This document shows, piece after piece, positions 1 to 64,000 of a stretch of DNA of 64,000 nucleotides. The stretch is taken from positions 37,129 to 101,128 of the forward strand of contig CALQYT010000002.1 in NCBI GenBank assembly GCA_943348815.1, in the 5' to 3' direction. Position 1 is the first letter of the stretch. Every line of letters begins with the position of its first letter. The translations under genes were made by a program, and so were the position numbers. The DNA is from Candidatus Nomurabacteria bacterium. GTDB taxonomy: Bacteria; Patescibacteriota; Minisyncoccia; Phycocordibacterales; SBAW01. A model generated the notes under the pieces. That model saw nothing but the letters and a program-made list of their open reading frames with translations. It did no database searches and was not told the origin of the DNA.

Positions 1-623
1 CGAGCGTGGAGTATGAAGTACAACAGGCTCTGAGCGGGAACTACGCGTTTATTCTCCCGAGGGATAATATTTTCTTATACCCGCGGCAGTATCTGGCCAC
101 CAAGCTCGTGCGTAATTATCCCGTGTTGGGAAGCGTGGATGTCCATGCGGCAGATTTTCATACCGTGGTGGTCAATCTCGTTGAGCGACAGCCACGAGCG
201 CTTTGGTGTTTGGATGAACCGCATTGTTTTTTTATGGACGAGAGCGGGATGATCTACGCGCCGGCGCCCACCTTTTCTACCGCCGTCTATGTAAGCTATT
301 TTGGCACTACCACACACGGTGAATATTTTTGGCGATTTTTAACGCCCGAACAATTTCCAACCCTCTCGGCTTTAGTTGATGCACTGGCTCAAAAAGTCCC
401 AACCGAAAAAGTTTTGCAAGTGGTGGTTGATGCCAACAGCGATGTATCGGTGGTGTTTGCTGAAAGTTTTACGCTCAAGTTTGGGTTACACGACCAAGGT
501 GGCGATGTGTTTGAGCGTTTTTCGCTCGCCCTTACCTCTGCCGTAATCTCCGCCCACAAACTCTCCGACTTCGACTACATCGACCTGCGCTTTGGCGACA
601 AGCTGTACTATAAGTTGAAATAA
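1..623 (+). CDS. ftsQ: Cell division protein FtsQ/DivIB, C-terminal part. The gene start lies upstream of the window.
   Basis: The C-terminal region resembles the FtsQ beta domain, including the motif 'YIDLRFGDKLYYK'. The ORF is open to the window edge. Confidence 0.55.
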   Translation, partial: SVEYEVQQALSGNYAFILPRDNIFLYPRQYLATKLVRNYPVLGSVDVHAADFHTVVVNLVERQPRALWCLDEPHCFFMDESGMIYAPAPTFSTAVYVSYFGTTTHGEYFWRFLTPEQFPTLSALVDALAQKVPTEKVLQVVVDANSDVSVVFAESFTLKFGLHDQGGDVFERFSLALTSAVISAHKLSDFDYIDLRFGDKLYYKLK

Positions 624-928
624 AAAAAGGCCGCTCAGTGAGCGTCCTTCTACTTGGTGGTCTGCGGCGGCGGATGAACTTGGCCGGCGGGTTTCAAACA
701 AAAACGCTTGTGCATGCCCACCCGTTCAAGAAATCTACGGGTGTTCGGTTCGAGGCTGGCCCTCTCCGACATCCGCCAGTGGATCGCCCTTTCGGCGAGC
801 CTGACTGCTTGCTGCAGACTGCGATAGTCGCCGTAGAGGTACGCTCCTGGTCCGTGACTGCTCATGGGTGTGGTCCTCGCGATCTTCCCGTTGACTACTG
901 TGCATTTTTAAAATAAAGTTGTCAAATA

Positions 929-1909
929 ATGTCGTCTGATAACTTTTGGGCAGAGCTGAAGAAACCCTTTTTTGTATTGGCGCCGATGGCGGATGTTACC
1001 GATGGGGCTTTTCGGCGCGTCATAGCAAAATATTCCAAACCCACTCAGTTTGTAACCTACACCGAGTTTGTGTCAGCAGATGGCTTGGCTTTGGCGCCTG
1101 AGGAGGGGCGAAAAAAGTTGCTGCGCGATTTGGTGTTTACCGATGCGGAGCGGCCGATTGTCGCGCAGTTTTTTACGAGCACGCCCGAGTATATGGAAAA
1201 GGCCGCGGCCCTGGCGCAAGAAATGGGGTTTGATGGCGTTGATATCAACATGGGTTGCCCCGCCGATGCGGTAGAGAAGCAAGGCGCTGGGGCAAAGTTG
1301 ATTTTAAACCCGGAGCGTGCGCAAGAACTTATTGCCGCGGCAAAGCGCGGCGCGCCCAACTTGCCCGTGTCGGTTAAGACGCGCCTTGGTTTTAACACCG
1401 ATATTTTAGAAGAATGGTTGCCCCAGCTGCTTGTGGCAGAGCCGGTCATGGTGGCTATCCACGCGCGCACGCGCAAAGAAATGTCGGCTGTACCTGCACG
1501 CTGGGAGCGTGTCAAGCGAGCGGTCGAAATCCGCAACGAGTTGGGAAGCAAAACTTTGATTGTTGGGAATGGTGACTTAAAAGATGTCGCAGATGCCGAA
1601 CAAAAAATAAAAGAGACGGGGGCCGATGGCGCGATGTTGGGGCGAGCTATTTTTGGTAAGCCCTGGCTATTCTCTTATTCTCACGAATTAGAGAATGAAG
1701 AAGCGCGGCTCAGGATACTGGTAGAACATACAAAGTCATTTGAAGAACTTCTGGGCGACATTAAAAGCTTTGCGATTATGAAAAAGCATTTTAAGGCGTA
1801 TGTAGAGGGCTTTACGGGTGCCAAAGAATTGCGGATGCAGTTGATGGAGGCAGAAAATGCGAGCCAAGTTGAGAAAATAATCGAGGAGTTTCTAAAAATG
1901 GAGTTATAG
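929..1909 (+). CDS. dus: tRNA-dihydrouridine synthase (Dus family)
   Basis: The N-terminus carries 'VLAPMADVTDGAFRRV', a Dus signature. Length 326 aa. The conserved 'MGCP' FMN/active-site region is present. Confidence 0.85.
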   Translation: MSSDNFWAELKKPFFVLAPMADVTDGAFRRVIAKYSKPTQFVTYTEFVSADGLALAPEEGRKKLLRDLVFTDAERPIVAQFFTSTPEYMEKAAALAQEMGFDGVDINMGCPADAVEKQGAGAKLILNPERAQELIAAAKRGAPNLPVSVKTRLGFNTDILEEWLPQLLVAEPVMVAIHARTRKEMSAVPARWERVKRAVEIRNELGSKTLIVGNGDLKDVADAEQKIKETGADGAMLGRAIFGKPWLFSYSHELENEEARLRILVEHTKSFEELLGDIKSFAIMKKHFKAYVEGFTGAKELRMQLMEAENASQVEKIIEEFLKMEL

Positions 1910-1941
1910 TTTAATAGGCAGCACATTCGCAATCCCTGTGG

Positions 1942-2772
1942 ATGGCCAGCCTCGATATTTTTGGAGGTCCCATGAAGGACGACGTAGCGGCTGATGTCGC
2001 AGACGACTCGTGGGAACCAACACGAGGAAAAGACGGCAAAATCCAAGTTGGTGTCAATCACAACGATACCAACTTTGGTCGGTATCAGTTCGATACCGTG
2101 GACTTGCCACGCTATATCGAACTTCACAAAAAAGGTGCTTTGGATTTTCAAGATCCAGACAAACACAAGTCCAGACCCTCTCACTTGCCGACTCTGGAGT
2201 GTGCCGAGGCGGAGTTGAAAAAGGAAAGTGGAGTAGTTATTGCACCACCAAAACCTGATTTAGTGGAACCTGAACCCGCACCTCGGCGTCCCAATCCCGT
2301 CCGTAAGCCGAAACCGCCTGCCCCAGCTCCAACGCCTCCAACCGAAGGAGCGGAAGGAGATTCTGAGACAGAGTCGGACGACTTGTTGATTCGGGCGGAG
2401 TACCAGCGGGTTGCGGTCATTCTGCCGCAACGTACTCCGGAAGCTTTTGGGGTGGCACTCAGACTGGACCCCTCGATAGTGAGGAAGTTCTTCGGGGATA
2501 ATCCTGTCTTTGCCCGAAGCCTTGAAGTTGTCGAGGCACCCAAGCCATTGCCGGCACCTCCTAAGCCGCCGGTAATCAAGCGCGCTAAGGCGAAGGTGAA
2601 GAAACCAAAGCCCAAGCCTCAACGTGCATTGGCTAAAAAGCCCGTCGAGAAGCGTACCCGAGCTAGGCCAAAACGTCGGAAAATGTCGCATGACGAGCAG
2701 CAGTTCCATAACTTGAAGTCCCAGCTAGTTGCCAAGATCAAAGCGACATTGGCCAAGATCAAACGAGGATGA
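1942..2772 (+). CDS. Hypothetical Pro/Lys-rich protein
   Basis: A 276-aa ORF with low-complexity PKP/PAP repeats and a highly basic C-terminus. No recognizable catalytic motif. Confidence 0.4.
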   Translation: MASLDIFGGPMKDDVAADVADDSWEPTRGKDGKIQVGVNHNDTNFGRYQFDTVDLPRYIELHKKGALDFQDPDKHKSRPSHLPTLECAEAELKKESGVVIAPPKPDLVEPEPAPRRPNPVRKPKPPAPAPTPPTEGAEGDSETESDDLLIRAEYQRVAVILPQRTPEAFGVALRLDPSIVRKFFGDNPVFARSLEVVEAPKPLPAPPKPPVIKRAKAKVKKPKPKPQRALAKKPVEKRTRARPKRRKMSHDEQQFHNLKSQLVAKIKATLAKIKRG

Positions 2773-2817
2773 GCCGACGAGAATACCGCCGGCTTTTTAA
2801 TTTGTTACACTAAGCCC

Positions 2818-3894
2818 ATGGCATCCTACTCCGCCAAGGCTACGCAGGATAAAAAAGGGGCTACTGAACGCACGCCTATGGCTTTGTATCGCAAGTACCG
2901 CCCCAGCGTATTTGGCGAGGTGCGCGGGCAAGAAGAGGTGGTGTCGGTGCTGCAAGCTGCGGTTAAAGATCGCACTATTGCGCACGCGTATTTGTTTGCG
3001 GGCGGGCGCGGCACGGGCAAAACATCGATGGCGCGCATTTTGGCCAAAGCGGTGGGCACGAACGACGAAGATGTTTATGAAATGGATGCGGCGAGCAATC
3101 GCGGCATCGACGAAGTGCGGCAGCTGCGCGAGGGTGTATCGACGCTGCCGTTTAGCTCGACCTACAAATTTTACATAATCGACGAAGCGCATGCGCTGAC
3201 GCGCGATGCGTGGGGCGCACTGCTAAAAACTCTTGAAGAGCCGCCCGAGCACGCTATTTTTGTATTGGCCACGACCGAACTTGATAAGGTGCCCGAAACG
3301 ATAGTCTCGCGCTGCCAGGTGTTTAGTTTTAAAAAGCCTTCGCACGCAACGCTCAAAAAGTTGGTGCTCGATGTCGCCAAAAAAGAAGGGGCAACGATAG
3401 AGCCCGCGGCCGCCGAACTTATTGCGCTCATGGGCGACGGCTCCTTCCGCGATACGCACGGGATTTTGCAAAAGGTGCTCACGGTCTCTGCTGATAGCAA
3501 ACTCACCGAAGCAGAAGTTGCCAAAGTGGTGGGCGCGCCCAAAGGTGCACTCGTGAATCAATTTGTCGAAGCGATGGGAGCCAAAAACACCGATACTGCG
3601 CTTAGCGTGCTGCAGCAGGCCACCCAGGGCGGGGTAGAGCCGCGTGTTTTTTGCCTCTTGGCGGTCGCCAAAGTGCGAGCAATCTTGCTGCTGCGCTTTG
3701 CCCCCAAACAAAAGGAGGCGCTGCTCGAGGAGTTTGGCCAAGATGACGTTAAATTTTTAGAGACGCTCGCCAAAGGAGCCCCGGCAATAAACGCCGCCCT
3801 GTTGGCCGAGCTTTTGACCGCACTTATCGAGATTCCGCGCTCGCCGCTACCGCAATTACCGCTCGAGTTGGCCCTCTACCGGGCCCTTGCGTAA
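2818..3894 (+). CDS. dnaX: DNA polymerase III subunit gamma/tau, compact form
   Basis: Contains 'YRPSVFGEVRGQEEVV...FAGGRGTGKTSMARILAKAV' (AAA+ clamp-loader Walker A) and 'YIIDEAHALT'. Only 358 aa, so the tau C-terminal domains are absent. The true start may be the internal Met at about 2878. Confidence 0.85.
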   Translation: MASYSAKATQDKKGATERTPMALYRKYRPSVFGEVRGQEEVVSVLQAAVKDRTIAHAYLFAGGRGTGKTSMARILAKAVGTNDEDVYEMDAASNRGIDEVRQLREGVSTLPFSSTYKFYIIDEAHALTRDAWGALLKTLEEPPEHAIFVLATTELDKVPETIVSRCQVFSFKKPSHATLKKLVLDVAKKEGATIEPAAAELIALMGDGSFRDTHGILQKVLTVSADSKLTEAEVAKVVGAPKGALVNQFVEAMGAKNTDTALSVLQQATQGGVEPRVFCLLAVAKVRAILLLRFAPKQKEALLEEFGQDDVKFLETLAKGAPAINAALLAELLTALIEIPRSPLPQLPLELALYRALA

Positions 3895-3951
3895 GGCTTC
3901 ACAAACGGGTGTATACTAGGGGCGTTCATTATTACTATAATTTTTTAGACT

Positions 3952-4341
3952 ATGGGAAAGACTTTATTGTGGATCTTCGGTGTTGTGTTTGTAGTGGTCG
4001 GCCTTTTGGGCTGGGTGGACAACCCGCTCGTAGGCGCTAACGGCCTCTTCCAGACCAACACCATGCACGACCTTGTGCACCTGGTCATTGGAGTCATCTT
4101 TATCCTCGTTGCGCTCTTTGCGGCAGACAGCGGTCCGATGGCCTTCAAGGTTATTGGCGTTGTCTACCTCTTGGTGGCAGTGCTTGGCTTTGTAATGACG
4201 CCGAATGGCGGCGCGTTGCTTGGCTTGGTGCAAACTAACATGGCGGACCATTGGTTGCACGTGGTCTTGGGCGTAGTCTTGCTTGCCATCGGCTTCCTGA
4301 TGCCGGCAGACGACGCATCCTCGGGCTCCGCGATGGCGTAA
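3952..4341 (+). CDS. Small polytopic membrane protein with an internal tandem duplication
   Basis: Two hydrophobic halves share a motif: 'LLGWVDNPLVGANGLFQTNTMHDLVHLVIGVI' and 'LGFVMTPNGGALLGLVQTNMADHWLHVVLGVV'. Confidence 0.5.
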   Translation: MGKTLLWIFGVVFVVVGLLGWVDNPLVGANGLFQTNTMHDLVHLVIGVIFILVALFAADSGPMAFKVIGVVYLLVAVLGFVMTPNGGALLGLVQTNMADHWLHVVLGVVLLAIGFLMPADDASSGSAMA

Positions 4342-4401
4342 GCCACGACCTCTGTGTTCTAAACAAACGCCCCGTAAGGGGCGTTTGTTATTTTCAGCAA
4401 G

Positions 4402-5580
4402 GTGGGGTGTTATGATTGGTTCATGACTCCAGAAGGGCTTTCTAAGGTATCCCAAGAAGTATCTTTAAAAGAAAATTTATTTGAAGCTGCTGATCGTGCC
4501 GATACTATACGCAAATGGGGGTTACTTCCAATTGCAACAGCCCTCGCTCTTACGACCATTTCGACTTATAAGGAAGGATCGGCACAGGCAGCGGAAGTGA
4601 CTCCCGGCATGACCTGGGAGGAGGGATTTAACGCTTTGAGAGATGATGTATTTACTAATCCGAACGAGCAGGCAGCATATGTAATTGTCAAAAAAGATGG
4701 CACCGTGTATTGGTCGGGGTCGACGGCTGGACAACGAGGGCGAGTGTTGCCTTCGACGAAGACAATAACCGAAGCGTTGGGGCGCGAGGCCCCCGGTTCC
4801 TTACAAGGACTTTGTTCTTTTCATACACATCCGCCGCGATCAGGTGGTTTGATTTCGATTGATGAGAAACGCGTCCTCGGCAATAGAGCGACCACTTTTT
4901 CGGTACCACCAAGTGGAGGGGATGTTGGTGCTACAAAAGTCGTCGATAGGGAGATCCGCGCGTTACTCGAAAGGAGCAACGCGTATACAGTGGATGTCAT
5001 TTTTGATCCATCTCGGGTGTGGCGTCATCGCATTGCCACCGACTCGGATCTTCAAAAATCTCCAATCGTCTGGAATGAGCTGGCCACCAGACGCGCAAAC
5101 AGCGAGAAATACCGATCTCATATAGAGACACGATTGGCCGCTTTTTCTGAAAGTGAACTCGATCAATTTATTGCGCTTTTAGGACCGGAGGATAGCCGTT
5201 TCATCAAAATGGTCGAATCTAACCGGGGTAAAATCTTTTCTGACAGTGAGGTTATTCAATCCAAAAAATCGGCTGTGCAATACGCACTCATTAAAAATAA
5301 TGTTGCTCTTATTGCTGCATTTTTTAAAAATGATACGAAGGGGGCAGACTTACAGAAGCTATGGTACGACGCTCTGAAAGAAGTTGAAAGAGAGTCGGAT
5401 AGTTGGAATGACGTTGTCTACGGCCAGTGGGTACCCGCTTCGTATGAAGGGAAACTTACGCAAGATTTATACAAAAAGCTACAAGAGGCCTATCTTCGGC
5501 TGGGGGTTGTGCTCGAGTCGTTTACTTATGAAGAAGTTGCCAAAGATCCGTTAAAGCTTTGTAAGTGGCCTGAGAGATAA
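4402..5580 (+). CDS. Hypothetical protein (392 aa)
   Basis: Long ORF with an N-terminal hydrophobic segment and a central 'SFHTHPP...PPSGGD' motif. Otherwise unrecognised. Confidence 0.45.
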   Translation: MGCYDWFMTPEGLSKVSQEVSLKENLFEAADRADTIRKWGLLPIATALALTTISTYKEGSAQAAEVTPGMTWEEGFNALRDDVFTNPNEQAAYVIVKKDGTVYWSGSTAGQRGRVLPSTKTITEALGREAPGSLQGLCSFHTHPPRSGGLISIDEKRVLGNRATTFSVPPSGGDVGATKVVDREIRALLERSNAYTVDVIFDPSRVWRHRIATDSDLQKSPIVWNELATRRANSEKYRSHIETRLAAFSESELDQFIALLGPEDSRFIKMVESNRGKIFSDSEVIQSKKSAVQYALIKNNVALIAAFFKNDTKGADLQKLWYDALKEVERESDSWNDVVYGQWVPASYEGKLTQDLYKKLQEAYLRLGVVLESFTYEEVAKDPLKLCKWPER

Positions 5581-5641
5581 ATCGTGTTTCTATTCAAGAC
5601 CACGTTTTTCTGATATTCTCAAATCGTTATTGGGCATATAT

Positions 5642-5680
5642 TGGGGGATCGTCCCTGGCCGGGCAGGCTAACGGTAGGAC
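5642..5680 (+). repeat. Partial duplicate of the tRNA-Gln 5' half ('tgggggatcgtc'+15-nt insert+'taacggtaggac'), placed directly before the GIY-YIG start codon
   Basis: Compare 5642-5680 with tRNA-Gln 5930-5955. The 12-nt and 13-nt blocks are identical. They are separated by the insert 'cctggccgggcaggc'. Confidence 0.6.
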
Positions 5681-5926
5681 ATGCATTACCTTTATATTCT
5701 TCGAAGTCTTGCGGACAAAAAGCATTACGTGGGAATAACCACTGACTTAGGTAAACGTCTTCGTTATCACAATGCAGGAAGGGTGCGTTCAACGAAAGCA
5801 AGAATCCCCTTTGAGCTTTTGTATAAAGAAGTTTATGCTACAAGAGTTGAGGCCCGGGCTCGTGAGAAGTACTTGAAGAGCTATAAGGGTTCAAAAGAGA
5901 AACTCACAATTCTGGAAAACCTCTAA
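5681..5926 (+). CDS. GIY-YIG nuclease family protein (YhbQ/UPF0213-like, 81 aa)
   Basis: Contains 'MHYLYILRS...KHYVGITTDLGKRLRYHN', the GIY-YIG core. The stop codon lies 3 nt before tRNA-Gln. Confidence 0.8.
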   Translation: MHYLYILRSLADKKHYVGITTDLGKRLRYHNAGRVRSTKARIPFELLYKEVYATRVEARAREKYLKSYKGSKEKLTILENL

Positions 5927-5929
5927 TTT

Positions 5930-6003
5930 TGGGGGATCGTCTAACGGTAGGACAGCGGCCTTTGAAGCCGTGAATCTAGGTTCGATTCCTAGTCCCCCAG
6001 CCA
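5930..6003 (+). tRNA. tRNA-Gln (anticodon UUG), CCA encoded
   Basis: Cloverleaf read by hand. The acceptor stem is TGGGGGA/TCCCCCA with U1:A72. The anticodon loop is CTTTGAA. The T-arm is GGTTCGATTCC. Discriminator G is followed by CCA. Confidence 0.85.
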
Positions 6004-6023
6004 GTTAAAGTAGATTAAAAAAC

Positions 6024-6641
6024 ATGAGCAAAAAACAAATCTTAATGATCCATGGCGGAATGACTTTTAAAAACCAAAAGGATTATTTGCATTACCTAAA
6101 AACAAAAAAAGTTTCCGCAAAGAAGAGGCAGTATTGGGAAGCTGATCTTGAAGAGAGGTTGGAAAAAAAGTTTGAAATCATAAGACCTCGCATGCCTTTG
6201 CAAGATAATGCAAAGTATCGTGACTGGAAGATTCTCTTTGAAAGATACACACCCCTTCTCAAGAAAGACTACATTCTGATAGGTTCTTCGCTCGGGGGAA
6301 TTTTCTTGGCACAATATTTGTCAGAACACAAAATGTCTAAGAAGGCCTTGTCAGTATATCTAGTATGCGCACCTTTCGATAGCGACATTCCGACGGAAGA
6401 TCTTGTCGGCGGTTTCAAACTTAGGGGTGATTTATCTTTGTTGGAAAAGAACTGTAGAAATTTGTACCTGATGTTTTCTAAAGACGACGACGTAGTGCCG
6501 GTCTCGCACGCGGAGAAATATAGAAAGAGACTAAAAAATGCGAAGATCTTGGTCTATAAAGGAAAGAAAGGACATTTCACTGTTTCTAAATTCCCCGAAA
6601 TCATCGGCCTAATTAAAAAAGACGTTTTGCTAAAGGTATAA
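6024..6641 (+). CDS. Alpha/beta hydrolase, serine hydrolase family
   Basis: Contains the 'GSSLGG' nucleophile elbow. The coding sequence is markedly AT-rich compared with its neighbours. Confidence 0.6.
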   Translation: MSKKQILMIHGGMTFKNQKDYLHYLKTKKVSAKKRQYWEADLEERLEKKFEIIRPRMPLQDNAKYRDWKILFERYTPLLKKDYILIGSSLGGIFLAQYLSEHKMSKKALSVYLVCAPFDSDIPTEDLVGGFKLRGDLSLLEKNCRNLYLMFSKDDDVVPVSHAEKYRKRLKNAKILVYKGKKGHFTVSKFPEIIGLIKKDVLLKV

Positions 6642-6648
6642 TCAGAAA

Positions 6649-6972
6649 ATGCCGAGCCAAGTTATTTTTCTCCTCCTATTGTTCGTTGCGGTTGCGTTAG
6701 AAACTATCGCCGACATTTTGTTTAAGGCGTCGTACCTTCAAAATCGTTCAGTCTTAATTGTTGCGGGAGTCGTTTTGTACACTGTAGGGACGGTCATATG
6801 GGCGCTCTCGTTGCGCTATGAGTTTCTGTCAAAAGCAATTTCTATTTTTACGGTCTTAAATCTGATTGCGGTACTCTTAGCGGGCTTTGTTATTTTTAAC
6901 GAACATCTTTCATTACTAAACAAAGTAGGCATTGGTTTGGGGATTATCAGTGTGATTTTGATGCAGCTTTAG
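6649..6972 (+). CDS. Small 4-TM membrane protein, SMR/EamA(DMT)-like
   Basis: 107 aa with four hydrophobic helices. The first helix carries 'ETIADILFK'. Confidence 0.45.
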   Translation: MPSQVIFLLLLFVAVALETIADILFKASYLQNRSVLIVAGVVLYTVGTVIWALSLRYEFLSKAISIFTVLNLIAVLLAGFVIFNEHLSLLNKVGIGLGIISVILMQL

Positions 6973-6983
6973 CTACGTAAATT

Positions 6984-7727
6984 ATGCAAATCATAAAAAC
7001 AAAAAGTTTTGAGATAGCGGTATATGTCAAAGGAGATCCGCGGTCATCCAAACTCGCCATTGTTATACCCGGTAGACTAGATACCAAAGACTACATTCAT
7101 AACACTAGCCTTGTAGATCTTTTGGCAGACAAAAATTATTTTGCCCTGTCTTTTGACCCGCCGGGAACGTGGGAGAGCTCGGGTGATATAGATTTGTATA
7201 CGACAACCAACACTATCAAGGTGGTTGATGAACTTATAGAATATTTTGGTAATAAACCTACGCTGCTTGCGGGTCACAGCAGGGGTGGGACGGTTGCGAT
7301 GCTTGTGGGGCCAACCAATCCGTATGTCACGCACATAATCCCAATTTTTTCGCACCCTGGAGCGCCAAGCGACCCGGAACCCGAGCGTGTAGTGGCTGGA
7401 AAGCTCATAAGTTATCGAGATCTTCCTCCGGGTACAGAAAAGACAAAAGAGCAGAAGAAATTCGAGCTGCCGCTTAGCTACTTTGAAGATGGGGCGCGGT
7501 ATGATGCATTGCCAGGGTTAAAAACTTACACGAAACCAAAACTTTTCTTTTTTGGGGCGCTCGATGTCATGAATACGCCTGATGGGGTAAAAGAAGCTTT
7601 TGATGCAAGCGCAGAACCAAAAGAAATCTGCGGTATAGAGTCTGAACATGATTATCGTCTGAGAGCTGAAGCTGTACGAGAAGTGAATAGCAAAATAGGG
7701 AAGTTTTTAGAAAATTTTACCTGGTAA
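6984..7727 (+). CDS. Alpha/beta-fold hydrolase
   Basis: Contains a 'GHSRGG' nucleophile motif. Length 247 aa. Confidence 0.6.
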   Translation: MQIIKTKSFEIAVYVKGDPRSSKLAIVIPGRLDTKDYIHNTSLVDLLADKNYFALSFDPPGTWESSGDIDLYTTTNTIKVVDELIEYFGNKPTLLAGHSRGGTVAMLVGPTNPYVTHIIPIFSHPGAPSDPEPERVVAGKLISYRDLPPGTEKTKEQKKFELPLSYFEDGARYDALPGLKTYTKPKLFFFGALDVMNTPDGVKEAFDASAEPKEICGIESEHDYRLRAEAVREVNSKIGKFLENFTW

Positions 7728-7740
7728 ACCTCTTTCGTTT

Positions 7741-8232
7741 ATGACCTACCACCCAACTGTAGAAAAAATAAAAAGCCTGCTTATTGAAAACGGGTATTGG
7801 TTTGAGACGTTTGAACATGAGCCGGTGCGCACGAGCGAGGAGGCTGCAAAGATACGGATAGGGTACACCCTCGAACAAGGCGCAAAGGCTATTATTGCCC
7901 GGGTAAAAGAGCTCGGCGTCGGCAAAAAGTTTGTTATGTTGGTAATGCCCGCGAATAAAAAATTTGATCCGGCCAAAATTAAAAGCAATTTAGGATTGAT
8001 TGATATTAGATTTGCCACCGAGCCAGAAGTTACAGAAATTACCAATGGGGTATTACCGGGCGGCGTGCCCCCGTTTGGAAATTTGTTTAACCTGCAAGTA
8101 TTTGCAGACAAAACGCTGTTTGATAACGAAAAAATAGTATTTAACGCCGGCGACCGCAGCTACTCTATTGCGATGAAATCAGCCGACTATCAGAAGATTG
8201 TTGTCCCGACCGTAGCAGACATTTGCCAATAG
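7741..8232 (+). CDS. YbaK/ProX-type aminoacyl-tRNA deacylase domain protein
   Basis: Typical YbaK-like domain. Contains '...GVLPGGVPPFGNLF...'. 163 aa. Confidence 0.7.
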   Translation: MTYHPTVEKIKSLLIENGYWFETFEHEPVRTSEEAAKIRIGYTLEQGAKAIIARVKELGVGKKFVMLVMPANKKFDPAKIKSNLGLIDIRFATEPEVTEITNGVLPGGVPPFGNLFNLQVFADKTLFDNEKIVFNAGDRSYSIAMKSADYQKIVVPTVADICQ

Positions 8233-8261
8233 AAAATTTTGATGTTATAGTTGGCCTATCT

Positions 8262-8594
8262 ATGGCCGACTTTAAACGGGGCGGGTTTGGGAAGGGCAAA
8301 TTTGGCGGTGCGCCGCGGCGCGAGTCGTCGGGCCCGGTGGTGCTGCACCAAGCTATTTGTGCGCAGTGCCAAAAAACCTGCGAGGTGCCTTTTCGCCCCA
8401 ACGGCAAAAAGCCGGTCCTCTGCCGCGACTGCTTTGGCGGCGCTAAGTTTGAAGGCTCTCAGCGCAAAGAGCGCCATGTGCCTCGTCCAAACTCTCATTT
8501 CGACTCTCGCCCCGACAATGTAGCCGCACAGATTGCCGAACTCAACGCAAAAATTGATGTGCTTACCCGCTTGGTCAAAGACCTCGCCAACTAG
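8262..8594 (+). CDS. CxxC-x17-CxxC zinc-ribbon protein
   Basis: The sequence 'CAQC' + 17 residues + 'CRDC' is an exact C-x2-C-x17-C-x2-C arrangement. The N-terminus is Gly-rich and basic. The Met at 8262 is preferred over the 8223 start, which overlaps the upstream gene. Confidence 0.55.
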   Translation: MADFKRGGFGKGKFGGAPRRESSGPVVLHQAICAQCQKTCEVPFRPNGKKPVLCRDCFGGAKFEGSQRKERHVPRPNSHFDSRPDNVAAQIAELNAKIDVLTRLVKDLAN

Positions 8595-8614
8595 CTTTTC
8601 CGCTGATTGCGGTT

Positions 8615-9859
8615 ATGTACGACCTCATAGTTATTGGCGGTGGTGCATCGGGGCTCATGGCGGCAGGGCGCGCGGCCGAGCTGGGAGCGCGCGTATTGGT
8701 GCTCGAAAAAAATAAACGCGTCGGCGAAAAGTTGCGTATATCGGGTGGCGGGCGGTGCAATATTACTAACGCCGAGCCCGACCCGCGGGTGCTGCTTCGT
8801 GCCTACGGCAAAGCCGAGCAATTTTTGTATTCGCTCTTTGCACAATTTGGCGTCAAAGATACGTTTACTTTTTTTGAGTCGCGCGGTTTGCCATTGGTGG
8901 TGCAAGCTAGGCAGCGCGCCTTCCCCAAAAGCGAAAAGGCTGCCGATGTGGTCAATACCTTGCTCGCGTACACGAAGAAGGGGAATGTAACTATCAAAAC
9001 CAGTGCGGCCGTAACACGGGTACATTCGGGCCCCAGCGGCATCGAGGGTGTGTCGGTGGGTGCCGAAACCTATCAGGCCAAAAACTATTTGTTTGCAACC
9101 GGCAGTGTCTCGCACCCGGAGACCGGTTCGAGTGGCGACGGCTTTGCCTGGCTGCGTACGCTTGGCCACACGGTGCGCAAGCCAACGCCAACGATAGTGC
9201 CGCTGTCGGTTAAAGAGGAGTGGGTCAAGCGGCTTGCGGGCGTGTCGATGGCGGGGATGAAAATAACTTTTTTTGTTGAGGGGGTAAAAGCGTTTGCCGA
9301 GAGCGGCAAAGTATTATTTACGCACTTTGGGGTTTCGGGCCCACTCATTTTAAATAGTGCACACAAAGTTGCCGATCTTTTGCACGATGGGGCCGTGACG
9401 GCAACTATCGATGCGTACCCCAAAGTTGATTTGGGTGCTCTTGAAAAAAAGATACTCGCTACGTTTGATGCCAATAAAAATAAAACACTGAAAAATGTGC
9501 TCAAAGAGTTTATCCCCGAGGGTACGACCGCCGGGATTGCCCATTTGGTCGGTGCCGAGATAGATATAAATAAAAAAGTACACTTGGTAAGCAAAGAGGA
9601 GCGTAAACGCCTGGCCTCTTTGCTCAAAGCGCTCCCACTTACGATTAATGGGCTTATGGGCTTTGACCGCGCGGTGGTTGCCGATGGTGGCGTGCCACTA
9701 AGCGAAGTGGACATGCGCACCATGCAGTCAAAAAAAATCCCCAACTTATATCTCACCGGTGACCTCCTCGACATAAACCGCCCCTCAGGCGGCTACTCAC
9801 TGCAGCTGTGCTGGTCATCGGGTTTTGTCGCAGGGACGCATAGTGCAAAGCAAAATTGA
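8615..9859 (+). CDS. HI0933/BaiN-family FAD-dependent flavoprotein
   Basis: Contains 'MYDLIVIGGGASGLMAAGRAAELG' (Rossmann fold) followed by 'RISGGGRCNITN'. Confidence 0.8.
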   Translation: MYDLIVIGGGASGLMAAGRAAELGARVLVLEKNKRVGEKLRISGGGRCNITNAEPDPRVLLRAYGKAEQFLYSLFAQFGVKDTFTFFESRGLPLVVQARQRAFPKSEKAADVVNTLLAYTKKGNVTIKTSAAVTRVHSGPSGIEGVSVGAETYQAKNYLFATGSVSHPETGSSGDGFAWLRTLGHTVRKPTPTIVPLSVKEEWVKRLAGVSMAGMKITFFVEGVKAFAESGKVLFTHFGVSGPLILNSAHKVADLLHDGAVTATIDAYPKVDLGALEKKILATFDANKNKTLKNVLKEFIPEGTTAGIAHLVGAEIDINKKVHLVSKEERKRLASLLKALPLTINGLMGFDRAVVADGGVPLSEVDMRTMQSKKIPNLYLTGDLLDINRPSGGYSLQLCWSSGFVAGTHSAKQN

Positions 9860-9867
9860 GATAAACA

Positions 9868-9898
9868 AAAAACCGGATGCATTTTAGCGCTTCCGGTT
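9868..9898 (+). terminator. Hairpin terminator after the flavoprotein gene
   Basis: AACCGGA...TCCGGTT stem immediately after the stop codon. Only a weak U-tract follows. Confidence 0.4.
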
Positions 9899-10150
9899 GA
9901 ATTTATTGAACACAGTCGGGCATCATCGCAACATAATTTTCCTTCTTACCGTCGAGGATGATCAGGCCCTGTTTGCTGGAACGGGGAGGGAATCCGACTC
10001 GCGTCTCACCAAAATCCGCAGCAGCAACGGCGCCTCGGCGGTGTGATGGGAAGCATGTATCCTCCTGCCGCATATTGCGGCTCTAGCAGAGACTCACCAG
10101 GGTCGAATATAGCACAAAACAAATGGCTGTTTTGTACGTCCGGGAGTATT

Positions 10151-10178
10151 AAAAAGAGCACCCCCGAAAAGGTGCTCT
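10151..10178 (-). terminator. Rho-independent terminator for the minus-strand gene ending at 10183
   Basis: Read on the minus strand, GAGCACC-loop-GGTGCTC is followed by TTTTT. Confidence 0.6.
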
Positions 10179-10182
10179 GAAG

Positions 10183-10695
10183 CTAGCGCGGCTCTACGAT
10201 GATGCGGATCATTCCTTCGTCTAGATCGCGCTCAAGCATTGCCCGCATCCACCTCTCGAAGCCGGTGTTGTACTCCCGGCGGCGACCGGCCACCATGAGA
10301 CAGCCATAGGTTGCGGCTGCACCAAAGTGGATTTGGATATTCTGTCGCGGGGTTTCGCTCGCACCGATGATGGTGTAATCGTTTCCGCATTTCTCTTCGT
10401 ACAGCTGGATGCGGAAGCCGACCGGTCCATCTTCGCGTATCCTGCCAAAGTAGGGTAGATCTCCACTCGCCGGGCACTCTCCCTTCTCGCCAAATGGGTT
10501 CTCCGGCATTATTTCGCGGAAGGCGTGGTCCGAAGAGTCCCGCACCACCGCAAAGTTGAAACGCTCGCCACTGGGCAGAAGTTGAGCGAAGGCGGCGTAG
10601 GTGCGGACAAACTTGCGTCTACCTTGCTTGCGGGGCAGCTCATAGAGAAGGGCTTTTCTCATAGTGAGCTTACGGGTGATGTTTATCACAATCAC
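10183..10695 (-). CDS. Hypothetical protein (possible L,D-transpeptidase-like fold)
   Basis: 170 aa. Contains 'IQIHFGAAATYGCLMV', a His...Gly-Cys arrangement reminiscent of YkuD/Tlde1. Not a confident match. Confidence 0.4.
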   Translation of the reverse strand: MIVINITRKLTMRKALLYELPRKQGRRKFVRTYAAFAQLLPSGERFNFAVVRDSSDHAFREIMPENPFGEKGECPASGDLPYFGRIREDGPVGFRIQLYEEKCGNDYTIIGASETPRQNIQIHFGAAATYGCLMVAGRRREYNTGFERWMRAMLERDLDEGMIRIIVEPR

Positions 10696-10779
10696 GGGTC
10701 GCTCCCTGGCTGGAGTGTTGAAGAGCTAGTTACTTCGTCACCACTGTATACGAAATAGGTACTTTGGTATACTGTCTCT

Positions 10780-11127
10780 ATGAAAAAATTTGTGGTTATC
10801 TATCGCGTGCCGGCCGAGACCATGCAGGAGTGGAAGAGCAAGACCCCGCCCGAGGAGATGAAAAAGCAGGGCGAAGAGTTGGGAGTCAAGATGATGGCCT
10901 GGACGAAGAAGAACGAGAAGTCGTTTGTTGGCCAAGGTCTGCCGCTTGGCAAAAACACTCGGGTCACGAGCGCGGGTGCACAAGCGGTGACCAACGATCT
11001 TAACTATATGTGTGTAGTCGAGGCAGAGTCGGCCGATGCGGTAGTGGCGATGTTTAAAGATAACCCGCACTTCGATATACCAACCTCTTACGTCGATATT
11101 ATGGAAGTCCCACACATGGGGATGTAG
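10780..11127 (+). CDS. Hypothetical small protein
   Basis: 115-aa ORF with a consensus-like -10/-35 and an RBS upstream. No motif recognised. Confidence 0.4.
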   Translation: MKKFVVIYRVPAETMQEWKSKTPPEEMKKQGEELGVKMMAWTKKNEKSFVGQGLPLGKNTRVTSAGAQAVTNDLNYMCVVEAESADAVVAMFKDNPHFDIPTSYVDIMEVPHMGM

Positions 11128-11129
11128 GC

Positions 11130-11546
11130 ATGAAAATAATGATTATTGGGAGCATGCGGTTTGCTAAAGAAATGCTCGAGACAAAAGAAAAACTCGAGCA
11201 ACTAGGGCATACGGCCGAAGTTCCGTGTGATACCGATTTGCACGTGCAAGATCCAAATTTGCGCAACGATTTTGAGCGCGACGCCGCCCATGTCAAAGAA
11301 AATAACATTATGCACCGTTGTTTTGAGTTGGTGGCTGAGAGCGATGCGGTGTTGGTACTCAACCACAAACATAATAACGTTGATGGGTATGTTGGCGCTT
11401 CAGCACTTATGGAGGCAGGACTCGCGGCCTACTTGGGCAAGAAACTGTTTTTACTCAACCCAATCGCTTCTACCGAGCGATACCGCCATGAGTTCGATGT
11501 GTTAGGGGGCGTATGTATCAACGGTGATCTGATCAAAATTGCTTAA
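11130..11546 (+). CDS. Nucleoside 2-deoxyribosyltransferase-like protein
   Basis: 'MKIMIIGSMRFA' at the start and 'DAVLVLNHKHNNVDGYVGASALMEAGLAAYLGKKLFLL' resemble the NDT/PF05014 fold pattern. Confidence 0.45.
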   Translation: MKIMIIGSMRFAKEMLETKEKLEQLGHTAEVPCDTDLHVQDPNLRNDFERDAAHVKENNIMHRCFELVAESDAVLVLNHKHNNVDGYVGASALMEAGLAAYLGKKLFLLNPIASTERYRHEFDVLGGVCINGDLIKIA

Positions 11547-12282
11547 TATGAAACAAAAAAAGATTTTTATTTATGGCAAACACGCGGTGAGCGAAGCCTT
11601 GCGGCATGCACCACAGTTGCTGCGCACCGTGTACCTATCGCCTTTGATGAAAGACAAAGAGATTTTGTCGCTCATTAATCGTGCAAATATAAAAACCGAA
11701 AAGCTCGACCCCCGCAAAGCAACCTCGCAGGTGGAGGGCAACGCGCCGCACCAGGGGATTATTGCGCTCATGTCGGTGTTTGGATTGGCGCTCCCGTTTG
11801 AGGATTTTATAAAAGACTTCAATCCTGCCGGCTCGCTGCTTGTCTACTTAGACGGAATACAAGACCCACACAATGTTGGTGCGATTATCCGCGCCGCAGC
11901 AGCCTTTGGTGCCAGCGGGGTACTCTTGCCCGGGCATGGCCAGTCGCCGATAACCGCCGCCGTGATAAAAGCTTCTGCGGGTGCGGTGTTTAGCGTCCCG
12001 CTTGTTAGCGTCACTAACACACAGCAAACACTCGCCGAATTGCGCCGCAAAGGAGTTGCAGTATACGGTCTTGCGGGAGGGGGCTCGAGCATTGTTAAAG
12101 AAGAATTTACAAAACCAACGTTGTTTATTTTGGGTAATGAATCCACCGGCATTTCACCTGCAGCGCGCGCGGTGTGCGACAAAATGTTGGAGATTCCTAT
12201 TTCTAAAAAAGTAGAGTCACTCAATGTGGCAAGTGCCGCCACCGCGGCGCTCTATGCCTGGAGCAGCAAAAACTCCTCTTAA
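11539..12282 (+). CDS. rlmB: 23S rRNA 2'-O-ribose methyltransferase, SpoU/TrmH family (RlmB-like)
   Basis: Contains 'GIQDPHNVGAIIRAAAAFGASGVLLP', the SPOUT motif. Length 247 aa. Confidence 0.8.
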   Translation: MLNMKQKKIFIYGKHAVSEALRHAPQLLRTVYLSPLMKDKEILSLINRANIKTEKLDPRKATSQVEGNAPHQGIIALMSVFGLALPFEDFIKDFNPAGSLLVYLDGIQDPHNVGAIIRAAAAFGASGVLLPGHGQSPITAAVIKASAGAVFSVPLVSVTNTQQTLAELRRKGVAVYGLAGGGSSIVKEEFTKPTLFILGNESTGISPAARAVCDKMLEIPISKKVESLNVASAATAALYAWSSKNSS

Positions 12283-12349
12283 TGCTGAGTTCAGGCTCAT
12301 CTGTTAGCCTAAATCTCGGTCGAGCATTATCCAAATATCACTGAGATAT

Positions 12350-12484
12350 ATGGACTACAACAACGACAAAGATAAGAAGAAAGACGCTCAGGGCACGACT
12401 CAAGTAGAGGAGAAAGTTGAAAAAAAGGAAGATGGTGAGAAAACACAGCACGATAAAGCAGCCGACAAAATAGGTAAGTTCTAG
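12350..12484 (+). CDS. Tiny highly charged ORF (44 aa). Absent from the ORF track.
   Basis: 'MDYNNDKDKKKDAQGTTQVEEKVEKKEDGEKTQHDKAADKIGKF' is followed by a hairpin (AACGGCCC...GGGGCCGTT). Confidence 0.25.
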   Translation: MDYNNDKDKKKDAQGTTQVEEKVEKKEDGEKTQHDKAADKIGKF

Positions 12485-12559
12485 CGAACCGCAAACGGCC
12501 CTGTCTTCCGGGGCCGTTATGCGCTCAGAGTGTAGTATTATCACTTAACCAAAATTTTT

Positions 12560-12712
12560 ATGTTAGTAACCATCGCGGCAGTATTGGTAGTTCTTTGGCT
12601 GTTGGGGCTCGTTACGTCCTACACCATCGGTGGTTTTATCCACATCCTCCTGGTCGTGGCCATCATTATGGTGTTGGTGCGGCTCATCCAGGGTAGAAAC
12701 CCCATAGCGTAA
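12560..12712 (+). CDS. lmo0937-family micro-membrane protein (50 aa). Absent from the ORF track.
   Basis: 'MLVTIAAVLVVLWLLGLVTSYTIGGFIHILLVVAIIMVLVRLIQGR' matches the lmo0937 family pattern. Confidence 0.55.
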   Translation: MLVTIAAVLVVLWLLGLVTSYTIGGFIHILLVVAIIMVLVRLIQGRNPIA

Positions 12713-12731
12713 CGAGAGTTATAGTGAGTGC

Positions 12732-13337
12732 ATGAAAGTATTTTGGTTGTGGCTCTACGCAGCAGTGCCCATTACGGCCTTGTGTGTGGGTATTTACTGC
12801 GCCGGGCAGCAAATGTACCGGCAGTTGGCTAACGACCCGCAGATTCAACTTGCCGAAGACGGCGCGGCGCGTCTCAATGGCGGCGAGATGCCAGCGGCAT
12901 TAGTGGAGCGGGGGGTACCACCGATAGATATTGGCAGCAGCCTTTCGCCATGGATTGCGGTGTATGACTCAGCAGGCACGGTGCTTGAGGCTTCGGCAGT
13001 GTTCGATAACGCGCCACCCAAACTTCCTGCGGGCGTGTTTGATACCACCAACGCTTCGGCGCAGGTTGATGACCCTATTTGGATTAAGGGTGAATACAAA
13101 GTCACTTGGCAGCCGCGCGCGGATGTTCGGCAAGCCGTGGTAGTTGTGCAAACAAAAGATAAAAAATATTTTGTAGCGGCGGGTCGGAGTTTGCGGTTGA
13201 GCGAGGAGCGCACCCAGTTGCTTGGCGGAAGTATGATTTTTGGTTGGTTTGTCACGCTTGTTGGACTTTTGGTTGTATTATTAGGGTATGGCTACGTTAG
13301 CGGAAGAACTCAAAAAGATACTCAAGGGCGAGGTTGA
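12732..13337 (+). CDS. Hypothetical membrane-anchored protein
   Basis: N-terminal and C-terminal hydrophobic helices. 201 aa. Confidence 0.4.
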   Translation: MKVFWLWLYAAVPITALCVGIYCAGQQMYRQLANDPQIQLAEDGAARLNGGEMPAALVERGVPPIDIGSSLSPWIAVYDSAGTVLEASAVFDNAPPKLPAGVFDTTNASAQVDDPIWIKGEYKVTWQPRADVRQAVVVVQTKDKKYFVAAGRSLRLSEERTQLLGGSMIFGWFVTLVGLLVVLLGYGYVSGRTQKDTQGRG

Positions 13338-14982
13338 GGATAGTGTGGAGGCACGCGAGAAGGTAAGTCGGGATGCGAGCCTCTTTAAGGTGCTCCCCGA
13401 GGTGGTCGTGCGGCCTATTGACGCGCAAGATGTCTGCAAAGTAGTGCAGTTTGTCACCGAGCAAAAAACCAAAAGCCCAAAATCCACTATTTCGCTCACG
13501 GCACGCTCGGCGGGGACCGACATGTCGGGTGGGCCGCTTAACGACTCGATTATTTTGGATATGACGGCACACCTCAACAAGCTTGTTGAGATGGTGGAGT
13601 AAGACGCGGTGGTGGAACCGGGGATGTATTTTAGAGATTTTGATAAAGAAACGAAGAAAAAAAACTTAGAGTTGCCGAGCTACACCGCAAGCAGGGAGCT
13701 AAACACGGTGGGTGGGATGGCCGCCAACAACTCGGGTGGCGAAAAAAACTTAAAATACGGTAAGACTGCGCGCTACGTTGAGGGGCTTGAGGTGGTTTTG
13801 AGCGATGGGCAGGTACATACTTTGGTGTCACTTGAGGGCGAGGTGTTACAGAAAAAACTACAGGAGCAAAGTTTTGAGGGAGAGTTATACCGAAAAGTTG
13901 CCGCGCTGGTGGGGACTCCGGCACATGCCAAAGTGATCGAAAAAAATAAACCCCAAGTAGAAAAAAATTCTTCGGGCTATGCGGTATGGGATATTGGGGA
14001 TGGAAAAACTAAACTAAACCTCGCGCGGCTTATGGTGGGGGCGCAAGGCACACTCGGCATAATCACCAAAATACATTTTAAGTTGGTGCATCCCAAGCCC
14101 TACGCTTCGATGGCGGTGATTTTTGTTAAAAATCTTTCACAACTCGGCGAGCTGGTGCCTGAGGTGTTGAAGTATCAGCCCGACTCATTTGAGTCGTATG
14201 ACGACCACACCTTTAGTATTGCGATGAAGTACTTACCCGAGCTCGCAACGCAGATGAAGTCGGGGCTCTTGTCGCTCGGTATCTCATTTTTGCCGGAGTT
14301 ATGGATGGCCCTTACTGGTGGCATCCCTAAGCTCGTACTTATTGTCGAATTTAGGGGCGACACTCAGGCCGAGGCTCTGCAAAAGGCCCAAAAACTTGCG
14401 GGAGAGGTGGCTCATAATAAAGACCACGTGTCGGTCCGGGTGGCTAAAACCGAGGCACAGGCGCGCAAATATTGGGCCGTACGTCGTGAGAGCTTTAATT
14501 TGTTGCGCAAAAAGGTGCGGGGCAAGCGTACCGCGCCGTTTATCGACGATTTTGTGGTGCCGCCGCACACCCTGCCGGAGTTTTTGCCCAAATTGCAAAA
14601 AGTTATGGCAGAGTACCCCAGCCTCACCTACACGATTGCGGGCCATGTGGGGGACGGCAACTTTCACATTATCCCCTTGGTCGACCCCAACGATCCAACC
14701 ATCCGCACTACGATCGACGAGTTGAGCCACAAAGTGTATGACTTAGTGGTGCAATACCACGGCTCAATCAGTGGCGAGCATAACGATGGTCTTATCCGCA
14801 CGCCGTATGTCGAAAAGATGTTTGGCCCCGAAATGTACGGATTGTTTATGGAAGTAAAAAAGATCTTTGATCCGCAAAATATCTTTAATCCGGGTAAAAA
14901 AGTCGGTACGACTTTTAGCGATGCGCTCGCAAAGTTGGATTTACCGCCGCAACCTTCAGTCAAAACTCAGCAAGGCAAATGA
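13288..14982 (+). pseudogene. FAD-linked oxidase (GlcD/D-lactate dehydrogenase family) interrupted by an in-frame TAA at 13600-13602
   Basis: The two ORFs 13288-13602 and 13609-14982 are in the same frame. Read across the stop the sequence is '...LNKLVEMVE*DAVVEPGMYF...'. This is the conserved V-x-V-E-P-G-V stretch of the FAD-binding PCMH domain. The C-terminal part carries 'GGMAANNSGGEKNLKYG'. Confidence 0.6.
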
Positions 14983-14994
14983 TATAGTAGTGCA

Positions 14995-15639
14995 ATGAAG
15001 ATAACGAAGTTGGGGCACTGCGCGATGATTGTAGAGCACGAGGGGGTGCGGCTGCTTACCGACCCGGGTAGCTTTACCGCTGACGCGCAAGATAAGCTTA
15101 CTGGCCTGCACGGTGTTTTAATTACGCACGAGCATCAAGACCATCTGCATATCGACTCGCTCAAACAAATAATCGCCAACAATCCGACGGCGATTATTGT
15201 CGGCAACAGCGCGGTGGCAAAGTTGGTGGAAGAAGCTATTGCCGATACGGTGGTAACGGTAGTGGGGGATGGCCAACAAACTGAGGTAAACGGGGTGGTG
15301 ATTGAAGGTTTTGGGAAAAATCATGAACCAATTTATGGCACGATGGGGTTGGTAGAAAACACGAGTTATTTTGTGGGCGACCAATTTTATTTCCCGGGCG
15401 ACGCCTTCAACAATCCGGGCAAAAAAGTTGACGTATTGGCGCTCCCCGTTGCAGGTCCGTGGATGAAGATGTCGCAATGCATTGATTATGCTAAAGAAAT
15501 GCAGGCTAAGCGTGCGTTTGGCGTGCACGACGGCATGATACAGCCGTTCTTCCGCGGATTTGTTTATAAGGCGCTACAAATGTTTGTCCCGGGCACCGAA
15601 TTTATCGAAATCAAAGACGGCGAGTCTAAGGAGTTTTAA
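14995..15639 (+). CDS. MBL-fold metallo-hydrolase
   Basis: Contains the 'ITHEHQDH' metal-binding motif. Confidence 0.75.
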   Translation: MKITKLGHCAMIVEHEGVRLLTDPGSFTADAQDKLTGLHGVLITHEHQDHLHIDSLKQIIANNPTAIIVGNSAVAKLVEEAIADTVVTVVGDGQQTEVNGVVIEGFGKNHEPIYGTMGLVENTSYFVGDQFYFPGDAFNNPGKKVDVLALPVAGPWMKMSQCIDYAKEMQAKRAFGVHDGMIQPFFRGFVYKALQMFVPGTEFIEIKDGESKEF

Positions 15640-16697
15640 GCGGCCTCGCGCTCCTGGAAGCGGAAGGTCACGGTGGCGAGGGTAATAAGGATTACTCCCC
15701 ACACCGCCATGCCCAAAAGGTCGGGCCACAGCGTGGCGAGACCAGCGCCTTTGGTCATAATCTCGCGGAGCGAATCGGCAAAATAGGTGAGCGGCAGGAG
15801 TTTGGCTACAACCTGCAGCCAGCCCGGCATATTGGAGATCGCAAAGAAGGTCCCACCCAAGAACATCATCGGGAAGACAATAATGTTGGCAAACACGGGC
15901 ACGACATCGACCGTCTTAGCGAGCCCCGAGATAGTAAAGCCGAGCCCCAAAAACATCGAGGCACCGAGTATGACGCACAGCAGGAGTAGTGCGTACGAGC
16001 CAACGACGTGGATGTGAAAGAGCAATATGCCCATCACAATAAAGATGACTGCTTGCACGACGCTCACCATGAGCCGCGTAATGGCGTTGGCTGCGACAAA
16101 TTGGATTGGCTTCATCGGCGTGGCAAGCAAGCGTTTGAGCACGCCGTTTTGTTTGTACTGCGTAAACATAAACGAGACCGAGAATACCGACATTTGCATA
16201 ATCGAGAGCGCCAAGATGCCCGGCAGTAAGAATTCGATGTAGCGCAAGTTGTGGGCGTTTACTTCGTGACTCTCTACTTTAACGAGGGGAGTGACGTGTG
16301 CTGATTGTAGCGTGGCCGAAGAAATAAATTGATTGAGGATAGACACTACTGCCTGACTTTCGGGCTTGCTGGCATTAGTGTAGGCCACGATGCTACTACC
16401 GCTAAAATCCAACACCGCCGCGCGATTGCCTTGATTTAGCTGTTCTTGTTCGTCGGCCAGCGTTCCTTCGTGGATGGTGAGGTTGGGGAACTTTTTTATC
16501 TGCTCGGCTAGAGCAGCGGTTTGAGGCGTTGGTTTCTCAGACGACACACCCACATCAATAAGTTGCGGCCTATCAAACCCGATGTAGCCGAAGATGAGCA
16601 TAATAAACACCGGCATAACGAGGGTAAAGAAAAATGCTTGCCGGTTGCGCGTCAGCATCTTGATTGCGGCGATGGTGAGTTTGTAGGTGGTATACAT
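15636..16697 (-). CDS. ABC-2 type exporter permease
   Basis: Six TM helices. Overlaps and follows the ATPase gene. Confidence 0.7.
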   Translation of the reverse strand: MYTTYKLTIAAIKMLTRNRQAFFFTLVMPVFIMLIFGYIGFDRPQLIDVGVSSEKPTPQTAALAEQIKKFPNLTIHEGTLADEQEQLNQGNRAAVLDFSGSSIVAYTNASKPESQAVVSILNQFISSATLQSAHVTPLVKVESHEVNAHNLRYIEFLLPGILALSIMQMSVFSVSFMFTQYKQNGVLKRLLATPMKPIQFVAANAITRLMVSVVQAVIFIVMGILLFHIHVVGSYALLLLCVILGASMFLGLGFTISGLAKTVDVVPVFANIIVFPMMFLGGTFFAISNMPGWLQVVAKLLPLTYFADSLREIMTKGAGLATLWPDLLGMAVWGVILITLATVTFRFQEREAA

Positions 16698-16698
16698 A

Positions 16699-17454
16699 TT
16701 ATTCGCGCAGGGCGTGGCCGGTGGTTGCCAAAAATACATCCTCTAAATTTGCTTTTTGTTGCAGTACTGGTTTGCTAAAGCCTTTTGCAAGCAGTTGTTC
16801 GATCAGCATGCGGGGAGTATCAAGCGAAACAATCTTTCCGTGATCCATAATCGCGACGCGCTCGCAAAGTACCTCGGCCTCATCCATGTAGTGGGTGGTG
16901 AGCACCACCGTGGTGCCTTTTTTGCGTACCTGCAAAATGAGGTCCCACAAATTGTGCCGGGCTTGCGGGTCGAGCCCGGTAGTCGGTTCGTCCAAAAAGA
17001 GCACGCGCGGGTTGTTGACCATGCCTATCGCAATAGAGAGGCGCTGGCGTTGGCCGCCCGAAAGTTCTTTGGCTTGTGCCTTGGCTTTGTCGGTAAGTTG
17101 CACCTCCTCTAAAAGTTCCATAGGGTCGACGCGGCGGTTATACATCGCGCCAAAGGTGTCGAGTAGTTCGGTAAGGGTAAGCGCCTCAAAAAAGCTTGAC
17201 GATTGCAGCTGTACGCCAATAACTGCCTTAACCGCCTCGGTCTCGCGCTCCACATCCTTACCGTCGAGCATAATACTGCCGCTGCTGGGGCGTTTGAGCC
17301 CTTCGATCATCTCGAGGGTCGTGGTTTTGCCGGCACCGTTGGGGCCCAAGATGCCAAAAATTTCCCCCTCTTTTACGGAGAAAGAAATATGGTCAACCGC
17401 CAATAACTCGCCGTATTTTTTGGTGAGGTCTTTAACTTCGATGATATTGGGCAT
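16699..17454 (-). CDS. ABC transporter ATP-binding protein
   Basis: Walker A 'GPNGAGKTTT', signature 'LSGGQRQRL', Walker B 'LFLDEP'. Confidence 0.9.
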   Translation of the reverse strand: MPNIIEVKDLTKKYGELLAVDHISFSVKEGEIFGILGPNGAGKTTTLEMIEGLKRPSSGSIMLDGKDVERETEAVKAVIGVQLQSSSFFEALTLTELLDTFGAMYNRRVDPMELLEEVQLTDKAKAQAKELSGGQRQRLSIAIGMVNNPRVLFLDEPTTGLDPQARHNLWDLILQVRKKGTTVVLTTHYMDEAEVLCERVAIMDHGKIVSLDTPRMLIEQLLAKGFSKPVLQQKANLEDVFLATTGHALRE

Positions 17455-17528
17455 GAAGCATCCATTATACTCTTTTCTTCTCTATGTTTTAAGTGAATTA
17501 AAAAAGCGACGCTCGGGTGAGTGTCGCT

Positions 17529-18119
17529 CTATTCTGCTGCTACCGGAACCAGAGTTTCGATCTCCACCTTCGGTCGTGGGATCATCCCCCAATTCTCCCG
17601 GTGTAGTTCGAAGTCGAGAGGGGGATTTGAGGGTTTGTAGTTGATAGCAATCCGCACTGCCGCCGTGTTGTCAAGACGGTTTGCAGGGAAGTACGCCGAC
17701 AACATATCTTCCGAAGCCACCAGGAAGTAGGTTTCTCCATATCCGGCCACTGCCTGGTAGAAGCAGTGACCGACGGTGACCCCCAATACCTCCCGATGGG
17801 TTTTGCTATCCATGTAGAGGTGGTTTTTATTCCCCCAACTCGTGTGACTGTTGTACAGCAGATGGAAGAGCCAAAGGCCCCCGTCCACGGTAAATCCACG
17901 CAAATTGGTTTTTGGGCACCGCAGCCTGGTAGCTGCCAGCGACAAAACCTTAACCTTGAACCCAGCTTTCCTGCCCGCCTCCCAAACCTTTTCTATTTTT
18001 GGACAGGTGGGACGATCGATGATCGGTTCCTCACATCGCTCGACCCATGCACCGAAACCTGACGGTGCACCAAGAATGCCGGTAGTCATCTTTTTACCCC
18101 CTTTGTACGTACCCAGCAA
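17529..18119 (-). CDS. Hypothetical protein
   Basis: 196-aa ORF with no recognised motif. Confidence 0.35.
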   Translation of the reverse strand: MLGTYKGGKKMTTGILGAPSGFGAWVERCEEPIIDRPTCPKIEKVWEAGRKAGFKVKVLSLAATRLRCPKTNLRGFTVDGGLWLFHLLYNSHTSWGNKNHLYMDSKTHREVLGVTVGHCFYQAVAGYGETYFLVASEDMLSAYFPANRLDNTAAVRIAINYKPSNPPLDFELHRENWGMIPRPKVEIETLVPVAAE

Positions 18120-18204
18120 AGATACCTCCGTTTAAGCTTGGAAAGCAAGGTCAATTTTCCACCTTTTTATTTGTGTACCTTGTGTACGGGCAAAAGAGTA
18201 TAGT

Positions 18205-19374
18205 GTGGGTATGGAGCCTCTCGCTAATAAAATACGTCCAACAACCCTCGACGACTTTGTTGGTCAAGAGCACTTGGTAGGCGAGGGCAAACCTTTGCGC
18301 GAGGCAATAGAGCAAAAGCATCTTTTTAGTTTTTTGTTGTGGGGGCCGCCGGGGAGCGGCAAAACAACGCTTGCCCGGATTTATGCCAACGCGCTCGATG
18401 CCGAATTTCATGAACTCTCGGCGGTCGATGCGGGTAAAGAGGATATCAAAGAGATTCTAGGTCGCGGGAAGGTCAGACCTTCCCAAAAAGGGCTAAATTT
18501 CCCACAGAAGCCAAAGATAGTGTTTGTCGACGAAATCCATCGGTTTAATAAAGCGCAGCAAGATTTTTTGCTGCCGTTTGTAGAGCGGGGTGATTTGACG
18601 CTCGTTGGTGCAACGACCGAGAATCCCAGTTTTGAGGTCATTGGCGCACTCCTTTCGCGGGCGCGAGTATTTGTGCTTAACGAACTTTCAGAAAAAGATA
18701 TGGAAAAAATCATTGCGCGTACTAAGTTGAAGGTGCCCAAAGATGCTAAAGAGTGGTTGATACAACTGTCGCAGGGCGATGCACGGCAAGCAATAGGGGT
18801 TTTGGAAAATGCGCAAAAGTTATACGGCAAAATTTCGCTTGAGACGCTCAAGGAAACCGTGCAAAGCAAGCACTTGCGCTACGACAAAAAAGGCGAGGAA
18901 CATTACAACACTATCTCGGCATTTATAAAATCTATGCGCGCCTCGCAGCCGGATGCCGCGCTTTACTATTTGGCCCGCATGGTAGAGAGCGGGGAGGATC
19001 CGCTGTTTATTGCTCGCCGCATGGTGGTGTTTGCGAGCGAAGACGTTGGCTTGGCCGCGCCGACCGCGCTCGTAGTTGCCAATGCCGTGTTTGAGGCCTG
19101 CGAAAAAATTGGTTATCCGGAATGTGCGATCAATTTGGCGCATGGCGTGGCCTACTTGGCCGAATGCAAAAAATCCCGCAAAAGTTACGACGCGTATTTC
19201 GAAGCGGTAGATGATGTCAAAAAATTCGGCAATCTCCCCATCCCCATGCGTGTGCGCAACGCACCGACTAAATTGATGAAAGAGCTTGGCTATCACAAGG
19301 GCTACAAGTTGTATGACAAAGAGTCGTATTTGCCGGATAAATTAAAAGGGAAGAAGTATTTGAAAGAAAAATAA
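18205..19374 (+). CDS. rarA: Replication-associated recombination protein A (MgsA/RarA AAA+ ATPase)
   Basis: Contains 'LLWGPPGSGKTTLARIYAN', 'VDEIHRFNKAQQD' and the C-terminal MgsA helical domain. Confidence 0.85.
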   Translation: MGMEPLANKIRPTTLDDFVGQEHLVGEGKPLREAIEQKHLFSFLLWGPPGSGKTTLARIYANALDAEFHELSAVDAGKEDIKEILGRGKVRPSQKGLNFPQKPKIVFVDEIHRFNKAQQDFLLPFVERGDLTLVGATTENPSFEVIGALLSRARVFVLNELSEKDMEKIIARTKLKVPKDAKEWLIQLSQGDARQAIGVLENAQKLYGKISLETLKETVQSKHLRYDKKGEEHYNTISAFIKSMRASQPDAALYYLARMVESGEDPLFIARRMVVFASEDVGLAAPTALVVANAVFEACEKIGYPECAINLAHGVAYLAECKKSRKSYDAYFEAVDDVKKFGNLPIPMRVRNAPTKLMKELGYHKGYKLYDKESYLPDKLKGKKYLKEK

Positions 19375-19375
19375 A

Positions 19376-19395
19376 AACAGGCCGTTAGGCCTGCT
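19376..19395. terminator. Bidirectional hairpin between convergent genes
   Basis: CAGGCC-GTTA-GGCCTG. Confidence 0.45.
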
Positions 19396-20065
19396 ATAGA
19401 ACACGGTTTCGATAGGCTGGTGTGCCAACTTGGCTATTGGACCGGTTTAGAAAGTGCCACCGAAGTAGCGGTTCCTTATAAGGTCCATTGAGATAGATTG
19501 CCGGAACGGCTTTTTCGCCGGGAGGAGCTACCAAACGGTAGCGAGACTTTGCGGCGACAACCCCGTGTCGAGTAAGCACCGAAGTATGCGTACATAGGGC
19601 GATGATCTCGTAGAGATTCATTACCCAGCGTCCTTGGTTGGCGATCCCGTCGGCCGCAACCGACGGAGGCATGCCACAGATGGTATCGCCATCCGTTGGG
19701 CGCACAAGATAGTACGGTGTGGACGGTACCATTGCCCCAACTTCTGGTATTAGCATTTTCGGGTTGAAGTCAGTTGTCCCAGTTTTACCAGTGAAGCTCA
19801 CCACCAATTGCATCTGTTGGACGCTGCTGAGCAATGAGGGTGGGATAACCGGAATAAATGGGACGACGTCTGGACGGTCATGTCTCATACGGACATTGGC
19901 CGCACTAGTGAGCACCGCCGTTTTTTTAACCGCCAGCAGTTCAAGAAGATTTTTCGGCGCCCCTCTTCTTTCTAATGTTTCCAATTGTCCGTCGAATAGT
20001 TGGTCGTAGCGACTATGTCGCGCCGATTGGGTTGGCAAGGTGGTCGTGCCATAGGTTTGGGCCAT
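19394..20065 (-). CDS. Hypothetical protein
   Basis: 223-aa ORF with no motif recognised. Confidence 0.35.
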   Translation of the reverse strand: MAQTYGTTTLPTQSARHSRYDQLFDGQLETLERRGAPKNLLELLAVKKTAVLTSAANVRMRHDRPDVVPFIPVIPPSLLSSVQQMQLVVSFTGKTGTTDFNPKMLIPEVGAMVPSTPYYLVRPTDGDTICGMPPSVAADGIANQGRWVMNLYEIIALCTHTSVLTRHGVVAAKSRYRLVAPPGEKAVPAIYLNGPYKEPLLRWHFLNRSNSQVGTPAYRNRVL

Positions 20066-20130
20066 AGAAAGCTCCTGAGGCCGTTTGAGTGGTTACGATA
20101 GGAACTACTTAAATGCTAAAATAGCATGGT

Positions 20131-20613
20131 ATGGACCGGGAAACCATAGTTTTTGGCGGGGGATGTTTTTGGTGCACTGAGACCGTATTTTTGATGATCA
20201 GAGGTGTCGAGAGTGTAGAGCCAGGATATGCAGGCTCGCCGAAGGCCGAGGTGGTAGAAATAAAATACGATCCCGATGTAATTTCATTTGAGGAACTACT
20301 ACAAATTTATTTTTCGACCCACGACGCCACTTTGCTTAATCGCCAAGGGGCTGATGTAGGGACACAATATCGCTCGATAATTTTGTATACCACCGAGCGA
20401 CAGCGCGAAAAGGCTCAACATTATATTGACGTAATAAATAAATCTGCAACTCAGCGTTTGGTTACCGAAGTGCAAAAACTTGACCGGTTTATACCTGCAG
20501 AGGAATATCACAAAAACTTTTACCAAAGCGGCCAACGTCCTGATTATTGCGAGCTTGTTATAGACCCAAAAATAGATAAAGTGCGGGCAAAGTTTAAACA
20601 TCTTTTAAAATAA
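20131..20613 (+). CDS. msrA: Peptide-methionine (S)-S-oxide reductase
   Basis: Contains the 'GGGCFWC' active site. 160 aa. Confidence 0.85.
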   Translation: MDRETIVFGGGCFWCTETVFLMIRGVESVEPGYAGSPKAEVVEIKYDPDVISFEELLQIYFSTHDATLLNRQGADVGTQYRSIILYTTERQREKAQHYIDVINKSATQRLVTEVQKLDRFIPAEEYHKNFYQSGQRPDYCELVIDPKIDKVRAKFKHLLK

Positions 20614-20975
20614 TGACCCGCGAGGAGTTTGAAAAAATAATCGAGCAGGAGTTTGAGCAGGCTATACCGGAGAAATTTCGGCCACATATTAAAAACGTTG
20701 CTTTTTTGGTAGAGGACGAAGCATCGGGCAAAGATTTGCTTGGGTTTTATCACGGTGTCCCCACCCCCGAACGTGGCGATTGGTACGGCATGGGTACCAC
20801 GATGCCCGACACGATTACCCTCTACCAAAAAACTATCGAGGAGCACGCGCGCGAAACAGGCACTCCGGTAGCCCAGGTAATCCGCGAAACCATCTGGCAC
20901 GAAGTGGCCCATTTGTTTGGGATGGACGAACACGAAGTTAGGCAGCGCGAAAGCAAAAGGGATCTGCTAGAATAG
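20613..20975 (+). CDS. Zincin-like metallopeptidase family protein
   Basis: Contains 'HEVAHLFG' (HExxH). 120 aa. Confidence 0.6.
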   Translation: MTREEFEKIIEQEFEQAIPEKFRPHIKNVAFLVEDEASGKDLLGFYHGVPTPERGDWYGMGTTMPDTITLYQKTIEEHARETGTPVAQVIRETIWHEVAHLFGMDEHEVRQRESKRDLLE

Positions 20976-20980
20976 GGGGC

Positions 20981-21547
20981 ATGAAATGGCTTGCAGCGGT
21001 TGTGATACTACTTGCGGTTGCGGTTGCAGCCTATGCTATTTCGGTTAATAAAACCCGCTATAACGTGCCTAGCGACACAACCACCACCGTGCCGGGACAA
21101 AGTTATTTCTCCTCCGAACCGCTCCACTTAAGTTTTTCGTACCCCTCTCTATATGAGGCGACAACTACTCAATTGAATAATGGAAAAGATTCGTGGGATG
21201 TCGTGACCCTGGTACCCAAAGGTTATGTTGCTCCCGAAAATGGTGATGGTCCGGCGGCGATAAGTGTGCAGGTGATCCCCAATAATAAAAAACTTTCGGT
21301 CGAGCAGTGGATTATGAAAGATGCGCGTTCAAACTGGAAGTTGGCCACCGACCCAGGCGGCTTGGGCTCTACAACGGTGGGTGGCGAGGCGGGGATGGCA
21401 TACAAATACTCAGGCCTCTATAACACTTCGGCGGTAGTGGTGGCACACGGCGGCTCGATCTACTTCTTTACGGGTGAGTGGAACTCATCGGAAGATAGAT
21501 TGTATGCGGATTTCCAAACGACGCTGCAGTCGGTTAAATTTAATTAA
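20981..21547 (+). CDS. Hypothetical exported protein
   Basis: N-terminal signal/anchor helix. 188 aa. Confidence 0.4.
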   Translation: MKWLAAVVILLAVAVAAYAISVNKTRYNVPSDTTTTVPGQSYFSSEPLHLSFSYPSLYEATTTQLNNGKDSWDVVTLVPKGYVAPENGDGPAAISVQVIPNNKKLSVEQWIMKDARSNWKLATDPGGLGSTTVGGEAGMAYKYSGLYNTSAVVVAHGGSIYFFTGEWNSSEDRLYADFQTTLQSVKFN

Positions 21548-21558
21548 CTGAAATTAGT

Positions 21559-21996
21559 ATGGATAATAAAATTTCTATCACTCCTTATATTTTGCTTGCG
21601 CTTGCCATGATTGGTCTCGGCGACACCCTTTATCTTTCGTACTTTCAATATTTAAATTTGGTTCCGACCTGTGCGATAAGCGGCTGCGAGATAGTGCTCA
21701 CCAGCGCACAGTCAAAGTTTTTTGGTGTGCCATGGAGCTACCTTGGGTTGGTCTACTACGCCTATATGTTTTGTCTTGCCCTGCTGCTGTGCATCGAACC
21801 GCGCTCGTGGGCGCTCCGGTTTGGAACGTTGGTCTATGCCGGGATAGGATTGCTGTACTCGATTTGGGCGATTTTTTATATCGAACTTATGGTGATTCAT
21901 GCACTCTGTCAGTACTGCGCAATCTCGGCAGTCACCACGTTGCTATTGTTTGCAGTAGCGGTATGGCATTGGCGCGCTAGTACGCAGGGCGTCTAA
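21559..21996 (+). CDS. Vitamin K epoxide reductase (VKOR) family protein
   Basis: Contains a loop CxxC 'CAISGC' and the active-site 'CQYC' inside a 4-TM core. Confidence 0.7.
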   Translation: MDNKISITPYILLALAMIGLGDTLYLSYFQYLNLVPTCAISGCEIVLTSAQSKFFGVPWSYLGLVYYAYMFCLALLLCIEPRSWALRFGTLVYAGIGLLYSIWAIFYIELMVIHALCQYCAISAVTTLLLFAVAVWHWRASTQGV

Positions 21997-22621
21997 AGCG
22001 CCGCACGATTCGCCAGAGCACGTACAAAAATATAATCGCGATCAGCGGATAAAACACCGCGGCGCTGCCGACAATAAACCGCAAGAGAGTTAGAAGGTAT
22101 AGGTAAAGTGTTTGCAAGATATACCAAAACGTACCCATCGGATCTGAGGCGGCATTTTTAGTTTGTTGGGCGCTCAAGACGTCGCCTACATTCCCGGCAC
22201 TGGGGCCCAGGCGTGTTTTGGTTTGAACAATCTGATTGTCGAGCGCATCGGCAGTCGCGTTGCGTCCGCCGTCGACCATCACAAAAAACGGCGCCACGGT
22301 GCTGGCTGCCGTGGGGGAGAAGCTCGCAATACCTTGCTGTATCGGTTGTGATGATTCCACGGCGGCCGGTTGGCTAGCCGGGGGAGGCGGAGGAGGCGGC
22401 TTTGGTGAGACGTAAAAGGTAATGGTGACTGGCACAGCTCCTGCAGTTTTGGTTTCGCTCAACTGAAAATCCTCACTATTTTTTGCCGATACCGCGGCAG
22501 TGACCGGCACCCTCGTGCCATTAACCGTAGCGGTTTGGGACAGCGTCAGTTCGGTCGAGGTGCTGGCTGCGAGCGCAAACGCGGGCAGGAACAACAAGGC
22601 AAGAACCGGGGCCAACTTCAT
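21977..22621 (-). CDS. Hypothetical Pro-rich exported protein with a C-terminal membrane anchor
   Basis: Signal peptide, a PPPPPPPP tract, and a C-terminal TM helix followed by an RRFRR stop-transfer sequence. Confidence 0.4.
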   Translation of the reverse strand: MKLAPVLALLFLPAFALAASTSTELTLSQTATVNGTRVPVTAAVSAKNSEDFQLSETKTAGAVPVTITFYVSPKPPPPPPPASQPAAVESSQPIQQGIASFSPTAASTVAPFFVMVDGGRNATADALDNQIVQTKTRLGPSAGNVGDVLSAQQTKNAASDPMGTFWYILQTLYLYLLTLLRFIVGSAAVFYPLIAIIFLYVLWRIVRRFRRPAY

Positions 22622-22635
22622 GCTAAAATTTTACC

Positions 22636-23535
22636 ATGTCATTTTGGAGCAAGGGCCCTCTTGTACCCTCGCGCGACAACGCCTACCGACCCCACTTGTT
22701 GCGCCGCGGGCCGCTCCTGTGCCTACTCGGCTTAGCCCTGTTGACCGAGGCGCTATTGGTGGGTAATTTGCTGCTGCGCCCCGGGCACGACTTTTTGGCC
22801 GCCGTAGTACAGAGCGAAATTTTGACCCTCACTAACACCGAGCGGGTCGACAACCATGTTGGTATGCTCACCGAAAGTGAGCTCTTGGACAAATCGGCGC
22901 AAGCCAAAGCCGACGACATGGCGGCCAAGGGATACTTCGCGCATGTGAGCCCCGACGGCAAACAACCGTGGGATTTTATTACCAACGCCGGATATGACTA
23001 CCACTATGCGGGCGAAAATTTGGCCGTGCGTTTTGTCGATTCTAAAGATGTCGTGGATGCGTGGATGGCATCGCCCTCGCACAAAGCCAATATTGTTAAG
23101 GGGGCGTATCGCGAAATAGGCGTTGGCGTTGCGCAAGGGACCTACAAAGGCGAGCCGGCGACCTTTGTCGTTGAGCATTTTGCCAGCCCTTCGGGTGTAG
23201 TGCTTGGGGCGCAAGTGGCGCAACTCAACAACTCGATTGTGCGACAAGTTGGCCGATTGTTTGCCGAGCCGCGCACCACGACCGCATGGGTATTGGGCGG
23301 CATTGCAGTCCTCCTGCTGGTCGCGTTGGCGTTTGCCTTCTTTCATCACATACAAATTCAGGCATACGATCTGCTTGTCCCCGGCGGGGTAGTGGCCGCA
23401 GTGGTGCTTGTCCTGCTGGTGCTTAATGCTAATGCGCTTTCAGCCCCAGCTACCCAGACTGCCAGCGTGGCCGGGAGTGTCGATACATCCGCCGCGGTGG
23501 TTATCAACGCGGCAGCGGCGAGCACTTTGCGGTAG
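22636..23535 (+). CDS. CAP/SCP (PR-1-like) domain protein with C-terminal TM helices
   Basis: Contains 'YFAHVSPDGKQPWDFITNAGYDYHYAGENLA'. Confidence 0.7.
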   Translation: MSFWSKGPLVPSRDNAYRPHLLRRGPLLCLLGLALLTEALLVGNLLLRPGHDFLAAVVQSEILTLTNTERVDNHVGMLTESELLDKSAQAKADDMAAKGYFAHVSPDGKQPWDFITNAGYDYHYAGENLAVRFVDSKDVVDAWMASPSHKANIVKGAYREIGVGVAQGTYKGEPATFVVEHFASPSGVVLGAQVAQLNNSIVRQVGRLFAEPRTTTAWVLGGIAVLLLVALAFAFFHHIQIQAYDLLVPGGVVAAVVLVLLVLNANALSAPATQTASVAGSVDTSAAVVINAAAASTLR

Positions 23536-23550
23536 TGCTATACTCTTGCT

Positions 23551-23994
23551 ATGTCAAAACAGTTACAAGTTGGGATAGCGATTGCCGCGGGTCTTGCGGT
23601 GGTTGGGTTTTTCTTTTTATATCAGCAATTTAATGTAGGCAGCATGTTGACCCCTAGTTCCTCCGCAGATAATTCTTCGCTTGTGGTCCAAGACGAGGCA
23701 GCGGGTTCTGGTTCTGAGGCACAGGTTGGCGATACGGTTACGGTCAATTACACCGGTAAATTTGAAAACGGCACGGTCTTTGACACTTCGGTGGGCAAAC
23801 AACCGTTTAGCTTTCAGCTTGGCGCGGGGAACGTAATCCCCGGTTGGGATCAAGGCTTAGTGGGCATGAAAGTTGGCGGCAAGCGCATGCTCATTGTGCC
23901 GCCCTCGCTCGCGTATGGCTCTCAAGATTATGGCCCGATTCCGGCTAACTCCACATTGATTTTTGAGGTAGAGTTGGTGAGTGTCAAAAAGTAA
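23551..23994 (+). CDS. FKBP-type peptidyl-prolyl cis-trans isomerase
   Basis: Contains 'GDTVTVNYTGKFENGTVFDTS...FQLGAGNVIPGWDQGLVGMKVGGKRMLIVPPSLAYG'. Confidence 0.85.
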   Translation: MSKQLQVGIAIAAGLAVVGFFFLYQQFNVGSMLTPSSSADNSSLVVQDEAAGSGSEAQVGDTVTVNYTGKFENGTVFDTSVGKQPFSFQLGAGNVIPGWDQGLVGMKVGGKRMLIVPPSLAYGSQDYGPIPANSTLIFEVELVSVKK

Positions 23995-25192
23995 ATTAGC
24001 AATTTTGCATCGCGGACCGGGGCTTGCCCGGGCTGGCGTGCTGCATACCCCGCACGGTGACATACAGACGCCGGCGTTTGTTGCCGTATCCACCAAGGCC
24101 GATGTTAAAGGCGTGCCCGCGACGCGTTTTGGCGAGCTGGGGATACAAACGATTATTGCTAACACGTACCACCTCTACCTTTCGGGGTTAGAGGCGATAG
24201 AGAAAGCGGGCGGGGTCGCCAAGTTTATGGGCTTTAATGGCCCTACGATGACCGACTCGGGCGGGTTTCAGGTATTTTCGCTCGGTGCCGGGTTTGGTAA
24301 AAAACTTTCTAAATTTTTGCCCGAGCAAGCTTCGCCCGAAGAGGCGATAAGCGTGTACGACGAAGAATTGGCAACCAGCCACGGCAAGCTCGCAATAATC
24401 GACGAAGAAGGGGTTTCGTTTACCTCGCATCTCGACGGCTCGCTGCATCGCTTTACTCCCGAGCGTTCGATAGAAATCCAGCACCAACTTGGCGCCGATA
24501 TTATTTTTGCGTTCGACGAATGCACGTCGCCCACGGCCGATCATGCCTACCAAAAAGAGGCAATGGACAGGACACACCGTTGGGCCGACCGGAGTTTAAA
24601 AGCGCACCGGCAAAATATTGAAAAAGATTCAGAGCAGGCGCTCTACGGGATAGTACAGGGTGGACGTTTTGAAGATTTGCGATTGGAGAGTGCACAGTAT
24701 TTAGCGGCAAAAGATTTCGATGGTTACGGCATCGGCGGTTCGTTTTCTAAAGATGATATTTTGGGAATTTTAGATAAGGTTAACCGCGAGTTGCCCGAAG
24801 ATAAACCGCGTCACTTGTTGGGCATTGGCGAGCCGGAGGATTTGTTTATTGGTGTCGCGGCAGGCGTCGACACCTTTGATTGCGTGCTGCCAACGCGCAA
24901 TGGTCGCACGGGTGGGATTTATACGAAACGCGGCAAAATCCAGATCCCCAATGCGGGATATCAATATGATTTTGGGCCACTAGACGAAGGGTGCGAGTGT
25001 TCGGTATGTCAAAATCATACGCGCGCCTATGTACACCACTTGTTTAGAACGCACGAAATGCTTGGGCCAATTTTGGCGAGCATGCACAACCTCTACTTTC
25101 TCACCACCCTCACCAAAAATATTAGAGAGAGTATTCTTAAGGGGAATTTCGAGGTGTTTCGTGATGACTTCTTGTCAAAGTATAAGAAATAA
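23981..25192 (+). CDS. tgt: Queuine tRNA-ribosyltransferase
   Basis: Contains 'PRHLLGIGEPEDL' and the zinc site 'CECSVCQNHTRAYVHHLF'. Confidence 0.9.
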   Translation: MSKSKLAILHRGPGLARAGVLHTPHGDIQTPAFVAVSTKADVKGVPATRFGELGIQTIIANTYHLYLSGLEAIEKAGGVAKFMGFNGPTMTDSGGFQVFSLGAGFGKKLSKFLPEQASPEEAISVYDEELATSHGKLAIIDEEGVSFTSHLDGSLHRFTPERSIEIQHQLGADIIFAFDECTSPTADHAYQKEAMDRTHRWADRSLKAHRQNIEKDSEQALYGIVQGGRFEDLRLESAQYLAAKDFDGYGIGGSFSKDDILGILDKVNRELPEDKPRHLLGIGEPEDLFIGVAAGVDTFDCVLPTRNGRTGGIYTKRGKIQIPNAGYQYDFGPLDEGCECSVCQNHTRAYVHHLFRTHEMLGPILASMHNLYFLTTLTKNIRESILKGNFEVFRDDFLSKYKK

Positions 25193-25203
25193 GATTTAGT
25201 GAG

Positions 25204-25662
25204 GTGGGGAGAAAGCGAGGTGTTGACGTGGATCTTTCAAAGATCATGACTCCTAGCATGATTGTATTACGATTCGAACGTGGCCGGAAAGATGCCAAAC
25301 TGTTTGGACTTCGTTATCTTTGGAAACGAGGAGATGGTGAGGCAACCTACGACGCAGTCGAATTCGAGACCGGGAAAGACTGTCAGGTGACTTTGAAAAC
25401 CGAAGGTCCTGCCGTAGTTGTCGGCGACGAAGACATTGCCGGCGAATATTCCGAAGCAGTCTATCCGTGGGAAGAACGCCTCATGGTGCAAGACTTTGCT
25501 AGCGGATGGGGTGCACGGCAGCGTGCAGTCGAAAAGGCCAATCAAGGCCTCCGGGACTATATCCGGAATGCCCGTAACTTTTGCTCCGCAATGAACCTCA
25601 CCCCTAGCCCTTTCATGGAAAAAGAGTACAAGGAGAAGTGTTTGGGGAAAGGTCGAGTTTAG
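25204..25662 (+). CDS. Hypothetical protein
   Basis: 152 aa. Lies between tgt and the transposase. Confidence 0.35.
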   Translation: MGRKRGVDVDLSKIMTPSMIVLRFERGRKDAKLFGLRYLWKRGDGEATYDAVEFETGKDCQVTLKTEGPAVVVGDEDIAGEYSEAVYPWEERLMVQDFASGWGARQRAVEKANQGLRDYIRNARNFCSAMNLTPSPFMEKEYKEKCLGKGRV

Positions 25663-25688
25663 CCGATGACTATGTCGTCGGCTTTTTG
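25661..25688 (+). terminator. Rho-independent terminator
   Basis: AGCCGATGAC...GTCGTCGGCT followed by TTTTTG. Confidence 0.55.
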
Positions 25689-25700
25689 TTCTCGGGTTGC

Positions 25701-26357
25701 TCATTTGAGCGAGGTCGAACCTCGCTCACTTCCGTAACCTATCCATCCTTGTATTTCTTTTTTGAACTCTTTGGGCGTAGGAAAATAATTCGGCAACACA
25801 GTTTTGTTTAATATTTTTCCTTGGGGACGCAATATGCCAGCAAGATCTGAGTAGCTTGAATATGGATAGTCGTCTAAAGTAACCCTTTCCTTTGGATTAA
25901 TTGGATTAAGGTGTATGTAAGCAATTAAATATTTTAAATATCGATCTTCTCCTGCATGTACAGATTTAAATTTTCCTTGAAACAATGCGCCAGTACGTTC
26001 GTTTTTGGTATTGAAATACATGGTGTATGCTGTTACAAGTTTTTGCATAAATCGACTGATACCGTTATCAACTTGTTGATGTAGTAAAAGATGGAAATGG
26101 TTAGGCATAAGACAGTAGCTAACAATAGCGACCAAAGGCTCGTTTCGGTCAACTTCGAGCGCACGAGTGAGTAAGGTCGAGCCTCGTTCAGAGCGGCGGA
26201 TATTTTCTATCTTTATAGATTCGGAACTGTTGGCTAAATACAAGAGGGAAAGAAAACGTTCGTAATCAGTTTTTGTAAGAAAAATTTTGCGTTTTTCGGT
26301 GCCGCGATTATAGATGTGGTAAAACTCGCCCTTACTTAGAGGAGGTCTATTTCCCAT
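25701..26357 (-). CDS. Y1 HUH transposase, IS200/IS605 TnpA / REP-associated tyrosine transposase (RAYT)-like
   Basis: Contains 'GEFYHIYNRG', the HUH motif 'YCLMPNHFHLLL', and a catalytic Tyr region 'IAYIHLNPINP'. Confidence 0.75.
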   Translation of the reverse strand: MGNRPPLSKGEFYHIYNRGTEKRKIFLTKTDYERFLSLLYLANSSESIKIENIRRSERGSTLLTRALEVDRNEPLVAIVSYCLMPNHFHLLLHQQVDNGISRFMQKLVTAYTMYFNTKNERTGALFQGKFKSVHAGEDRYLKYLIAYIHLNPINPKERVTLDDYPYSSYSDLAGILRPQGKILNKTVLPNYFPTPKEFKKEIQGWIGYGSERGSTSLK

Positions 26358-26395
26358 ATCAATACTTTACCATGAGCGAGGTCGAACCTCGCTCA
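25706..26395. mobile_element. IS200/RAYT-type mini-element: transposase gene bracketed by two identical 23-bp palindromic hairpins
   Basis: The palindrome TGAGCGAGGTCGAACCTCGCTCA occurs at 25706-25728 and at 26373-26395. The two copies lie 3 bp and 15 bp from the ends of the transposase ORF. Confidence 0.6.
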
Positions 26396-26439
26396 AATAT
26401 AACACCCGAATTATATGAAATATGCTAAAGTAGTTTTTC

Positions 26440-28443
26440 ATGGGGAAGTTTAAACTTAAAACACCACACCGGCCGGCGGGGGATCAGCCCAAGGCTATTG
26501 AGGCTTTGGTTAAGGGGCTCGAGCGCGGCGAGCGGCACCAAACGCTGCTGGGCGTCACCGGCTCGGGCAAGACCTTCACCGTGGCCAATGTTATAGAAGC
26601 GGTACAAAAGCCGACCCTCGTTATTGCGCACAACAAAACGCTCGCGGCACAGTTGGCGCAGGAATACCGCGAGTTTTTCCCCGATGCAGCCGTGCATTAT
26701 TTTGTTTCCTACTACGATTACTACCAACCCGAGGCCTACATCGCGCACTCGGATACGTATATAGAGAAGGAGGCGCAGATTAACGAAGAGATCGAGCGCC
26801 TGCGCCATGCCTCTACCCAAGCCCTGCTCACGCGTAACGATGTCATCGTGGTCGCGTCGGTGTCCTGCATTTATGGTTTAGGGAGCCCGGATGAATATCG
26901 CAAAGTGCATTTGGAATTAAAGGCGGGTGTGGCAAAAAATCGTTCAGAATTAATTCGCGAACTCATTGGCGTGTACTTTGAGCGCACCAATGCCGACCTT
27001 ACGCCGGGCACCTTTCGTGCAATCGGCAACAGTGTGGAGATTATGCCGACCGGCGAGCGGGTTTTGTATCGTGTCGAGTTTTTGGGGGAGAAGATAGAAA
27101 AGTTGCGCGTTATTGATGCTATTACGCGCGAGGAAAAATCTGCGCCAGACTCGATATTTTTGTTCCCCGCCAAACATTATGTAACCCCCGAAGATGAGCG
27201 CGACCGCGCTATTGCCGACATTCGTGCCGAGCTTAAGGAGCAGCTGGCAAAGCTTGAGCGTAAAGGCAAATTGCTAGAGGCCGAACGTCTGAAGCGCCGC
27301 ACCAACTACGACTTGGCGATGATACGCGAGCTTGGCTACTGCAACGGGATCGAAAATTACTCGCGCCACTTTGACGGTCGCAAACCGGGCGAACCGCCCT
27401 ACACCTTGTTGAGTTATTTCCCCGAAGGATTTTTGACGGTGATAGACGAAAGTCATGTAACCGTGCCGCAGATTGGCGGTATGTATAATGGCGATCGCGC
27501 ACGCAAAGAAACGTTGATCGACTTTGGATTCCGTTTGCCGAGCGCCGTCGACAACCGCCCCCTGCAGTTTGAAGAGTTTGAAGAGCGGGTGGGACAGGTG
27601 ATTTATACTTCGGCGACACCCAGCACCTACGAAAAAGAAAAATCGGGCAAAAATATTGTCGAGCAGATTGTGCGCCCCACCGGACTTTTAGATCCGATTA
27701 TAGACATCCGTCCGGTTATTGCGCAAAAAAATTATCCGGGCCAGGTGCAAGATGCGATAGAAGAAATTACAAAAGTTGTTAAAAATGGCAACCGCGTGTT
27801 GGTCACGACACTCACTAAAAAAATGGCCGAAGATTTGAATGACTATTTGAAAGAACGCAAGATCAAATCAACCTACTTGCATAGCGATGTTGAAACGCTT
27901 GAGCGTATCGAGATACTCACGAGCTTGCGTCGCGGCGAGTACGATGTGTTGGTGGGGGTTAACTTGTTGCGCGAGGGGCTCGACTTGCCCGAGGTTGAGT
28001 TGGTGGCGATTTTAGATGCCGACAAATCCGGATTTTTGCGCAGCGAAGTCTCGCTGATACAAACGATTGGCCGCGCCGCGCGCAACTCGGCCGGCCGCGT
28101 GGTGTTGTATGCCGATGAAGAAACGCCCGCGCTCAAAGTAGCGGTGAGCGAAACACGCCGCCGCCGCGCTGCACAAGAGTTGTATAACAAAGAGCACGGC
28201 ATCACGCCCACGACGATCAAGAAAAATATCAAAGATATTACCGAGGAGTTGCGTAGCGAACATAGCAAGGCGGTGGTGGGGATGTTGGAGGTAGACAAAC
28301 AACTGTACAAAGAAAATCCAAAGAAATTTATTACCGCGAAGCGCCGCGAGATGGCCGATGCGGTCAAAGAGCTTGACTTCGAAACCGCAGCGCTAATCCG
28401 CGATGAGCTGTATGCTTTAACAGGCGGGAAGAAAAAGAAATGA
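26440..28443 (+). CDS. uvrB: Excinuclease ABC subunit B
   Basis: 667 aa. Walker A 'GVTGSGKTFT'. Helicase motifs and the C-terminal UVR domain are present. Confidence 0.95.
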   Translation: MGKFKLKTPHRPAGDQPKAIEALVKGLERGERHQTLLGVTGSGKTFTVANVIEAVQKPTLVIAHNKTLAAQLAQEYREFFPDAAVHYFVSYYDYYQPEAYIAHSDTYIEKEAQINEEIERLRHASTQALLTRNDVIVVASVSCIYGLGSPDEYRKVHLELKAGVAKNRSELIRELIGVYFERTNADLTPGTFRAIGNSVEIMPTGERVLYRVEFLGEKIEKLRVIDAITREEKSAPDSIFLFPAKHYVTPEDERDRAIADIRAELKEQLAKLERKGKLLEAERLKRRTNYDLAMIRELGYCNGIENYSRHFDGRKPGEPPYTLLSYFPEGFLTVIDESHVTVPQIGGMYNGDRARKETLIDFGFRLPSAVDNRPLQFEEFEERVGQVIYTSATPSTYEKEKSGKNIVEQIVRPTGLLDPIIDIRPVIAQKNYPGQVQDAIEEITKVVKNGNRVLVTTLTKKMAEDLNDYLKERKIKSTYLHSDVETLERIEILTSLRRGEYDVLVGVNLLREGLDLPEVELVAILDADKSGFLRSEVSLIQTIGRAARNSAGRVVLYADEETPALKVAVSETRRRRAAQELYNKEHGITPTTIKKNIKDITEELRSEHSKAVVGMLEVDKQLYKENPKKFITAKRREMADAVKELDFETAALIRDELYALTGGKKKK

Positions 28444-28450
28444 AAAACAA

Positions 28451-28476
28451 AAAGACTACGATATATCGTAGTCTTT
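28451..28476. terminator. Bidirectional hairpin terminator
   Basis: AAAGACTACGATAT/ATCGTAGTCTTT is a perfect palindrome flanked by A- and T-runs. Confidence 0.6.
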
Positions 28477-28496
28477 TTGTTTGTTGAACGGAATAC

Positions 28497-28691
28497 TTAT
28501 CTCCAGTGGCGGTAGCCGGAGTAGGCCAAGAAGAGCGCCACTATCGCGACAACCCAAGACACCTCAACCGGCACCACCCAGCCCATAAGGTTTACCGGGA
28601 GCGAGTAAAATGCGCGATACAAATGCACGAGACCAACAATAGTAAAGATGACCGTTGCCACCTGCACAAAAGTACTTTTATCCATATGCAC
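28497..28691 (-). CDS. Small membrane protein (64 aa)
   Basis: Two hydrophobic helices. A terminator hairpin (ACAGACGG...CCGTCTGT, 28755-28775) follows the next gene. Confidence 0.3.
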   Translation of the reverse strand: MHMDKSTFVQVATVIFTIVGLVHLYRAFYSLPVNLMGWVVPVEVSWVVAIVALFLAYSGYRHWR

Positions 28692-28774
28692 TATAGTGTA
28701 CCGCTCATAATTTTTTTGAAGTGCGTGGTTGTGTATAAGTCAAAAACAAAAAAAACAGACGGAGTCACCGTCTG

Positions 28775-29248
28775 TTAAGGGTATACAAGCTCAAACTGGC
28801 CAGTCACACAATCAAGAAGCCAGGCTTGAGAGTACTCAAGCGCACCATGCCTAATATTTTGTCCCAGCACGGCAGAGGCATATTGCCCGGGCAACCCCGA
28901 CCAGTCGCCGGTCAGCTCAAGATGGCCAACAACAATCACCGTGTCGGCCTCTTCGGCGAGGTCCATGGTAGGACCGAGGTATGGTGTATTTATTGCTCTG
29001 CTGAGCAAAGGGTCTTCCTCTGCTTGAGTGCCAAACTCCTCGGCGATAATCTTTGCGCTCAACCGACCTCTTGCCATATCGGAGCATTTTACTCGCACCA
29101 GAAGATTTTGCGGAATACGGGCACGGAGTTTCTTTGCAACCGAGCGAGTTTCCGCCTCTCCTTTTTCGGTGATCCCCTCCGGTGCGGGGGAGATCGTTGG
29201 TTCAGCGTGGCGAGTGACCACGATAAACCGGGCTCTTCGTTTTATCAT
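28775..29248 (-). CDS. Histidine phosphatase family protein (SixA-like)
   Basis: 'FIVVTRHAEP' is the RHG-type catalytic motif. A start at MIKRR is preferred. Confidence 0.6.
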   Translation of the reverse strand: MIKRRARFIVVTRHAEPTISPAPEGITEKGEAETRSVAKKLRARIPQNLLVRVKCSDMARGRLSAKIIAEEFGTQAEEDPLLSRAINTPYLGPTMDLAEEADTVIVVGHLELTGDWSGLPGQYASAVLGQNIRHGALEYSQAWLLDCVTGQFELVYP

Positions 29249-29419
29249 GCACGATCTCCCTTTTTGTGCTTTGAAAGAAAAATAACATTGCCTCAATGAT
29301 TGTCAATTTTTTAACACGATATGCTATACTCGTCCGTACCAACCCCCTGGAATAGCCGCGGGGGCTGTTTGCGTGGAAGGAAAAGTTGTGTACCCGTTCG
29401 GCAAGCTCAGGGTAAATCT

Positions 29420-32008
29420 ATGGAAGAGCATATTCATATCAAGGGGGCAAAGACCCACAACCTAAAAAACATCGACCTTAAAATCCCCAGAAATAAAATG
29501 GTGGTTTTTACGGGTTTGTCTGGCTCGGGCAAATCATCGCTCGCGTTTGATACTATTTTTGCCGAAGGGCAGCGCCGCTATATCGAAAGTTTGTCAGCCT
29601 ACGCGCGACAATTTTTGCGCCAGATGCAAAAACCCGATGTCGAGGAGATCACCGGACTTTCGCCCGCAATTTCTATCGATCAAAAATCGCGCAGCAATAA
29701 CCCACGCTCAACCGTGGCGACGATTACCGAAATTTATGACTACCTGCGCATTTTGTACGCGCGCGTGGGCAAGCCGCATTGTTTAATTTGCGGCCGCGAA
29801 ATACGCAAGCACTCGAACGAAGAAATAATCCAAAGTGTAGTTGAGACCGTTTCTTCTCATGTTCCTAAAAAAATCAAAAAAGTGATGGGGGTCGAGATCA
29901 GCGACGATGTGGTGCGGGTGTATGCGCCCGTGGTTGTCGGTCGCAAGGGCGAGTACTATCAATTACTTTACGATTTGTTGGGCAAGGGTTTTGAGCGTGC
30001 CAAAGTAGACGGCAAGCTTATTTCTTTGCGCGAGCGGGTTGAACTTTCGCGCCACAAAAAACACAGTATTGATGTGTTGGTAGATGAGCTTTTGATTTCT
30101 GAATTCCAGCGCGAAAAAAAGCCGGCAATCGAGCGTTTGTCCGAAGCCGTTGAACGTGCGCTGCAAGAGGCGGACGGCTTGGTCAAAATAGAGGAGGCAG
30201 GACAAGAGCGGATTATCTCGAGCAAATTCATGTGCGCCTATGACGGATTTTCTTTCCCCGAAGTTGAACCTCGTCTGTTTTCGTTTAACTCGCCGTATGG
30301 CGCATGCCCCCACTGTAACGGCTTGGGTACTAAACACTTTTGGTCCGATGAGCCGTGTCCGGAGTGTAAAGGCAAACGTCTGCGCCCCGAAGCGCTGCAT
30401 GTGTTTGTAAGCACGAAATCCGAAGCACGAAATCCGAAAAATATTGTAGACGTTACGAGTCAATCGATTAAAGAGGCGTATGATTTTTTTGAAGGACTTG
30501 AGCTTTCTAAAAAAGATCAAGAAATTTCTAAAACGGTCGTCAAAGAAATCTGTGCGCGGCTTAAATTTATGCTCGATGTGGGTCTCGACTACCTGACGCT
30601 CGATCGCAAGGCCAACACGCTCTCCGGCGGCGAGGCGCAGCGCATACGGCTGGCATCGCAGTTGGGGAGTGGGCTGGTGGGCGCTCTCTACGTGCTCGAC
30701 GAGCCGACGATCGGCTTGCACCAGCGTGACAACGAGCGGCTGATTAAAACACTGCTCAACCTGCGCGACTTAGGTAACACGATTATTGTGGTCGAACACG
30801 ACGAGGATACTATCTATTCTTCGGACTACATTGTCGACATTGGCCCGGGCGCCGGCGTGCACGGGGGCGAAATTGTAGTGGACGGTTGGCTCGAAAAATT
30901 ATTGACCGCTAAAAAGAATGACAGCGGCTCGGTCACGTTGTCCTACTTGCGCGGTGAAAAGGCAATAGAGGTGCCCGAGGAACGCCGCGAAAAAGATAAA
31001 GGCAGCCTCAAAATTAAAGGTGGCAACGCGCACAATATAAAAAACTTGGATGTCGAAGTGCCGCTCGGCCGACTATCGGTAATCACGGGTGTTTCCGGCT
31101 CGGGTAAATCGACCTTTTTGTACGACCTGGTGTATGAAAATTTGCGCGCGCGATTCGACAAAAGCCATCGCACCAACAAAGTGCACAACGCGGCTAAGTT
31201 TGAGGGTACCGAGCATCTGTCACGGGCAATACTTATCGACCAAAGTCCTATAGGCCGTACACCACGCTCTAACCCGGCAACCTACACGGGCGCGTTTTCG
31301 TTTGTGCGCGAGTTGTTTGCAGAGAGTTCGGAAGCTCGCGCTCGCGGATGGAAGGCGTCGCGCTTTTCGTTTAACGTCCCGCAGGCGCGCGGTGGCGGGC
31401 GTTGTGAGGCCTGCGAGGGCAACGGCATGATTGCCGTCGAAATGCACTTTTTGCCAACCGTCTACGTTACCTGCGATGTTTGCAATGGCAAACGGTTTAT
31501 GAAGGAGACGCTCGAGATTAAGTACAACAAAAAGAGCATTCACGACATACTCGAGATGACGATAGAGGAGGCCATCAAATTCTTTGGCGATATCCCGGCG
31601 ATCTATGATCGGCTCAAAACCTTGGAAGAGGTTGGTTTGGGGTATTTAAAACTGGGTCAATCGGCAACAACGCTCTCGGGTGGCGAGGCACAGCGCGTCA
31701 AAATCTCTGCGGAGTTGTATCGTCCTCACTTGCAAAAAACTATCTACTTGCTCGATGAGCCCACCGTTGGGTTGCACTACGAAGATGTCCGCAAACTCAT
31801 CGATATTCTCAATCGCCTGGTGGCAGCGGGGAATACGGTGCTCTTGATTGAGCACAATATGGACATCATCAAATCATCTGACTATGTGTTGGACTTTGGA
31901 CCCGAAGGCGGTGTGGGGGGCGGCAAATTGGTCGCCAAAGGCACCCCTGAGGATGTGGCTAACAATAAGAACTCCCACACAGGCAAATACTTGCGCAAAG
32001 TGTTATAA
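29420..32008 (+). CDS. uvrA: Excinuclease ABC subunit A
   Basis: Two ABC modules with '[14 protein letters not shown]' and '[10 protein letters not shown]', zinc-finger cysteines, and the motif 'LDEPT(I/V)GLH'. The start is set at the '[10 protein letters not shown]' Met. Confidence 0.95.
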
Positions 32009-32017
32009 AAAGAGCGC

Positions 32018-33271
32018 ATGACGCTCGAGCAATTTAAGAAGAAGGCCAAGCAAATACCCGACTCGCCGGGAGTGTATTTCTTTCTTGGCCCGCCGAAGCC
32101 TCGGCGAAGGGGGCTTGGGCATACTAGAGAGATTCTCTACATTGGCAAGGCCACCAGTTTGCGCGACCGCGTGCGTAGCTACTTTGCTAACGATTTGGCC
32201 GAGACACGCGGGGCGCTGATTGTGCAAATGCTGGAGAAGGCAGTGTCTATTGATTTTAGAAAGACCGATTCGGTACTCGAAGCACTGTTGCTTGAATCGT
32301 CGCTGATACACTCGCACAAACCACCGCACAACACCGACTCCAAAGATGATAAGAGTTGGAATCATGTACTTATAACTGATGAAAATTTTCCCCAAGTGTT
32401 GGTAGTGCGGACGACCAATCTTGGGGAGTACAAGGCCAAAAAAATATTCGGTCCCTTCCCACATGGGCTCCAACTACGCGAGGCGATGAAATTAATCCGC
32501 CGAATATTTCCGTATCGCGATGAAAAATGCAAGCCAGGTCAAAAGAGGCCGTGCTTTAATCGCCAAATTGGTTTATGTCCCGGGGTCTGCACCGGCGAAA
32601 TTTCTGCAAAAGAATACCGCAAGACCGTGCGACACATTGTGTTGTTGTTTGAGGGCAAGAAAAAGCAACTCCTTAAGAGCTTGGCCAAAGAGATGCGCGC
32701 CGCCGCAAAAGAAGAAAATTTTGAACAAGCAAAAGAGCTTCACCGGCAACTATACGCACTGCAACATATCCAGGACATTTCGCTGATAAAATCCGAATAT
32801 CGAAATCCGAAATTTGATGGTTTAGCATATCGGATTGAGGCGTACGATATCGCACATCTGCAGGGTTCGGCTCATGTCGGAGTAATGACCGTAGTCGAGG
32901 GCGGGGAGGCGGCCAAAAGTCAGTATCGTAAGTTTAAAATCAAAACCGCCAAGCAGGGTGACGATCCGGGCGCCTTGCGCGAGGTGTTGAGTCGCCGCCT
33001 GGGGCACGACGAGTGGCCACTACCACGATTGATAGTGGTAGACGGCTCGACCGCGCAGATTAATGCCGCCCAAACGGTGCTTGCTGAGTACGGTATGAGT
33101 ATCCCGGTGGTCGGTGTAGTGAAGGACGAAAAGCATCGACCGCGCAATATTTTAGGTGGTCGCGAACTTATTAAAACTAAAGAACGCGAGATTTTGCTTG
33201 CCAATGCCGAAGCCCATCGGTTTGCTATTGGGTATCATCGCAACAAAAGTCGTAAGAATCTCGTTATATAA
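32018..33271 (+). CDS. uvrC: Excinuclease ABC subunit C, compact form (417 aa)
   Basis: The N-terminal GIY-YIG domain carries 'GVYFFLG...ILYIGKATSLRDRVRSYF'. A UVR motif follows. The C-terminal endonuclease domain carries 'YDIAHLQGSAHVGVM...VVDGSTAQ'. There is no C-terminal (HhH)2 region. Confidence 0.85.
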   Translation: MTLEQFKKKAKQIPDSPGVYFFLGPPKPRRRGLGHTREILYIGKATSLRDRVRSYFANDLAETRGALIVQMLEKAVSIDFRKTDSVLEALLLESSLIHSHKPPHNTDSKDDKSWNHVLITDENFPQVLVVRTTNLGEYKAKKIFGPFPHGLQLREAMKLIRRIFPYRDEKCKPGQKRPCFNRQIGLCPGVCTGEISAKEYRKTVRHIVLLFEGKKKQLLKSLAKEMRAAAKEENFEQAKELHRQLYALQHIQDISLIKSEYRNPKFDGLAYRIEAYDIAHLQGSAHVGVMTVVEGGEAAKSQYRKFKIKTAKQGDDPGALREVLSRRLGHDEWPLPRLIVVDGSTAQINAAQTVLAEYGMSIPVVGVVKDEKHRPRNILGGRELIKTKEREILLANAEAHRFAIGYHRNKSRKNLVI

Positions 33272-33280
33272 TTAACGGAT

Positions 33281-34243
33281 ATGCGCACAGTCGTAGCGGT
33301 AGTTCGCGGTGGCCCAAGCTCGGAGTACGGCGTGTCTCTAAAAACCGGCGCCTCGGTACTGGAATCGCTGGATAGAGAAAAGTACGAGCCGCGCGATATT
33401 TTTATTGATCGCATGGGCAATTGGCACTTGCACGGAGTGTTGGTACCACCCGAAAAGGCTCTTTTTGGCACCGATGTAGCGTTTAATGCCCTGCATGGCG
33501 AGTTTGGCGAGGATGGCGGCGTACAGCGACTTTTTGAGCGCCTAGGCATGCCTTATACGGGCTCTGGCCCGGTTTCATCGGCGACGGCCTTTAACAAACA
33601 TCTGACCAAAGAGCAGGCGCGGAGGTTTGGCGTCAAAGTGGCTCATGGGGTAGTGGCAGACCGCTCGGATGATATCGAGGCCCTCAGTCATCAGCTATTC
33701 CGTAGTATGCCGCACCCGGTGATTGTAAAGCCGGTCGCGGGCGGATCGTCGGTAGCAACGACAATCGCTCATAATTTTCAACAACTACAAAATGCGCTCG
33801 GTACGGCATTTGATCACTCGCCGCAGGCATTGGTTGAGGAATTTATCAAAGGTCGCGAGGCGACGGTTGGTGTGATTGATAATTTTAGGAATCAAAAGAC
33901 CTACGCGCTTATGCCGGTCGAAATAATCCCGCCCTCGCATCAGCCTTTCTTTTCGTACGATGCGAAATACGGCGGCGAAACTATCGAGCGCGTGCCGGGC
34001 AACTTTTCGCATGCAGAAACTACTGAGTTAGAAAAGATAGCAAAGTTGGTGCACGAAGGTCTCAACCTCAGCCACTACTCACGCTCTGACTTTATTATTT
34101 CGCGTCGGGGTATTTATTTTCTCGAAGTTAATACGTTGCCGGGTCTTACCTCTGAGTCTCTGCTGCCTAAAGCATTGCGTGCAGTAGGCTCTTCTCTCGG
34201 ACAATTCATCGACCATGTGATACAGTTGGCCCGCCGTCGCTAA
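33281..34243 (+). CDS. ddl: D-alanine--D-alanine ligase
   Basis: ATP-grasp protein. Contains 'VVRGGPSSEYGVSLKTG', 'LHGEFGEDGGVQRLFE' and 'FLEVNTLPG'. Confidence 0.9.
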   Translation: MRTVVAVVRGGPSSEYGVSLKTGASVLESLDREKYEPRDIFIDRMGNWHLHGVLVPPEKALFGTDVAFNALHGEFGEDGGVQRLFERLGMPYTGSGPVSSATAFNKHLTKEQARRFGVKVAHGVVADRSDDIEALSHQLFRSMPHPVIVKPVAGGSSVATTIAHNFQQLQNALGTAFDHSPQALVEEFIKGREATVGVIDNFRNQKTYALMPVEIIPPSHQPFFSYDAKYGGETIERVPGNFSHAETTELEKIAKLVHEGLNLSHYSRSDFIISRRGIYFLEVNTLPGLTSESLLPKALRAVGSSLGQFIDHVIQLARRR

Positions 34244-34273
34244 AGCTATGGCGGGGCAAGCCCGCAAAACGAA

Positions 34274-34606
34274 ATGAGTAAATTATCTAAGAAAAAATGT
34301 ATACCGTGCGAGGGTGGGGTAGTGCCGCTGACTGAAGCGCAGGCCAAGACCATGATGCCCGAGCTCGATCAGGGTTGGATGCTTATCGATGGCGGCCGCA
34401 TGTTGGCTAAAAGTTTTAATTTTAAAAACTTTGTCGAGACGATGAAGTTTGTAAATAAAATTGCTGACGTTGCCGAAGAAGAAAATCATCACCCGATGAT
34501 GACGGTTACGTATAACATGCTTTCGATCGAGCTTATGACCGACGCCATTCAGGGTCTTTCAGAAAACGATTTTATTTTGGCGGCGAAGATTGATGAGTTG
34601 AATTAA
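34274..34606 (+). CDS. Pterin-4a-carbinolamine dehydratase (PCD/DCoH)
   Basis: Contains 'EENHHPMMTVTYNMLSIELMT'. Confidence 0.75.
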   Translation: MSKLSKKKCIPCEGGVVPLTEAQAKTMMPELDQGWMLIDGGRMLAKSFNFKNFVETMKFVNKIADVAEEENHHPMMTVTYNMLSIELMTDAIQGLSENDFILAAKIDELN

Positions 34607-35679
34607 TGGAAAGGAAGTCAAAAATTGTTTGGAACAAACCTGACGACGACACCTTAGGCAGGCCAAAGTCCCTACCTGCAACTGAGTCGATAGACAAAGT
34701 TCAAGAGGCCCGAGAAAAAATGGCCAAGATGCCCGAAGGTGTCATGACGAAAAGACTGTTGGGACATTTTGCACCCGTATCGACCATAGAGACAATTCTC
34801 TCGGAGGGTATATTATCTCCAGCAGAACAGAAACGACAATACGGACGCGTTGCTAAAGGAGTAGATCCTGCTTTGCAAAGGATTTTATGTGCTTGGGATT
34901 ATATTTCTGTCTTAGACCCGTGGACAGGATACGGCACTAATCCCCAAGTTATTGCTAACCTGAAAAAGGCACTCCCTCAAATCAGCGCAAAATTACGACC
35001 ATACGCAGCATCAACCCTACCGCGCTATGAAGATACAAAAGCCCTGATTGCGTATATAGACAATAATTTCGTTCATTTCCAGGGAAATGCACTGGAATGG
35101 AATCTCGCACGTTTAACAGGAAATACAAAAAATTTGAGGATTGAGACGACGTTTGAGCATGCAGTAGATCCGCAGTATCGAGATGTCGTTGCGGAGGTCA
35201 ACCAAATATTTGAAGAAGCAGCAATGTATGTTGGCGACTTACCTGATTACTCCAAGGACTATCTGCCAGTTAGTGAATATGGAACAAAAGCCTTTCCTCC
35301 CCACCTATATGGAAAAGATGGCGAGATAAATCCTGCAGAGGTTTTCCATGACTTTAAAACGATGCTTTTGATAGATCCTGCAAAAGAACGGTTTGCGGGA
35401 CCAAGTGCGTGGCCTGCACCGGAGTCTCTAGTGAAAAACAAAATCTCCCCTAAAGATATCGTCGGAATTATTATGGCAGATCCGCACCCAAATTCGAAGG
35501 ATCATCCAAAATTTCGTCTCCCAGATAACTATGAAAAACATATTTTAAATCTTGCACAAAAGTCGGGTACACCACTGTATCGTTGGAAGGAAGAAGTAAG
35601 GAATTGGAAGCAGCGTGCACAGGCTAGCGATTTGGAGTTGATTTGGCCAAAAAACGACGGATCGAGTTCCATCTCCTGA
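34606..35679 (+). CDS. Hypothetical protein (357 aa)
   Basis: AT-richer ORF with no recognised motif. Ends 8 nt before tRNA-Ala(UGC). Confidence 0.4.
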   Translation: MERKSKIVWNKPDDDTLGRPKSLPATESIDKVQEAREKMAKMPEGVMTKRLLGHFAPVSTIETILSEGILSPAEQKRQYGRVAKGVDPALQRILCAWDYISVLDPWTGYGTNPQVIANLKKALPQISAKLRPYAASTLPRYEDTKALIAYIDNNFVHFQGNALEWNLARLTGNTKNLRIETTFEHAVDPQYRDVVAEVNQIFEEAAMYVGDLPDYSKDYLPVSEYGTKAFPPHLYGKDGEINPAEVFHDFKTMLLIDPAKERFAGPSAWPAPESLVKNKISPKDIVGIIMADPHPNSKDHPKFRLPDNYEKHILNLAQKSGTPLYRWKEEVRNWKQRAQASDLELIWPKNDGSSSIS

Positions 35680-35686
35680 AACGTTG

Positions 35687-35759
35687 TGGACCCGACCGGG
35701 ATCGAACCGGTTACCTCCTCATTGCAAATGAGGCGCTCTACCAAGTGAGCTACGGGCCC
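35687..35759 (-). tRNA. tRNA-Ala (anticodon UGC), no encoded CCA
   Basis: The reverse complement reads GGGCCCGTAGCTCA...anticodon loop TTTGCAA...GGTTCGATCCCGG...GGGTCCA. A G3:U70 pair is present. Confidence 0.85.
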
Positions 35760-35815
35760 GTAGGGGCGTCGCTCATACTGTACAGCAAATCTTTTTTCTC
35801 TGCTACTATTGAAGT

Positions 35816-36109
35816 ATGAAATCCGTGCTCGGTGTTGCGATTATGTTGGCGCTCCTTACGGGAGGTTTTGTGCACGCTGTGGTGCCGCACGACGATGGAG
35901 ACGACCACCACACGGCCACGGGCGTAGTGTGGGGGAGCTTGCACGCTGCTATACAACACGAGGACAAGCAAGTTGCCGCGCTACCCGCGATGTTTTTCTT
36001 GGCGATTTTGTCGGTACTATTTGTTGAACTCTGTTTTGTATCATTTCGTTTAATCCCCGCGCGCGACGAGCTGCGCAGAGGCATAGCAGCATATAGGCGG
36101 TTTGGCTAA
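35816..36109 (+). CDS. Small His-rich exported/membrane protein
   Basis: Signal-like N-terminus, then 'HAVVPHDDGDDHHTATG', then a C-terminal TM helix. Confidence 0.4.
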   Translation: MKSVLGVAIMLALLTGGFVHAVVPHDDGDDHHTATGVVWGSLHAAIQHEDKQVAALPAMFFLAILSVLFVELCFVSFRLIPARDELRRGIAAYRRFG

Positions 36110-36148
36110 CGAAGAGACCTTTCTCTTATTTGCGTTAGCTAAGCAAAA

Positions 36149-36829
36149 ATGAAAAAAATTCTGTTTGTTTGTTCGGCACTGTTTTTGTGCGCGCCTTTTT
36201 TGGCGAGTGCGCATCAGCATGGGACGTTTACCTTCGGCGGTTCAACCTACAGCTTTGTGGTGGGCTCGCTCAACGAGCCGGTCGCCGTTGATGACAAAAC
36301 CGGTGTCGACCTCACGGTTACCAAAGGTGCGGGGACGCCGACGATGTCAGCTGACGGTGACATGGATGGTATGCCAAAAAGTTCGACCCCGGTAACCGGT
36401 TTGGAGAAGACGCTGCAGGTTGAGCTTTCTGCCGGAGGAAAGACCAAAGTTCTCGCGCTCTCTCCCGCCTATGGCAAACCGGGTTCTTACACCGCGCCGT
36501 TTTATCCGACCGTTGCGACCTCTCTTTCGTACCGTTTTTTCGGCACGATTGATGGTACGAAAGTAAATATTACTTTTGTTTGCCGGCCAGAAGGTGCAAC
36601 CGCAATCGACGAAGGACAAAAAGATCTCGGCGGTGGCGTGATGCAAGTGTCCAAAATGGGTGGGTTTGGCTGCCCGATGGATAAAGCGTCGATGGGCTTC
36701 CCTGAACAGTCAGCGTCGGTCATCTCATTGAGTAGCGACAGCAATAGCGCGCGCACCTACTCATACGCAGGCATCGTGCTTGGCGCGGTCGCGTTGGTGT
36801 TTGGGTTGATGTGCCGCCGCAGCAACTAA
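36149..36829 (+). CDS. YcnI-like (DUF1775-type) exported copper-binding protein with a C-terminal TM anchor
   Basis: Signal peptide cleavage at 'ASA|HQHG' would expose an N-terminal His. Mono-topic C-terminal anchor 'YAGIVLGAVALVFGLMCRR'. Sits directly upstream of the CopC-CopD gene, as ycnI does with ycnJ. Confidence 0.4.
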   Translation: MKKILFVCSALFLCAPFLASAHQHGTFTFGGSTYSFVVGSLNEPVAVDDKTGVDLTVTKGAGTPTMSADGDMDGMPKSSTPVTGLEKTLQVELSAGGKTKVLALSPAYGKPGSYTAPFYPTVATSLSYRFFGTIDGTKVNITFVCRPEGATAIDEGQKDLGGGVMQVSKMGGFGCPMDKASMGFPEQSASVISLSSDSNSARTYSYAGIVLGAVALVFGLMCRRSN

Positions 36830-36834
36830 GCACG

Positions 36835-39582
36835 ATGCGGAAGATTGCAGCCATAGTGCTCGTGCTTGCCTGCGCGCCGCTCTTAGCGAGCGCGCACGCC
36901 ACACCCGTCTCATACGAGCCGGCGTCTTCTGCCGTGCTCACAAACCCTCCTAAAGAGGTTTCGATCCACTTTAGCGAAAGGGCAGATGCGGCAGCCAGTT
37001 CGTTGCAAGTACTTGCGCCGGATGGCGAGGTGGTGTCGCAGGGGAGTCCGCGCGTCGCACAGGGCGACGCGCGAGTGCTCTCTGTGTCTATCGTTGCAAC
37101 GACGAGCGGTACCTACGTGGTTAATTGGAGCGTCGTGTCGGCAGATGACGGGCACTTTACCAAAGGAGGTTACTTGTTTGCCGTTGGACAAGCGGTTGAT
37201 GCCTCTAAACAAACGTCCTCGTTTGAGTTAGTGACCACCAACAACATTCCCGAAGCACTCGGCATGACGGTCGAGTTAATGGGGCATGGGTTACTGTGGG
37301 CAATCCTATTATTTTTTGTATTCGCATTACGGCCGGTCTTAGGGCGTTTTATTGCTGAAAAACCCCTGTTGCGTCGATTGCATGCACGAGTGCTTTTTGG
37401 CGCCATCGCACTCGTCATACTGGGCGGACTGTTGCAGCTTTACACCAAGTCGTCTGATCTTTCGAGCTTGCATAGTGTTGGATTGCTCTCCGCCTTTTGG
37501 CTGTATCTCGGCACTTCGGCTGGGTTAGCCACACTCGTTCGTATGGGAGCCGCCACAATTATTGCGATCGTTTTTGCTTTTGCAAGAAAAAAGATTTTTG
37601 ATTCTGCGCATTTTACGCTGTGGGAGGGAATAATTTTTGGACTACTCTGTATTTTTGCTTTCGCGCGGGCAGTTATTAGCCACGCTACCGCAAACCCTTT
37701 TCATCCGTATTTTTCTATCCTCGTTAACTTTTTCCACGTAATAGAGAAGGACGTGTGGGCCGGTCTGCTATTTATTCTGCTCTTGCTACTGCTTATGCCG
37801 CGCCTGCGCGGGGTCTTTAGTGCGGTCGTGCAACGGGTGTTTGTGATGCTTTTGTGGGATGCAGCGGCTGTTGCGGTAACGGCAAGCTACATCGTATGGC
37901 TGCATCTAAAAAGTTTTAACAATCTCTTTTCGACCGAATGGGGGACCGCGTTTTTATACTTGCTTTGCGCCGCAGTGGTGTTGGTGCTGGTGCGGACTTG
38001 GAGCACGTGGGCACTTTGGCGCGGCCATGCCAAACAGCTCCCACTGGCGCTTGGTACAGAATTTATTTTTGCGGTGTTCGTAATCTACTTCTCGAGCATC
38101 GTTATTATTACCTCACCGCCGCTGTTAACGCCGCCAACTAAAGTTTTTAGCACCACGAGCCAAGGGATGACGATTAATCTTGGGCGCGACACTTCAGATG
38201 ATTCCGCGCTTTTGTTGCGCGCGGGCGGTGCGCCAACGGTTAGGATCGACTCACTCTCGGTCGACGCACACGCCCGTTATCCGGGTGCCTACGACATTCC
38301 TTTGGCCTTGCTTACCGGGACTACTACACACACAGTTTCGATCACCGTGCCACAGCAGAGGAGCTATGATGCGCACGCTGAGTTTGAAGTTACAAAAAGT
38401 GATTTTGTGCCACCGGCAGGATGGGAGTCGCAGCGACCGTTCGACTTTTTTACCATCGCGATAATCGTACTGGCTTTGTTGGCACTCTTATACTCCTTTG
38501 GTCTTTTGTGGATTTTGCGGCACACAAACGCACCTCCTATGTTGGTGGGCGCTACGACGCTTCAGGTCGCTGGCGCTGTGGTAGCGGCAAGTGTGGTTGG
38601 TATAGGATTTTTTGCCATCGTCATGAGTCTGGGCCTGGCAAATCCCTTTAAGGCGCTCTGCGAGAGCGACGGTAACAGGTGGCACACGATGCCGCCCAGC
38701 ATAGCGGGTGTCGCGACCAGTATGACCCCGCGCGAGGGCTGCATGTGGGGGATGGGTAGTTACACTTATCTTTTTGCCGATCAACAAGAATATAAATATT
38801 ATGAATCATTGCCACACGCAGAAGTTTCGCTCGCGGCGTCGCCAAAAATATTGGTTGCCGGAGTGCCCACCACGCTTACCGTATCGCTCACAAATGCAGA
38901 CGGGACTCCGGCGACGCTGTTTGTCGATATGGAAAAGTTGGTGCACTTGGTAATTGTCAGCAAAGACGAAACTACGTTTGCGCATATTCATGCCGCGCAA
39001 ACTGGCGACGAAATTGCGGCGTCGACTTATCACTTTACATACACCTTCCCCAAAGCGGGGGAATACTTAGTGTCAGCCGACTATGCACATGGACTGACAT
39101 TCGAATCAAAACAATTTGTAGTTATGGTCAGAGGTGCTCCGACACAAACAGTACAAGCAAAAGAGTATCCATCGCCCGGCGCTTTTGGCGGTTACCAAGT
39201 TGCGCTTAAATACGCGCTGCCGCTTGCCGGCAAAGTAGCAACGCTGCAATACACGATTACTAAAGATGACAAACCAATTACTACGATTGAGCCGTATCTT
39301 TCGGCTGCAGCGCATGTATCGATAGTAAAAAATGATTTCTCAACTTTTATTCATACGCACGGTGAGTTGCATCCGCCCGGCGTGCCGCTGCCGCCTATCG
39401 TCGTTAAAAACGGCCAAGTAGTGCACACGATGGCACAAATGATGAATGTGCCCGAGCATTTTGGCCCGCTGGTGGAAACGCATCTTATTTTCGGAACGGC
39501 GGGGCTGTATACGGTTTGGGCAGAGTTTAAAGTAAACGGTACGGTAATTCCTACCGCATTTACGGTGCGGGTGGAAGAGTAG
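36835..39582 (+). CDS. CopC-CopD fusion copper transport/resistance protein (YcnJ-like) with an extra TM segment and a duplicated C-terminal extracytoplasmic domain
   Basis: The N-terminus after 'ASA|HATPVSYEPAS...' has a CopC fold with 'WSVVSADDGHFTKGGYLFAV'. A polytopic CopD-like core follows. The C-terminal ~330 aa has two similar halves carrying 'FAHIHAAQTGDE' and 'FIHTHGELHPPG'. Confidence 0.7.
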   Translation: MRKIAAIVLVLACAPLLASAHATPVSYEPASSAVLTNPPKEVSIHFSERADAAASSLQVLAPDGEVVSQGSPRVAQGDARVLSVSIVATTSGTYVVNWSVVSADDGHFTKGGYLFAVGQAVDASKQTSSFELVTTNNIPEALGMTVELMGHGLLWAILLFFVFALRPVLGRFIAEKPLLRRLHARVLFGAIALVILGGLLQLYTKSSDLSSLHSVGLLSAFWLYLGTSAGLATLVRMGAATIIAIVFAFARKKIFDSAHFTLWEGIIFGLLCIFAFARAVISHATANPFHPYFSILVNFFHVIEKDVWAGLLFILLLLLLMPRLRGVFSAVVQRVFVMLLWDAAAVAVTASYIVWLHLKSFNNLFSTEWGTAFLYLLCAAVVLVLVRTWSTWALWRGHAKQLPLALGTEFIFAVFVIYFSSIVIITSPPLLTPPTKVFSTTSQGMTINLGRDTSDDSALLLRAGGAPTVRIDSLSVDAHARYPGAYDIPLALLTGTTTHTVSITVPQQRSYDAHAEFEVTKSDFVPPAGWESQRPFDFFTIAIIVLALLALLYSFGLLWILRHTNAPPMLVGATTLQVAGAVVAASVVGIGFFAIVMSLGLANPFKALCESDGNRWHTMPPSIAGVATSMTPREGCMWGMGSYTYLFADQQEYKYYESLPHAEVSLAASPKILVAGVPTTLTVSLTNADGTPATLFVDMEKLVHLVIVSKDETTFAHIHAAQTGDEIAASTYHFTYTFPKAGEYLVSADYAHGLTFESKQFVVMVRGAPTQTVQAKEYPSPGAFGGYQVALKYALPLAGKVATLQYTITKDDKPITTIEPYLSAAAHVSIVKNDFSTFIHTHGELHPPGVPLPPIVVKNGQVVHTMAQMMNVPEHFGPLVETHLIFGTAGLYTVWAEFKVNGTVIPTAFTVRVEE

Positions 39583-39628
39583 CTTTTTATTTTGACTAAT
39601 TTCCGCTATAGTTTCCGTGCGCACCCTT

Positions 39629-39672
39629 AGTCCCGACGCTTGGGTCGGGATCCCGACAGAATCGTCGGGACT
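39629..39672. repeat. Nested palindrome, a potential cruciform or double hairpin
   Basis: Outer stem AGTCCCGACG (39629-38) pairs with CGTCGGGACT (39663-72). The inner perfect palindrome is GTCGGGATCCCGAC (39644-57). Confidence 0.45.
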
Positions 39673-39695
39673 CAGAGATAGGAAGTGTGCCAAAG

Positions 39696-39769
39696 GCACC
39701 CTTAGCTCAGTTGGTTAGAGCGCACCCTTCACACGGGTGAGGTCGGGAGTTCGAGCCTCTCAGGGTGCA
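39696..39769 (+). tRNA. tRNA-Val (anticodon CAC), no encoded CCA
   Basis: Acceptor GCACCCT/AGGGTGC, D-arm TAGCTCAGTTGGTTAGAGC, anticodon loop TTCACAC, T-loop TTCGAGC. Confidence 0.85.
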
Positions 39770-39794
39770 CTGCTTCGCCAAGGCTTCGCAGTGC
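39770..39794 (+). repeat. 25-nt tRNA-trailer repeat, copy 1 (CTGCTTCGCCAAGGCTTCGCAGTGC)
   Basis: Begins immediately after the tRNA-Val discriminator. Together with the tRNA 3' end it forms GCACTGC...GCAGTGC. Confidence 0.6.
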
Positions 39795-39812
39795 GAGCAC
39801 AGGCAAGCGATT

Positions 39813-39883
39813 CGGGCTGTAGTATACCGGTAGTACGCGCGCTTCGGGTGCGTGAAGACTGGGTTCGATTCCCAGCAGCCCGA
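39813..39883 (+). tRNA. tRNA-Pro (anticodon CGG), no encoded CCA
   Basis: C1:G72 acceptor CGGGCTG/CAGCCCG, anticodon loop TTCGGGT, T-loop TTCGATT. Confidence 0.8.
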
Positions 39884-39909
39884 CAAAGTGATATAGTTTT
39901 TTGGCTTAA

Positions 39910-39980
39910 GGGCCCATAGTAAAGTGGTATTACGCGTCATTCGCATTGACGAGGCTCGAGTCCGATTCTCGATGGGTCCA
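39910..39980 (+). tRNA. tRNA-Ala (anticodon CGC), no encoded CCA
   Basis: Acceptor GGGCCCA/TGGGTCC with G3:U70. Anticodon loop TTCGCAT. Confidence 0.8.
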
Positions 39981-40005
39981 CTGCTTCGCCAAGGCTTCGC
40001 AGTGC
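39981..40005 (+). repeat. 25-nt tRNA-trailer repeat, copy 2
   Basis: Identical to copy 1. Begins right after the tRNA-Ala(CGC) discriminator. Confidence 0.6.
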
Positions 40006-40020
40006 AGGCACAAGAAGCCA

Positions 40021-40050
40021 GCAAAACTCCCCAAATGGGGAGTTTTGCTT
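40021..40050 (+). terminator. Rho-independent terminator
   Basis: AAAACTCCCC-AAAT-GGGGAGTTTT perfect hairpin followed by GCTTT. Confidence 0.6.
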
Positions 40051-40106
40051 TAAGTGGAGAAGCAGTGTCCTGCGTAGCTTTAGCGGAGCAGGGCTATAAT
40101 CGAATC

Positions 40107-40346
40107 ATGCACTATGTGTATATTCTCCAAAGTCAGGTGGATGGAAGTTTATATGTGGGTGTCACCGAGGATATAAAACGTCGTTTTGTCGAACACAATA
40201 ATGGTAATGCTAAATATTCAAGCTCGAAACGGCCTTATAAACTGAAATGGTTTTGTGCATTCCCAACGAAACAAAAGGCACTTATCTTCGAAAGATATCT
40301 AAAACACGGTTCCGGTTTTGCTTTTGCACGAAAACATTTAATTTAA
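40107..40346 (+). CDS. GIY-YIG nuclease family protein (YhbQ/UPF0213-like, 80 aa)
   Basis: 'MHYVYILQSQVDGSLYVGVTEDIKRRFVEHNNG'. The ORF-track call 39924-40346 runs through tRNA-Ala. The real start is the Met at 40107. Confidence 0.8.
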   Translation: MHYVYILQSQVDGSLYVGVTEDIKRRFVEHNNGNAKYSSSKRPYKLKWFCAFPTKQKALIFERYLKHGSGFAFARKHLI

Positions 40347-40616
40347 AAATAAAAAACAGACATCGTTAGTTAGTGTCTGTCAGCTTGCGGCATGAATTTG
40401 CCGATCTTCGCCAGAATTTCCCCGGCGATCGATGTGGATCAGATCACCTTCTTTCGGGTAGGTTCTGGGTATATCGAATTTGATCTGGAAGCTCGGGGCT
40501 TCCAGGACCCGTTCGGTGACGTCTAGCCGCCATACCATTTGTCGTGCCCTTTTGTGCGTACCCTACTAGAAACTACAGAAGATTAAGAAAAGATACAATC
40601 GCGTTATACTAGGGAT

Positions 40617-41162
40617 ATGGGGGGTTCAGAAACGATAAGCATTGCGGTGGCGCTGTTGGCGCTGTTTTTGGTGTTGAGTACGGCGCTCAAGTATGCCGTG
40701 CGCGATAACTTTCATCGCACGAGGCTTATCATGACGCTGTTTTTCTTTTTCATTATCATCACGCTCACGATGGCGTTTTGGCGCTACACGCTCGCCTCGT
40801 TGCCCTCTACCATCCCTGCGGCGCTTGCAGGCGTGGCGCTTGGCTATGTGGCGGGAGTGCGCGAGGCGCAACGCAAATTAATGGAGCAAGGAGTTGAGTT
40901 TTATCGCGAGCACTTCCATCACGTGCACTTTATGGATATCCAAAACCTCAGTTGGTGGAGCGTTATTAACTTTTACTCCGTGATGGGCGCATTAGTGTTG
41001 ATTAACCTGGTAGGATTGAGCACCGTATTTTTTGTTGGGCGCGAGTCGTGGGCTATTGCGAGCTGTGTGGTGGGCGCCCTCCTTTTAGGATCCTTGGTGC
41101 CGTATCTCGTGCACCTGTGGAGCCTGCCTGCCGGCAAGGCAGGTATTAAAGCAGCGGACTAG
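40617..41162 (+). CDS. Hypothetical polytopic membrane protein
   Basis: 181 aa with five predicted TM helices. Confidence 0.4.
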   Translation: MGGSETISIAVALLALFLVLSTALKYAVRDNFHRTRLIMTLFFFFIIITLTMAFWRYTLASLPSTIPAALAGVALGYVAGVREAQRKLMEQGVEFYREHFHHVHFMDIQNLSWWSVINFYSVMGALVLINLVGLSTVFFVGRESWAIASCVVGALLLGSLVPYLVHLWSLPAGKAGIKAAD

Positions 41163-41847
41163 CAATAAGCGCTGCACAAGCAAACAAAAGTACGATAAGC
41201 GAGCTGTGGAATATGCGGCGCGCGATCTGGCGTGTGTGGTTGCTTGGTGTTTGGTGGACAAATAACGGCACTCCGGCTGCTTGGTATTCTTCGTAGCGAT
41301 AATACGCAATTGCCATAAAGTGCGGTATCTGCCATAAAAATAGCGCCGCAAAAAGTATGAACGCATACCAATCGAGCAGGTTGGTTGCTGCAACATATCC
41401 GACGACCGGCGGCATGGCACCGGCGAGTGCTCCAACCCAAAGCGCGTGCGGGGTTTTTGGTTTAAGGGGGGTGTAAACGAAGACGTAAATCACAAATCCC
41501 AACAAACCAAATACCAAACTTAAAAGGTTAATCTTCCACAAAAGGACAATACCCAGAGTTAAAAATGCTGAAGCAAAGAGTATCGCGTGCCGTACACTGA
41601 TGCGCCCTGCAGCGATGGCGCGGTTGTTGGTGCGCGCCATTTTGGCATCCATGTAGCGATCGGAGACGTTATTGCAAACACAGGCGGCGGCGACTACGCA
41701 CGACAACCCGATCAACAGTTCCCAAAAAGGAATACTTGCGCTGAGCGTAGTCGAACCAAAAAAGAATCCCGCTACTGCCGCGAGCGCGTTGCCCGCCACC
41801 ATGCGGGGTTTGGCGAGTTCGAAATAATCACGGAGCGTCCTAGTCAA
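41146..41847 (-). CDS. cyoE: Protoheme IX farnesyltransferase (heme O synthase)
   Basis: UbiA-family topology and motifs ('NNVSDRYMDAKMARTNNR'). It is the last gene of the cyo operon. Confidence 0.85.
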   Translation of the reverse strand: MTRTLRDYFELAKPRMVAGNALAAVAGFFFGSTTLSASIPFWELLIGLSCVVAAACVCNNVSDRYMDAKMARTNNRAIAAGRISVRHAILFASAFLTLGIVLLWKINLLSLVFGLLGFVIYVFVYTPLKPKTPHALWVGALAGAMPPVVGYVAATNLLDWYAFILFAALFLWQIPHFMAIAYYRYEEYQAAGVPLFVHQTPSNHTRQIARRIFHSSLIVLLFACAALIASPLL

Positions 41848-42175
41848 GTTGGTGTTCGGGGGATGGCTCGCCTATAAACATTTCGGATTGATTGTGTTGG
41901 AGATTGCTCATGATCCATAGCGAGCCACCAACCACGAGCACGACTATCAAGATTGCAAAACCATAGACAAATTTGTTCCACCCATTGCCTTGAGGTAGGT
42001 GCAAGAAATACACGGTTTGTACCAACAGTTGAGCCACCGCAAACAGCGGTAATACAACATAGAGCAGCTCGTGAGGAATTGCCGTGTGATTCATATGCAC
42101 ATGCATCCCCACCAATCCAAAACTCAAAAGAGTAAATAAGAGCGAGAGGATCAGGCCGTCAAAATAGTGCTTCAT
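41840..42175 (-). CDS. cyoD: Cytochrome o quinol oxidase subunit IV
   Basis: Roughly 110-aa 3-TM protein directly after cyoC. The start is taken at 'MKHYFDGL', which overlaps the cyoC stop as ATGA. Confidence 0.55.
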   Translation of the reverse strand: MKHYFDGLILSLLFTLLSFGLVGMHVHMNHTAIPHELLYVVLPLFAVAQLLVQTVYFLHLPQGNGWNKFVYGFAILIVVLVVGGSLWIMSNLQHNQSEMFIGEPSPEHQLD

Positions 42176-42666
42176 ATAATTCCAAAGAGATACACAAAGG
42201 TGAAGATAAAGATCCAGATGATGTCGAGGAAGTGCCAAAAGAGCACGAGACGCTGCAGTTGATAAAACCGTTGGGTGACGAGCATCACCAGCATCCACAA
42301 ACATCCTGCGGCAACATGCAGGCCGTGCGTGCCGACGAGGGCAAAAAATGAGGAGAGGTAGGCCGAGTGAGAAGGTCCAAAACCCTCGAGCATTAAATTT
42401 TTAAATTCGTAGACTTCCAACCCAAGAAAGCCCAAGCCAAGCAGAAGGGTCAGTATTAGAAAAGTATTTTGTTTTTTAGTGACAAAAGCGAGCCCGACCG
42501 TAAAACTTGAGATAAGCAGGGCGAGGGTTTGGACAAAGACGAACGGTAACGAAAAAATATCTTCGCTGCCGCGCAACACCGCAAACGTAGCAAAGAGGCT
42601 CGCAAAGAGCACGCAATCGCTCATGATATAGAGCCAGAATCCCAGCGTTGTTTTGTCAGTCGGCAT
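42172..42666 (-). CDS. cyoC: Cytochrome o quinol oxidase subunit III
   Basis: Five TM helices, '[21 protein letters not shown]'. Heme-copper oxidase subunit III family. Confidence 0.8.
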
Positions 42667-44467
42667 ATTCTGGTTTAGGGAGAGTGATGAGGGACAACAA
42701 AATACCGATCAAAGCCAGCGCAGCGAGCCACCAAATGTGCCAGATGAGTCCAAAACCAAAGAGTGCGGCGACCGCGCCTATGGCGACGCCGCGTGCGCTG
42801 CGCTCATGCAATGGTTCGGCCGGTTCTTGCCACTCAGGGCCCTGCGAGCGCCACGGATTTTCGCCCACATGATGTTTATGTTTATTCCAAATGCTCACGA
42901 TTATTTGAATTATTTGGAATAGGACCGCGAGCGCTATTACGGCTGCACCAGCCGCTGCGATATCAAATAACCAATGTGCCCACGGTTGTGTGTACAAGCC
43001 ACTTGCAACGTCGATATGGTCGAGCCGGCGGGTGACGCCCATTAACCCAAGCGCGTAGAGCGGCATAAAGGCCATAAGGAAGCCCACGATCCATGCCCAA
43101 AACGCAGCTTTGCCCCAGCGCTCATTTAACATAATCCCCGTAAATTTGGGGAACCAGTAGGTAAACCCGGCAAAGAATCCAAACACCACGCCGCCGATAA
43201 TCATGTTGTGAAAGTGCGCGACCAAAAACAAACTGTTGTGAAGCTGAAAGTCGGCTGCGGGGATAGACATTAAGACGCCCGTCATTCCGCCAATGGTAAA
43301 CGTGGTGAGGAAGCCTATAAACCACAGCATCGGTGTGGCAAAAATAATCCGTCCGCGGAACATCGTGAAGAGCCAGTTAAATACTTTAACCCCGGTGGGG
43401 ATAGCGATAGCCATCGTCATGATGCCAAAAAAGGCGTTGACATCGGCACCGGCGCCCATGGTGAAGAAGTGGTGCACCCACACCATAAACGACAACACCA
43501 CAATGAGCATGGTGGCGACGACCATGGAGGTGTAGCCAAAAAGTTTTTTCTGCGAAAAGGTCGCGACCACTTCAGAAAATATGCCAAACGCGGGGAGTAC
43601 CAAAATATACACCTCTGGGTGGCCCCACGCCCAAATGAGGTTGACGTACATCATCGCGTTGCCGCCCAGATCGGTGGTAAAAAAGTGGAAGCCGAGCGTG
43701 CGGTCAAGTGCAAGCAGTGCCAACGTGACCGTGAGTATGGGGAAGGCAAAAATAACCAACAACATCGAGCCGAGGGTTGTCCACGTAAACATTGGCATTT
43801 GCATGAGCCGCAGGTGGCCACGCATGGTGGCAATGGTGGTAAGAAAGTTGATGCCCGAAAGTAAAGTACCAATACCCGCAATTTGGAGGGCCCAAATATA
43901 ATAGTCGACACCAACCCCCGGGGAGTAGGCAAGTTCGGAGAGCGGCGGGTAGGCAAGCCAGCCCGTTGCCGCAAATTGTCCGACGACGAGCGAAAGGTTT
44001 AAAAGCAACGCGCCGGTTGCGGTGAGCCAAAAGCTAATCGAGTTGAGGAGGGGGAAGGCGACGTCTTTGCTACCTAGTTGGAGCGGCAACACCAGGTTTA
44101 TGATGCCAAACATAAACGCCATTGCCGCAAAAAAGATCATAATGACACCGTGCGCGGTAAAGAGTTGGGCAAAATGGTCGGGTGAAATATAGCCTGGCGC
44201 GCCAACGGCAAGCGCTTGCTGCGATTTCATCATCAGTGCATCGACAAAGCCGCGGCCAAACATCACAAACGACAGCAGAATGTACATGATGCCAATGCGT
44301 TTTGGGTCAAGCGAGGTGAGCCACTGTTGCCAGAGCCATCGCCAACGACCTAAGTAGGTGATCGCGAGTACGGTGACGAGCACTGCGACAATAACGATGA
44401 TTTGCGCGCCCGTTTCGATAGGGCCGTGGATGAATGCTTGCGGAGTTAGGAGTCCAAAGAGCGACAT
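42656..44467 (-). CDS. cyoB: Cytochrome bo3-type quinol oxidase subunit I (heme-copper oxidase catalytic subunit)
   Basis: Contains '[23 protein letters not shown]' and '[16 protein letters not shown]'. The His ligands for heme and CuB are conserved. Confidence 0.9.
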
Positions 44468-44468
44468 G

Positions 44469-45230
44469 TTAGTGGCCGAATTGTTTCAGTATCGCATGGT
44501 AGAGGTCGATGCGATATGCATACGTGCGTTCTTGTTCGGTACTTGGTGCGCGTAGCGCGCTGTAAGTTGCCTGATCGAGCACGGGCGAGGTAGAGGCAGT
44601 TGCAGCTACCCACGCTTCAAAATCTTTTTGAGCGACCGCGTGCACCACAAAGTGCATACCGGCAAAACCCGCGCCGCTGTAGTTGGCCGAGTAGCCGGGA
44701 TAATCACCGGGTTTGTCGGCCATCAAGTTGAGCCTATTATCCATCCCGGTCATCGCATAAATTTGCCCGCCTAACTGTGGCACCCAAAACGAATTCATGG
44801 GCGCATCGGCGGTAATGTGGAACTCAACCGGTATGTTGGCCGGAATTTCTAGCGTGTTAAGGCTGGCAACCCCAAGAGAGGGGTATAAAAAGAGCCATTT
44901 CCACGGCAGTGCGACGACCTCGACTTGTAATGCGGGGACGGTCGAGGGGAGGGGTTTACGGGGATCGAGTGCATGCGTGCTGCCCCAGGTGAGTGCGCCG
45001 AGTACCAAAATAATTTCGAGCGGGATCGCCCACCAAATAAGCTCGTCCATCTTAGCGTGCTCCCAGTTAGGAGAGTAGCGAGCTTTGTGGTTACCAGCGC
45101 GATAGTAGTAGGCAAAGAAAAAAAGCAGCACAAACACCGGTACCACGACAATAAGCATAAGAAGCGTCGCTTGGATAATAAGCGACGCTTCTTGGCTCGC
45201 GATGATGCCGCTGCTCTGCAGCAAGTACAT
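44469..45230 (-). CDS. cyoA: Quinol oxidase subunit II (CyoA-type, CuA site absent)
   Basis: '[52 protein letters not shown]' aligns to E. coli CyoA. The CuA Cys/His ligands are missing. Confidence 0.85.
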
Positions 45231-45237
45231 CGCTACA

Positions 45238-45897
45238 TTATATGCCGACTTTTATACCGGTCTCGTGATCGGTCTTAATTCCGCCCTCGCCACCCTTAAC
45301 ACTCGTGCCGGTTTGCACCTGTACGTTTGCGTTGGTGTCTGCGTTGTTGTTAGTAGTTTCGGTTGTTGAAGCTTCAGGATGAGTTGCCGCATCAGCAGTA
45401 GCTTTAGCCGAAAGTTGTGAAGCAACGTCGAGGGTTGCCCGCACGTTGTTGATGACGACACCGAGCGCTGCTTGCGCGTTCGTGTTGGCGTGAGCGCTTG
45501 CTTGGGCAAGCACCTGAATGCGCGAGGCTACTGAGGCTTGAAATTTGGCCGCAACATCGGCGGCGGCTTGGTAGTCGCCATCGGCCTGCAAGTTGGCGAT
45601 GCGCTCAGCAACGCCGCGTGCGTGGGCGTCAAAGTTGCCCTGCAAGTCGGCCTCAAGGTTGGCATCGAGCTTGTTTTCTGCGGCAAGTTTTTGTGCCTCG
45701 TCGAGGCGTGCTTCGGCAAGGGCGATGTCCCAGTTAGCCTTGGCTTCGTCGCCCACGGCGATAGACTCGGCTACGCGTTCGTTAACCTGAGTTTTAAATC
45801 CCCACAAAGCGTCGCCCGGGAGCGCGTTTTGCGCCGCGACGGAAGTACCGCCGCCAATGGCTGCGGCAAGAATGAGTGCTAGTGCAATAAAAGGCAT
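45238..45897 (-). CDS. Hypothetical Ala-rich exported coiled-coil protein heading the cyo operon
   Basis: Signal peptide 'MPFIALALILAAAIGGGTSVAAQ'. The rest is Ala/Gln/Asn-rich low-complexity sequence. Confidence 0.4.
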   Translation of the reverse strand: MPFIALALILAAAIGGGTSVAAQNALPGDALWGFKTQVNERVAESIAVGDEAKANWDIALAEARLDEAQKLAAENKLDANLEADLQGNFDAHARGVAERIANLQADGDYQAAADVAAKFQASVASRIQVLAQASAHANTNAQAALGVVINNVRATLDVASQLSAKATADAATHPEASTTETTNNNADTNANVQVQTGTSVKGGEGGIKTDHETGIKVGI

Positions 45898-46020
45898 GGT
45901 ATTAGTTTTTAGTTACTAATCTATACGAACAGTATATATGACGAGCTCAGCTATGAGGACTTACACGTAGACAATAGAGTCTTTTTTCTTGGCCAAATAT
46001 AGGCTAAAATACCTTTATCT

Positions 46021-46987
<967 letters not shown>

Positions 46988-46993
46988 ACGTTT

Positions 46994-47434
46994 GTGCAGG
47001 CAATTCTTACCACATTCGGGATAGATTGGCGGCTCTTGCTCGTCAACATCATTAACTTCGGGCTCTTGCTCGCGGCGTTGTGGTACTTTTTGTACGGTCC
47101 GGTTACCAAAATGTTAGAGGAGCGTCGGCAGCGAGTCGCACAAGGGGTTGCCGACGCTGAAGCGGCTGCGCAAAAACTTGCCGAGGTAGAAGTAAAGCGC
47201 CGCGAGGTGCTAGGTGCCGCCGGCAAAGAGGCCGACGAAATACTATTGGGTGCGCGCTCTGCGGGTTCTGCAAAAGAACGCGAGTTGGTCAAGAAGGGAG
47301 AGTCGTCTGCGGCAGCGGTATTACGCGAGGCAGAGGCTCAAGCCGCCGAACTAAAGACCCGCGCTATCGACGAAAGTCGCCAGGAGGTCGCCAAACTGAT
47401 TGTCTTGGGGATAGAAAAGGCTTTAAAACAATGA
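46994..47434 (+). CDS. atpF: F0F1 ATP synthase subunit b
   Basis: N-terminal TM helix plus a long charged helix. Confidence 0.8.
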   Translation: MQAILTTFGIDWRLLLVNIINFGLLLAALWYFLYGPVTKMLEERRQRVAQGVADAEAAAQKLAEVEVKRREVLGAAGKEADEILLGARSAGSAKERELVKKGESSAAAVLREAEAQAAELKTRAIDESRQEVAKLIVLGIEKALKQ

Positions 47435-47667
47435 TAGAAGCTGATTACGCAAAAGCGCTATATGCACTCGGGGATAAGGCATCTATGCCGGCTTTTCTTG
47501 TCACACTTAAGCGTCATCGGCACCAAAAGCTCTTATCAAAAATTTTTTCTGAATATCAAAAACTTATTTTGCAAGGACAACGATTGGCGATGCACAAAAA
47601 AGTAACTCCTGAACAAGAACAAACACGGGTGCTGTTGGAGTTGTATAGAAAACTAACCCATGTCTAA
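47431..47667 (+). CDS. atpH: F0F1 ATP synthase subunit delta, severely shortened (78 aa)
   Basis: In the delta position between atpF and atpA. 'DYAKALYAL' resembles the OSCP N-terminus. Confidence 0.45.
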   Translation: MIEADYAKALYALGDKASMPAFLVTLKRHRHQKLLSKIFSEYQKLILQGQRLAMHKKVTPEQEQTRVLLELYRKLTHV

Positions 47668-49216
47668 TTTTATCGAACAATTTAAAAAAGAAATTGAAGG
47701 CTTTATCCCGACCGAGCGGCCTAAAAATGGCGGCGTAGTGCTGCGCGTGGGTGACGGTGTTGCCGAGATAGAGGGGCTCGAGGGCGCAGCCATGTCGGAG
47801 ATGGTCAAGTTTGAGGTGTCGCACGGCAAACAACTGAAAGATGCAATCCAAACCCGCGATGTGTTTGGCGTGGTACTTAACCTCGAAGAGACCTCGGTAC
47901 GCGTGATTATTTTAGGCGACAGTTCCACGGTAACAGAGGGGATGGGTGTTACCCCGATGGGTCAGGTACTCTCTATCCCGGTCGGTGATGAGTTGCTTGG
48001 TCGTGTGGTGAGCGCACTTGGCGAGCCGCTTGATGGTTTGGGCGCGATTAAATCGACAAAAAAGAATGCAATCGAACGCGAGGCCTATGGTGTGATGGAC
48101 CGCGAGTCGGTAAAGCAGCCTCTGCACACGGGTATTAAAGCGATCGACTCGATGATCCCCATAGGTCGCGGCCAGCGTGAGTTGATTATCGGCGACCGCT
48201 ATACCGGCAAAACGACCGTTGCTATCGACACCATCCTCAACCAAAAAAGCGAGCCGAAAGAAAGCCGCCCTGTTTGTATTTATGTTTCGGTGGGGCAAAA
48301 AGAAAGTAAAACCGCACGTCTGGTGCAACAACTTAAAGAAGCGGGCGCGATGGAGTACACGATTGTGGTTGATGCCGGTGCTTCGGCTCCGGCGGCGCTG
48401 CAATACCTAGCACCATTTGCGGGTGCCGCTATTGGGGAATTCTTTTTGGACAGCGGTCGCGATGCGCTCGTAATTTATGACGACCTTTCTAAACACGCGG
48501 TAGCGTATCGCCAACTCTCGCTCTTGCTGCGCCGCCCCCCGGGCCGCGAGGCATACCCGGGCGACGTGTTTTATCTCCACTCGCGCTTGCTTGAACGTGC
48601 GGCAAAGCTCAATAAAGAAAAAGGGGGTGGATCACTGACGGCTTTGCCGATTATCGAAACGCAGGAAGGCGACGTCTCGGGTTACATCCCAACGAACGTC
48701 ATCTCTATTACGGACGGACAGATCTTTTTGGAGACTGATTTGTTTAACAAAGGTATGCGCCCGGCAATCAACGCCGGTATCTCAGTGTCACGCGTCGGTT
48801 CATCGGCACAAACCAAAGCGATGAAGAAAGTCTCGGGCCGTATCAAACTCGAGTTGGCGCAATTCCGCGAGTTGGAGGCCTTTATGCAGTTTGCACAAGA
48901 CCTTGATGCGGACACTAAAAAGCGCATCGACTCCGGCCAGCGCATGATGGCAATCTTGCGCCAAAAAAACGGCAACCCGTTGTCGTTTGAGAATCAGGCA
49001 ATCGTCATTTATGCCGCGGTTAATGGCTACTTGGCCAAGGTGCCGGTAGCGCGCGTGCCGGAGTATGAAGAAAAGATGCTGCAATTTATTGAGGCAGAGG
49101 CTAAATCTATCCCTGAGTCTATTGCACGCTCTAAAGAGATTGCCACACAGACCGAAGAGGAGTTGAAGGTGATGCTCAAAAAATTTGAAGAGACACATCC
49201 AGATTTATTTCAATAA
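47660..49216 (+). CDS. atpA: F0F1 ATP synthase subunit alpha
   Basis: P-loop 'GDRYTGKTT'. 518 aa. Confidence 0.95.
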   Translation: MSNFIEQFKKEIEGFIPTERPKNGGVVLRVGDGVAEIEGLEGAAMSEMVKFEVSHGKQLKDAIQTRDVFGVVLNLEETSVRVIILGDSSTVTEGMGVTPMGQVLSIPVGDELLGRVVSALGEPLDGLGAIKSTKKNAIEREAYGVMDRESVKQPLHTGIKAIDSMIPIGRGQRELIIGDRYTGKTTVAIDTILNQKSEPKESRPVCIYVSVGQKESKTARLVQQLKEAGAMEYTIVVDAGASAPAALQYLAPFAGAAIGEFFLDSGRDALVIYDDLSKHAVAYRQLSLLLRRPPGREAYPGDVFYLHSRLLERAAKLNKEKGGGSLTALPIIETQEGDVSGYIPTNVISITDGQIFLETDLFNKGMRPAINAGISVSRVGSSAQTKAMKKVSGRIKLELAQFRELEAFMQFAQDLDADTKKRIDSGQRMMAILRQKNGNPLSFENQAIVIYAAVNGYLAKVPVARVPEYEEKMLQFIEAEAKSIPESIARSKEIATQTEEELKVMLKKFEETHPDLFQ

Positions 49217-49219
49217 TCT

Positions 49220-50137
49220 ATGGCACTTAAACAAATAAAATCTAAGATCCTGGCAATGAAAAAGTCGCAAACCGTCACCAAAGCGATGGAGGCGGTCTCG
49301 GCTGCCAAAATGCGCAAAAGCCAACTCAAAGCTCTGAACGGCCGCGCGTACGCTAAAGCGGCCGTTTCTGTCCTCTCCCGAGTATCCGGGAGCCGGCTTT
49401 TTTCGAGTTTGCCGCTCACGACGGAGCGTAGTGTTACTGCCGCACTCTACATTGTGATCACGAGCGACAAAGGTCTCGCCGGGGCACTCAACTCAGGGGT
49501 GTTGCGGACGGCGGTGGCCGACATACAAGCCTCGGGACTTAAGAAAGATGTCGTTTCGATTATTGCGGTAGGCAAGAAAGCAAGTGACTTTTTTGAGCGG
49601 CGCGGTTTTCATGTCGTACATCACGCCAACACCGACCACATTTCCTCCGAGTTTATCGACACGGTGGTCCGGCAGGCGATACAACGCTTTTTGCTCGGGG
49701 CGGTTGACCTCGTGAAGATCGCATACCCCAACTTAATTTCAACGTTTGAACAGCGCCCAACCATGAGGACGATATTGCCGCTTACGCTCGGCGAATTACA
49801 AAAAGTAGTTAGTGATATTGTTCCGGCTCGTGGTGTAGCAACCTCTGCGTTGGTTGAATCCACAAAAAAAGTAGTACAGTCCTATAGTCTTGAGCCTTCA
49901 GAAGAGGAGATATTAGAAATGATATTGCCCAAACTCGTTTCTATTTTTGTATATCACGCACTGCTCGAGTCGCAAGCATCCGAGCACTCGGCGCGTATGG
50001 TGGCGATGAAGTCGGCCTCGGACAAAGCAGGGGAGATGCAAGAAAGTTTGACGCTGAAGTTTAATAAAGTGCGGCAAGCAGCTATTACGCGCGAGGTGAG
50101 CGAAATTACCGGCGGTATGGAAGCAATGGCGAGCTAA
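49220..50137 (+). CDS. atpG: F0F1 ATP synthase subunit gamma
   Basis: 'MALKQIKSKILAMKKSQTVTKAMEAVSAAKMRK' and the C-terminal helix 'ITREVSEITGG'. Confidence 0.9.
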   Translation: MALKQIKSKILAMKKSQTVTKAMEAVSAAKMRKSQLKALNGRAYAKAAVSVLSRVSGSRLFSSLPLTTERSVTAALYIVITSDKGLAGALNSGVLRTAVADIQASGLKKDVVSIIAVGKKASDFFERRGFHVVHHANTDHISSEFIDTVVRQAIQRFLLGAVDLVKIAYPNLISTFEQRPTMRTILPLTLGELQKVVSDIVPARGVATSALVESTKKVVQSYSLEPSEEEILEMILPKLVSIFVYHALLESQASEHSARMVAMKSASDKAGEMQESLTLKFNKVRQAAITREVSEITGGMEAMAS

Positions 50138-50141
50138 CTAA

Positions 50142-51530
<1,389 letters not shown>

Positions 51531-51626
51531 CAAGTATCAAACAAATATAAAAGTATAAAAACTTAAATATTTAAAATTTGTTACTTATTTGTCACTTGAT
51601 ACCTGATACTTGATACTTACAAAATT
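51531..51626. repeat. AT-rich spacer with short direct repeats (AACAAGT x3, GATAC(C)T x3) arranged as an imperfect inverted repeat
   Basis: Seen between atpD and atpC: '...gtaacaagtaacaaataacaagtatcaaacaaat...atttgttacttatttgtcacttgatacctgatacttgatactt'. Confidence 0.4.
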
Positions 51627-51863
51627 ATGCATTTAGTAATCGCCAAAGTAGATGAAGTTTTATTTGAGGGCGAGGCACACTCGCTGACGGTCCCCGGCAC
51701 AGCTGGCGAGATGACCGTGCTCGGCGAGCATATGCCGCTTATTACGACGCTCAAAGCGGGCGAGTTGCGCGTGCATCTAACCGTGCATGATGAACCAAAA
51801 ATATTTCCGGTCGAAAAGGGTGTCCTCGAAGTCCGCCGCGACGGGGCTACGGTGATTTTGTAA
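51627..51863 (+). CDS. atpC: F0F1 ATP synthase subunit epsilon, beta-sandwich domain only (78 aa)
   Basis: 'MHLVIAKVDEVLFEGEAHSLTVPGTAGEMTVLGEHMPLIT'. The C-terminal helical hairpin is absent. Confidence 0.75.
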   Translation: MHLVIAKVDEVLFEGEAHSLTVPGTAGEMTVLGEHMPLITTLKAGELRVHLTVHDEPKIFPVEKGVLEVRRDGATVIL

Positions 51864-51922
51864 ACAAAAACCCACCCAATAGTTTAGAAGGGTAGGTTTG
51901 TAGCTTTAACCGCCTGATGCGG

Positions 51923-52378
51923 TCAGACGTATTCGGCGCGTTCCTGGCGTTCCTTCTCGACCTTGTTGGTCGGCTTGGCCGGTAGGGTGAGGATGGTCGC
52001 TTCCTGACCAGCGAAGAGCGTGGTGAGCAGCACGATGTTACCGTCAGGGAATTCCAACGCATCGTGGTGGCGATCCTTGTGTTGCTGGTCCACCTGGATG
52101 AACGTCGCGACGCGCTCGGTGGCCTTAGGCGGCACGCCGATGATCCGCTTGGTCGCGCTCACCATCGCTTCGATCGGATTGGTGGTGACGGTACGGATCG
52201 CCTTATCGAAGCTCAGCTCAGTGCCGGGTAACACGCAGATAGCCGTAGCGCTGGCAGCCGCACCCTTGTCGTTGGTGGCGCGAAAGCCGTTGGTGCCGGT
52301 CATGAAGTTATGCGTCGTAATCTTGTCACCGACCACTGCGGGACGGGACTTGACACCCTTGAGGCTGTAATCGCACAT
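51923..52378 (-). CDS. Hypothetical protein (152 aa), high-GC
   Basis: Starts 'MCDYSLKGVKSRPAVVGDKITTHNF'. GC content is markedly above neighbouring genes. Confidence 0.4.
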   Translation of the reverse strand: MCDYSLKGVKSRPAVVGDKITTHNFMTGTNGFRATNDKGAAASATAICVLPGTELSFDKAIRTVTTNPIEAMVSATKRIIGVPPKATERVATFIQVDQQHKDRHHDALEFPDGNIVLLTTLFAGQEATILTLPAKPTNKVEKERQERAEYV

Positions 52379-52573
52379 GGGGGTAGCCTTTCCTGTTGAT
52401 TTCAGACTATGGAGACGCGAACTGAGCCCTCCGTACTTAAGGGTACGCTCCTCTTTTAAAAACGCAAGCAAGAAAAAGCTTTTTGGTTTTATATGGATTT
52501 TCTTTACACCCAGAAACGTTTCTGCAATAGTTGATACGGAAGTCGGATTAACCACCAACCCCAGGGGGTAACC

Positions 52574-53392
52574 ATGGGTGTGATGTCGATCTCGGCAGCA
52601 ACCGTCAAACCAACGGCTGCAGTCGAATTCAAGATTGGCTGGGGCGCGGTGGGCGAGCAGTTTGCCACGGCGCTTTTTGAAGTTGAACCTCAGCTACGAG
52701 AGATCATCGAGCGGCAAGAGGTATCGATCGAGCCCCTGAAGAAGGCGTTTGCAATGGTGTTTCAATATACCACTGCGGTGCAGAGCGTACGCTTGGTCGG
52801 CAAGGCGGACTTCAGATCGTCGATGACTGATGAGACTCGAGGCGCGATCCTCAAGGATCAATCGATAGCAGATAACAGGGTTACTTTGCGAGTGATCCTG
52901 CACAAGAACTTCTATGTCGACCTGCGACTGGAACTTTCCCCGCCGGGAGTGCTCGCGCGTTCGGTGGTTCAGATGAATGACGGAGTGCGGGACTATGCCC
53001 CAGAACCTGAAGTAAATGCACTTCTTAAAGCCGATCAGGAGCGTTTTGATCGCCAAACTGAGGCGCTCAAAGATCTGTTGATTGAGTACTCCGCTACAAC
53101 GCTAGAAGACTATGTGCTAGTGGCGCTTGAGGCGTTCCTCAAGTCTGTCCGCGAAAGCAAAGTAAACGGTAAGCGTCGCACCGCTTTCTCTCGGGCACGT
53201 ATTGCTCAGGTGTTGACGCGAAGCTACAAGGAAATCTGTCCGACCGTCACCGCAGGCGAAAAGGCAGCCGAGCAGCTGATTGAGAAAGGGTTGGTACAGT
53301 CGGTGGAACGCAAGCACTCCAAACACACGCCCTCCAACCTGATTACCTTTACCCCGGCCGGCACGCAACGGCTTTTGGAGTTGAGGAAGTAG
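52574..53392 (+). CDS. Hypothetical protein (272 aa), high-GC, with a possible C-terminal winged-helix region
   Basis: Divergent from 51923-52378. Followed by a strong terminator. Confidence 0.4.
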   Translation: MGVMSISAATVKPTAAVEFKIGWGAVGEQFATALFEVEPQLREIIERQEVSIEPLKKAFAMVFQYTTAVQSVRLVGKADFRSSMTDETRGAILKDQSIADNRVTLRVILHKNFYVDLRLELSPPGVLARSVVQMNDGVRDYAPEPEVNALLKADQERFDRQTEALKDLLIEYSATTLEDYVLVALEAFLKSVRESKVNGKRRTAFSRARIAQVLTRSYKEICPTVTAGEKAAEQLIEKGLVQSVERKHSKHTPSNLITFTPAGTQRLLELRK

Positions 53393-53400
53393 TTCGAGAG

Positions 53401-53422
53401 GCAGCACCGTGCTGCCTTTTTT
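53401..53422 (+). terminator. Rho-independent terminator
   Basis: GCAGCACCGTGCTGC followed by CTTTTTT. Confidence 0.65.
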
Positions 53423-53651
53423 GTTTTATAAAAACAGTGGCGGCGCCCATAAATGGACGCCGCTGGGGTAGATAGGGCATTCGAGGCTGCTCCGCACCTT
53501 GGTAAGAAACCCGCAATGGGTTGCCAACTACATGACACGCTCTCCTTGTGTCTAGGCGGTATATTGTACTCTTTATATTTTATTTGTCAAGTTTAGAAAA
53601 TTATGTAAAATAAGGAGGAAAAAAGGGCCCGCCCGACACACTAGAACGGCC

Positions 53652-53933
53652 TTGCAAGACGACATGTACTACGTCTATTTGTTGAAAAGTAGAAAAGATA
53701 AAAAATTGTACACGGGATACACTGACAACTTGCGTCGTCGTCTTGCAGAACATACCTCTGGTAAAAATATTTCTACCCGTTCACGTTTACCTCTCGATTT
53801 GATATATTACGAAGCGTACTTGTCGAAGGCTGACGCGATATCCCGAGAGCAGCGTCTCAAATCGTCACTTGGTGCTCGAACTGCACTTAATCGCAGAATA
53901 GGGGATAGCCTTCGACTAGGCCGTTCAGTGTGA
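53652..53933 (+). CDS. GIY-YIG nuclease family protein (YhbQ/UPF0213-like)
   Basis: 'MYYVYLLKSRKDKKLYTGYTDNLRRRLAEHTSG'. The stop TGA lies 1 nt before tRNA-Ala(GGC). Confidence 0.8.
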   Translation: MQDDMYYVYLLKSRKDKKLYTGYTDNLRRRLAEHTSGKNISTRSRLPLDLIYYEAYLSKADAISREQRLKSSLGARTALNRRIGDSLRLGRSV

Positions 53934-53934
53934 C

Positions 53935-54007
53935 GGGCCCGTAGCTCACTTGGTAGAGCGCTTCCATGGCATGGAAGAGGTAACCGGTTCGATCCCGGTC
54001 GGGTCCA
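53935..54007 (+). tRNA. tRNA-Ala (anticodon GGC), no encoded CCA
   Basis: Acceptor GGGCCCG/CGGGTCC with G3:U70. D-arm TAGCTCACTTGGTAGAGCG. Anticodon loop ATGGCAT. T-loop TTCGATC. Confidence 0.85.
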
Positions 54008-54073
54008 CAAAGTGCCACATTAATAGGTTTTTGTCTTCTTGTTGCTCATAAGGAACCCATTTATAGTGCCTTC

Positions 54074-57000
54074 ATGTATACCCATAAACTAGGGCTCGGG
54101 GGCACTTTTATTATCTCCGCATTCATTGGCTTTAGTTTATTTTTGGCCATTACCGCACACGCGGCAACGGTCTTGCATGTAGACAATACGGTTACTTGCG
54201 ATAACGCAACCGTAGATTCGTCCGTAACTCCTTTTTGTACGATTAGCGCAGCGGTGACTGCCGCAACTGCCGGCGACACGATCCAAGTTGCCGCAGGAAC
54301 GTATAACGAATCAGTGGTCATTGATAAAACCCTCACGCTGCAGGGTGCACAACAGGGTGTTGATGCGCGCACGCGCTCCGCGTCTGAATCTGTAATTAAT
54401 GGCACCAGCCCTATCGCGATCATGGCAGATAACGTCGTGATAGACGGTTTTACCATCCAAGGTTCAGATAGTAGTAGCTTTATCTCCGGTATTTGGGATA
54501 ACCCAAGTTACTCGGGTACTCATGGTGGGTTTCAGATTCTCAATAACATTATCCAAAACAATGTAAGCGGCATAGGAGTAGGCAATGACGGCACTATTCA
54601 AGCGTTAGTGGAGTACAACCTCATAAAAAACAACAATACCGCTGGCCCAGGAAGCGGCAACGGCTTTTCGGCTGCTTTTGAGACGAAAAACGTCGTGATC
54701 AGCTACAACACGTTTGACAACAACCAACTCTACGTAAACGGTTTTGAGTCATCGGGCAGCACCGGGGTACAGAATGTTACCGTTTCGTACAATGAAGTTG
54801 AAAATGTTTCCTCATCGGGCTTCTTCCTTATGGGTGCTTCGGGAATGACGCTCAGTGATAACGATATCCATGACAACGCAGGAAATGGTCTTTCTATGGC
54901 CGGTGCCGTTGATAGCACCACCATCTCAGGTAGTACGTTTAAAAATAATACCGGGTACGGAGTTAAGGTTTCGGACGACTACACGGTAGGAGCCAATAGC
55001 AATATTTCTGTGCAGACGAGCGACATAGAAGCCAATACTCTTGGGGGTCTTTTGGTTGATGTGGGCACTTATACGGGAACGCTCGATGCGTCTCAAAATT
55101 GGTGGGGAGCACTCTCAGGGCCGGCTAATGCAACTACTAACCTCTCTGGCACCGGTAACTCAGTGTCCGATGGGGTAACTTTTAAGCCCTGGTATATCGA
55201 TAGTGGTCTTACCACCCTCAGTAACGCGGCACCGACCATCGACACCTTTACCATCCTCGGTGATGGCACGGTCGATCAGGGCACCAAAACAGTTGCCGTA
55301 ACGGTAGCGTACGGCACCGATGTTACGGCGCTCACACCAACCTTTACCTTTACTGGTTCATCGGTCTCGCCAAACAGTGGTGTGGTAAACAATTTTTCGA
55401 CTCCGCAAATTTATCCGCGTATTCTATCGACGGCACGGTAACCGAGGCTTACACCGTCACGGTCAAGCAAGCACAAGCGATCTCGCCTATTATTTCTGCA
55501 CCGGCGAGCGCCAACTACAAATCGAGTTTTAATGTCGCGGCTATAGCCAACTCAGGCCTGAGTGTTGCTATCACTACGACCGGCGGTTGCTCGGGCAGCG
55601 GCACGGGTGCAGCAGCTATAACCATGACGAGCGGCACGACCGCTTGCGTGGTGCACTACAACCAAGCCGGCAATGCGTCATACGCTGCAGCCACCGAGGT
55701 AACCGAATCAACCACGGCACAAAAGCTCCCCCTTACGGTCACGGGCGTCACCGCAAACGACAAAGTGTATGATGCCGGCATAGTGGCATCACTCAACACC
55801 GGCAGCGCGGTATTGGTAGGCGTTGCAAGTGGTGACACCGTTAACCTCAATGTCGCAAGTGCCGCGGGAGCCTTTGCCAACAAAAACATAGGTTCTAACA
55901 AAACAGTAACGATTACCGGTATTACGACCGATGCAAACGCCAACAATTACTCACTCTCTCAGCCAAGCACAACTGCTTCTATTACTGCCCGCGCACTCAC
56001 TATTACGGCAAACACGGATACCAAAGGATACGACGGCACCACCAACTCGAGTGTCGCGCCGACGATCACCTCGGGAGTTATACAAGGCAGCGACGCGAAT
56101 GGTTTTTCTCAAGCCTTTAGCACCAAAAACGTTGGCACCGGCAAAACCTTGGTCCCGAGCGGTGTCGTCAACGACGGCAACAGCGGCAACAACTACACCT
56201 ACACGTTTGTTAATAACACCACGGGTGTTGTTACGGCCGCGCCGCTTACGTTGACCGCACAAATTAACACCAAGGTGTACGACAGCACCACCAGCGCTGC
56301 AGCGGTGCCTACGATCTCGGGCCTTCAAACAGGCGACAGCGTAACTAGCCTTACTGAAACCTACAACACGGCAAGCGTTGGTACGGGCAAGTCGCTCTTT
56401 GTCTCGACCTACACGGTTAATGACGGCAACAGTGGCAACAACTACAGTGTTTTGTTGATCTCAACCAACTCTGGTGTCATCACGGCGCGGCCGATTACGG
56501 TTACGGCAGATGCGCAGTCTAAAACGTATGGCTCAAGCGACCCCACGTTGACTTACCAAATTACCTCGGGCGCGTTGCAGGGGAGTGATACGATCTCTGG
56601 CTCGTTGACGCGTACTGTGGGTGAGACAGTCGCCAGCTCGCCGTACGCAATTGCGCAGGGTACGCTCAGCGCGGGTAGCAATTACTCGCTCACCTTTGTT
56701 CCTTCGACTCTGACGATCAATAAAAAGGCGTTGACCGTAAGCGGTATCACCGCAAGCAAGGTTTATGACGCAAGTACGGCAGCTACGCTCGTTACCTCGG
56801 GCGCATCATTTACCGGTGTGGTCGGTAGTGATGCAGTCACTCTGGATAGCTCGGCGGTCTCGGCTGCAACTTACGCTGATAAAAATGTCGGTACCGGCAA
56901 AAGCATCTCTTACAGCGGCTCTTTTGCGCTCGGTGGTGCTGATTCGGGCAACTACACGCTGACGCAACCGGCTATTACGGGCACTATCACGCAGAAGGCG

Positions 57001-58599
57001 CTTACGGTTTCGGCAACGGGTATCAATAAAACCTACGATGCTACGACCGCGGCTACCGTCACACTTTCTGACGACAAAATTTCTGGCGACACCGTCACCG
57101 ACAGCTACACAACGGCGACGTTTGACACCAAAAATGTTGGCAGCGGCAAGACCGTAAGCGTTAGCGGTATATCGATCAGTGGCACGGATGCGGGTAACTA
57201 CTCCTTCAACACCACGGCAGCGACGACCGCCACGATCATCCAAAAAGCCCTCACGATAACGGCACAGACCAACACCAAAACGTACGATGCAACCACCGTT
57301 GCCGCAGCAACGCCGTTAGTATCAGGCTTGCAGGGTAGTGACACGGTAACCGGTCTTGCCGAGACGTATGCCAACGCTAATGTCGGCACTAGCAAAACAC
57401 TCTCGGTTTCGGCATACACGGTTAATGACGGCAACAGTGGCAACAACTACGCGGTCTCGAGTGTTAACGACACGACTGGCGTGATCAGCCAAAAAGCTAT
57501 TACCGTAACTGCTACCGACACCAGCAAAGTCTACGGAAGTTCTGATCCTGCGCTGGCTTACACTGCGAGCACACTTTCGGGCAGTGATACTTATAGCGGC
57601 ACCCTTGCACGTGTTGCGGGCGAGACGGTCGGTACCTACGCCATAGGGCAGGGGACGGTAAATGCGGGTAGCAACTACAACATCACCTTTACTGCCGGCA
57701 CGTTTACCATCACGATCGGTCCTAGCAGCTCGGCGGTTGTTTTGACCACCACAACCAATCTTGATGGCACCAAGTCGGGTACGACCCCAACCTCCAGCAA
57801 TACCTCGACCTCGACCCCAACTGAAGGGAAGAACATCACGGTTAGCATCCCGTCTGGTTTGACGGTCACCGGTCCTTCGACCTGGGACGGCTCGATCAAC
57901 TTCCTCCCCGCTGATGTTGGTGCCGTATCGCCAGTGGCGCCATCGGGCAGCTCGGTAGTTGAGCAAGGTTCCATCAATCTTGGGTTTGGCGACAGCACGC
58001 TGACCTTCGACAAAGGAGTACGCATACTCTTTAGTGGTAAAGCAGGCAACCTGGTGGGTTACTCGCACGGCGCGGGTACCTTTACCGAAATAACCGCCGC
58101 ATGTACGGCTGATACACAGGCCGCGGGCGATGCACTCTCCACAGGTGGTGATTGCAAAATGGACGTAGGTTCCGACCTCGTAGTCTGGACCAAACACTTC
58201 TCGGCCTTTACGCTCTACACCTTAAAATCGACAACCTCTTCGTCGGGCGGGGGTGGTAATGGTCCTGTTGCGGGCGGCGGTGGCGGAGGAGGAGGTTCTA
58301 ACTTCTCCACGCCAGCTTCGGTATCTGCAACCTCAAACGGGGGAGGCGAGGTATTGGGTGCAGAAGGATTCAAATTCACCCTCAATCTCTCGCTCGGTAT
58401 GCACAACAGCGATGTGACCGAACTCCAAAAACTACTGATCGCGCAGGGCTTCCTTAAAGTTGCCGCGCCGACGGGATGGTTTGGTCCGCTCACGCAAGCA
58501 GCGGTAAAGAAATATCAAACGGCGCATAAGATCTCTGCTACCGGTTTTGTTGGTCCGCTCACGCGCGCGCAACTCAATCTGGATATCGCCAAGCAATAA
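54074..58599 (+). pseudogene. Giant surface protein (about 1500 aa if joined) split by a frameshift in a T5 run at about 55393-55397. The ORF-track parts are 54074-55441 and 55624-58599.
   Basis: Frame 2 reads '...SPNSGVVNNFSTPQ'. Frame 1 reads '...FDSANLSAYSIDGTVTEAYTVTVKQA...', continuous with the 55624 ORF. Both look coding. The shift sits at 'caatttttcgac'. Domain layout is an N-terminal right-handed beta-helix, then about 9 MBG(YGX)-type repeats ('YDxTTxA'), then a C-terminal peptidoglycan-binding domain. Confidence 0.55.
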
Positions 58600-58626
58600 A
58601 AAAATCTTTGGTGATACACTGAAGGA

Positions 58627-59538
58627 ATGTCAGGGGGCGAATTGCTGCAGCTAAGCATCTATATTTTTCAGCAAGCGGGCATCATGCTCGGCATTGGCGC
58701 GCAGACCGTAATACTCTGTACGCATTTGCTCGTGCTGCACCGCCATGAAAGTGAGTCGACTGAAGTTACGCTCGAGAGCGCCGCACGCACCACGTTGTGG
58801 ATTAGCTTTGCCCTGATTATATTGTCGGGCTTGGGTGCGGTTGCGCTGCATTGGCAGGCGGTGCAGTTGGAAATTTTGCTCGCGCCCGCGTTCTTGTTTA
58901 AGTGGATACTGATCTTGGTACTCTTGTTTGCCCTCGCGCTCGAAAGCACTCTTGGACATTGGAATGATGCCGCGCGCGGTTTTGTGGGGGCAACCTGGTA
59001 TGCACTTTTTGTGATACATACACTCGGGCTTGCGAGTTCGTGGCTAACGCTCGGCATACTGTATGCGGTGTGGCTTGTCTTTTTTGGCCTCGTGTGGAGT
59101 GTGTTTGTGTGGATGTTGCGCCGACACAATGGGGGAGTTATTCCTGAAATTAAAAAAGAAGTTCCAAAGCCTGTTCCTCCGCCCAAGCCCTTGCCCCCTC
59201 CTCCACCTATACCAAAACCTATACCTCCGCCACCTCCGTCCCCACCTCCCAAACCCATTCCTCCCCCCGCACCTTTACCGATGGTAATACCGCCCCCGCC
59301 TCCTCCTAAACCAGTACCACCACCTGCTCCGGTCGTACCTCCACCTCCTGCCTTGCCCGCCGTAGCCTTGGCGAAGGAGGGACCTAAACCTCTGGTCCCT
59401 CAGCCGATAATCGCCACAACGCCTGCACCTACCACTACAGAGCCTGTCCATAACCCCGACGTCCCCGCATTGCGCATCATGCCGCAGAAGCCTGAGGATA
59501 TCGGCAACGCGACACGCCCTCAGGTGGTAAAATCCTAA
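58627..59538 (+). CDS. Polytopic membrane protein with a poly-proline C-terminal tail
   Basis: Five TM helices followed by 'KPVPPPKPLPPPPPIPKPIPPPPPSPPPKPIPPPAPLP...'. Confidence 0.45.
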   Translation: MSGGELLQLSIYIFQQAGIMLGIGAQTVILCTHLLVLHRHESESTEVTLESAARTTLWISFALIILSGLGAVALHWQAVQLEILLAPAFLFKWILILVLLFALALESTLGHWNDAARGFVGATWYALFVIHTLGLASSWLTLGILYAVWLVFFGLVWSVFVWMLRRHNGGVIPEIKKEVPKPVPPPKPLPPPPPIPKPIPPPPPSPPPKPIPPPAPLPMVIPPPPPPKPVPPPAPVVPPPPALPAVALAKEGPKPLVPQPIIATTPAPTTTEPVHNPDVPALRIMPQKPEDIGNATRPQVVKS

Positions 59539-59542
59539 CAGC

Positions 59543-60157
59543 ATGGGATTTTTTACCGACCACGGAAGGCGCAAGATTGTACTTTTGTTGGGACACCCCA
59601 ATAGCGATCCGACACTCTCGAGCGAGTTAGCGCTTATTTACGAAGCGGCGGCCAAAAAAGCCGGGCACGAGGTTAAGCGGTTTAACTTAACCGATATAAA
59701 GTTTGACCCGATTTTGCACAAAGGATACAAAGCGATCCAAGAGCTCGAGCCCGATATAAAAAATTTGCAGGAGGCAATAAGGTGGTGCGATCATTTTGTA
59801 CTTATTTATCCAAACTGGTGGCAAACCATGCCCGCGCTCTTAAAAGGATTAATCGACCGCCTATGGTTGCCGGGATTTGCGTTTAATATGCGCAAAGATA
59901 AAAACGGCAAGCAAACAATTGGCTGGTACAAACGGCTCAAAGGCAAAACGGCGCGCGTGTTTGTGCTCTCGGGCTCGCACCCGCTGCTTATCTGGCTCTT
60001 TTTTGGCGATTACACTAACGAAATTAAGATGGGGATTTTGTGGTTTGCCGGATTTAAGACAAAAGTTTCGCGCTTTGGCCCGACCGACCAAGCGCCCGAA
60101 TGGAAGAAAAACGAATGGCGCAAAAAAGTGGCACGGCTTGCGACGTTAGGGGAGTAA
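59543..60157 (+). CDS. Flavodoxin-like NAD(P)H-dependent (quinone) oxidoreductase
   Basis: 'KIVLLLGHPNSDPTLSSELA' and 'HFVLIYPNWWQTMPALLKGLIDR' match the Flavodoxin_2/MdaB-like pattern. Confidence 0.65.
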   Translation: MGFFTDHGRRKIVLLLGHPNSDPTLSSELALIYEAAAKKAGHEVKRFNLTDIKFDPILHKGYKAIQELEPDIKNLQEAIRWCDHFVLIYPNWWQTMPALLKGLIDRLWLPGFAFNMRKDKNGKQTIGWYKRLKGKTARVFVLSGSHPLLIWLFFGDYTNEIKMGILWFAGFKTKVSRFGPTDQAPEWKKNEWRKKVARLATLGE

Positions 60158-60269
60158 CCCTTCGACAAGCTCAGGGTAAATTAAAAATCGCCCCGCGCTC
60201 ACTTAGTGAGTAACATCAGGGCGACGATACCAATGCCGATACAGACCCCGCCTAATACAAGGCGCCACA

Positions 60270-60512
60270 TCAATTTCGCGGGATGGGGCCGGGGGAAGTG
60301 ATATTCGGCGCTGGCTCCGAGCTGCGGGGATTCGTGGGCGTATTCGGCCCACGGCCGAAGACGAACACCAGCAGCAGGGCCATCACGATGCCGCCGGCAA
60401 TCCAGCCCCAGACGGCATTGGAATTTTCGAGCTCTTGCATGCGGCGGCGGCGTTCGTCCGCCGAAACTGGTTGGTCAGAAAGGCGCGGGTCGGTGTAGCG
60501 GGGGTCCGACAT
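60270..60512 (-). CDS. Small membrane protein (81 aa)
   Basis: 'MSDPRYTDPRLSDQP...AVWGWIAGGIVMALLLVFVFG'. The start is chosen at MSDPRY rather than the longer ORF-track call. Confidence 0.3.
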   Translation of the reverse strand: MSDPRYTDPRLSDQPVSADERRRRMQELENSNAVWGWIAGGIVMALLLVFVFGRGPNTPTNPRSSEPAPNITSPGPIPRN

Positions 60513-60771
60513 GGTCGGTGCTCCTCTATGGGTGGACCGTGTACTCAGTACGGAAAGAATAATAGGACAAAGTAGAAAATTGTCAAAAGTGTAAATTAAA
60601 AATCGCCGCAGAACAAGTCTACGGCGGAAAACTAACGGATGATCAGTGGTGCGAAGAGGGAGAAGGCTACTATGGGAATCACCACAGCCATACCCAGTCG
60701 AATAGCCCAATCATTCTCCGGCTCGGCGTCTCCGCTCCACTCGAGGTCTTGTTGGTGCATGCGGCAGCTCC

Positions 60772-60918
60772 TTAGCGCGGTTGCGTGGTGACGTAGGTGT
60801 TACTTTTCGGAGTAACTTTTTTAGCACCTCCGAAAAACGGTGACAATAAAACGCCAACTATACCAATCAGAACCCACGTCAGTGGTTTCTGAAGGAGGGT
60901 GTTTATGCGTGAAAACAT
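60772..60918 (-). CDS. Small membrane protein (48 aa)
   Basis: 'MFSRINTLLQKPLTWVLIGIVGVLLSPFFGG'. The longer ORF-track version would overlap ychF. Confidence 0.25.
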   Translation of the reverse strand: MFSRINTLLQKPLTWVLIGIVGVLLSPFFGGAKKVTPKSNTYVTTQPR

Positions 60919-60979
60919 CTTTCCCCCGCGGGTGTTGGTGATTGCGAAACTTGTTCTGACTTGATAATGTAATCCATAC

Positions 60980-61924
60980 ATGAGTTTGTCAATTGGCATT
61001 GTGGGGCTTCCCAACGTGGGGAAGTCGACCCTTTTTCAGGCGCTTACTAAAAAGAGCGTGCTTATTGCTAACTACCCGTTTGCAACAATCGACCCCTCAG
61101 TTGGGGTGGTTGCGGTGCCTGATGAGCGGCGCGAAAAGCTGGCTGCGCTCAGCGAATCCAAAAAAGACATTCCTGCGGCAATAGAGTTTGTCGACATTGC
61201 GGGGTTGGTACGCGGCGCAAGCGAGGGTGAAGGGTTGGGCAACCAGTTTCTCTCGCACATTCGTGCCGTGGATGCTATTGCGCATGTAGTGCGGATTTTT
61301 GAAAACCCAAACATCACCAACACCCAGCAGCTTATAGACCCGCTTGCCGACATCGAGCTTATCAACGCCGAGTTGATGCTTTCTGATATCGAACAAAAGG
61401 ATAAATCCAGATTACTGGCGACCAAACCGGTGTTGTATGTTTTAAATAAAGAAGCAGAGGGTCATAACTTAAGTGACACACCCGACGATGGGCGTTGGAT
61501 ACGGTTGATGGATTTTTTGAAGGATAAAAAGTATGTGATAGTCGATGCCAATGTCGAAAACGAGCTGCGCGAGCTGCACATCGACGACAAACAACAGTTT
61601 CGGCAGGAGTATGGGATGTTTGATGACGGCATTAACGCGCTTATCCGCGCCGGTTATGAGTTGCTGGGGCTTATGTCATTTTTTACAACCGGCAAAGATG
61701 AAACACGCGCTTGGACTATCAAAGTAGGTTCAACGGCCCCGCGTGCGGCTGCAGCCATACACACCGATTTTGAAACTAAGTTTATTCGAGCCGAAGTAAT
61801 TAACTGGCAAAAGCTGCTTGAGGCAAAAAGTTGGTCAAAAGCGCGCGATTTGGGTTGGATAAGAACAGAAGGAAAAGAGTACATTGTCCAGGACGGCGAT
61901 GTGATAGAATTTCTGCATGGATAA
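60980..61924 (+). CDS. ychF: Ribosome-binding ATPase YchF, compact form
   Basis: 'IGIVGLPNVGKSTLFQALT', 'FVDIAGLVRGASEGEGLGNQFL', and a C-terminal TGS-like segment 'KEYIVQDGDVIEF'. Confidence 0.85.
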   Translation: MSLSIGIVGLPNVGKSTLFQALTKKSVLIANYPFATIDPSVGVVAVPDERREKLAALSESKKDIPAAIEFVDIAGLVRGASEGEGLGNQFLSHIRAVDAIAHVVRIFENPNITNTQQLIDPLADIELINAELMLSDIEQKDKSRLLATKPVLYVLNKEAEGHNLSDTPDDGRWIRLMDFLKDKKYVIVDANVENELRELHIDDKQQFRQEYGMFDDGINALIRAGYELLGLMSFFTTGKDETRAWTIKVGSTAPRAAAAIHTDFETKFIRAEVINWQKLLEAKSWSKARDLGWIRTEGKEYIVQDGDVIEFLHG

Positions 61925-62858
61925 ACCTAAAGCAACGCCGAAGGATTTCTTTTTGTGGGTAGGGGCGATGGTTGCTTTATACGTAGGTGTTTTTTCTTTT
62001 ATTGGTCTTTTGTTCGACTATCTTAACTACGTTTTCCCCGACACCGCACTTTCGTACTCGTTTAACCCGTATCAGGGTTCTATCAGCTACGAGATGGCAA
62101 GTTTGATAGTGCTTGCGCCCGTTTTCTTGATACTGATGCGCGTTATCCGCCGCTCTATGCAAACCGACCCGTCTCGACGCGAAATTTGGGTACGCCGTTG
62201 GGTGTTGTTTCTTACACTCTTTGTTGCCGGCGCCACGGTCGTTGTCGACCTGATCGTGCTACTCAATACCTTTCTGCAAGGCGAGGAACTCTCGATGCGG
62301 TTTATCTTGAAAGTTCTGGTAGTACTGTTGGTGATGAGCGCGGGCTTTATGCACTTTATGGCCGACCTCTGGGGTTATTGGGAGCAGTTTCCGCAACGTG
62401 CCAAATCGGTATCGTGGGGAGTTGCGGCGCTCGTGGTGCTTAGCATTGTCGCTGGTTTTGTAATAATTGGCTCGCCGCAGACGCAGCGCAATTATCGTCT
62501 CGACGAGCAGCGGGTTTCTGATCTCCAGGGTATTCAATCGCAGATAATTTATTATTGGCAGCAAAAGGGTTCGTTGCCCGCGCAGCTCGCTGACTTAAGT
62601 GATTCATTATCCTATTACACGATCCCGGTCGATCCGCAGACCAAACAGTCGTATGAGTACAAACGGCAGTCGCCTCTGGACTTTACCTTGTGCGCTACAT
62701 TCGCCACAGAAAACATGACAGATTCGCCGACTGCTGGCCCCGCGTCTTCTCCAAATCGTGTTGGCACTTCGGACAAATGGCAGCATGGCGAAGGACAAGT
62801 CTGTTTTGACCGCTCCATCGACCCGCAACTCTACCCGCCGGTTCCAAAAGGGCGGTAA
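61917..62858 (+). CDS. Membrane protein: an N-terminal 5-TM domain fused to a pseudopilin-like C-terminal domain
   Basis: After the last TM helix, 'PQTQRNYRLDEQRVSDLQGIQSQIIYYWQQKGSLPAQLADL' follows the GspG/type-IV-pilin pattern (RD-x-x-R-x-x-DL...Y...G-x-YP). Confidence 0.4.
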   Translation: MDKPKATPKDFFLWVGAMVALYVGVFSFIGLLFDYLNYVFPDTALSYSFNPYQGSISYEMASLIVLAPVFLILMRVIRRSMQTDPSRREIWVRRWVLFLTLFVAGATVVVDLIVLLNTFLQGEELSMRFILKVLVVLLVMSAGFMHFMADLWGYWEQFPQRAKSVSWGVAALVVLSIVAGFVIIGSPQTQRNYRLDEQRVSDLQGIQSQIIYYWQQKGSLPAQLADLSDSLSYYTIPVDPQTKQSYEYKRQSPLDFTLCATFATENMTDSPTAGPASSPNRVGTSDKWQHGEGQVCFDRSIDPQLYPPVPKGR

Positions 62859-62919
62859 AAAGAATTAAAAAAAGACACCTGCTGACAAAGTGGGTGTTTT
62901 TGTGTTATTTTGATATTCA

Positions 62920-64000
62920 ATGGCTGAGAAGTACGATCATGCAGCGATAGAAAAAAAGTGGCAGGAGCGTTGGGAAAAAAGCAACGCTTTTGCGGCGGAC
63001 GATACTTCTGCTGAACCTAAAAAATATGTACTCGACATGTTCCCGTACCCCTCGGGCGAGGGGCTCCATGTCGGCCACCCAAAGGGTTACATAGCTACTG
63101 ACATATACTCCCGCCATATGCGGATGAAAGGTCACAATGTTTTGCACCCGATGGGCTGGGATGCTTTTGGCTTGCCCGCCGAAAACTACGCGCTGAAAAA
63201 TAAAATTCATCCGCGAGTCGCGGTTGAACAAAACATTGCGACGTTTAAAGCACAATTGGCGCATATTGGGTTTGATTACGACTGGAGCCGTGAGATAAAC
63301 ACTACCGACCCGAGCTACTACAAATGGACACAGTGGATCTTTTTGCAACTGTTTAAAAAGGGTTTGGCTTTTCAATCTAACGAGCCTATTAATTGGTGCC
63401 CGTCTTGCATGACTGGTCTTGCGAATGAAGATTTGGACGGTGCAGCCTGCGAACGTTGCGGCACGGTCGTTGAGAAGAAAAAGCTCCCGCAGTGGGTGCT
63501 TAAAATTACCGCTTATGCCGACCGTATGCTTGCCGACTTGGATGCTTTGCAATGGCCGGAGCATATTAAAGAAGCGCAACGCAACTGGATAGGGAGGAGT
63601 GAGGGTATCAATATTACTTACGAAATTGTTGACTCTAATGAACGTGTAGTTTGTTTTACTACTACCCCGGTAAACTTCGGGGCAACGTTTATCGTACTCG
63701 CTCCGGAACATCCTCTCGTTTTCAAAATAACCACTAAAGATCAATCTGCAGCTGTTGTGGCATATGTTGAGCAAGCTCGAAGTAAAGATGCTATTGAGCG
63801 TGCAGCACAGAAAGAAAAAACAGGAGTATTTACGGGAGCCTATGCCCTTAATCATGTAACCGGAAAACAAATTCCAATTTGGGTTGCAGATTTTGCGTTA
63901 GCAGATGTCGGGACGGGAGCTGTACAAGGTTGCCCGGGCCATGACATGCGAGATTTTGAGTTTGCTAAGAAATATGGCATTGCAATTCCACGAGTGGTGG
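62920..64000 (+). CDS. leuS: Leucine--tRNA ligase, 5' part. Continues beyond the window.
   Basis: 'MAEKYDHAAIEKKWQERWEK...KKYVLDMFPYPSGEGLHVGHPKGYIATDIYSRHMRMKGHNVLHPMGWDAFGLPAENYA' includes the class I HIGH motif. Not in the ORF track because no stop codon falls inside the window. Confidence 0.85.
   Translation, partial: MAEKYDHAAIEKKWQERWEKSNAFAADDTSAEPKKYVLDMFPYPSGEGLHVGHPKGYIATDIYSRHMRMKGHNVLHPMGWDAFGLPAENYALKNKIHPRVAVEQNIATFKAQLAHIGFDYDWSREINTTDPSYYKWTQWIFLQLFKKGLAFQSNEPINWCPSCMTGLANEDLDGAACERCGTVVEKKKLPQWVLKITAYADRMLADLDALQWPEHIKEAQRNWIGRSEGINITYEIVDSNERVVCFTTTPVNFGATFIVLAPEHPLVFKITTKDQSAAVVAYVEQARSKDAIERAAQKEKTGVFTGAYALNHVTGKQIPIWVADFALADVGTGAVQGCPGHDMRDFEFAKKYGIAIPRVV

Follow-up and report, generated by a model that had tools for sequence, protein, structure and literature searches.

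A GIY-YIG nuclease gene between a split tRNA copy and an intact tRNA-Gln gene looks like part of an apparently undescribed kind of selfish DNA element

Introduction

Integrase islands and prophages land in conserved tRNA genes, carry a partial tRNA duplicate that keeps the gene intact, and leave direct repeats. Short GC-rich palindromes also proliferate, become nested and are found in either orientation, as with REP/BIME elements and their RAYT transposases and with the mobile GC clusters in fungal mitochondria; the REP/RAYT palindromes are linked to a small hairpin-specific nuclease. The phage protein SegB, of roughly 220 aa, has a C-terminal DNA-binding region. Two reports on T4/T6 phages describe it as a free-standing homing endonuclease of the GIY-YIG type (PMC2330249, PMC13096335), whose cleavage of tRNA genes leads, by way of recombination, to amplification of a segB–tRNA unit (PMC13096335).

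The Ssn proteins (CDD cd10448), which include SsnA of Neisseria meningitidis, are single-domain GIY-YIG site-specific ssDNA endonucleases (Chenal et al. 2025, PMC11893778). They bind their cognate NTS/SRM hairpin in single-stranded form and cleave at a distance of a few nucleotides from it; their authors also draw the analogy to REP/RAYT (PMC11893778). The stand-alone SLX1-like/UPF0213 GIY-YIG proteins include BH0048 (1zg2) and EF2693 (1ywl), and a link to tRNA or RNA metabolism has been suspected from methyltransferase fusions (Dunin-Horkawicz et al. 2006, PMC1564403).

The 64,000-nt stretch of Candidatus Nomurabacteria DNA analysed here (the window) contains three ORFs of the GIY-YIG family, each adjoining a tRNA. 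One of these (5681–5926, referred to as W1) lies between a partial tRNA-Gln copy and the intact gene. This layout, with its coupling of tRNA fragment, hairpin and tRNA, is without description in the literature searched, and tRNA-coupled cassettes of this type look like an apparently undescribed kind of selfish DNA element.

Results and Discussion

Organization of the tRNA-Gln locus

The locus is organized in the order native tRNA promoter block, split tRNA copy (positions −4 to 25), GIY-YIG gene and complete tRNA-Gln (Table 1). The initial annotation had placed an 81-aa GIY-YIG ORF 3 nt short of an intact tRNA-Gln(UUG), on which ARAGORN, Rfam and Pfam agree, and had described a duplicate of the first ~25 nt of the tRNA, with a 15-nt insert, immediately before the ATG. 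Alignment bears this out: 5638–5681 is a repeat of tRNA-Gln positions −4 to 25, broken after position 11 by the 15 nt. The first direct repeat is between 5638–5653 (ATATTGGGGGATCGTC) and 5926–5941 (ATTTTGGGGGATCGTC), which are identical at 15 of 16 positions, and the second is between 5668–5681 and 5941–5954, identical at 14 of 14. The copy ends at tRNA linear position 25, and this base doubles as the A of the ATG of the ORF. The boundary of the insert at 5653 is ambiguous by one C.

Table 1. Coordinates of features at the tRNA-Gln locus in the 64,000-nt window.
Position	Strand	Feature	Basis
5609–5623	+	Promoter-proximal block TCTGATATTCTCAAA, with −10-like TATTCT at 5614–5619	Alignment to empty tRNA-Gln sites
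5638–5652	+	Partial tRNA-Gln copy, first half: leader ATAT and tRNA positions 1–11 (TGGGGGATCGT)	Repeat search, alignment
5653–5667	+	GC-rich 15-nt module CCCTGGCCGGGCAGG, between tRNA positions 11 and 12, inside the D-stem 5′ strand	
5668–5681	+	Partial tRNA-Gln copy, second half: positions 12–25 (CTAACGGTAGGACA)	Repeat search
5681–5926	+	Single-domain GIY-YIG nuclease gene, 81 aa, stand-alone SLX1/UPF0213-like group	Pfam PF01541
5926–5929	+	Leader ATTT before the intact tRNA; its first base is also the final base of the stop codon, and it is a repeat of the ATAT of 5638–5641	
5930–6003	+	tRNA-Gln(UUG), intact	ARAGORN; Rfam RF00005 (64 bits, E=9e-13, full length)

The similarity between the copy and the tRNA is significant when the two are aligned, with a gapped local alignment giving z=8.9–10 relative to shuffles, and each 12-mer of the repeat is present at two sites only in the 64-kb window (chance expectation ~0.15). 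A comparable partial copy was sought for the other five tRNAs of the window and found for none (0/5). Within 5642–5680 neither ARAGORN nor Rfam detects a second tRNA or tRNA-like fold, and the DNA fold of this segment is no better than that of shuffles. An Rfam search at E≤1 over 4000–8000 finds nothing except tRNA, and no group I or II intron. No inverted repeat was found flanking the ORF. An integrase-type island at tRNA-Gln, first suggested by the low-GC stretch downstream, was rejected: none of the neighbouring genes encodes a tyrosine or serine recombinase, and the tRNA 3′ end is not repeated downstream.

Upstream of the split copy, TCTGATATTCTCAAA aligns with TCTGCTATCCTCAAA / TTTGCTATTCTTTGG, which precede tRNA +1 by 8–9 nt at the empty tRNA-Gln sites of L098, L126 and L100. 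Judged by this alignment, the block at 5609–5623 is inherited from the native tRNA-Gln locus; its promoter role is putative, because a sigma-70 consensus scan gave no call there. The sigma-70 promoter and terminator scan returned 0 matches over 5400–6200, including the 3-nt gap between the ORF and the tRNA, and co-transcription of the nuclease gene with tRNA-Gln is plausible from this arrangement.

The 81-aa protein is a single-domain member of the GIY-YIG nuclease superfamily

The protein matches Pfam PF01541 (GIY-YIG) at E=2.1e-16 (60.4 bits, cutoff 22.6) over profile positions 1–74 of 78, and the catalytic motif residues Y5, Y16, G18, R26, H30 and E62 are invariant across a 30-sequence homologue alignment. 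An AlphaFold2 model (pLDDT 96.2) has elements in the order beta-beta-alpha-beta-alpha-alpha (strands 2–9, 15–20 and 44–52; helices 23–32, 55–66 and 68–79). Foldseek matches the model to UPF0213, SLX1, the UvrC N-terminal domain and I-TevI, with query-normalised TM-scores of 0.61–0.70 for SLX1 chains versus 0.54 for I-TevI, and a profile comparison with PDB gives 1zg2 (8.5e-16), 1ywl (4.6e-12) and SLX1 (6e-6). The nearest solved structures are those of UPF0213 BH0048 and SLX1, and the protein is a member of the stand-alone SLX1/UPF0213-like GIY-YIG group. Its catalytic domain spans all 81 aa, with no separate DNA-binding domain and no other extra domain. An NCBIfam search with the nuclease gave nothing above cutoff.

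Six contigs from several samples encode an identical protein in identical context. The family contains 8,396 clusters at 50% identity (E≤1e-10) and has only four relatives among 2.9 million viral contigs, on which ground a phage origin was rejected. A defence system was likewise rejected, since a PADLOC search found nothing for W1; for W2 it gave only faint matches.

Family members are coupled to tRNA genes

A tRNA gene lies within 130 nt of the ORF in 58 of 71 assessable related loci and is on the same strand in all of them (58/58), downstream of the ORF in 48 and upstream in 10, with 20 anticodons represented. The other 13 loci have no adjacent tRNA, and no known RNA genes were found beside these tRNA-less family members. 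On the far side of the ORF there is a partial copy of the adjacent tRNA in 37 of 38 downstream-tRNA loci and 12 of 13 upstream-tRNA loci, and the length of duplicated tRNA varies across subfamilies from 7 to >110 nt. Across many bacterial phyla the layout is seen at some twenty different tRNA genes, and it is present or absent at orthologous sites.

Each fragment corresponds closely to the tRNA beside it. Fragments differ from their own tRNA by 0.38 mismatches per 22 nt and from the tRNAs of other genomes by 5.08, with 0 of 20,000 permutations giving as good a match, and the matching extends to an unpaired D-loop base (TAACGG/TAATGG). The stop codon of the ORF lies inside the tRNA at many loci. 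Tandem arrays of ORF–tRNA units are present in L015, L017, L023 and L066, where the additional tRNA copies mostly bear disabling D-arm hairpins.

GC-rich palindromic modules follow the nuclease clade

The 15-nt insert was left without explanation in the initial annotation, and it proves to belong to a family of conserved palindromic modules that co-varies with the nuclease clade. CCCTGGCCGGGCAGG is present as a single copy within the window and forms no stable hairpin alone. The identical 15-mer is found at the same tRNA position in L001, L004, L005, L008 and L011, and 31–35-nt versions sharing its termini are found in nine other genomes. Gln-clade modules have the termini CCCTGGCCG / CGGGCAGG, of which the W1 insert is the minimal form, and all 19 of 19 Gln-clade loci have the same split copy, the same tRNA position and the same insert termini.

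In most loci the modules are clustered beside the ORF at recurring tRNA positions, and they occur nested, in tandem and in both orientations; L019 and L029 contain an identical module at the same position in opposite orientations, and in L073 an ORF-less inverted-repeat hairpin lies beside an ORF-bearing one. Module type follows the nuclease clade irrespective of tRNA identity or host phylum, and module termini are invariant. A formal covariation analysis of the module stems gives no support either way, as their outer parts show no variation. The published degenerate SRM motif has no match near any of the ORFs, and its one match in the window is at chance level.

Most equivalent tRNA-Gln sites are empty

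Of the tRNA-Gln loci that share this core sequence, 103 could be assessed: 90 are empty, the cassette occupies 9 (only ~9% of equivalent sites), and four or more contain ORF-less remnants or solo fragments. Relatives without the GIY-YIG gene have a single tRNA-Gln at the orthologous dnaX–tRNA-Gln site, with neither ORF nor fragment, and the site is empty in the closest relatives (DnaX 67% identical). An old, vertically inherited arrangement had been considered from the dnaX synteny and was dropped, as dnaX–tRNA-Gln is a general and mostly empty context; recent insertions could for the same reason also explain the match between fragment and tRNA. The fragment is seldom present without a GIY-YIG ORF, and where it is, the ORF is visibly decayed or deleted (5′-truncated in L085 and L183, deleted in L101).

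These empty sites uphold the proposal of the initial annotation that the cassette is an insertion at a tRNA gene with a functional tRNA kept downstream. Its reading of the fragment as a passive, one-off scar does not stand, given that the same structure is shared by 19/19 Gln-clade loci and that fragments track their own tRNAs.

A selfish cassette at the 5′ end of tRNA-Gln

We put at roughly 0.55 the probability that 5609–6003 is one intact, compact, selfish cassette of the homing type that has colonized the 5′ end of tRNA-Gln. Truncated and ORF-less remnants, tandem arrays and clade-specific module types are all seen among its relatives. As for the features that mark homing genes, the ORF is intergenic and stand-alone and is not in an intron or intein (Rfam over 4000–8000), and it is sporadically present at a conserved site with degenerate copies (103 loci); a separate DNA-binding domain for a long target is lacking.

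The mechanism by which the cassette may move is modelled on the Ssn NTS/SRM hairpins, and the module would be the cognate recognition hairpin of the nuclease. Its cut would break tRNA-derived sequence, and the tRNA copy would recombine with tRNA genes to mend the break; this repair would copy the cassette into empty alleles via the conserved tRNA sequence, and it would also keep the fragment identical to its own tRNA and generate the arrays. By interrupting the redundant copy the module would shorten the direct repeats through which the cassette could be deleted, and would probably remove a second site open to cleavage. One transcript from the tRNA promoter would contain both the nuclease gene and the tRNA, and RNase P would free the tRNA from it. 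With part of the target duplicated, the host would keep an intact tRNA throughout, so that the insertion would be nearly neutral for it.

Several observations count against this reading of the locus as a homing-type cassette. The specificity for tRNA genes of an 81-aa domain without a DNA-binding module is unexplained unless the hairpin provides it, the 15-nt module of W1 is truncated and unstable as a lone fold, and the SRM motif as published does not fit the modules. Simple homing does not explain how a cassette gains the sequence of a new tRNA, the intact downstream tRNA keeps an uninterrupted sequence, which leaves the immunity of an occupied allele unexplained, and 13/71 loci have no adjacent tRNA. 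W2-type relatives more closely resemble insertions accompanied by a short duplication of the target.

A bolder and distinctly tentative proposal, to which we give well under even odds, is that these cassettes constitute a new class of autonomous mobile element whose only protein is a ~80-aa hairpin-specific (ssDNA) GIY-YIG nuclease. The hairpin module rather than the protein would supply the addressing, and a cut beside the hairpin within tRNA-derived DNA would allow host repair to paste the cassette into tRNA genes, with the target duplication regenerating the gene; mobility would then be distinct from classical homing, transposition and site-specific integration. At ~0.3 kb the cassette would then possibly be, to our knowledge, the smallest autonomous mobile element.

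Comparison with described systems

As far as can be told from their published description, the Ssn ssDNA nucleases reported in 2025 resemble the cassette nuclease in several respects. Both are 80–94-aa proteins consisting of the GIY-YIG domain alone, with a catalytic Tyr/Tyr/Glu set in almost matching positions (Y6, Y17 and E64 in SsnA; Y5, Y16 and E62 here), both are encoded beside conserved 20–50-nt hairpin-forming repeats (W1 having only the 15-nt minimal form), and in both each nuclease clade has its own hairpin type. They differ in that the hairpins described here are located almost only inside the partial copy of the adjacent tRNA and are not genome-wide repeats, that these modules do not fit the SRM motif, and that the Ssn report contains neither tRNA linkage nor target duplication (0 occurrences of ‘tRNA’ in PMC11893778).

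SegB is similarly a GIY-YIG gene among tRNA genes of many isotypes, and its features include cutting inside tRNA genes and a tandem amplification that depends on the nuclease and on recombination. However, SegB is phage-encoded, whereas the present family has the few viral relatives noted above, and the two reports cited for it describe no partial tRNA duplication or palindromic modules. The stand-alone UPF0213/SLX1-like proteins provide the best sequence and fold matches and share the minimal GIY-YIG domain, but the BH0048/EF2693 group is uncharacterised, with no linkage to tRNA genes, tRNA fragments or hairpins reported. Integrase islands depend on a tyrosine or serine recombinase, extend over kilobases and as a rule duplicate the 3′ end, whereas the cassette has no recombinase, mostly duplicates the 5′ end and is ~0.3 kb overall. 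RAYT differs in being an HUH (Y1) enzyme whose repeats are scattered across the genome and not restricted to tRNA pseudo-copies.

Alternative explanations

The W2-type relatives (63–79% identical) are bounded by inverted repeats, occupy five different tRNA genes and three non-tRNA intergenic sites, and have a 7–13-nt copy of the local tRNA 5′ end at the left. They speak for an autonomous IS-like transposable element in which the nuclease is the sole ‘transposase’, staggered cuts at the tRNA 5′ end and fill-in generate the −4 to 25 repeat as a target-site duplication, and the modules are ORF-less MITE-like derivatives mobilised in trans. The pair of hairpins in L073 and the nested, tandem and bidirectional modules are also consistent with this, and the Ssn authors noted the insertion-sequence look of NTS–ssnA–NTS (PMC11893778). 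Nonetheless, W1-type ORFs lack flanking inverted repeats, the direct repeats of target sequence, though present, vary between subfamilies from 7 to >110 nt and so do not look like the product of a fixed stagger, and in the subfamily inserted in an integrase gene inverted repeats bound the insertion and there is no duplication at all. GIY-YIG enzymes hydrolyse DNA, and none is known to rejoin it. We regard an IS-like element as unlikely on balance.

It is improbable that the upstream tRNA half acts as RNA, whether as a tRNA-like leader for RNase P processing, in stability or regulation of the nuclease mRNA, or as a guide matching the tRNA gene. The position of the fragment in the 5′ UTR, ending at the ATG, its constant match to its own tRNA and the missing DNA-binding domain of the protein would all suit such a role, and with the ORF stop codon inside the tRNA at many loci processing and translation would interact. 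Against it, an identical module is present at the same position in both orientations (L019 and L029), the match includes an unpaired D-loop base, and the fragment is downstream of the ORF in 10 loci. Furthermore, a search of 5642–5680 against Rfam gives no RNA family, tRNA-like or otherwise, the strand folds no better than shuffles, and SsnA does not bind RNA (PMC11893778).

A domesticated host function seems no more probable than a role as RNA. The nuclease would maintain or adjust tRNA gene copy number, or protect the tRNA locus while transformation or recombination takes place, in line with proposals for Neisseria SsnA and phage T6 SegB. The ORFs are intact with conserved catalytic residues, ORF–tRNA units form tandem arrays, SsnA modulates transformation (PMC11893778), and SegB-driven tRNA amplification is adaptive for the phage (PMC13096335). 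However, a cassette in only ~9% of equivalent tRNA-Gln sites, the common truncated ORFs and ORF-less remnants, the disabling D-arm hairpins in most tRNA copies of the arrays and the absence of a PADLOC defence match argue otherwise.

Tandem tRNA gene duplication does occur and short repeats can mislead assemblers, but chance similarity, an assembly artefact or a decaying tandem tRNA duplication relic unrelated to the ORF is refuted for practical purposes by the alignment score (z=9–10 relative to shuffles), the identical protein and context in six contigs from several samples, and the same split copy in dozens of independent genomes.

Significance

Small genes annotated as ‘GIY-YIG nuclease family protein’ number in the thousands and lack an assigned function. 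Judging from the present locus and its relatives, many of these genes may be selfish cassettes bound to tRNA genes. If so, they would give a biological context for stand-alone GIY-YIG/Ssn-like nucleases beyond Neisseria, and would provide candidate nuclease–hairpin pairs that are testable as new ssDNA tools. An explanation would also follow for the stray tRNA fragments, pseudo-tRNAs with hairpins and tRNA arrays that complicate annotation, and the family would offer a tractable system for how a protein without a DNA-binding domain finds a specific gene.

Organization of the tRNA-Gln cassette

In the cassette W1 the conserved order is a promoter block, then the split tRNA copy, the nuclease gene and last the intact tRNA. 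The initial annotation described an 81-aa GIY-YIG ORF that stops just ahead of tRNA-Gln(UUG) and is preceded by a duplicated tRNA 5′ part with a 15-nt insert; the ORF, Pfam and ARAGORN calls agree on the former, and direct repeats establish the latter. In a gapped alignment with tRNA-Gln the partial copy (the fragment) shows clear similarity (z=9–10 relative to shuffles), corresponding to positions −4 to 25 of the tRNA (linear numbering), and its final A is the A of the ORF's ATG. The insert lies between tRNA positions 11 and 12, within the 5′ strand of the D-stem. Within the 64-kb window, 12-mers of both half-copies are confined to these two places each, and no partial copy was found of any of the other five window tRNAs. 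No promoter or terminator match is present between the ORF and tRNA-Gln and the two are separated by just 3 nt, suggesting that the nuclease is probably expressed from the tRNA promoter.

Between DUF4383 and the cassette is a 392-aa ORF with a GTG start, which has no Pfam match and is missing from the dnaX–tRNA-Gln interval in most related loci. The GC content is 0.38–0.45 over window positions ~5000–8200 and about 0.55 on either side. This low-GC stretch spans the 3′ end of the 392-aa ORF, the W1 cassette and four downstream genes (coding for two alpha/beta hydrolases, an SMR-like transporter and a YbaK-type tRNA-editing domain protein), and neither an integrase nor an att-like repeat was found.

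Features of the GIY-YIG cassettes and associated loci. Coordinates are those of the window, or of a numbered comparison locus (L) where one is named.
Feature	Coordinates	Strand	Remarks
392-aa ORF	4402-5580		GTG start
W1 promoter-proximal block, TCTGATATTCTCAAA	5609-5623	+	Immediately 5′ of fragment
W1 tRNA-Gln copy, first half, ATATTGGGGGATCGTC	5638-5653	+	Equals 5926-5941 at 15/16 positions
W1 15-nt insert, CCCTGGCCGGGCAGG	5653-5667	+	Separates the two halves
W1 tRNA-Gln copy, second half, CTAACGGTAGGACA	5668-5681	+	Equals 5941-5954 at 14/14 positions
W1 GIY-YIG ORF, 81 aa	5681-5926	+	Pfam GIY-YIG, E=2e-16; stop 3 nt ahead of tRNA-Gln
tRNA-Gln(UUG), intact	5930-6003	+	ARAGORN; Rfam tRNA model 64 bits, full length
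Repeated 25-nt sequence, CTGCTTCGCCAAGGCTTCGCAGTGC	39770-39794; 39981-40005		After tRNA-Val(CAC) and tRNA-Ala(CGC)
tRNA-Pro(CGG)–tRNA-Ala(CGC) spacer	39885-39909		25 nt; empty site
Third GIY-YIG ORF, 79 aa	40107-40346		125 nt after tRNA-Ala(CGC), past terminator-like hairpin
W2 cassette	53625-54008
W2 left flank, GGGCCCG	53625-53631		7-nt copy of tRNA-Ala(GGC) positions 1-7
W2 inverted repeats, CACACTAGAACGGCC / GGCCGTTCAGTGTG	53637-53651 / 53919-53932		Flank W2 cassette
W2 GIY-YIG ORF, 89 aa	53664-53933		Ends 1 nt ahead of tRNA-Ala(GGC)
tRNA-Ala(GGC)	53935-54008
W2-type cassette	L216:602-971		Directly before tRNA-Ala(CGC)
Tandem fragments	L008:2390-2500; L011:2390-2500		Gln clade
ARAGORN 'tRNA-Pro' calls	L015:1284-2449; L017:2737-3172		GC hairpin in place of D-arm
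ARAGORN 'tRNA-Lys' call	L020:2722-2817		GC hairpin in place of D-arm
Insertions, Verrucomicrobia/Acidobacteria subfamily	L073:2419-2743; L027:2470-2755; L044:2465-2750		Inside tyrosine-recombinase genes

Occupied, empty and decayed tRNA-Gln sites

Occupancy of tRNA-Gln sites is patchy and is accompanied by decay products. Scanning metagenomes with the core sequence of tRNA-Gln gave 120 loci, 103 of them with sufficient upstream sequence; 90 of the 103 are empty, with neither ORF nor fragment, nine carry a GIY-YIG ORF (seven of these with the fragment also), and four have the fragment and hairpins without an ORF. The ORFs of L085 and L183 are 5′-truncated, and in L101 the ORF is wholly deleted, such that positions 1–10, a perfect 18-bp palindrome and the tRNA remain. 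Some loci of the Gln clade (nucleases related to that of W1) contain two tandem fragments (L008, L011 and also L184); in L184 the second, a solo fragment, lies between ORF and tRNA, and in L011 the two fragments enclose an ORF with an internal deletion, structures that suggest unequal recombination between repeated tRNA segments.

The order dnaX then tRNA-Gln is a frequent context in Patescibacteria, with the cassette between the two genes in W1, L001, L007, L010 and L012. It is present in nineteen metagenomic loci, and in seven the gap from the dnaX stop to the tRNA is only 26–61 nt. Three loci in which DnaX is 67% identical to that of the window are all empty, with a single tRNA at the site, and the W1 promoter-proximal block aligns with a block situated 8–9 nt ahead of the tRNA +1 in these empty sites. 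The W1 fragment is thus at the native promoter-proximal position, which supports the earlier proposal that the cassette entered the tRNA gene and that a functional copy was kept downstream. Given these empty sites, the dnaX synteny is not taken as a sign of an old insertion.

The fragments of 16 Gln-clade loci, which between them have 13 distinct tRNA 5′ sequences, were compared with tRNAs over 22 positions. The mean mismatch per 22 positions is 0.38 with a fragment's own tRNA and 5.08 with those of other genomes, and none of 20,000 permutations equals the own-tRNA match. The match extends to an unpaired D-loop base that is dispensable for RNA pairing, and fades past position 22, near the start codon. 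Recent insertion, homogenization by gene conversion or a functional requirement could each give this pattern.

The W1 nuclease and its relatives

Residues Y5, Y16, G18, R26, H30 and E62 are unchanged across 30 homologues of the W1 nuclease, and an AlphaFold2 model (pLDDT 96.2) has the strand and helix order of GIY-YIG proteins, as a single domain without a second one. By profile and fold, the closest solved structures are the UPF0213 proteins BH0048 and EF2693 (both uncharacterized), with SLX1, a structure-specific endonuclease, ranking next and UvrC and I-TevI more distant. Against 1.84 billion representative proteins, a profile search yields 8,396 clusters (E≤1e-10), mainly of 80–130 aa, and just four viral relatives are present among 2.9 million viral contigs. 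PADLOC and NCBIfam give no usable assignment. In a 2006 superfamily survey the minimal form is that of the stand-alone SLX1-like proteins of prokaryotes, for which only methyltransferase fusions are remarked on (PMC1564403).

Recurrence of the tRNA-linked organization

The window contains two further GIY-YIG paralogues, each adjoining a tRNA gene. In a comparison set of 80 loci (one genome per species), 71 copies are assessable for tRNA adjacency and 58 have a tRNA within 130 nt of the ORF, always on the same strand; the tRNA is downstream in 48 and upstream in 10, and 20 anticodons are represented. Among the hosts are Patescibacteria, Bacteroidota, Planctomycetota, Omnitrophota, Elusimicrobia and Acidobacteriota. 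When the opposite side of each ORF is aligned, with gaps, to its tRNA, the tRNA 5′ part is placed upstream of the ORF in 37/38 downstream-tRNA loci, and the 3′ part, at times with a terminator, downstream of it in 12/13 upstream-tRNA loci.

Tandem arrays of ORF and tRNA copy, closed by one normal tRNA, are present in L015, L017, L023 and L066. ARAGORN reports tRNA-Pro genes within such arrays (L015 and L017), and a tRNA-Lys in L020, in which the D-arm is exchanged for the hairpin GCCCCGCC-NNNN-GGCGGGG; one copy only per array has a normal D-arm. The hairpin-bearing copies look like disabled pseudo-tRNAs still reported by tRNA finders.

Palindromic modules

Nearly all partial tRNA copies are interrupted by GC-rich palindromes (modules) at recurrent tRNA positions, either between 11 and 12 (Gln, Met, Ala), between 22 and 23 (Val, Ala, Lys, Arg) or elsewhere (Ser, Pro, Arg). 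These hairpins cluster within 250 nt adjoining the ORF rather than recurring genome-wide; the Gln-type motif has a single copy in the window. All 16 tabulated Gln-clade modules start with CCCTGGCCG and all end in GGGCAGG except that of L010 (GGGTAGG), with interiors of 0 to about 20 nt. The W1 15-mer is the shortest Gln-type module, is identical in six genomes, and has no stable fold on its own. One 32-nt module (CCCGCCCGAACGTACCGTTCGGTACGGGCGGG) is shared without change by a tRNA-Val locus of Scalindua and a tRNA-Ala locus of Gelidibacter, and its exact reverse complement occupies the corresponding position in further loci (five forward, five reverse); since either orientation occurs, the module is better seen as a DNA-level entity than as an RNA motif. 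Nested or tandem modules also occur, and covariation of the outer stems is uninformative, since these never vary.

Clustering of the nucleases by sequence shows that the type of module goes with nuclease clade irrespective of tRNA or phylum. The Gln clade has the Gln-type module in 19/19 copies, the Ala/Val/Arg/Met/Ile/Asp clade has CCCGCC(C/T)G...CGGGC(G/A)GG types, the Pro/Ser/Lys clade has short CCCGCC-N3–6-GGCGGG hairpins, and the Verrucomicrobia/Acidobacteria clade has a distinct 14-nt inverted repeat. Such clade-specific modules are the pattern expected for cognate nuclease–hairpin pairs.

W2-type cassettes and other paralogues

The W2 cassette, located before tRNA-Ala(GGC), and its relatives have inverted repeats at their bounds, with the right end touching the tRNA +1 and 7–13 nt of the local tRNA in the left flank. 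Cassettes with the same ends and proteins 63–79% identical are situated at Ala(GGC), Ala(TGC), Ala(CGC), Pro(CGG) and Val(GAC) genes and at three non-tRNA intergenic sites (L209–L221). These ends, which bear on how cassettes come to new tRNA identities, resemble more closely those of an insertion with target duplication, and because of the inverted repeats and short tRNA copies a transposon-like mechanism stays the main rival to the repair-based one proposed below.

The third GIY-YIG ORF of the window has a CCTGC...GCAGG hairpin about 20 nt ahead of its ATG, and no partial tRNA copy was detected at it. A 79-aa GIY-YIG gene likewise follows tRNA-Ala(CGC) in L216–L219 and L221, the likeness being one of position and length. 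L216–L221 have the same Val-Pro-Ala cluster with a W2-type cassette directly before tRNA-Ala(CGC), where the window has an empty 25-nt spacer. The sequence CTGCTTCGCCAAGGCTTCGCAGTGC, identical after two tRNAs of the window, could be a trailer or processing element that both have in common.

In the Verrucomicrobia/Acidobacteria subfamily the inverted repeats CACCCCGTGAGATA and TATCTCACGGGGTG flank the nuclease gene, and three cassettes (L073, L027 and L044) are inserted precisely within integron-integrase-like tyrosine-recombinase genes, with codons neither gained nor lost (e.g. LLGHKDV / KTTMIYTHVL at the L073 junction). L073 has an ORF-less hairpin copy alongside the ORF-bearing one, and in L027 another GIY-YIG ORF follows, some 130 nt downstream.

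Precedents and proposed mechanism

The tRNA-fragment-hairpin-nuclease organization is not described in the literature searched, and there are two close precedents. Neisseria SsnA is a 94-aa single-domain GIY-YIG nuclease (catalytic Y6, Y17 and E64) that binds its hairpin repeat solely as ssDNA and cuts a few nucleotides upstream; cognate hairpins usually flank ssn genes, homologues each favour their own, and the NTS-ssnA-NTS arrangement (NTS being the hairpin repeats) resembles an insertion sequence (Chenal et al. 2025, PMC11893778). That report makes no mention of tRNA, and its SRM repeat motif has no match to the modules. In the second report (Chihara et al. 2026, PMC13096335), SegB, a GIY-YIG homing endonuclease of phages, co-localizes with tRNA genes and cuts within them, and gives tandem amplification of the segB-tRNA unit that depends on nuclease and recombination. 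W1 would be an Ssn-like pair of stand-alone GIY-YIG nuclease and hairpin combined with a SegB-like tRNA association, coupled to tRNA genes via partial target duplication (confidence in this general reading roughly 0.55).

In the proposed mechanism the module would be the recognition hairpin of the nuclease, which would cut next to it inside tRNA-derived DNA; recombinational repair between tRNA sequences could then carry the cassette into empty alleles, homogenize copies and build arrays. If an empty allele were cut between positions 11 and 12, the 3′ end could pair with positions 1–11 of a donor fragment and prime copying of the module, positions 12–25, the ORF and positions 1–11, after which the copied strand would re-anneal to the remaining tRNA, reproducing the observed structure. 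The duplication would keep the tRNA intact, and the module would shorten the direct repeats able to delete the cassette. Target choice by the 81-aa domain, sparing of the intact downstream tRNA and acquisition of new tRNA identities are outside what this mechanism explains.

The initial interpretation stands as to insertion at a tRNA gene with function retained, and is revised as to an insertion scar: both the fragment and the 15-nt insert within it are conserved in a widespread element, which they serve as working parts or, at the very least, accompany obligatorily.

What the first reader, a model, noticed from the sequence alone, without database searches (positions are those of the whole stretch)
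5681..54007. Three paralogous YhbQ-like GIY-YIG genes, each physically coupled to a tRNA gene
All three copies sit within 3, 126 and 1 nt of a tRNA gene: Gln-UUG, Ala-CGC and Ala-GGC. Three copies occur in 64 kb. They share the GIY-YIG core but are otherwise diverged, so this is not a recent tandem duplication. The recurring nuclease-tRNA adjacency suggests a family of selfish or tRNA-associated elements. Alternatively the nucleases take part in tRNA-locus maintenance or processing.
Basis: partly seen in the sequence, partly recalled or inferred. Interest (0 to 1): 0.55.

Follow-up and report, generated by a model that had tools for sequence, protein, structure and literature searches.

The report
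Mini nuclease genes nested beside tRNAs
Three tiny nuclease genes sit directly against tRNA genes because they belong to a widespread, apparently undescribed family of miniature selfish gene cassettes. These cassettes live inside tRNA, tmRNA and RNase P RNA genes and leave a duplicated, hairpin-interrupted piece of the RNA gene beside them.

Summary
Three intact GIY-YIG genes of 79-89 aa (UPF0213/Slx1-like, 34-40% identical) lie 3, 125 and 1 nt from co-oriented tRNA genes.

The pattern is general. Among 97 homologous genes from 80 other genomes plus this window, 52 have a co-oriented tRNA starting -97 to +150 nt from the stop codon. The rate for other ORFs in the same loci is 1.8% (odds ratio 66, p 3e-57). 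Others sit inside RNase P RNA genes or just after tmRNA genes.

The anatomy indicates insertion with partial duplication of the RNA gene:
- G1 is preceded by tRNA-Gln nt 1-12, a GC hairpin, then nt 13-25.
- G3 is bracketed by 21-22-nt inverted repeats and a duplicated tRNA-Ala nt 1-7.
- tRNA-Val carries an ORF-less version with a 40-nt double hairpin.

Protein lineages track tRNA identity across genomes, and dN/dS is 0.06-0.14.

Best reading: miniature homing-type selfish cassettes that target stable-RNA genes and are expressed by read-through. This is a new variant of tRNA-linked GIY-YIG homing endonucleases (phage SegB) and of fungal mitochondrial mobile ORFs. Nuclease activity and mobility are inferred, not shown.

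The parts
5638..5653 (+). Segment A of the G1 unit: a copy of 4 leader nt plus tRNA-Gln nt 1-12 (ATATTGGGGGATCGTC).
   Evidence: Direct repeat with 5926-5941, 94% identical. The same module occurs in four other genomes of this lineage.
5654..5667 (+). Hairpin insert H (CCTGGCCGGGCAGG). It interrupts the upstream tRNA-Gln copy in the D-arm region.
   Evidence: It lies exactly between the two repeat blocks. It is a 14-nt deletion derivative of the 30-nt double hairpin found at the same position in L168, L169 and L171.
5668..5681 (+). Segment B: a copy of tRNA-Gln nt 12-25. Its last base is the A of the G1 start codon.
   Evidence: 100% direct repeat with 5941-5954.
5681..5926 (+). G1, an 81-aa GIY-YIG (UPF0213/Slx1-like) nuclease gene.
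   Evidence: Pfam PF01541, E 2e-16. The PDB profile search gives its best match to 1zg2. Relatives of 63-72% aa identity are all followed by tRNA-Gln.
5930..6003 (+). Intact tRNA-Gln(UUG), 3 nt after the G1 stop codon.
   Evidence: ARAGORN; Rfam tRNA model, 64 bits.
39621..39675 (+). ORF-less module: tRNA-Val nt 1-10 (39621-39630), a 40-nt double hairpin TCCCGACGCTTGGGTCGGGA TCCCGACAGAATCGTCGGGA (39631-39670), then tRNA-Val nt 11-15 (39671-39675). It ends 20 nt upstream of the real tRNA-Val.
   Evidence: Repeats D2 and D5. It is the only tandem GC-rich double hairpin in the 64 kb. The same hairpin stems occur in a tRNA-Asn/GIY unit of a Saccharibacteria genome, L061.
39696..39770 (+). tRNA-Val(CAC).
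39813..39884 (+). tRNA-Pro(CGG), a member of the same tRNA cluster.
39910..39981 (+). tRNA-Ala(CGC), 125 nt upstream of G2.
   Evidence: The same tRNA lies 108 nt before the G2-type ORF in L048 and 124 nt before it in L015. The shared trailer sequence is also present in L060, where no tRNA was called.
39958..40012 (+). tRNA 3' end plus the trailer CTGCTTCGCCAAGGCTTCGCAGTGC. It is repeated after tRNA-Val at 39747-39801.
   Evidence: 55-nt direct repeat, 84% identical.
40107..40346 (+). G2, a 79-aa GIY-YIG nuclease gene.
   Evidence: Pfam PF01541, E 3e-18. It clusters with L015_5471, L048 and L060.
53625..53631 (+). GGGCCCG, a duplicate of tRNA-Ala(GGC) nt 1-7, immediately before the left inverted repeat of G3.
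   Evidence: Read from the sequence. Seven nt alone is not significant. However, the same layout with 7-12 nt of tRNA 5' end recurs in L015, L055, L066 and L076.
53631..53652 (+). Left inverted repeat of the G3 cassette (GCCCGACACACTAGAACGGCCT).
   Evidence: Inverted-repeat alignment with 53918-53938, z = 9.3 against shuffles. The two arms form the stem that closes the ORF in the RNA fold.
53664..53933 (+). G3, an 89-aa GIY-YIG nuclease gene.
   Evidence: Pfam PF01541, E 2e-16. It is 69% identical to L015_5001, with dN/dS 0.09.
53918..53938 (+). Right inverted repeat (AGGCCGTTCAGTGTGACGGGC). It overlaps the G3 stop codon and the first 4 nt of the tRNA.
53935..54008 (+). Intact tRNA-Ala(GGC), 1 nt after the G3 stop codon.
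   Evidence: ARAGORN; Rfam tRNA model, 59.8 bits.

Best explanation
G1, G2 and G3 are three old, separate lineages of one large family of miniature selfish cassettes. Each cassette is about 300 bp and encodes only a minimal Slx1/UPF0213-type GIY-YIG nuclease.

Shown directly:
- The cassettes reside, co-oriented, inside the transcription units of stable-RNA genes (tRNA, tmRNA, RNase P RNA).
- At tRNA genes the ORF lies between two overlapping copies of the tRNA, tRNA[1..y] - ORF - tRNA[x..end]. One copy is complete.
- The redundant copy is interrupted by, or has an arm replaced by, GC-rich single or double hairpins. Alternatively, the ORF is bracketed by inverted repeats.

In the window:
- G1 is the hairpin type.
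- G3 is the inverted-repeat type.
- G2 is a type that follows tRNA-Ala(CGC).
- tRNA-Val carries an ORF-less module.

Inferred:
- The nuclease cuts the tRNA gene at conserved structural positions. These are the D-arm at about nt 7-13, the anticodon loop and the T-loop, which are the places where the duplications end or the hairpins sit.
- Repair from an occupied copy then spreads the cassette (intron-less homing, or insertion-duplication).
- The duplicated segment is what keeps the essential RNA gene intact.
- The ORF is expressed by read-through from the RNA gene's promoter, and RNase P releases the downstream tRNA.
- The hairpin in the redundant copy either destroys the cut site or splits the direct repeat, so the cassette is not lost by recombination.
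For: **Association with stable-RNA genes**
- 52 of 97 GIY ORFs have a co-oriented tRNA start -97..+150 nt from the stop, and 47 of them are within +20 nt.
- 15 different tRNA identities are involved.
- All 52 downstream tRNAs are on the same strand as the ORF.
- Odds ratio 66, p 3e-57 against other ORFs in the same loci.

**Partial tRNA duplication**
- G1 is flanked by a copy of tRNA-Gln -4..+25, split by a 14-nt hairpin.
- About 35 of the 52 loci with a downstream tRNA have a significant upstream copy starting at tRNA nt -5..+1.
- At least 17 loci resolve exactly as A(1..x) + hairpin + B(x+1..y).
- A mirror class has the intact tRNA upstream and a hairpin-bearing 3' fragment, or a copy with its D-arm replaced, downstream.

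**Hairpins**
- 29 of 47 tandem GC double hairpins lie within 160 nt of a GIY ORF, in 8% of the sequence.
- Conserved 15-mers of the form TCCGCC-NNN-GGCGGA occur across phyla.

**Inverted-repeat type**
- G3's inverted repeat scores z = 9.3.
- Relatives with CCCCCACACC...GGTGTGGGGG ends show 6-8 bp target duplications.
- Some of these relatives sit inside RNase P RNA hairpin loops.
- Other family members lie 134-145 nt after tmRNA genes.

**Target specificity**
- Nearest-neighbour proteins from different genomes share the tRNA amino-acid identity in 26 of 53 cases, a count no permutation of 1000 reached.
- Flanking protein genes are usually not shared within clusters.
- All 4 sampled G1 relatives are followed by tRNA-Gln and carry the same A-H-B module. 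Lineage-specific tRNA substitutions are mirrored in the pseudo-copy.

**Presence/absence**
- The G3-type cassette sits before tRNA-Ala(CGC) in the related Kaiserbacteria genome L015 and before tRNA-Ala(GGC) here. The window's tRNA-Ala(CGC) has no such cassette upstream.

**Functional protein**
- Catalytic residues are intact.
- dN/dS is 0.06-0.14.

**Precedents**
- Phage SegB recognises the tRNA T-loop motif, co-localises with tRNAs and drives tandem tRNA+segB repeats (PMC2330249, PMC13096335).
- Fungal mitochondrial mobile ORFs carry a duplicate gene terminus (PMC3630166).
Against: - No nuclease activity, cut site or transfer event has been observed. Mobility is inferred from anatomy.
- An 80-aa catalytic core has no DNA-binding domain, so sequence-specific homing is hard to picture. 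Specificity might instead come from DNA structure or from homology.
- The intact tRNA copy still carries the presumed target, so self-immunity is unexplained.
- The G1/tRNA-Gln unit lies in a partly syntenic neighbourhood in 3 of 5 genomes. The proteins are under strong purifying selection. Both facts fit long vertical residence or domestication as well as they fit active spread.
- G2 shows only adjacency and a conserved trailer. It has no duplication or repeat signature in the window.
- No true empty site in a close relative could be found.
Confidence: 0.6

Rival explanations
1. Domesticated host function. The small Slx1-like nucleases are housekeeping, structure-specific enzymes. They would resolve R-loops, stalled forks or folded DNA at very highly transcribed stable-RNA genes, or take part in processing. 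They sit next to these genes for co-expression.
For: - dN/dS is 0.06-0.14.
- The G1/tRNA-Gln unit is retained, with partial synteny, over 63-72% aa divergence.
- The closest solved structures after the two UPF0213 proteins are SLX1 structure-specific nucleases.
- PMC1564403 treats the clade as vertically inherited repair enzymes and notes a fusion to a TrmH-like tRNA methyltransferase.
Against: - The paralogs within one genome are only 34-40% identical.
- Each paralog is tied to one tRNA identity.
- Duplicated tRNA pieces with hairpin inserts are present.
- Inverted repeats and target duplications are present.
- Some cassettes are inserted inside RNase P RNA helices.
- Tandem tRNA-ORF arrays occur.
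- Occupied tRNAs differ between related genomes.

These are hallmarks of insertion events, not of an operon partner. Most tRNAs have no such gene.
Confidence: 0.15
2. True cut/copy-and-paste transposons. The inverted-repeat types, including G3, would be autonomous insertion sequences of about 300 bp. Their GIY-YIG protein would act as the transposase, making staggered cuts that give 6-12 bp target duplications. Insertions in the first 7-12 nt of a tRNA gene would survive because the target duplication regenerates the tRNA.
For: - Terminal inverted repeats flank G3 and about 15 other ORFs.
- 6-8 bp direct duplications (GTTATC, GATAAC) occur at non-tRNA sites, and 7-12 nt duplications of the tRNA 5' end at tRNA sites.
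- A solo inverted-repeat pair without an ORF lies in the P12 helix of an RNase P RNA.
- Some members carry an internal CATATAAT box 7-13 nt before the ATG.
Against: - I know of no GIY-YIG transposase (statement from memory).
- G1-type and G2-type units have no inverted repeats.
- Duplication lengths range from 7 to more than 70 nt. That does not fit one fixed staggered cut.
- The duplications start exactly at tRNA nt +1, which a random stagger would not give.
Confidence: 0.12
3. Passive cargo. The units would arise by host recombination: Campbell-type integration of small circles carrying an ORF plus a tRNA fragment, or unequal crossing-over between tRNA copies. The nuclease would play no part in movement. 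It would persist because it is locked to an essential tRNA, or because it acts as an addiction or toxin module.
For: - The general layout tRNA[1..y]-ORF-tRNA[x..end] is exactly what a single crossover with a fragment x..y produces.
- Tandem arrays occur in L008.
- The hairpin splits the direct repeat, which would block excision.
Against: - Homology segments of 7-25 nt are short for RecA-dependent crossover.
- This reading does not explain why a nuclease gene, and only this one, is the cargo in hundreds of genomes, nor why the duplications end at structural positions of the tRNA.
- No defence or toxin family matches at a convincing level.
Confidence: 0.1
4. Chance adjacency in a tRNA-rich, gene-dense small genome.
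For: The window has 6 tRNAs in 64 kb.
Against: - Odds ratio 66, p 3e-57 against other ORFs in the same loci.
- Strict co-orientation, 52 of 52.
- The stop codon abuts the tRNA within 20 nt in 47 cases.
Confidence: 0.01

Closest known systems
Phage T4/T6 SegB, a free-standing GIY-YIG homing endonuclease in the tRNA gene cluster (PMC2330249; PMC13096335)
   Same: - It is a GIY-YIG nuclease gene embedded among tRNA genes.
- Its recognition site contains the conserved tRNA T-loop motif.
- Its homologs are significantly co-localised with tRNAs.
- It drives tandem [tRNA + nuclease gene] repeats, joined by microhomology between the tRNA 5' end and the gene's 3' end.
- Compare the ORF/tRNA overlaps of about -10 nt and the L008 tRNA-ORF array here.
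   Different: - From memory, SegB is a two-domain, roughly 220-aa enzyme of the HEase/UvrC lineage, with a DNA-binding region, and it is found in phages.
- The genes here are 79-89-aa catalytic cores of the Slx1/UPF0213 lineage in cellular genomes.
- The papers I read do not describe hairpin-interrupted pseudo-tRNA copies, inverted repeats, or RNase P RNA and tmRNA hosts for SegB.
Mobile endonuclease ORFs (mORFs) of fungal mitochondria, e.g. Allomyces atp6 and Glomus atp6/atp9/cox2/nad3 (PMC3630166)
   Same: An endonuclease ORF (LAGLIDADG or GIY-YIG) inserts into an essential gene. It brings a duplicate of the gene's end, so the gene stays functional. The displaced native end is left as a pseudo-copy on the other side of the ORF.
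   Different: - In fungi the duplicated part is the 3' end of a protein-coding gene, and the two copies are divergent (63.5% identical in Glomus atp6), which indicates horizontal transfer.
- Here the host genes encode RNA.
- Usually the 5' part is duplicated.
- The copies are nearly identical and track each other.
- The redundant copy carries hairpin inserts.
Bacterial UPF0213 / prokaryotic Slx1-like stand-alone GIY-YIG proteins (BH0048 = 1zg2, EF2693 = 1ywl; E. coli YhbQ)
   Same: - Same protein family: profile match to 1zg2 at E 5e-17 and to 1ywl at 4e-11.
- Minimal domain, with no C-terminal Asn (PMC1564403).
   Different: - The family has been treated as a vertically inherited, putative repair enzyme.
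- From memory, not checked here: the classical members are single-copy and not next to tRNAs.
- The members here are multi-copy and tied to stable-RNA genes, with insertion signatures.
Integrase-borne genomic islands and prophages that target tRNA and tmRNA genes
   Same: They use the same class of target genes. They also follow the same principle: the element carries a copy of part of the RNA gene, so the gene is restored after insertion.
   Different: - From memory, those elements are kilobases long, encode a tyrosine integrase, and duplicate the 3' part of the tRNA.
- Here the unit is about 300 bp with no integrase. It mostly duplicates the 5' part and is strictly co-oriented with the tRNA.
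Double-hairpin elements (DHEs) and GC clusters of fungal mitochondria; bacterial REP/MITE-type palindromic repeats
   Same: They are short, GC-rich, dispersed (double) hairpin modules that insert into non-essential parts of structured-RNA genes and intergenic DNA.
   Different: - The comparison rests on memory. The library search found no paper on DHEs to check against.
- Here 62% of the double hairpins lie next to a GIY-YIG ORF.
- They sit at arm or loop positions of redundant tRNA copies.

Membership tests
GIY-YIG nuclease superfamily (Pfam PF01541) | Significant match to the domain model. | tested here: met
   E 2e-16, 3e-18 and 2e-16, at 60-66 bits against a 22.6-bit cut-off.
GIY-YIG nuclease superfamily (Pfam PF01541) | Catalytic constellation: Tyr of 'GIY', Tyr-x-Gly of 'YIG', Arg, His/Tyr and Glu. 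| tested here: met
   Y5, Y16, G18, R26, H30 and E62 (G1 numbering) are invariant in all three. From memory, the spacing equals that of I-TevI Y6/Y17/G19/R27/H31/E75.
Slx1 / UPF0213 clade (stand-alone prokaryotic Slx1-like) | Closest relatives are UPF0213 proteins and SLX1; minimal single domain; no C-terminal Asn. | tested here: met
   1zg2 at 5e-17, 1ywl at 4e-11, SLX1 chains at about 1e-4. Length is 79-89 aa. The clade definition is taken from PMC1564403.
Classical two-domain GIY-YIG homing endonucleases (I-TevI, I-BmoI, Seg proteins) | N-terminal GIY-YIG domain plus a linker and a C-terminal DNA-binding domain. | tested here: not met
   The proteins end right after the catalytic core. NCBIfam TIGR01453 scores only 20-22 bits against a 56-bit cut-off, and covers residues 4-40 only.
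Classical two-domain GIY-YIG homing endonucleases (I-TevI, I-BmoI, Seg proteins) | Site-specific cleavage of the empty allele, and unidirectional transfer. | not testable with these tools
   This needs enzyme assays and crosses. Only indirect support is available: different occupied tRNA-Ala genes in L015 and in the window.
tRNA-associated GIY-YIG homing genes (SegB-like behaviour) | Significant co-localisation with tRNA genes. | tested here: met
   52 of 95 against 64 of 3540, p 3e-57.
tRNA-associated GIY-YIG homing genes (SegB-like behaviour) | Sequence homology to SegB beyond the shared catalytic core. | not tested
   No SegB sequence was compared. The domain architecture differs.
Mobile ORFs with host-gene terminus duplication (fungal mORF type) | Endonuclease ORF flanked by two copies of part of the host gene, one of them completing the gene. 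| tested here: met
   G1. Family-wide.
Mobile ORFs with host-gene terminus duplication (fungal mORF type) | The inserted copy is foreign, that is, divergent from the native copy. | tested here: not met
   The copies are 94-100% identical and co-vary with the resident tRNA.
Insertion sequences / MITEs | Terminal inverted repeats. | tested here: inconclusive
   Present for G3 (z = 9.3) and about 15 relatives. Absent for G1 and G2.
Insertion sequences / MITEs | Target-site duplication of fixed length. | tested here: inconclusive
   6-8 bp at four intergenic sites and 7-12 nt at tRNA 5' ends. Other units have 25 to more than 70 nt.
Insertion sequences / MITEs | A known transposase domain (DDE, HUH, Ser or Tyr recombinase). 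| tested here: not met
   GIY-YIG is the only significant domain; the only other match is weak and overlapping (T5orf172, PF10544).
Integrase-mediated tRNA-gene islands | An integrase gene within the element, and duplication of the tRNA 3' part. | tested here: not met
   Each unit is about 300 bp with a single ORF. In G1 and G3 the 5' part of the tRNA is the duplicated part.
Intron-encoded endonuclease in a tRNA group I intron | The ORF lies inside an intron that interrupts the tRNA, and an intron RNA fold is present. | tested here: not met
   Rfam finds only uninterrupted tRNAs and no intron family. The ORFs lie outside complete tRNAs.

The most novel reading that the evidence does not exclude
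These would be the smallest autonomous mobile elements known in cells, at about 300 bp.

- A bare 80-aa Slx1-like nuclease recognises DNA structure rather than sequence. The candidate structure is the cloverleaf or hairpins extruded by heavily transcribed stable-RNA genes, and the element's own (double) hairpins.
- It cuts at helix junctions: tRNA nt +1, 7/8, 10-13, the anticodon loop and the T-loop.
- Its insertion regenerates the RNA gene by duplication.
- The hairpin-bearing pseudo-tRNA is not a relic. It is a cis-acting part of the element and is kept matched to the resident tRNA by selection.
Probability: 0.3. Interest if true: 0.85.

Novelty: new variant of a known kind. Interest (0 to 1): 0.74.

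Why it matters
- **Reclassification of a protein family.** UPF0213/YhbQ-like proteins are a very common 'hypothetical' family that has been assumed to be a vertically inherited repair enzyme. If this reading is right, a large branch of the family is the engine of a selfish element.
- **A new class of occupant of stable-RNA genes.** It would add a minimal, integrase-free class to the elements that live in tRNA, tmRNA and RNase P RNA genes. It would also show that the 'carry a spare piece of the target gene' strategy of fungal mitochondrial mobile ORFs, and the tRNA-linked lifestyle of phage SegB, operate widely in cellular genomes. They would be especially common in Patescibacteria, whose reduced genomes are thought to carry little junk.
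- **Practical consequences.** It explains pseudo-tRNA calls, such as hairpin-substituted 'tRNAs' accepted by ARAGORN. It explains oversized or undetected RNase P RNA genes in these genomes. It may also explain assembly breaks at tRNA loci.
- **A testable enzyme.** An 80-aa nuclease with predictable cut sites could become useful as a small structure- or tRNA-gene-specific nuclease.

Tried and rejected
1. **Empty-site test for G1.** A metagenome scan with the gene downstream of tRNA-Gln (6024-6638) gave 80 relatives at 59-75% aa identity. None has tRNA-Gln(UUG) or a GIY gene upstream; the only tRNA-Gln nearby is a Gln(CUG) on the opposite strand in L145 and L149. There is no synteny with either flank. 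No empty site could be defined.
2. **Consensus promoter and terminator scans.**
   - Nothing was found near G1.
   - Around G2 the counts were no higher than in shuffled sequence.
   - Upstream of the G3 unit there is a 10/12 promoter-like match on the + strand (53584-53611), in a region where 3 matches were found against 0.7 expected.
   - This is suggestive only.
3. **RNA folding.** The G1 unit is no more stable than shuffles (z = -0.7). The G3 unit gives z = -4.5, with the inverted repeat closing the ORF and the upstream GGGCCC pairing with the tRNA 3' end. Because the two 5' copies are identical, thermodynamics cannot say which fold is used. I do not count this as evidence for an RNA-level function.
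4. **Defence-system and phage protein libraries.** PADLOC gave no match better than E 0.004. PHROGs gave one weak GIY-YIG homing-endonuclease family for G2 only. No defence link was found.
5. **tRNA intron or other known RNA family.** Rfam at gathering thresholds finds only the six tRNAs.
6. **G2 signatures.** A search for a tRNA fragment downstream of G2, or inverted repeats around it, found nothing significant.
7. **Literature.** Searches on GIY-YIG with tRNA duplication, YhbQ, UPF0213/COG2827, Patescibacteria, and RNase P RNA insertions found no description of this association in cellular genomes. The library covers open-access papers only.
8. **Recent tandem duplication of the three copies.** Rejected. 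They are 34-40% identical, and each is closer to copies in other genomes.

Full report
**1.

ARAGORN and Rfam agree on six tRNA genes in the window.

- G1 is 5681-5926, 81 aa. Its stop codon lies 3 nt before tRNA-Gln(UUG) at 5930-6003.
- G2 is 40107-40346, 79 aa. It starts 125 nt after tRNA-Ala(CGC) at 39910-39981.
- G3 is 53664-53933, 89 aa. Its stop codon lies 1 nt before tRNA-Ala(GGC) at 53935-54008.

All three match Pfam GIY-YIG at E 1e-16 to 1e-18. They are 34-40% identical to each other. They keep Y5, Y16-x-G18, R26, H30 and E62.

A profile search of solved structures puts them in the UPF0213/Slx1-like clade. The matches are 1zg2 at E 5e-17, 1ywl at 4e-11, and SLX1 chains at about 1e-4. 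According to PMC1564403 this clade lacks the C-terminal Asn as a rule.

A six-frame HMM scan finds no fourth copy in the window. The source is a 138-kb metagenomic contig of Patescibacteria type.

**2. The adjacency is a general, stereotyped property of this protein family**

A scan of species-representative genomes returned 80 loci. They come mostly from Patescibacteria, and also from Bacteroidota, Planctomycetota, Chlorobiota and others.

Together with the window they hold 97 GIY-YIG ORFs.
- 52 have a tRNA starting -97..+150 nt from the stop codon.
- 47 of those lie within +20 nt, and several ORFs overlap the tRNA by 10 nt (for example L038, whose TAG stop lies at tRNA nt 8-10).
- All 52 are on the same strand as the ORF.
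- A further 10 have a tRNA ending no more than 150 nt upstream of the ORF.

In the same loci only 64 of 3540 other ORFs have such a tRNA (odds ratio 66, p 3e-57). With a stricter ARAGORN threshold, 47 of the 52 tRNAs remain.

Rfam shows other hosts as well.
- In L051 and L064 the ORF with its flanking stem lies inside the RNase P RNA gene, in hairpin loops.
- In L082 the ORF abuts the 5' end of the RNase P RNA gene. An ORF-less copy of the same inverted-repeat pair sits in the P12 helix.
- In L056 and L057 the ORF lies 145 and 134 nt after a tmRNA gene.

About 68 of the 97 ORFs are thus tied to stable-RNA genes.

**3. Anatomy: the ORF sits between two overlapping copies of the RNA gene**

*G1.* Positions 5638-5653 repeat 5926-5941 (leader plus tRNA-Gln nt 1-12). 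Positions 5668-5681 repeat 5941-5954 (nt 12-25). A 14-nt hairpin, CCTGGCCGGGCAGG, lies between the two blocks. The last repeated base is the A of the ATG.

*Across the family.*
- About 35 of the 52 loci with a downstream tRNA have a significant upstream copy that begins at tRNA nt -5..+1.
- At least 17 resolve exactly as A(1..x) + hairpin + B(x+1..y), followed by 0-20 nt and then the ATG.
- The hairpin is typically 30 nt, made of two 15-nt hairpins such as TCCGCCAAAGGCGGA.
- The position x falls at nt 11-13, at 20-27, at 33-37, or in the T-loop.

*Variants.*
- In some loci a hairpin replaces a whole arm. Examples are the anticodon arm in L038 and the D-arm in the Bacteroidota tRNA-Pro arrays of L006, L008 and L020.
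- A mirror class has the intact tRNA first. After the ORF comes a hairpin-preceded 3' fragment of the same tRNA (L014, L032, L016).

The rule is tRNA[1..y] - ORF - tRNA[x..end], with one copy complete and the redundant copy carrying the hairpins.

Of 47 tandem GC-rich double hairpins in about 640 kb, 29 lie within 160 nt of a GIY ORF. Those neighbourhoods make up 8% of the sequence.

*The ORF-less module in the window.* The only such double hairpin in the window's 64 kb is at 39631-39670. It lies exactly between copies of tRNA-Val nt 1-10 and nt 11-15, and the module ends 20 nt upstream of the real tRNA-Val. This is an ORF-less version of the same module. Its stems, TCCCGAC/GTCGGGA, recur in a tRNA-Asn unit of a Saccharibacteria genome. 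ORF-less modules are rare: about 2 clear cases (L032, L072) among 68 tRNAs without a nearby GIY gene, plus the window's tRNA-Val module, which fell below that scan's threshold.

**4. G3 represents a second type, with inverted repeats**

Positions 53631-53652 and 53918-53938 form an inverted repeat (z = 9.3). The right arm overlaps the stop codon and the first four tRNA bases. GGGCCCG (tRNA nt 1-7) is duplicated just before the left arm.

The same layout, with 7-12 nt of tRNA 5' end starting exactly at +1, occurs in L015, L055 (twice), L066 and L076.

Related proteins carry CCCCCACACC...GGTGTGGGGG ends.
- They show 6-8 bp direct duplications at intergenic sites.
- Some carry a CATATAAT box just before the ATG.
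- In L051, L064 and probably L036 they sit within RNase P RNA.

The RNA fold of the G3 unit closes the ORF in a long stem (z = -4.5). A stem-closed insertion fits its tolerance inside structured RNAs.

**5. G2 is the weakest case in the window**

G2 shows no duplication and no inverted repeat. Its lineage (L015_5471, L048, L060) forms one cluster. In L015 and L048 the ORF lies 108-124 nt after tRNA-Ala(CGC) plus a conserved trailer. In L060 only the trailer was found, with no tRNA called.

In L048 the ORF is followed by a hairpin-bearing pseudo-tRNA-Val and then the real tRNA-Val. In the window those two elements lie at the start of the Val-Pro-Ala(CGC)-G2 cluster. The trailer is repeated after tRNA-Val. 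A cyclic permutation through tandem amplification and partial loss is possible, but it is not shown.

**6. The lineages are target-specific, old and functional**

- Protein clusters follow tRNA identity across genomes. Nearest neighbours agree in 26 of 53 cases, a count no permutation of 1000 reached.
- Flanking protein genes are usually not shared within clusters.
- Four G1 relatives at 63-72% aa identity were located on contigs. All are followed by tRNA-Gln, with gaps of 13, -15, 4 and 3 nt. All have the same A(1-12)-hairpin-B(13-25) module.
- Three of these relatives carry a 30-nt double hairpin. The window's 14-mer is a deletion derivative of it.
- Lineage-specific substitutions in each genome's tRNA-Gln (nt 3, 5, 6, 7 and 16) are mirrored in that genome's pseudo-copy. 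The pseudo-copy is therefore not drifting. It is kept matched by recurrent re-insertion, by gene conversion, or by selection.
- dN/dS is 0.06-0.14 wherever dS is measurable.
- The related Kaiserbacteria genome L015 has the G3-type cassette before tRNA-Ala(CGC). The window has it before tRNA-Ala(GGC), and its tRNA-Ala(CGC) has no such cassette upstream.

**7. Mechanism**

Shown: co-oriented nesting in stable-RNA transcription units; partial duplication that preserves one intact gene copy; hairpin or inverted-repeat modules; target-specific lineages; purifying selection.

Inferred:
- The nuclease breaks the RNA gene at conserved structural positions.
- Repair from an occupied copy spreads the cassette.
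- Expression is by read-through, followed by RNase P processing.
- The hairpin destroys the site or splits the repeat in the redundant copy.

Unexplained:
- how an 80-aa core finds its target;
- how the intact tRNA copy escapes cutting;
- why the duplications start exactly at +1.

That last boundary, together with the junction positions, would fit a structure-specific (flap or junction) nuclease acting on folded tRNA-gene DNA. This is speculation.

**8. Comparison with known systems**

The closest functional precedents are two.
- Phage SegB is a GIY-YIG homing endonuclease in the T4 tRNA cluster. Its recognition site contains the T-loop motif (PMC2330249). Its homologs co-localise with tRNAs (p 1e-50) and generate tandem tRNA+segB repeats (PMC13096335).
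- Fungal mitochondrial mobile ORFs carry a duplicate gene terminus (PMC3630166).

By sequence, the window genes belong to neither group. They are UPF0213/Slx1-like. I found no paper that describes this association for cellular UPF0213 genes. I therefore rate it a new variant of a known kind.

**9. Dead ends**

- No empty site could be defined for G1.
- Promoter and terminator scans were uninformative for G1 and G2, and only suggestive upstream of the G3 unit.
- The G1 RNA fold is not significant.
- No defence link was found.

Noticed in passing
window 6001-8000: GC content drops to 0.416, against about 0.51 elsewhere, directly downstream of tRNA-Gln. The region holds a Ser-hydrolase-like gene, a small membrane protein and an alpha/beta hydrolase. 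Relatives of the first gene show no synteny with this locus. It may be a small acquired island at the 3' side of tRNA-Gln.
   Followed up: partly
window 25706-25728 and 26373-26395: An identical 23-nt perfect hairpin, TGAGCGAGGTCGAACCTCGCTCA (10-bp stem), occurs twice, 667 nt apart.
   Followed up: no
window 39747-39801 and 39958-40012: The 3' ends of tRNA-Val and tRNA-Ala(CGC) are followed by the same trailer, CTGCTTCGCCAAGGCTTCGCAGTGC. A related trailer follows tRNA-Ala(CGC) before the G2-type ORF in L015, L048 and L060. Its function is unknown. It could be a processing or terminator hairpin, or part of the G2-type unit.
   Followed up: partly
window 40020-40049: A perfect 13-bp hairpin, AGCAAAACTCCCCAAATGGGGAGTTTTGCT, lies between the tRNA cluster and G2. 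On the minus strand it reads as a terminator-like site.
   Followed up: no
window 54000-60000: GC skew is negative only between about 54 and 60 kb, immediately after the G3/tRNA-Ala(GGC) unit, and positive elsewhere. I did not examine whether this reflects a change in gene orientation or an inversion.
   Followed up: no
L027 and L042, right flank of the inverted-repeat cassette (about 5255-5275): The right end plus the target duplication reads GGGGGTTATCCACA, which contains a perfect DnaA-box 9-mer, TTATCCACA. L049 has TTATTCACA at the same place. This may indicate insertion near an origin, or it may be coincidence.
   Followed up: no
L008 4880-5850; L006 4897-5804: Bacteroidota show tandem arrays: tRNA-Pro, then ORF, then a tRNA-Pro whose D-arm is replaced by the hairpin CCCCGCC..GGCGGGG, then ORF again. 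The two complete ORF copies in L008 are identical. ARAGORN calls the hairpin-substituted copies tRNAs at its default threshold but not at 110%.
   Followed up: partly
L169 1113-2187: The G1-type unit lies next to a hicA/UPF0150 (HicAB-like) pair. It is followed by a second, 96-aa GIY-YIG gene 68 nt after the tRNA-Gln.
   Followed up: no
L036 about 4900-5400: The sequence around the cassette resembles RNase P RNA, for example GGGAGTGAAACGG and CTAGATAAATGGTCATCG. It carries a second, solo copy of the left repeat CCCCCCACCAATTTT. Rfam did not call the gene at the gathering threshold. Such insertions may explain 'missing' RNase P RNAs in these genomes (compare PMC8172020).
   Followed up: partly

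Follow-up and report, generated by a model that had tools for sequence, protein, structure and literature searches.

A lone in-frame stop in a conserved FAD-linked dehydrogenase gene belongs to three clustered, private G-to-T differences and is probably an artifact of one assembly record

The gene considered here, for an FAD-linked oxidase or dehydrogenase (FAD_binding_4 plus FAD-oxidase_C), occupies positions 13288–14982 on the forward strand of the window, by which we mean the whole 64,000-nucleotide stretch of DNA that was analyzed. It comprises 564 codons plus a stop and is broken at codon 105 in this record, leaving two open reading frames (ORFs) that share one frame: an N-terminal fragment of 104 aa at 13288–13602 (+), which runs from an ATG at 13288 to a TAA at 13600–13602, and a C-terminal fragment at 13609–14982 (+), which gives 457 aa when read from a GTG at 13609 and ends at a TGA at 14980–14982. 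The NCBI record lists them as separate proteins, the first as P0121 and the second, called from an ATG at 13624, as P0003 with 452 aa. The junction reads LVEMVE-(stop)-DAVVEPGMYF or, with more of its surroundings, ...LNKLVEMVE-(stop)-DAVVEPGMYFRDF....

The Pfam FAD_binding_4 profile is matched at positions 1–59 by the N-terminal piece and at positions 68–138 by the C-terminal piece, in which a complete FAD-oxidase_C domain follows; the C-terminal fragment holds the remainder of the FAD-binding domain together with the substrate/cap domain. The joined sequence scores 93 bits against FAD_binding_4 as one domain, compared with 29 and 53 bits for the separate pieces, and its PCMH-type FAD-binding domain (PF01565) is complete (positions 1–138 of 139; cut-off 26.4 bits). 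The C-terminal substrate/cap domain (PF02913) is also present (177 bits, profile positions 5–247 of 248) and aligns with the structures of LctD and D-lactate dehydrogenase. The earlier note had read the two same-frame ORFs as one interrupted FAD-linked oxidase, and both the reading frame and the joined Pfam match bear this out; judged by these matches, the ORFs are colinear pieces of a single FAD-linked (PCMH/VAO-type) oxidase, and their adjacency is not a matter of chance. The N-terminal fragment contains the segment ARSAGTDMSGG, which aligns with RGSGTGLVGA of LctD (PDB 7qh2_C) and which we take to be the FAD pyrophosphate-binding loop.

The product is predicted to be an FAD-linked 2-hydroxyacid-type dehydrogenase of the VAO/PCMH superfamily. 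Its closest relatives in the PDB are LctD, mitochondrial D-lactate dehydrogenase (8jdc), glycolate oxidase, and D-2-hydroxyglutarate dehydrogenase, and it has in common with YdiJ and with the GlcD/D-lactate dehydrogenase branch of the VAO/PCMH enzymes the two-domain FAD_binding_4 plus FAD-oxidase_C architecture. The best NCBIfam match is YdiJ (NF049975), at profile positions 25–551 of 1018; its score of 249.6 bits lies under the curated cut-off of 1350 for this D-2-hydroxyglutarate dehydrogenase, and the C-terminal half of the profile is unmatched. The window protein is thus related to the N-terminal half of YdiJ and lacks the entire C-terminal half. The match to glycolate oxidase GlcD (TIGR00387) is likewise weak, with 206.6 bits against an equivalog cut-off of 567.9. 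Since both scores fall far below their cut-offs and the C-terminal half of YdiJ is absent, we assign no substrate.

A search of a large protein collection returned thousands of relatives, of which the best 120 were used. Excluding the window's own 452-aa fragment, these are 72–84% identical to the window protein and nearly all are single proteins of 540–600 aa; the colinear orthologues span 547–598 aa at 72–84% identity. Where the best 120 carry names, they are labeled as Patescibacteria, Paceibacterota, Adlerbacteria, or Kaiserbacteria. Conservation of this YdiJ-N-terminal-like dehydrogenase is unusually strong: across the 120 sequences, which come from many differently named lineages, 246 alignment columns reach at least 95% conservation. 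The window gene, read across its stop, shows no decay: it deviates at 1 of these 246 columns, and the family median is 2.

An interruption at the junction was found in 0 of 119 homologues and, as far as each contig extends, in 0 of 46 loci from one-per-species representative genomes. The representative-genome scan did not include this species, and its best match was 84% identical. One orthologous locus, L001, carries an intact gene in the same neighborhood, made up of a DUF5670 protein, a protein of ~200 aa, the FAD oxidase, an MBL hydrolase, ABC transporter genes, and MgsA. The comparison with orthologues that the earlier note had proposed therefore has a uniform outcome, with a sense codon in all of them and none split. 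Immediately upstream in the window, a 201-aa ORF at 12732–13337 (+) runs, in another frame, into the FAD oxidase gene and covers its first 50 nt; no Pfam family is on record for it and it has no NCBIfam match, and it keeps the same position in L001.

The stop had been placed inside the conserved VEPGV motif, but it lies four codons upstream of VEPG, at a variable hairpin turn. Its column is the most variable of the region (D39/E23/T18/S16/G11 in the alignment of 120 sequences), and 5 of 120 homologues carry 4–6 extra residues in the loop at this site. In the nucleotide sequences, L001 has GAG where the window has the stop, and a second orthologous locus, L002, has GGA. An AlphaFold model of the closest orthologue (P0001; pTM 0.81, local pLDDT about 94) confidently places the codon in a predicted β-hairpin turn between strands 97–100 and 104–107 of that protein.

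Other assemblies of the same population allow the site to be compared from one assembly to the next. An exact-sequence look-up finds the 104-aa P0121 and the 452-aa P0003 recorded from a single NCBI contig (129,784 bp) and nowhere else. Clustered with them is P0122, an intact protein of 564 aa from the ENA assembly ERZ27280317, which is the same protein uninterrupted (...LVEMGEEDAVVEPG...) and is encoded on contig k141_121202 (137,928 bp). The lengths of the NCBI and ENA contigs differ, so that these are different assemblies, possibly from different samples. We compared the window with k141_121202 base by base, using four overlapping stretches that cover it completely. The two are identical at all 64,000 positions but three, and at each of the three the ENA contig has G and the window has T on the forward strand: at 13584, changing CTG to CTT (synonymous); at 13595, changing GGG to GTG (Gly103Val); and at 13600, changing GAA to TAA (Glu105 to stop).

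These three differences form a private cluster at 13584–13600 (+) when the four assemblies and one orthologue are aligned. If three differences were scattered uniformly over 64 kb, the probability of finding them all within 17 bp would be about 2e-7; the three moreover share one type of transversion and one strand. G is present at all three sites on k141_39080 of ERZ27280321 and in the Logan contig ERR5863124_76571 as well, and the codon at the stop is GAA (Glu105) in all three other assemblies of this population, rather than the CAA, AAA, or TAT that had been expected. The orthologues L001 and L002 also carry G at the three sites, which makes G the ancestral state and the Ts derived. The stop thus belongs to a private, strand-coordinated G-to-T cluster in one record, and the organism's gene is, on the comparison of these assemblies, intact and predicted to encode a 564-residue protein.

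Several further observations concern the assemblies themselves. The only other polymorphism that we saw among them lies at window position 52826, which is A in the window and in ERZ27280317 and G in ERZ27280321 (k141_70837); real strain diversity in the population therefore appears very low. In Logan ERR5863124 and ERZ27280321, the two lower-coverage assemblies, contigs end or start inside the FAD oxidase gene, at window positions 13616, 13803, 14264, and 14416, one of them ending 16 nt past the stop position. Such breaks may be due simply to low coverage, or else the assembly graph may be difficult or variable at this point. Scans of JGI metagenomes matched neither the T haplotype nor any other combination of bases at the three sites; this collection does not contain the species, and the scans are hence uninformative on the allele. 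A literature search on the run and assembly accessions found no paper.

We consider it probable that the G-to-T cluster is a consensus or assembly artifact, a technical cause suggested by the assembly-to-assembly comparison. Illumina miscalls typically include the confusion of G with T. The assembler, or a bin re-assembly step, could have followed a path of low-quality or oxidatively damaged reads in which G was read as T, and such a path would yield the apparent synonymous change, the Gly-to-Val replacement, and the stop codon. G-to-T (C-to-A) changes are a described signature of 8-oxoG artifacts of library preparation (PMC3616734), and Illumina substitution errors depend on sequence context and accumulate toward read ends (PMC4787001); of the three sites, 13595 alone, with TGG before it, follows a motif of the "..GG" type linked to such errors (PMC4787001). 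Like the consensus errors that these two sources can leave in metagenome-assembled genomes, the cluster is of one type and on one strand, occurs in one assembly only, and is contradicted by others; its effect here is what looks like a nonsense codon, in a gene whose conservation is otherwise perfect. The 8-oxoG artifacts as described are, by contrast, isolated calls of low allele fraction in reads, whereas here three reached the consensus sequence. Assemblers normally pop low-coverage error paths, which speaks against an artifact; for a triple error to enter the consensus, coverage would have to be low at this spot, or one damaged molecule would have to be represented by duplicate reads. Error in the ENA version instead, with T miscalled as G after GG, is ruled out by the orthologues and the two further assemblies that carry G at the three sites. 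Gene conversion from a paralogous copy was also considered and rejected, as no second copy of the 27-mer occurs within the 64-kb window at up to 3 mismatches.

It is possible, though in our judgment less likely, that the record is correct and describes a genuine rare or sample-specific null allele, in which one multi-nucleotide event converted three Gs to Ts at once in a sub-population dominant in the assembled sample; oxidative damage to three guanines on one strand, for example, or an error-prone polymerase patch could be the source of such an event. The three Ts are present in the deposited assembly, where the gene is called as two proteins, and the difference at 52826 between the window and ERZ27280321 attests to real strain variation in the population. 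The absence of other decay in the gene would fit a very recent event, and a set of one synonymous, one missense, and one nonsense change resembles unselected mutation. On the other hand, the T-T-T haplotype is missing from all three other assemblies that cover the site, and the absence of any further difference from the ENA contig in 64 kb rules out a diverged strain as its source; it would also be rare for one real event to yield three transversions of the same kind within 17 bp. The gene is moreover among the best conserved of its clade, with identities of 72–84% over many genera and no interruption in any of 46 representative genomes, and given this conservation a null allele at majority frequency would be unexpected.

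In its form, the locus does resemble a young nonsense pseudogene, where likewise one in-frame stop interrupts a gene that is otherwise intact and colinear and keeps its synteny, here with L001 (DUF5670 protein, 201-aa protein, FAD oxidase, MBL hydrolase, and ABC transporter genes). It differs in that the stop is not fixed, being absent from the three other assemblies, and in that further lesions or relaxed constraint are not seen. Nor does it look like an established pseudogene: the lesion is private to one record, and the single deviation at the 246 conserved columns does not exceed the family median of 2. A real allele of this kind would be a null allele of the ordinary sort, very young, and would say nothing about the genetic code. 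The loop presumed to bind the FAD pyrophosphate lies on the 104-aa fragment, so the C-terminal piece, which lacks it, would be inactive alone, and loss of function would be expected. We regard it as possible, though less likely than an artifact, that T-T-T is real and that one strand-coordinated event with the signature of oxidative damage knocked out, or much less likely split, one of the most conserved enzymes of the clade.

A functional interruption is, in comparison, very improbable. Here, the TAA would be read through or recoded, or translation would terminate at the TAA and re-initiate at the GTG at 13609, after which the two polypeptides would have to join up again at the severed hairpin. 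As a restart signal, the sole candidate is a GGAG 9 nt upstream of this GTG, part of a Shine–Dalgarno-like GGTGGAG read from the sequence at 13593–13599 (+) in the segment 13593–13611, and the cut does fall in a surface hairpin turn that tolerates insertions of 4–6 residues in 5 of 120 homologues. Yet GGAG and GTG occur in the intact allele too, as part of its ordinary codons, and neither is a dedicated feature. The stop is followed by G, and UAAG is an efficient terminator in bacteria. TAA is, as the earlier note had stated, a normal stop elsewhere in the window; it is in fact the commonest true stop there, ending 36 of 63 long ORFs. Six tRNAs were found in the 64-kb window; none has a stop-reading anticodon, and a suppressor tRNA with anticodon UUA is accordingly not among them. 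We also listed all single stops in the window flanked by at least 70 open codons on both sides and checked two other same-frame ORF pairs with coding on both sides; neither is an interrupted gene, one being RarA, where the upstream stretch is non-coding, and the other ATP synthase c/b, which are two adjacent genes. Reassignment or suppression of TAA is ruled out by the stop-codon usage, the tRNA scan, and the lack of other interrupted genes in the window.

Against a functional interruption also stand the orthologues, of which none is split or stopped here (0 of 46 loci, 0 of 119 proteins), and the plain GAA in three other assemblies of the same strain. Every orthologue is a single ORF, which rules out the two halves as naturally separate genes. 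Programmed read-through or a conserved split gene should recur among relatives, and the interruption is conserved neither in orthologues nor in the three assemblies of the same population. Three alternatives had been offered for the stop; read-through as a property of the organism is excluded by the GAA in those assemblies and by the sense codon in every orthologue, and base-call error and private mutation remain. The possibility that a sense codon belongs at this position, which would have meant an assembly error, gains support from the independent assemblies and points either to an error in the record or to a rare private allele. That a real T-T-T haplotype splits the enzyme at its hairpin turn into two pieces translated by stop and restart is hardly credible. 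As far as sequence comparison can tell, the stop is best filed as neither recoding, nor read-through, nor a conserved split gene, and as not a real feature of the organism.

With an artifact in one record as the favored explanation, the practical consequence is for annotation, where the 104- and 452-aa fragment calls should be merged into one FAD-linked dehydrogenase of 564 aa. The case also calls for caution, as a lone in-frame stop in a metagenome-assembled genome can mimic a fresh pseudogene or recoding; comparing assemblies of the same population revealed the intact gene, with the stop as one of three clustered private G-to-T differences.

Elsewhere in the window, the regions at 41146–45230 (−) and 46021–51800 (+) hold a heme-copper oxidase set (COX2, COX1, COX3, and COX4_pro) and a UbiA-family prenyltransferase, adjoining a complete F1Fo ATP synthase operon; the Pfam assignments here come from precomputed matches on the ENA contig, which is 100% identical. 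This respiratory set occurs although the orthologues of the genome are labeled Patescibacteria, Paceibacterota, or Adlerbacteria, a reduced-genome radiation in which genes for aerobic respiration are unusual. The FAD-linked 2-hydroxyacid dehydrogenase could feed the heme-copper oxidase chain. Four other regions, at 25701–26357 (−), 26440–33271 (+), 36811–39582 (+), and 39696–39981 (+), hold in turn an IS200-like Y1 transposase; a UvrB, UvrA, UvrC series; a protein of ~920 aa with a CopC domain; and a tRNA Val-Pro-Ala cluster.
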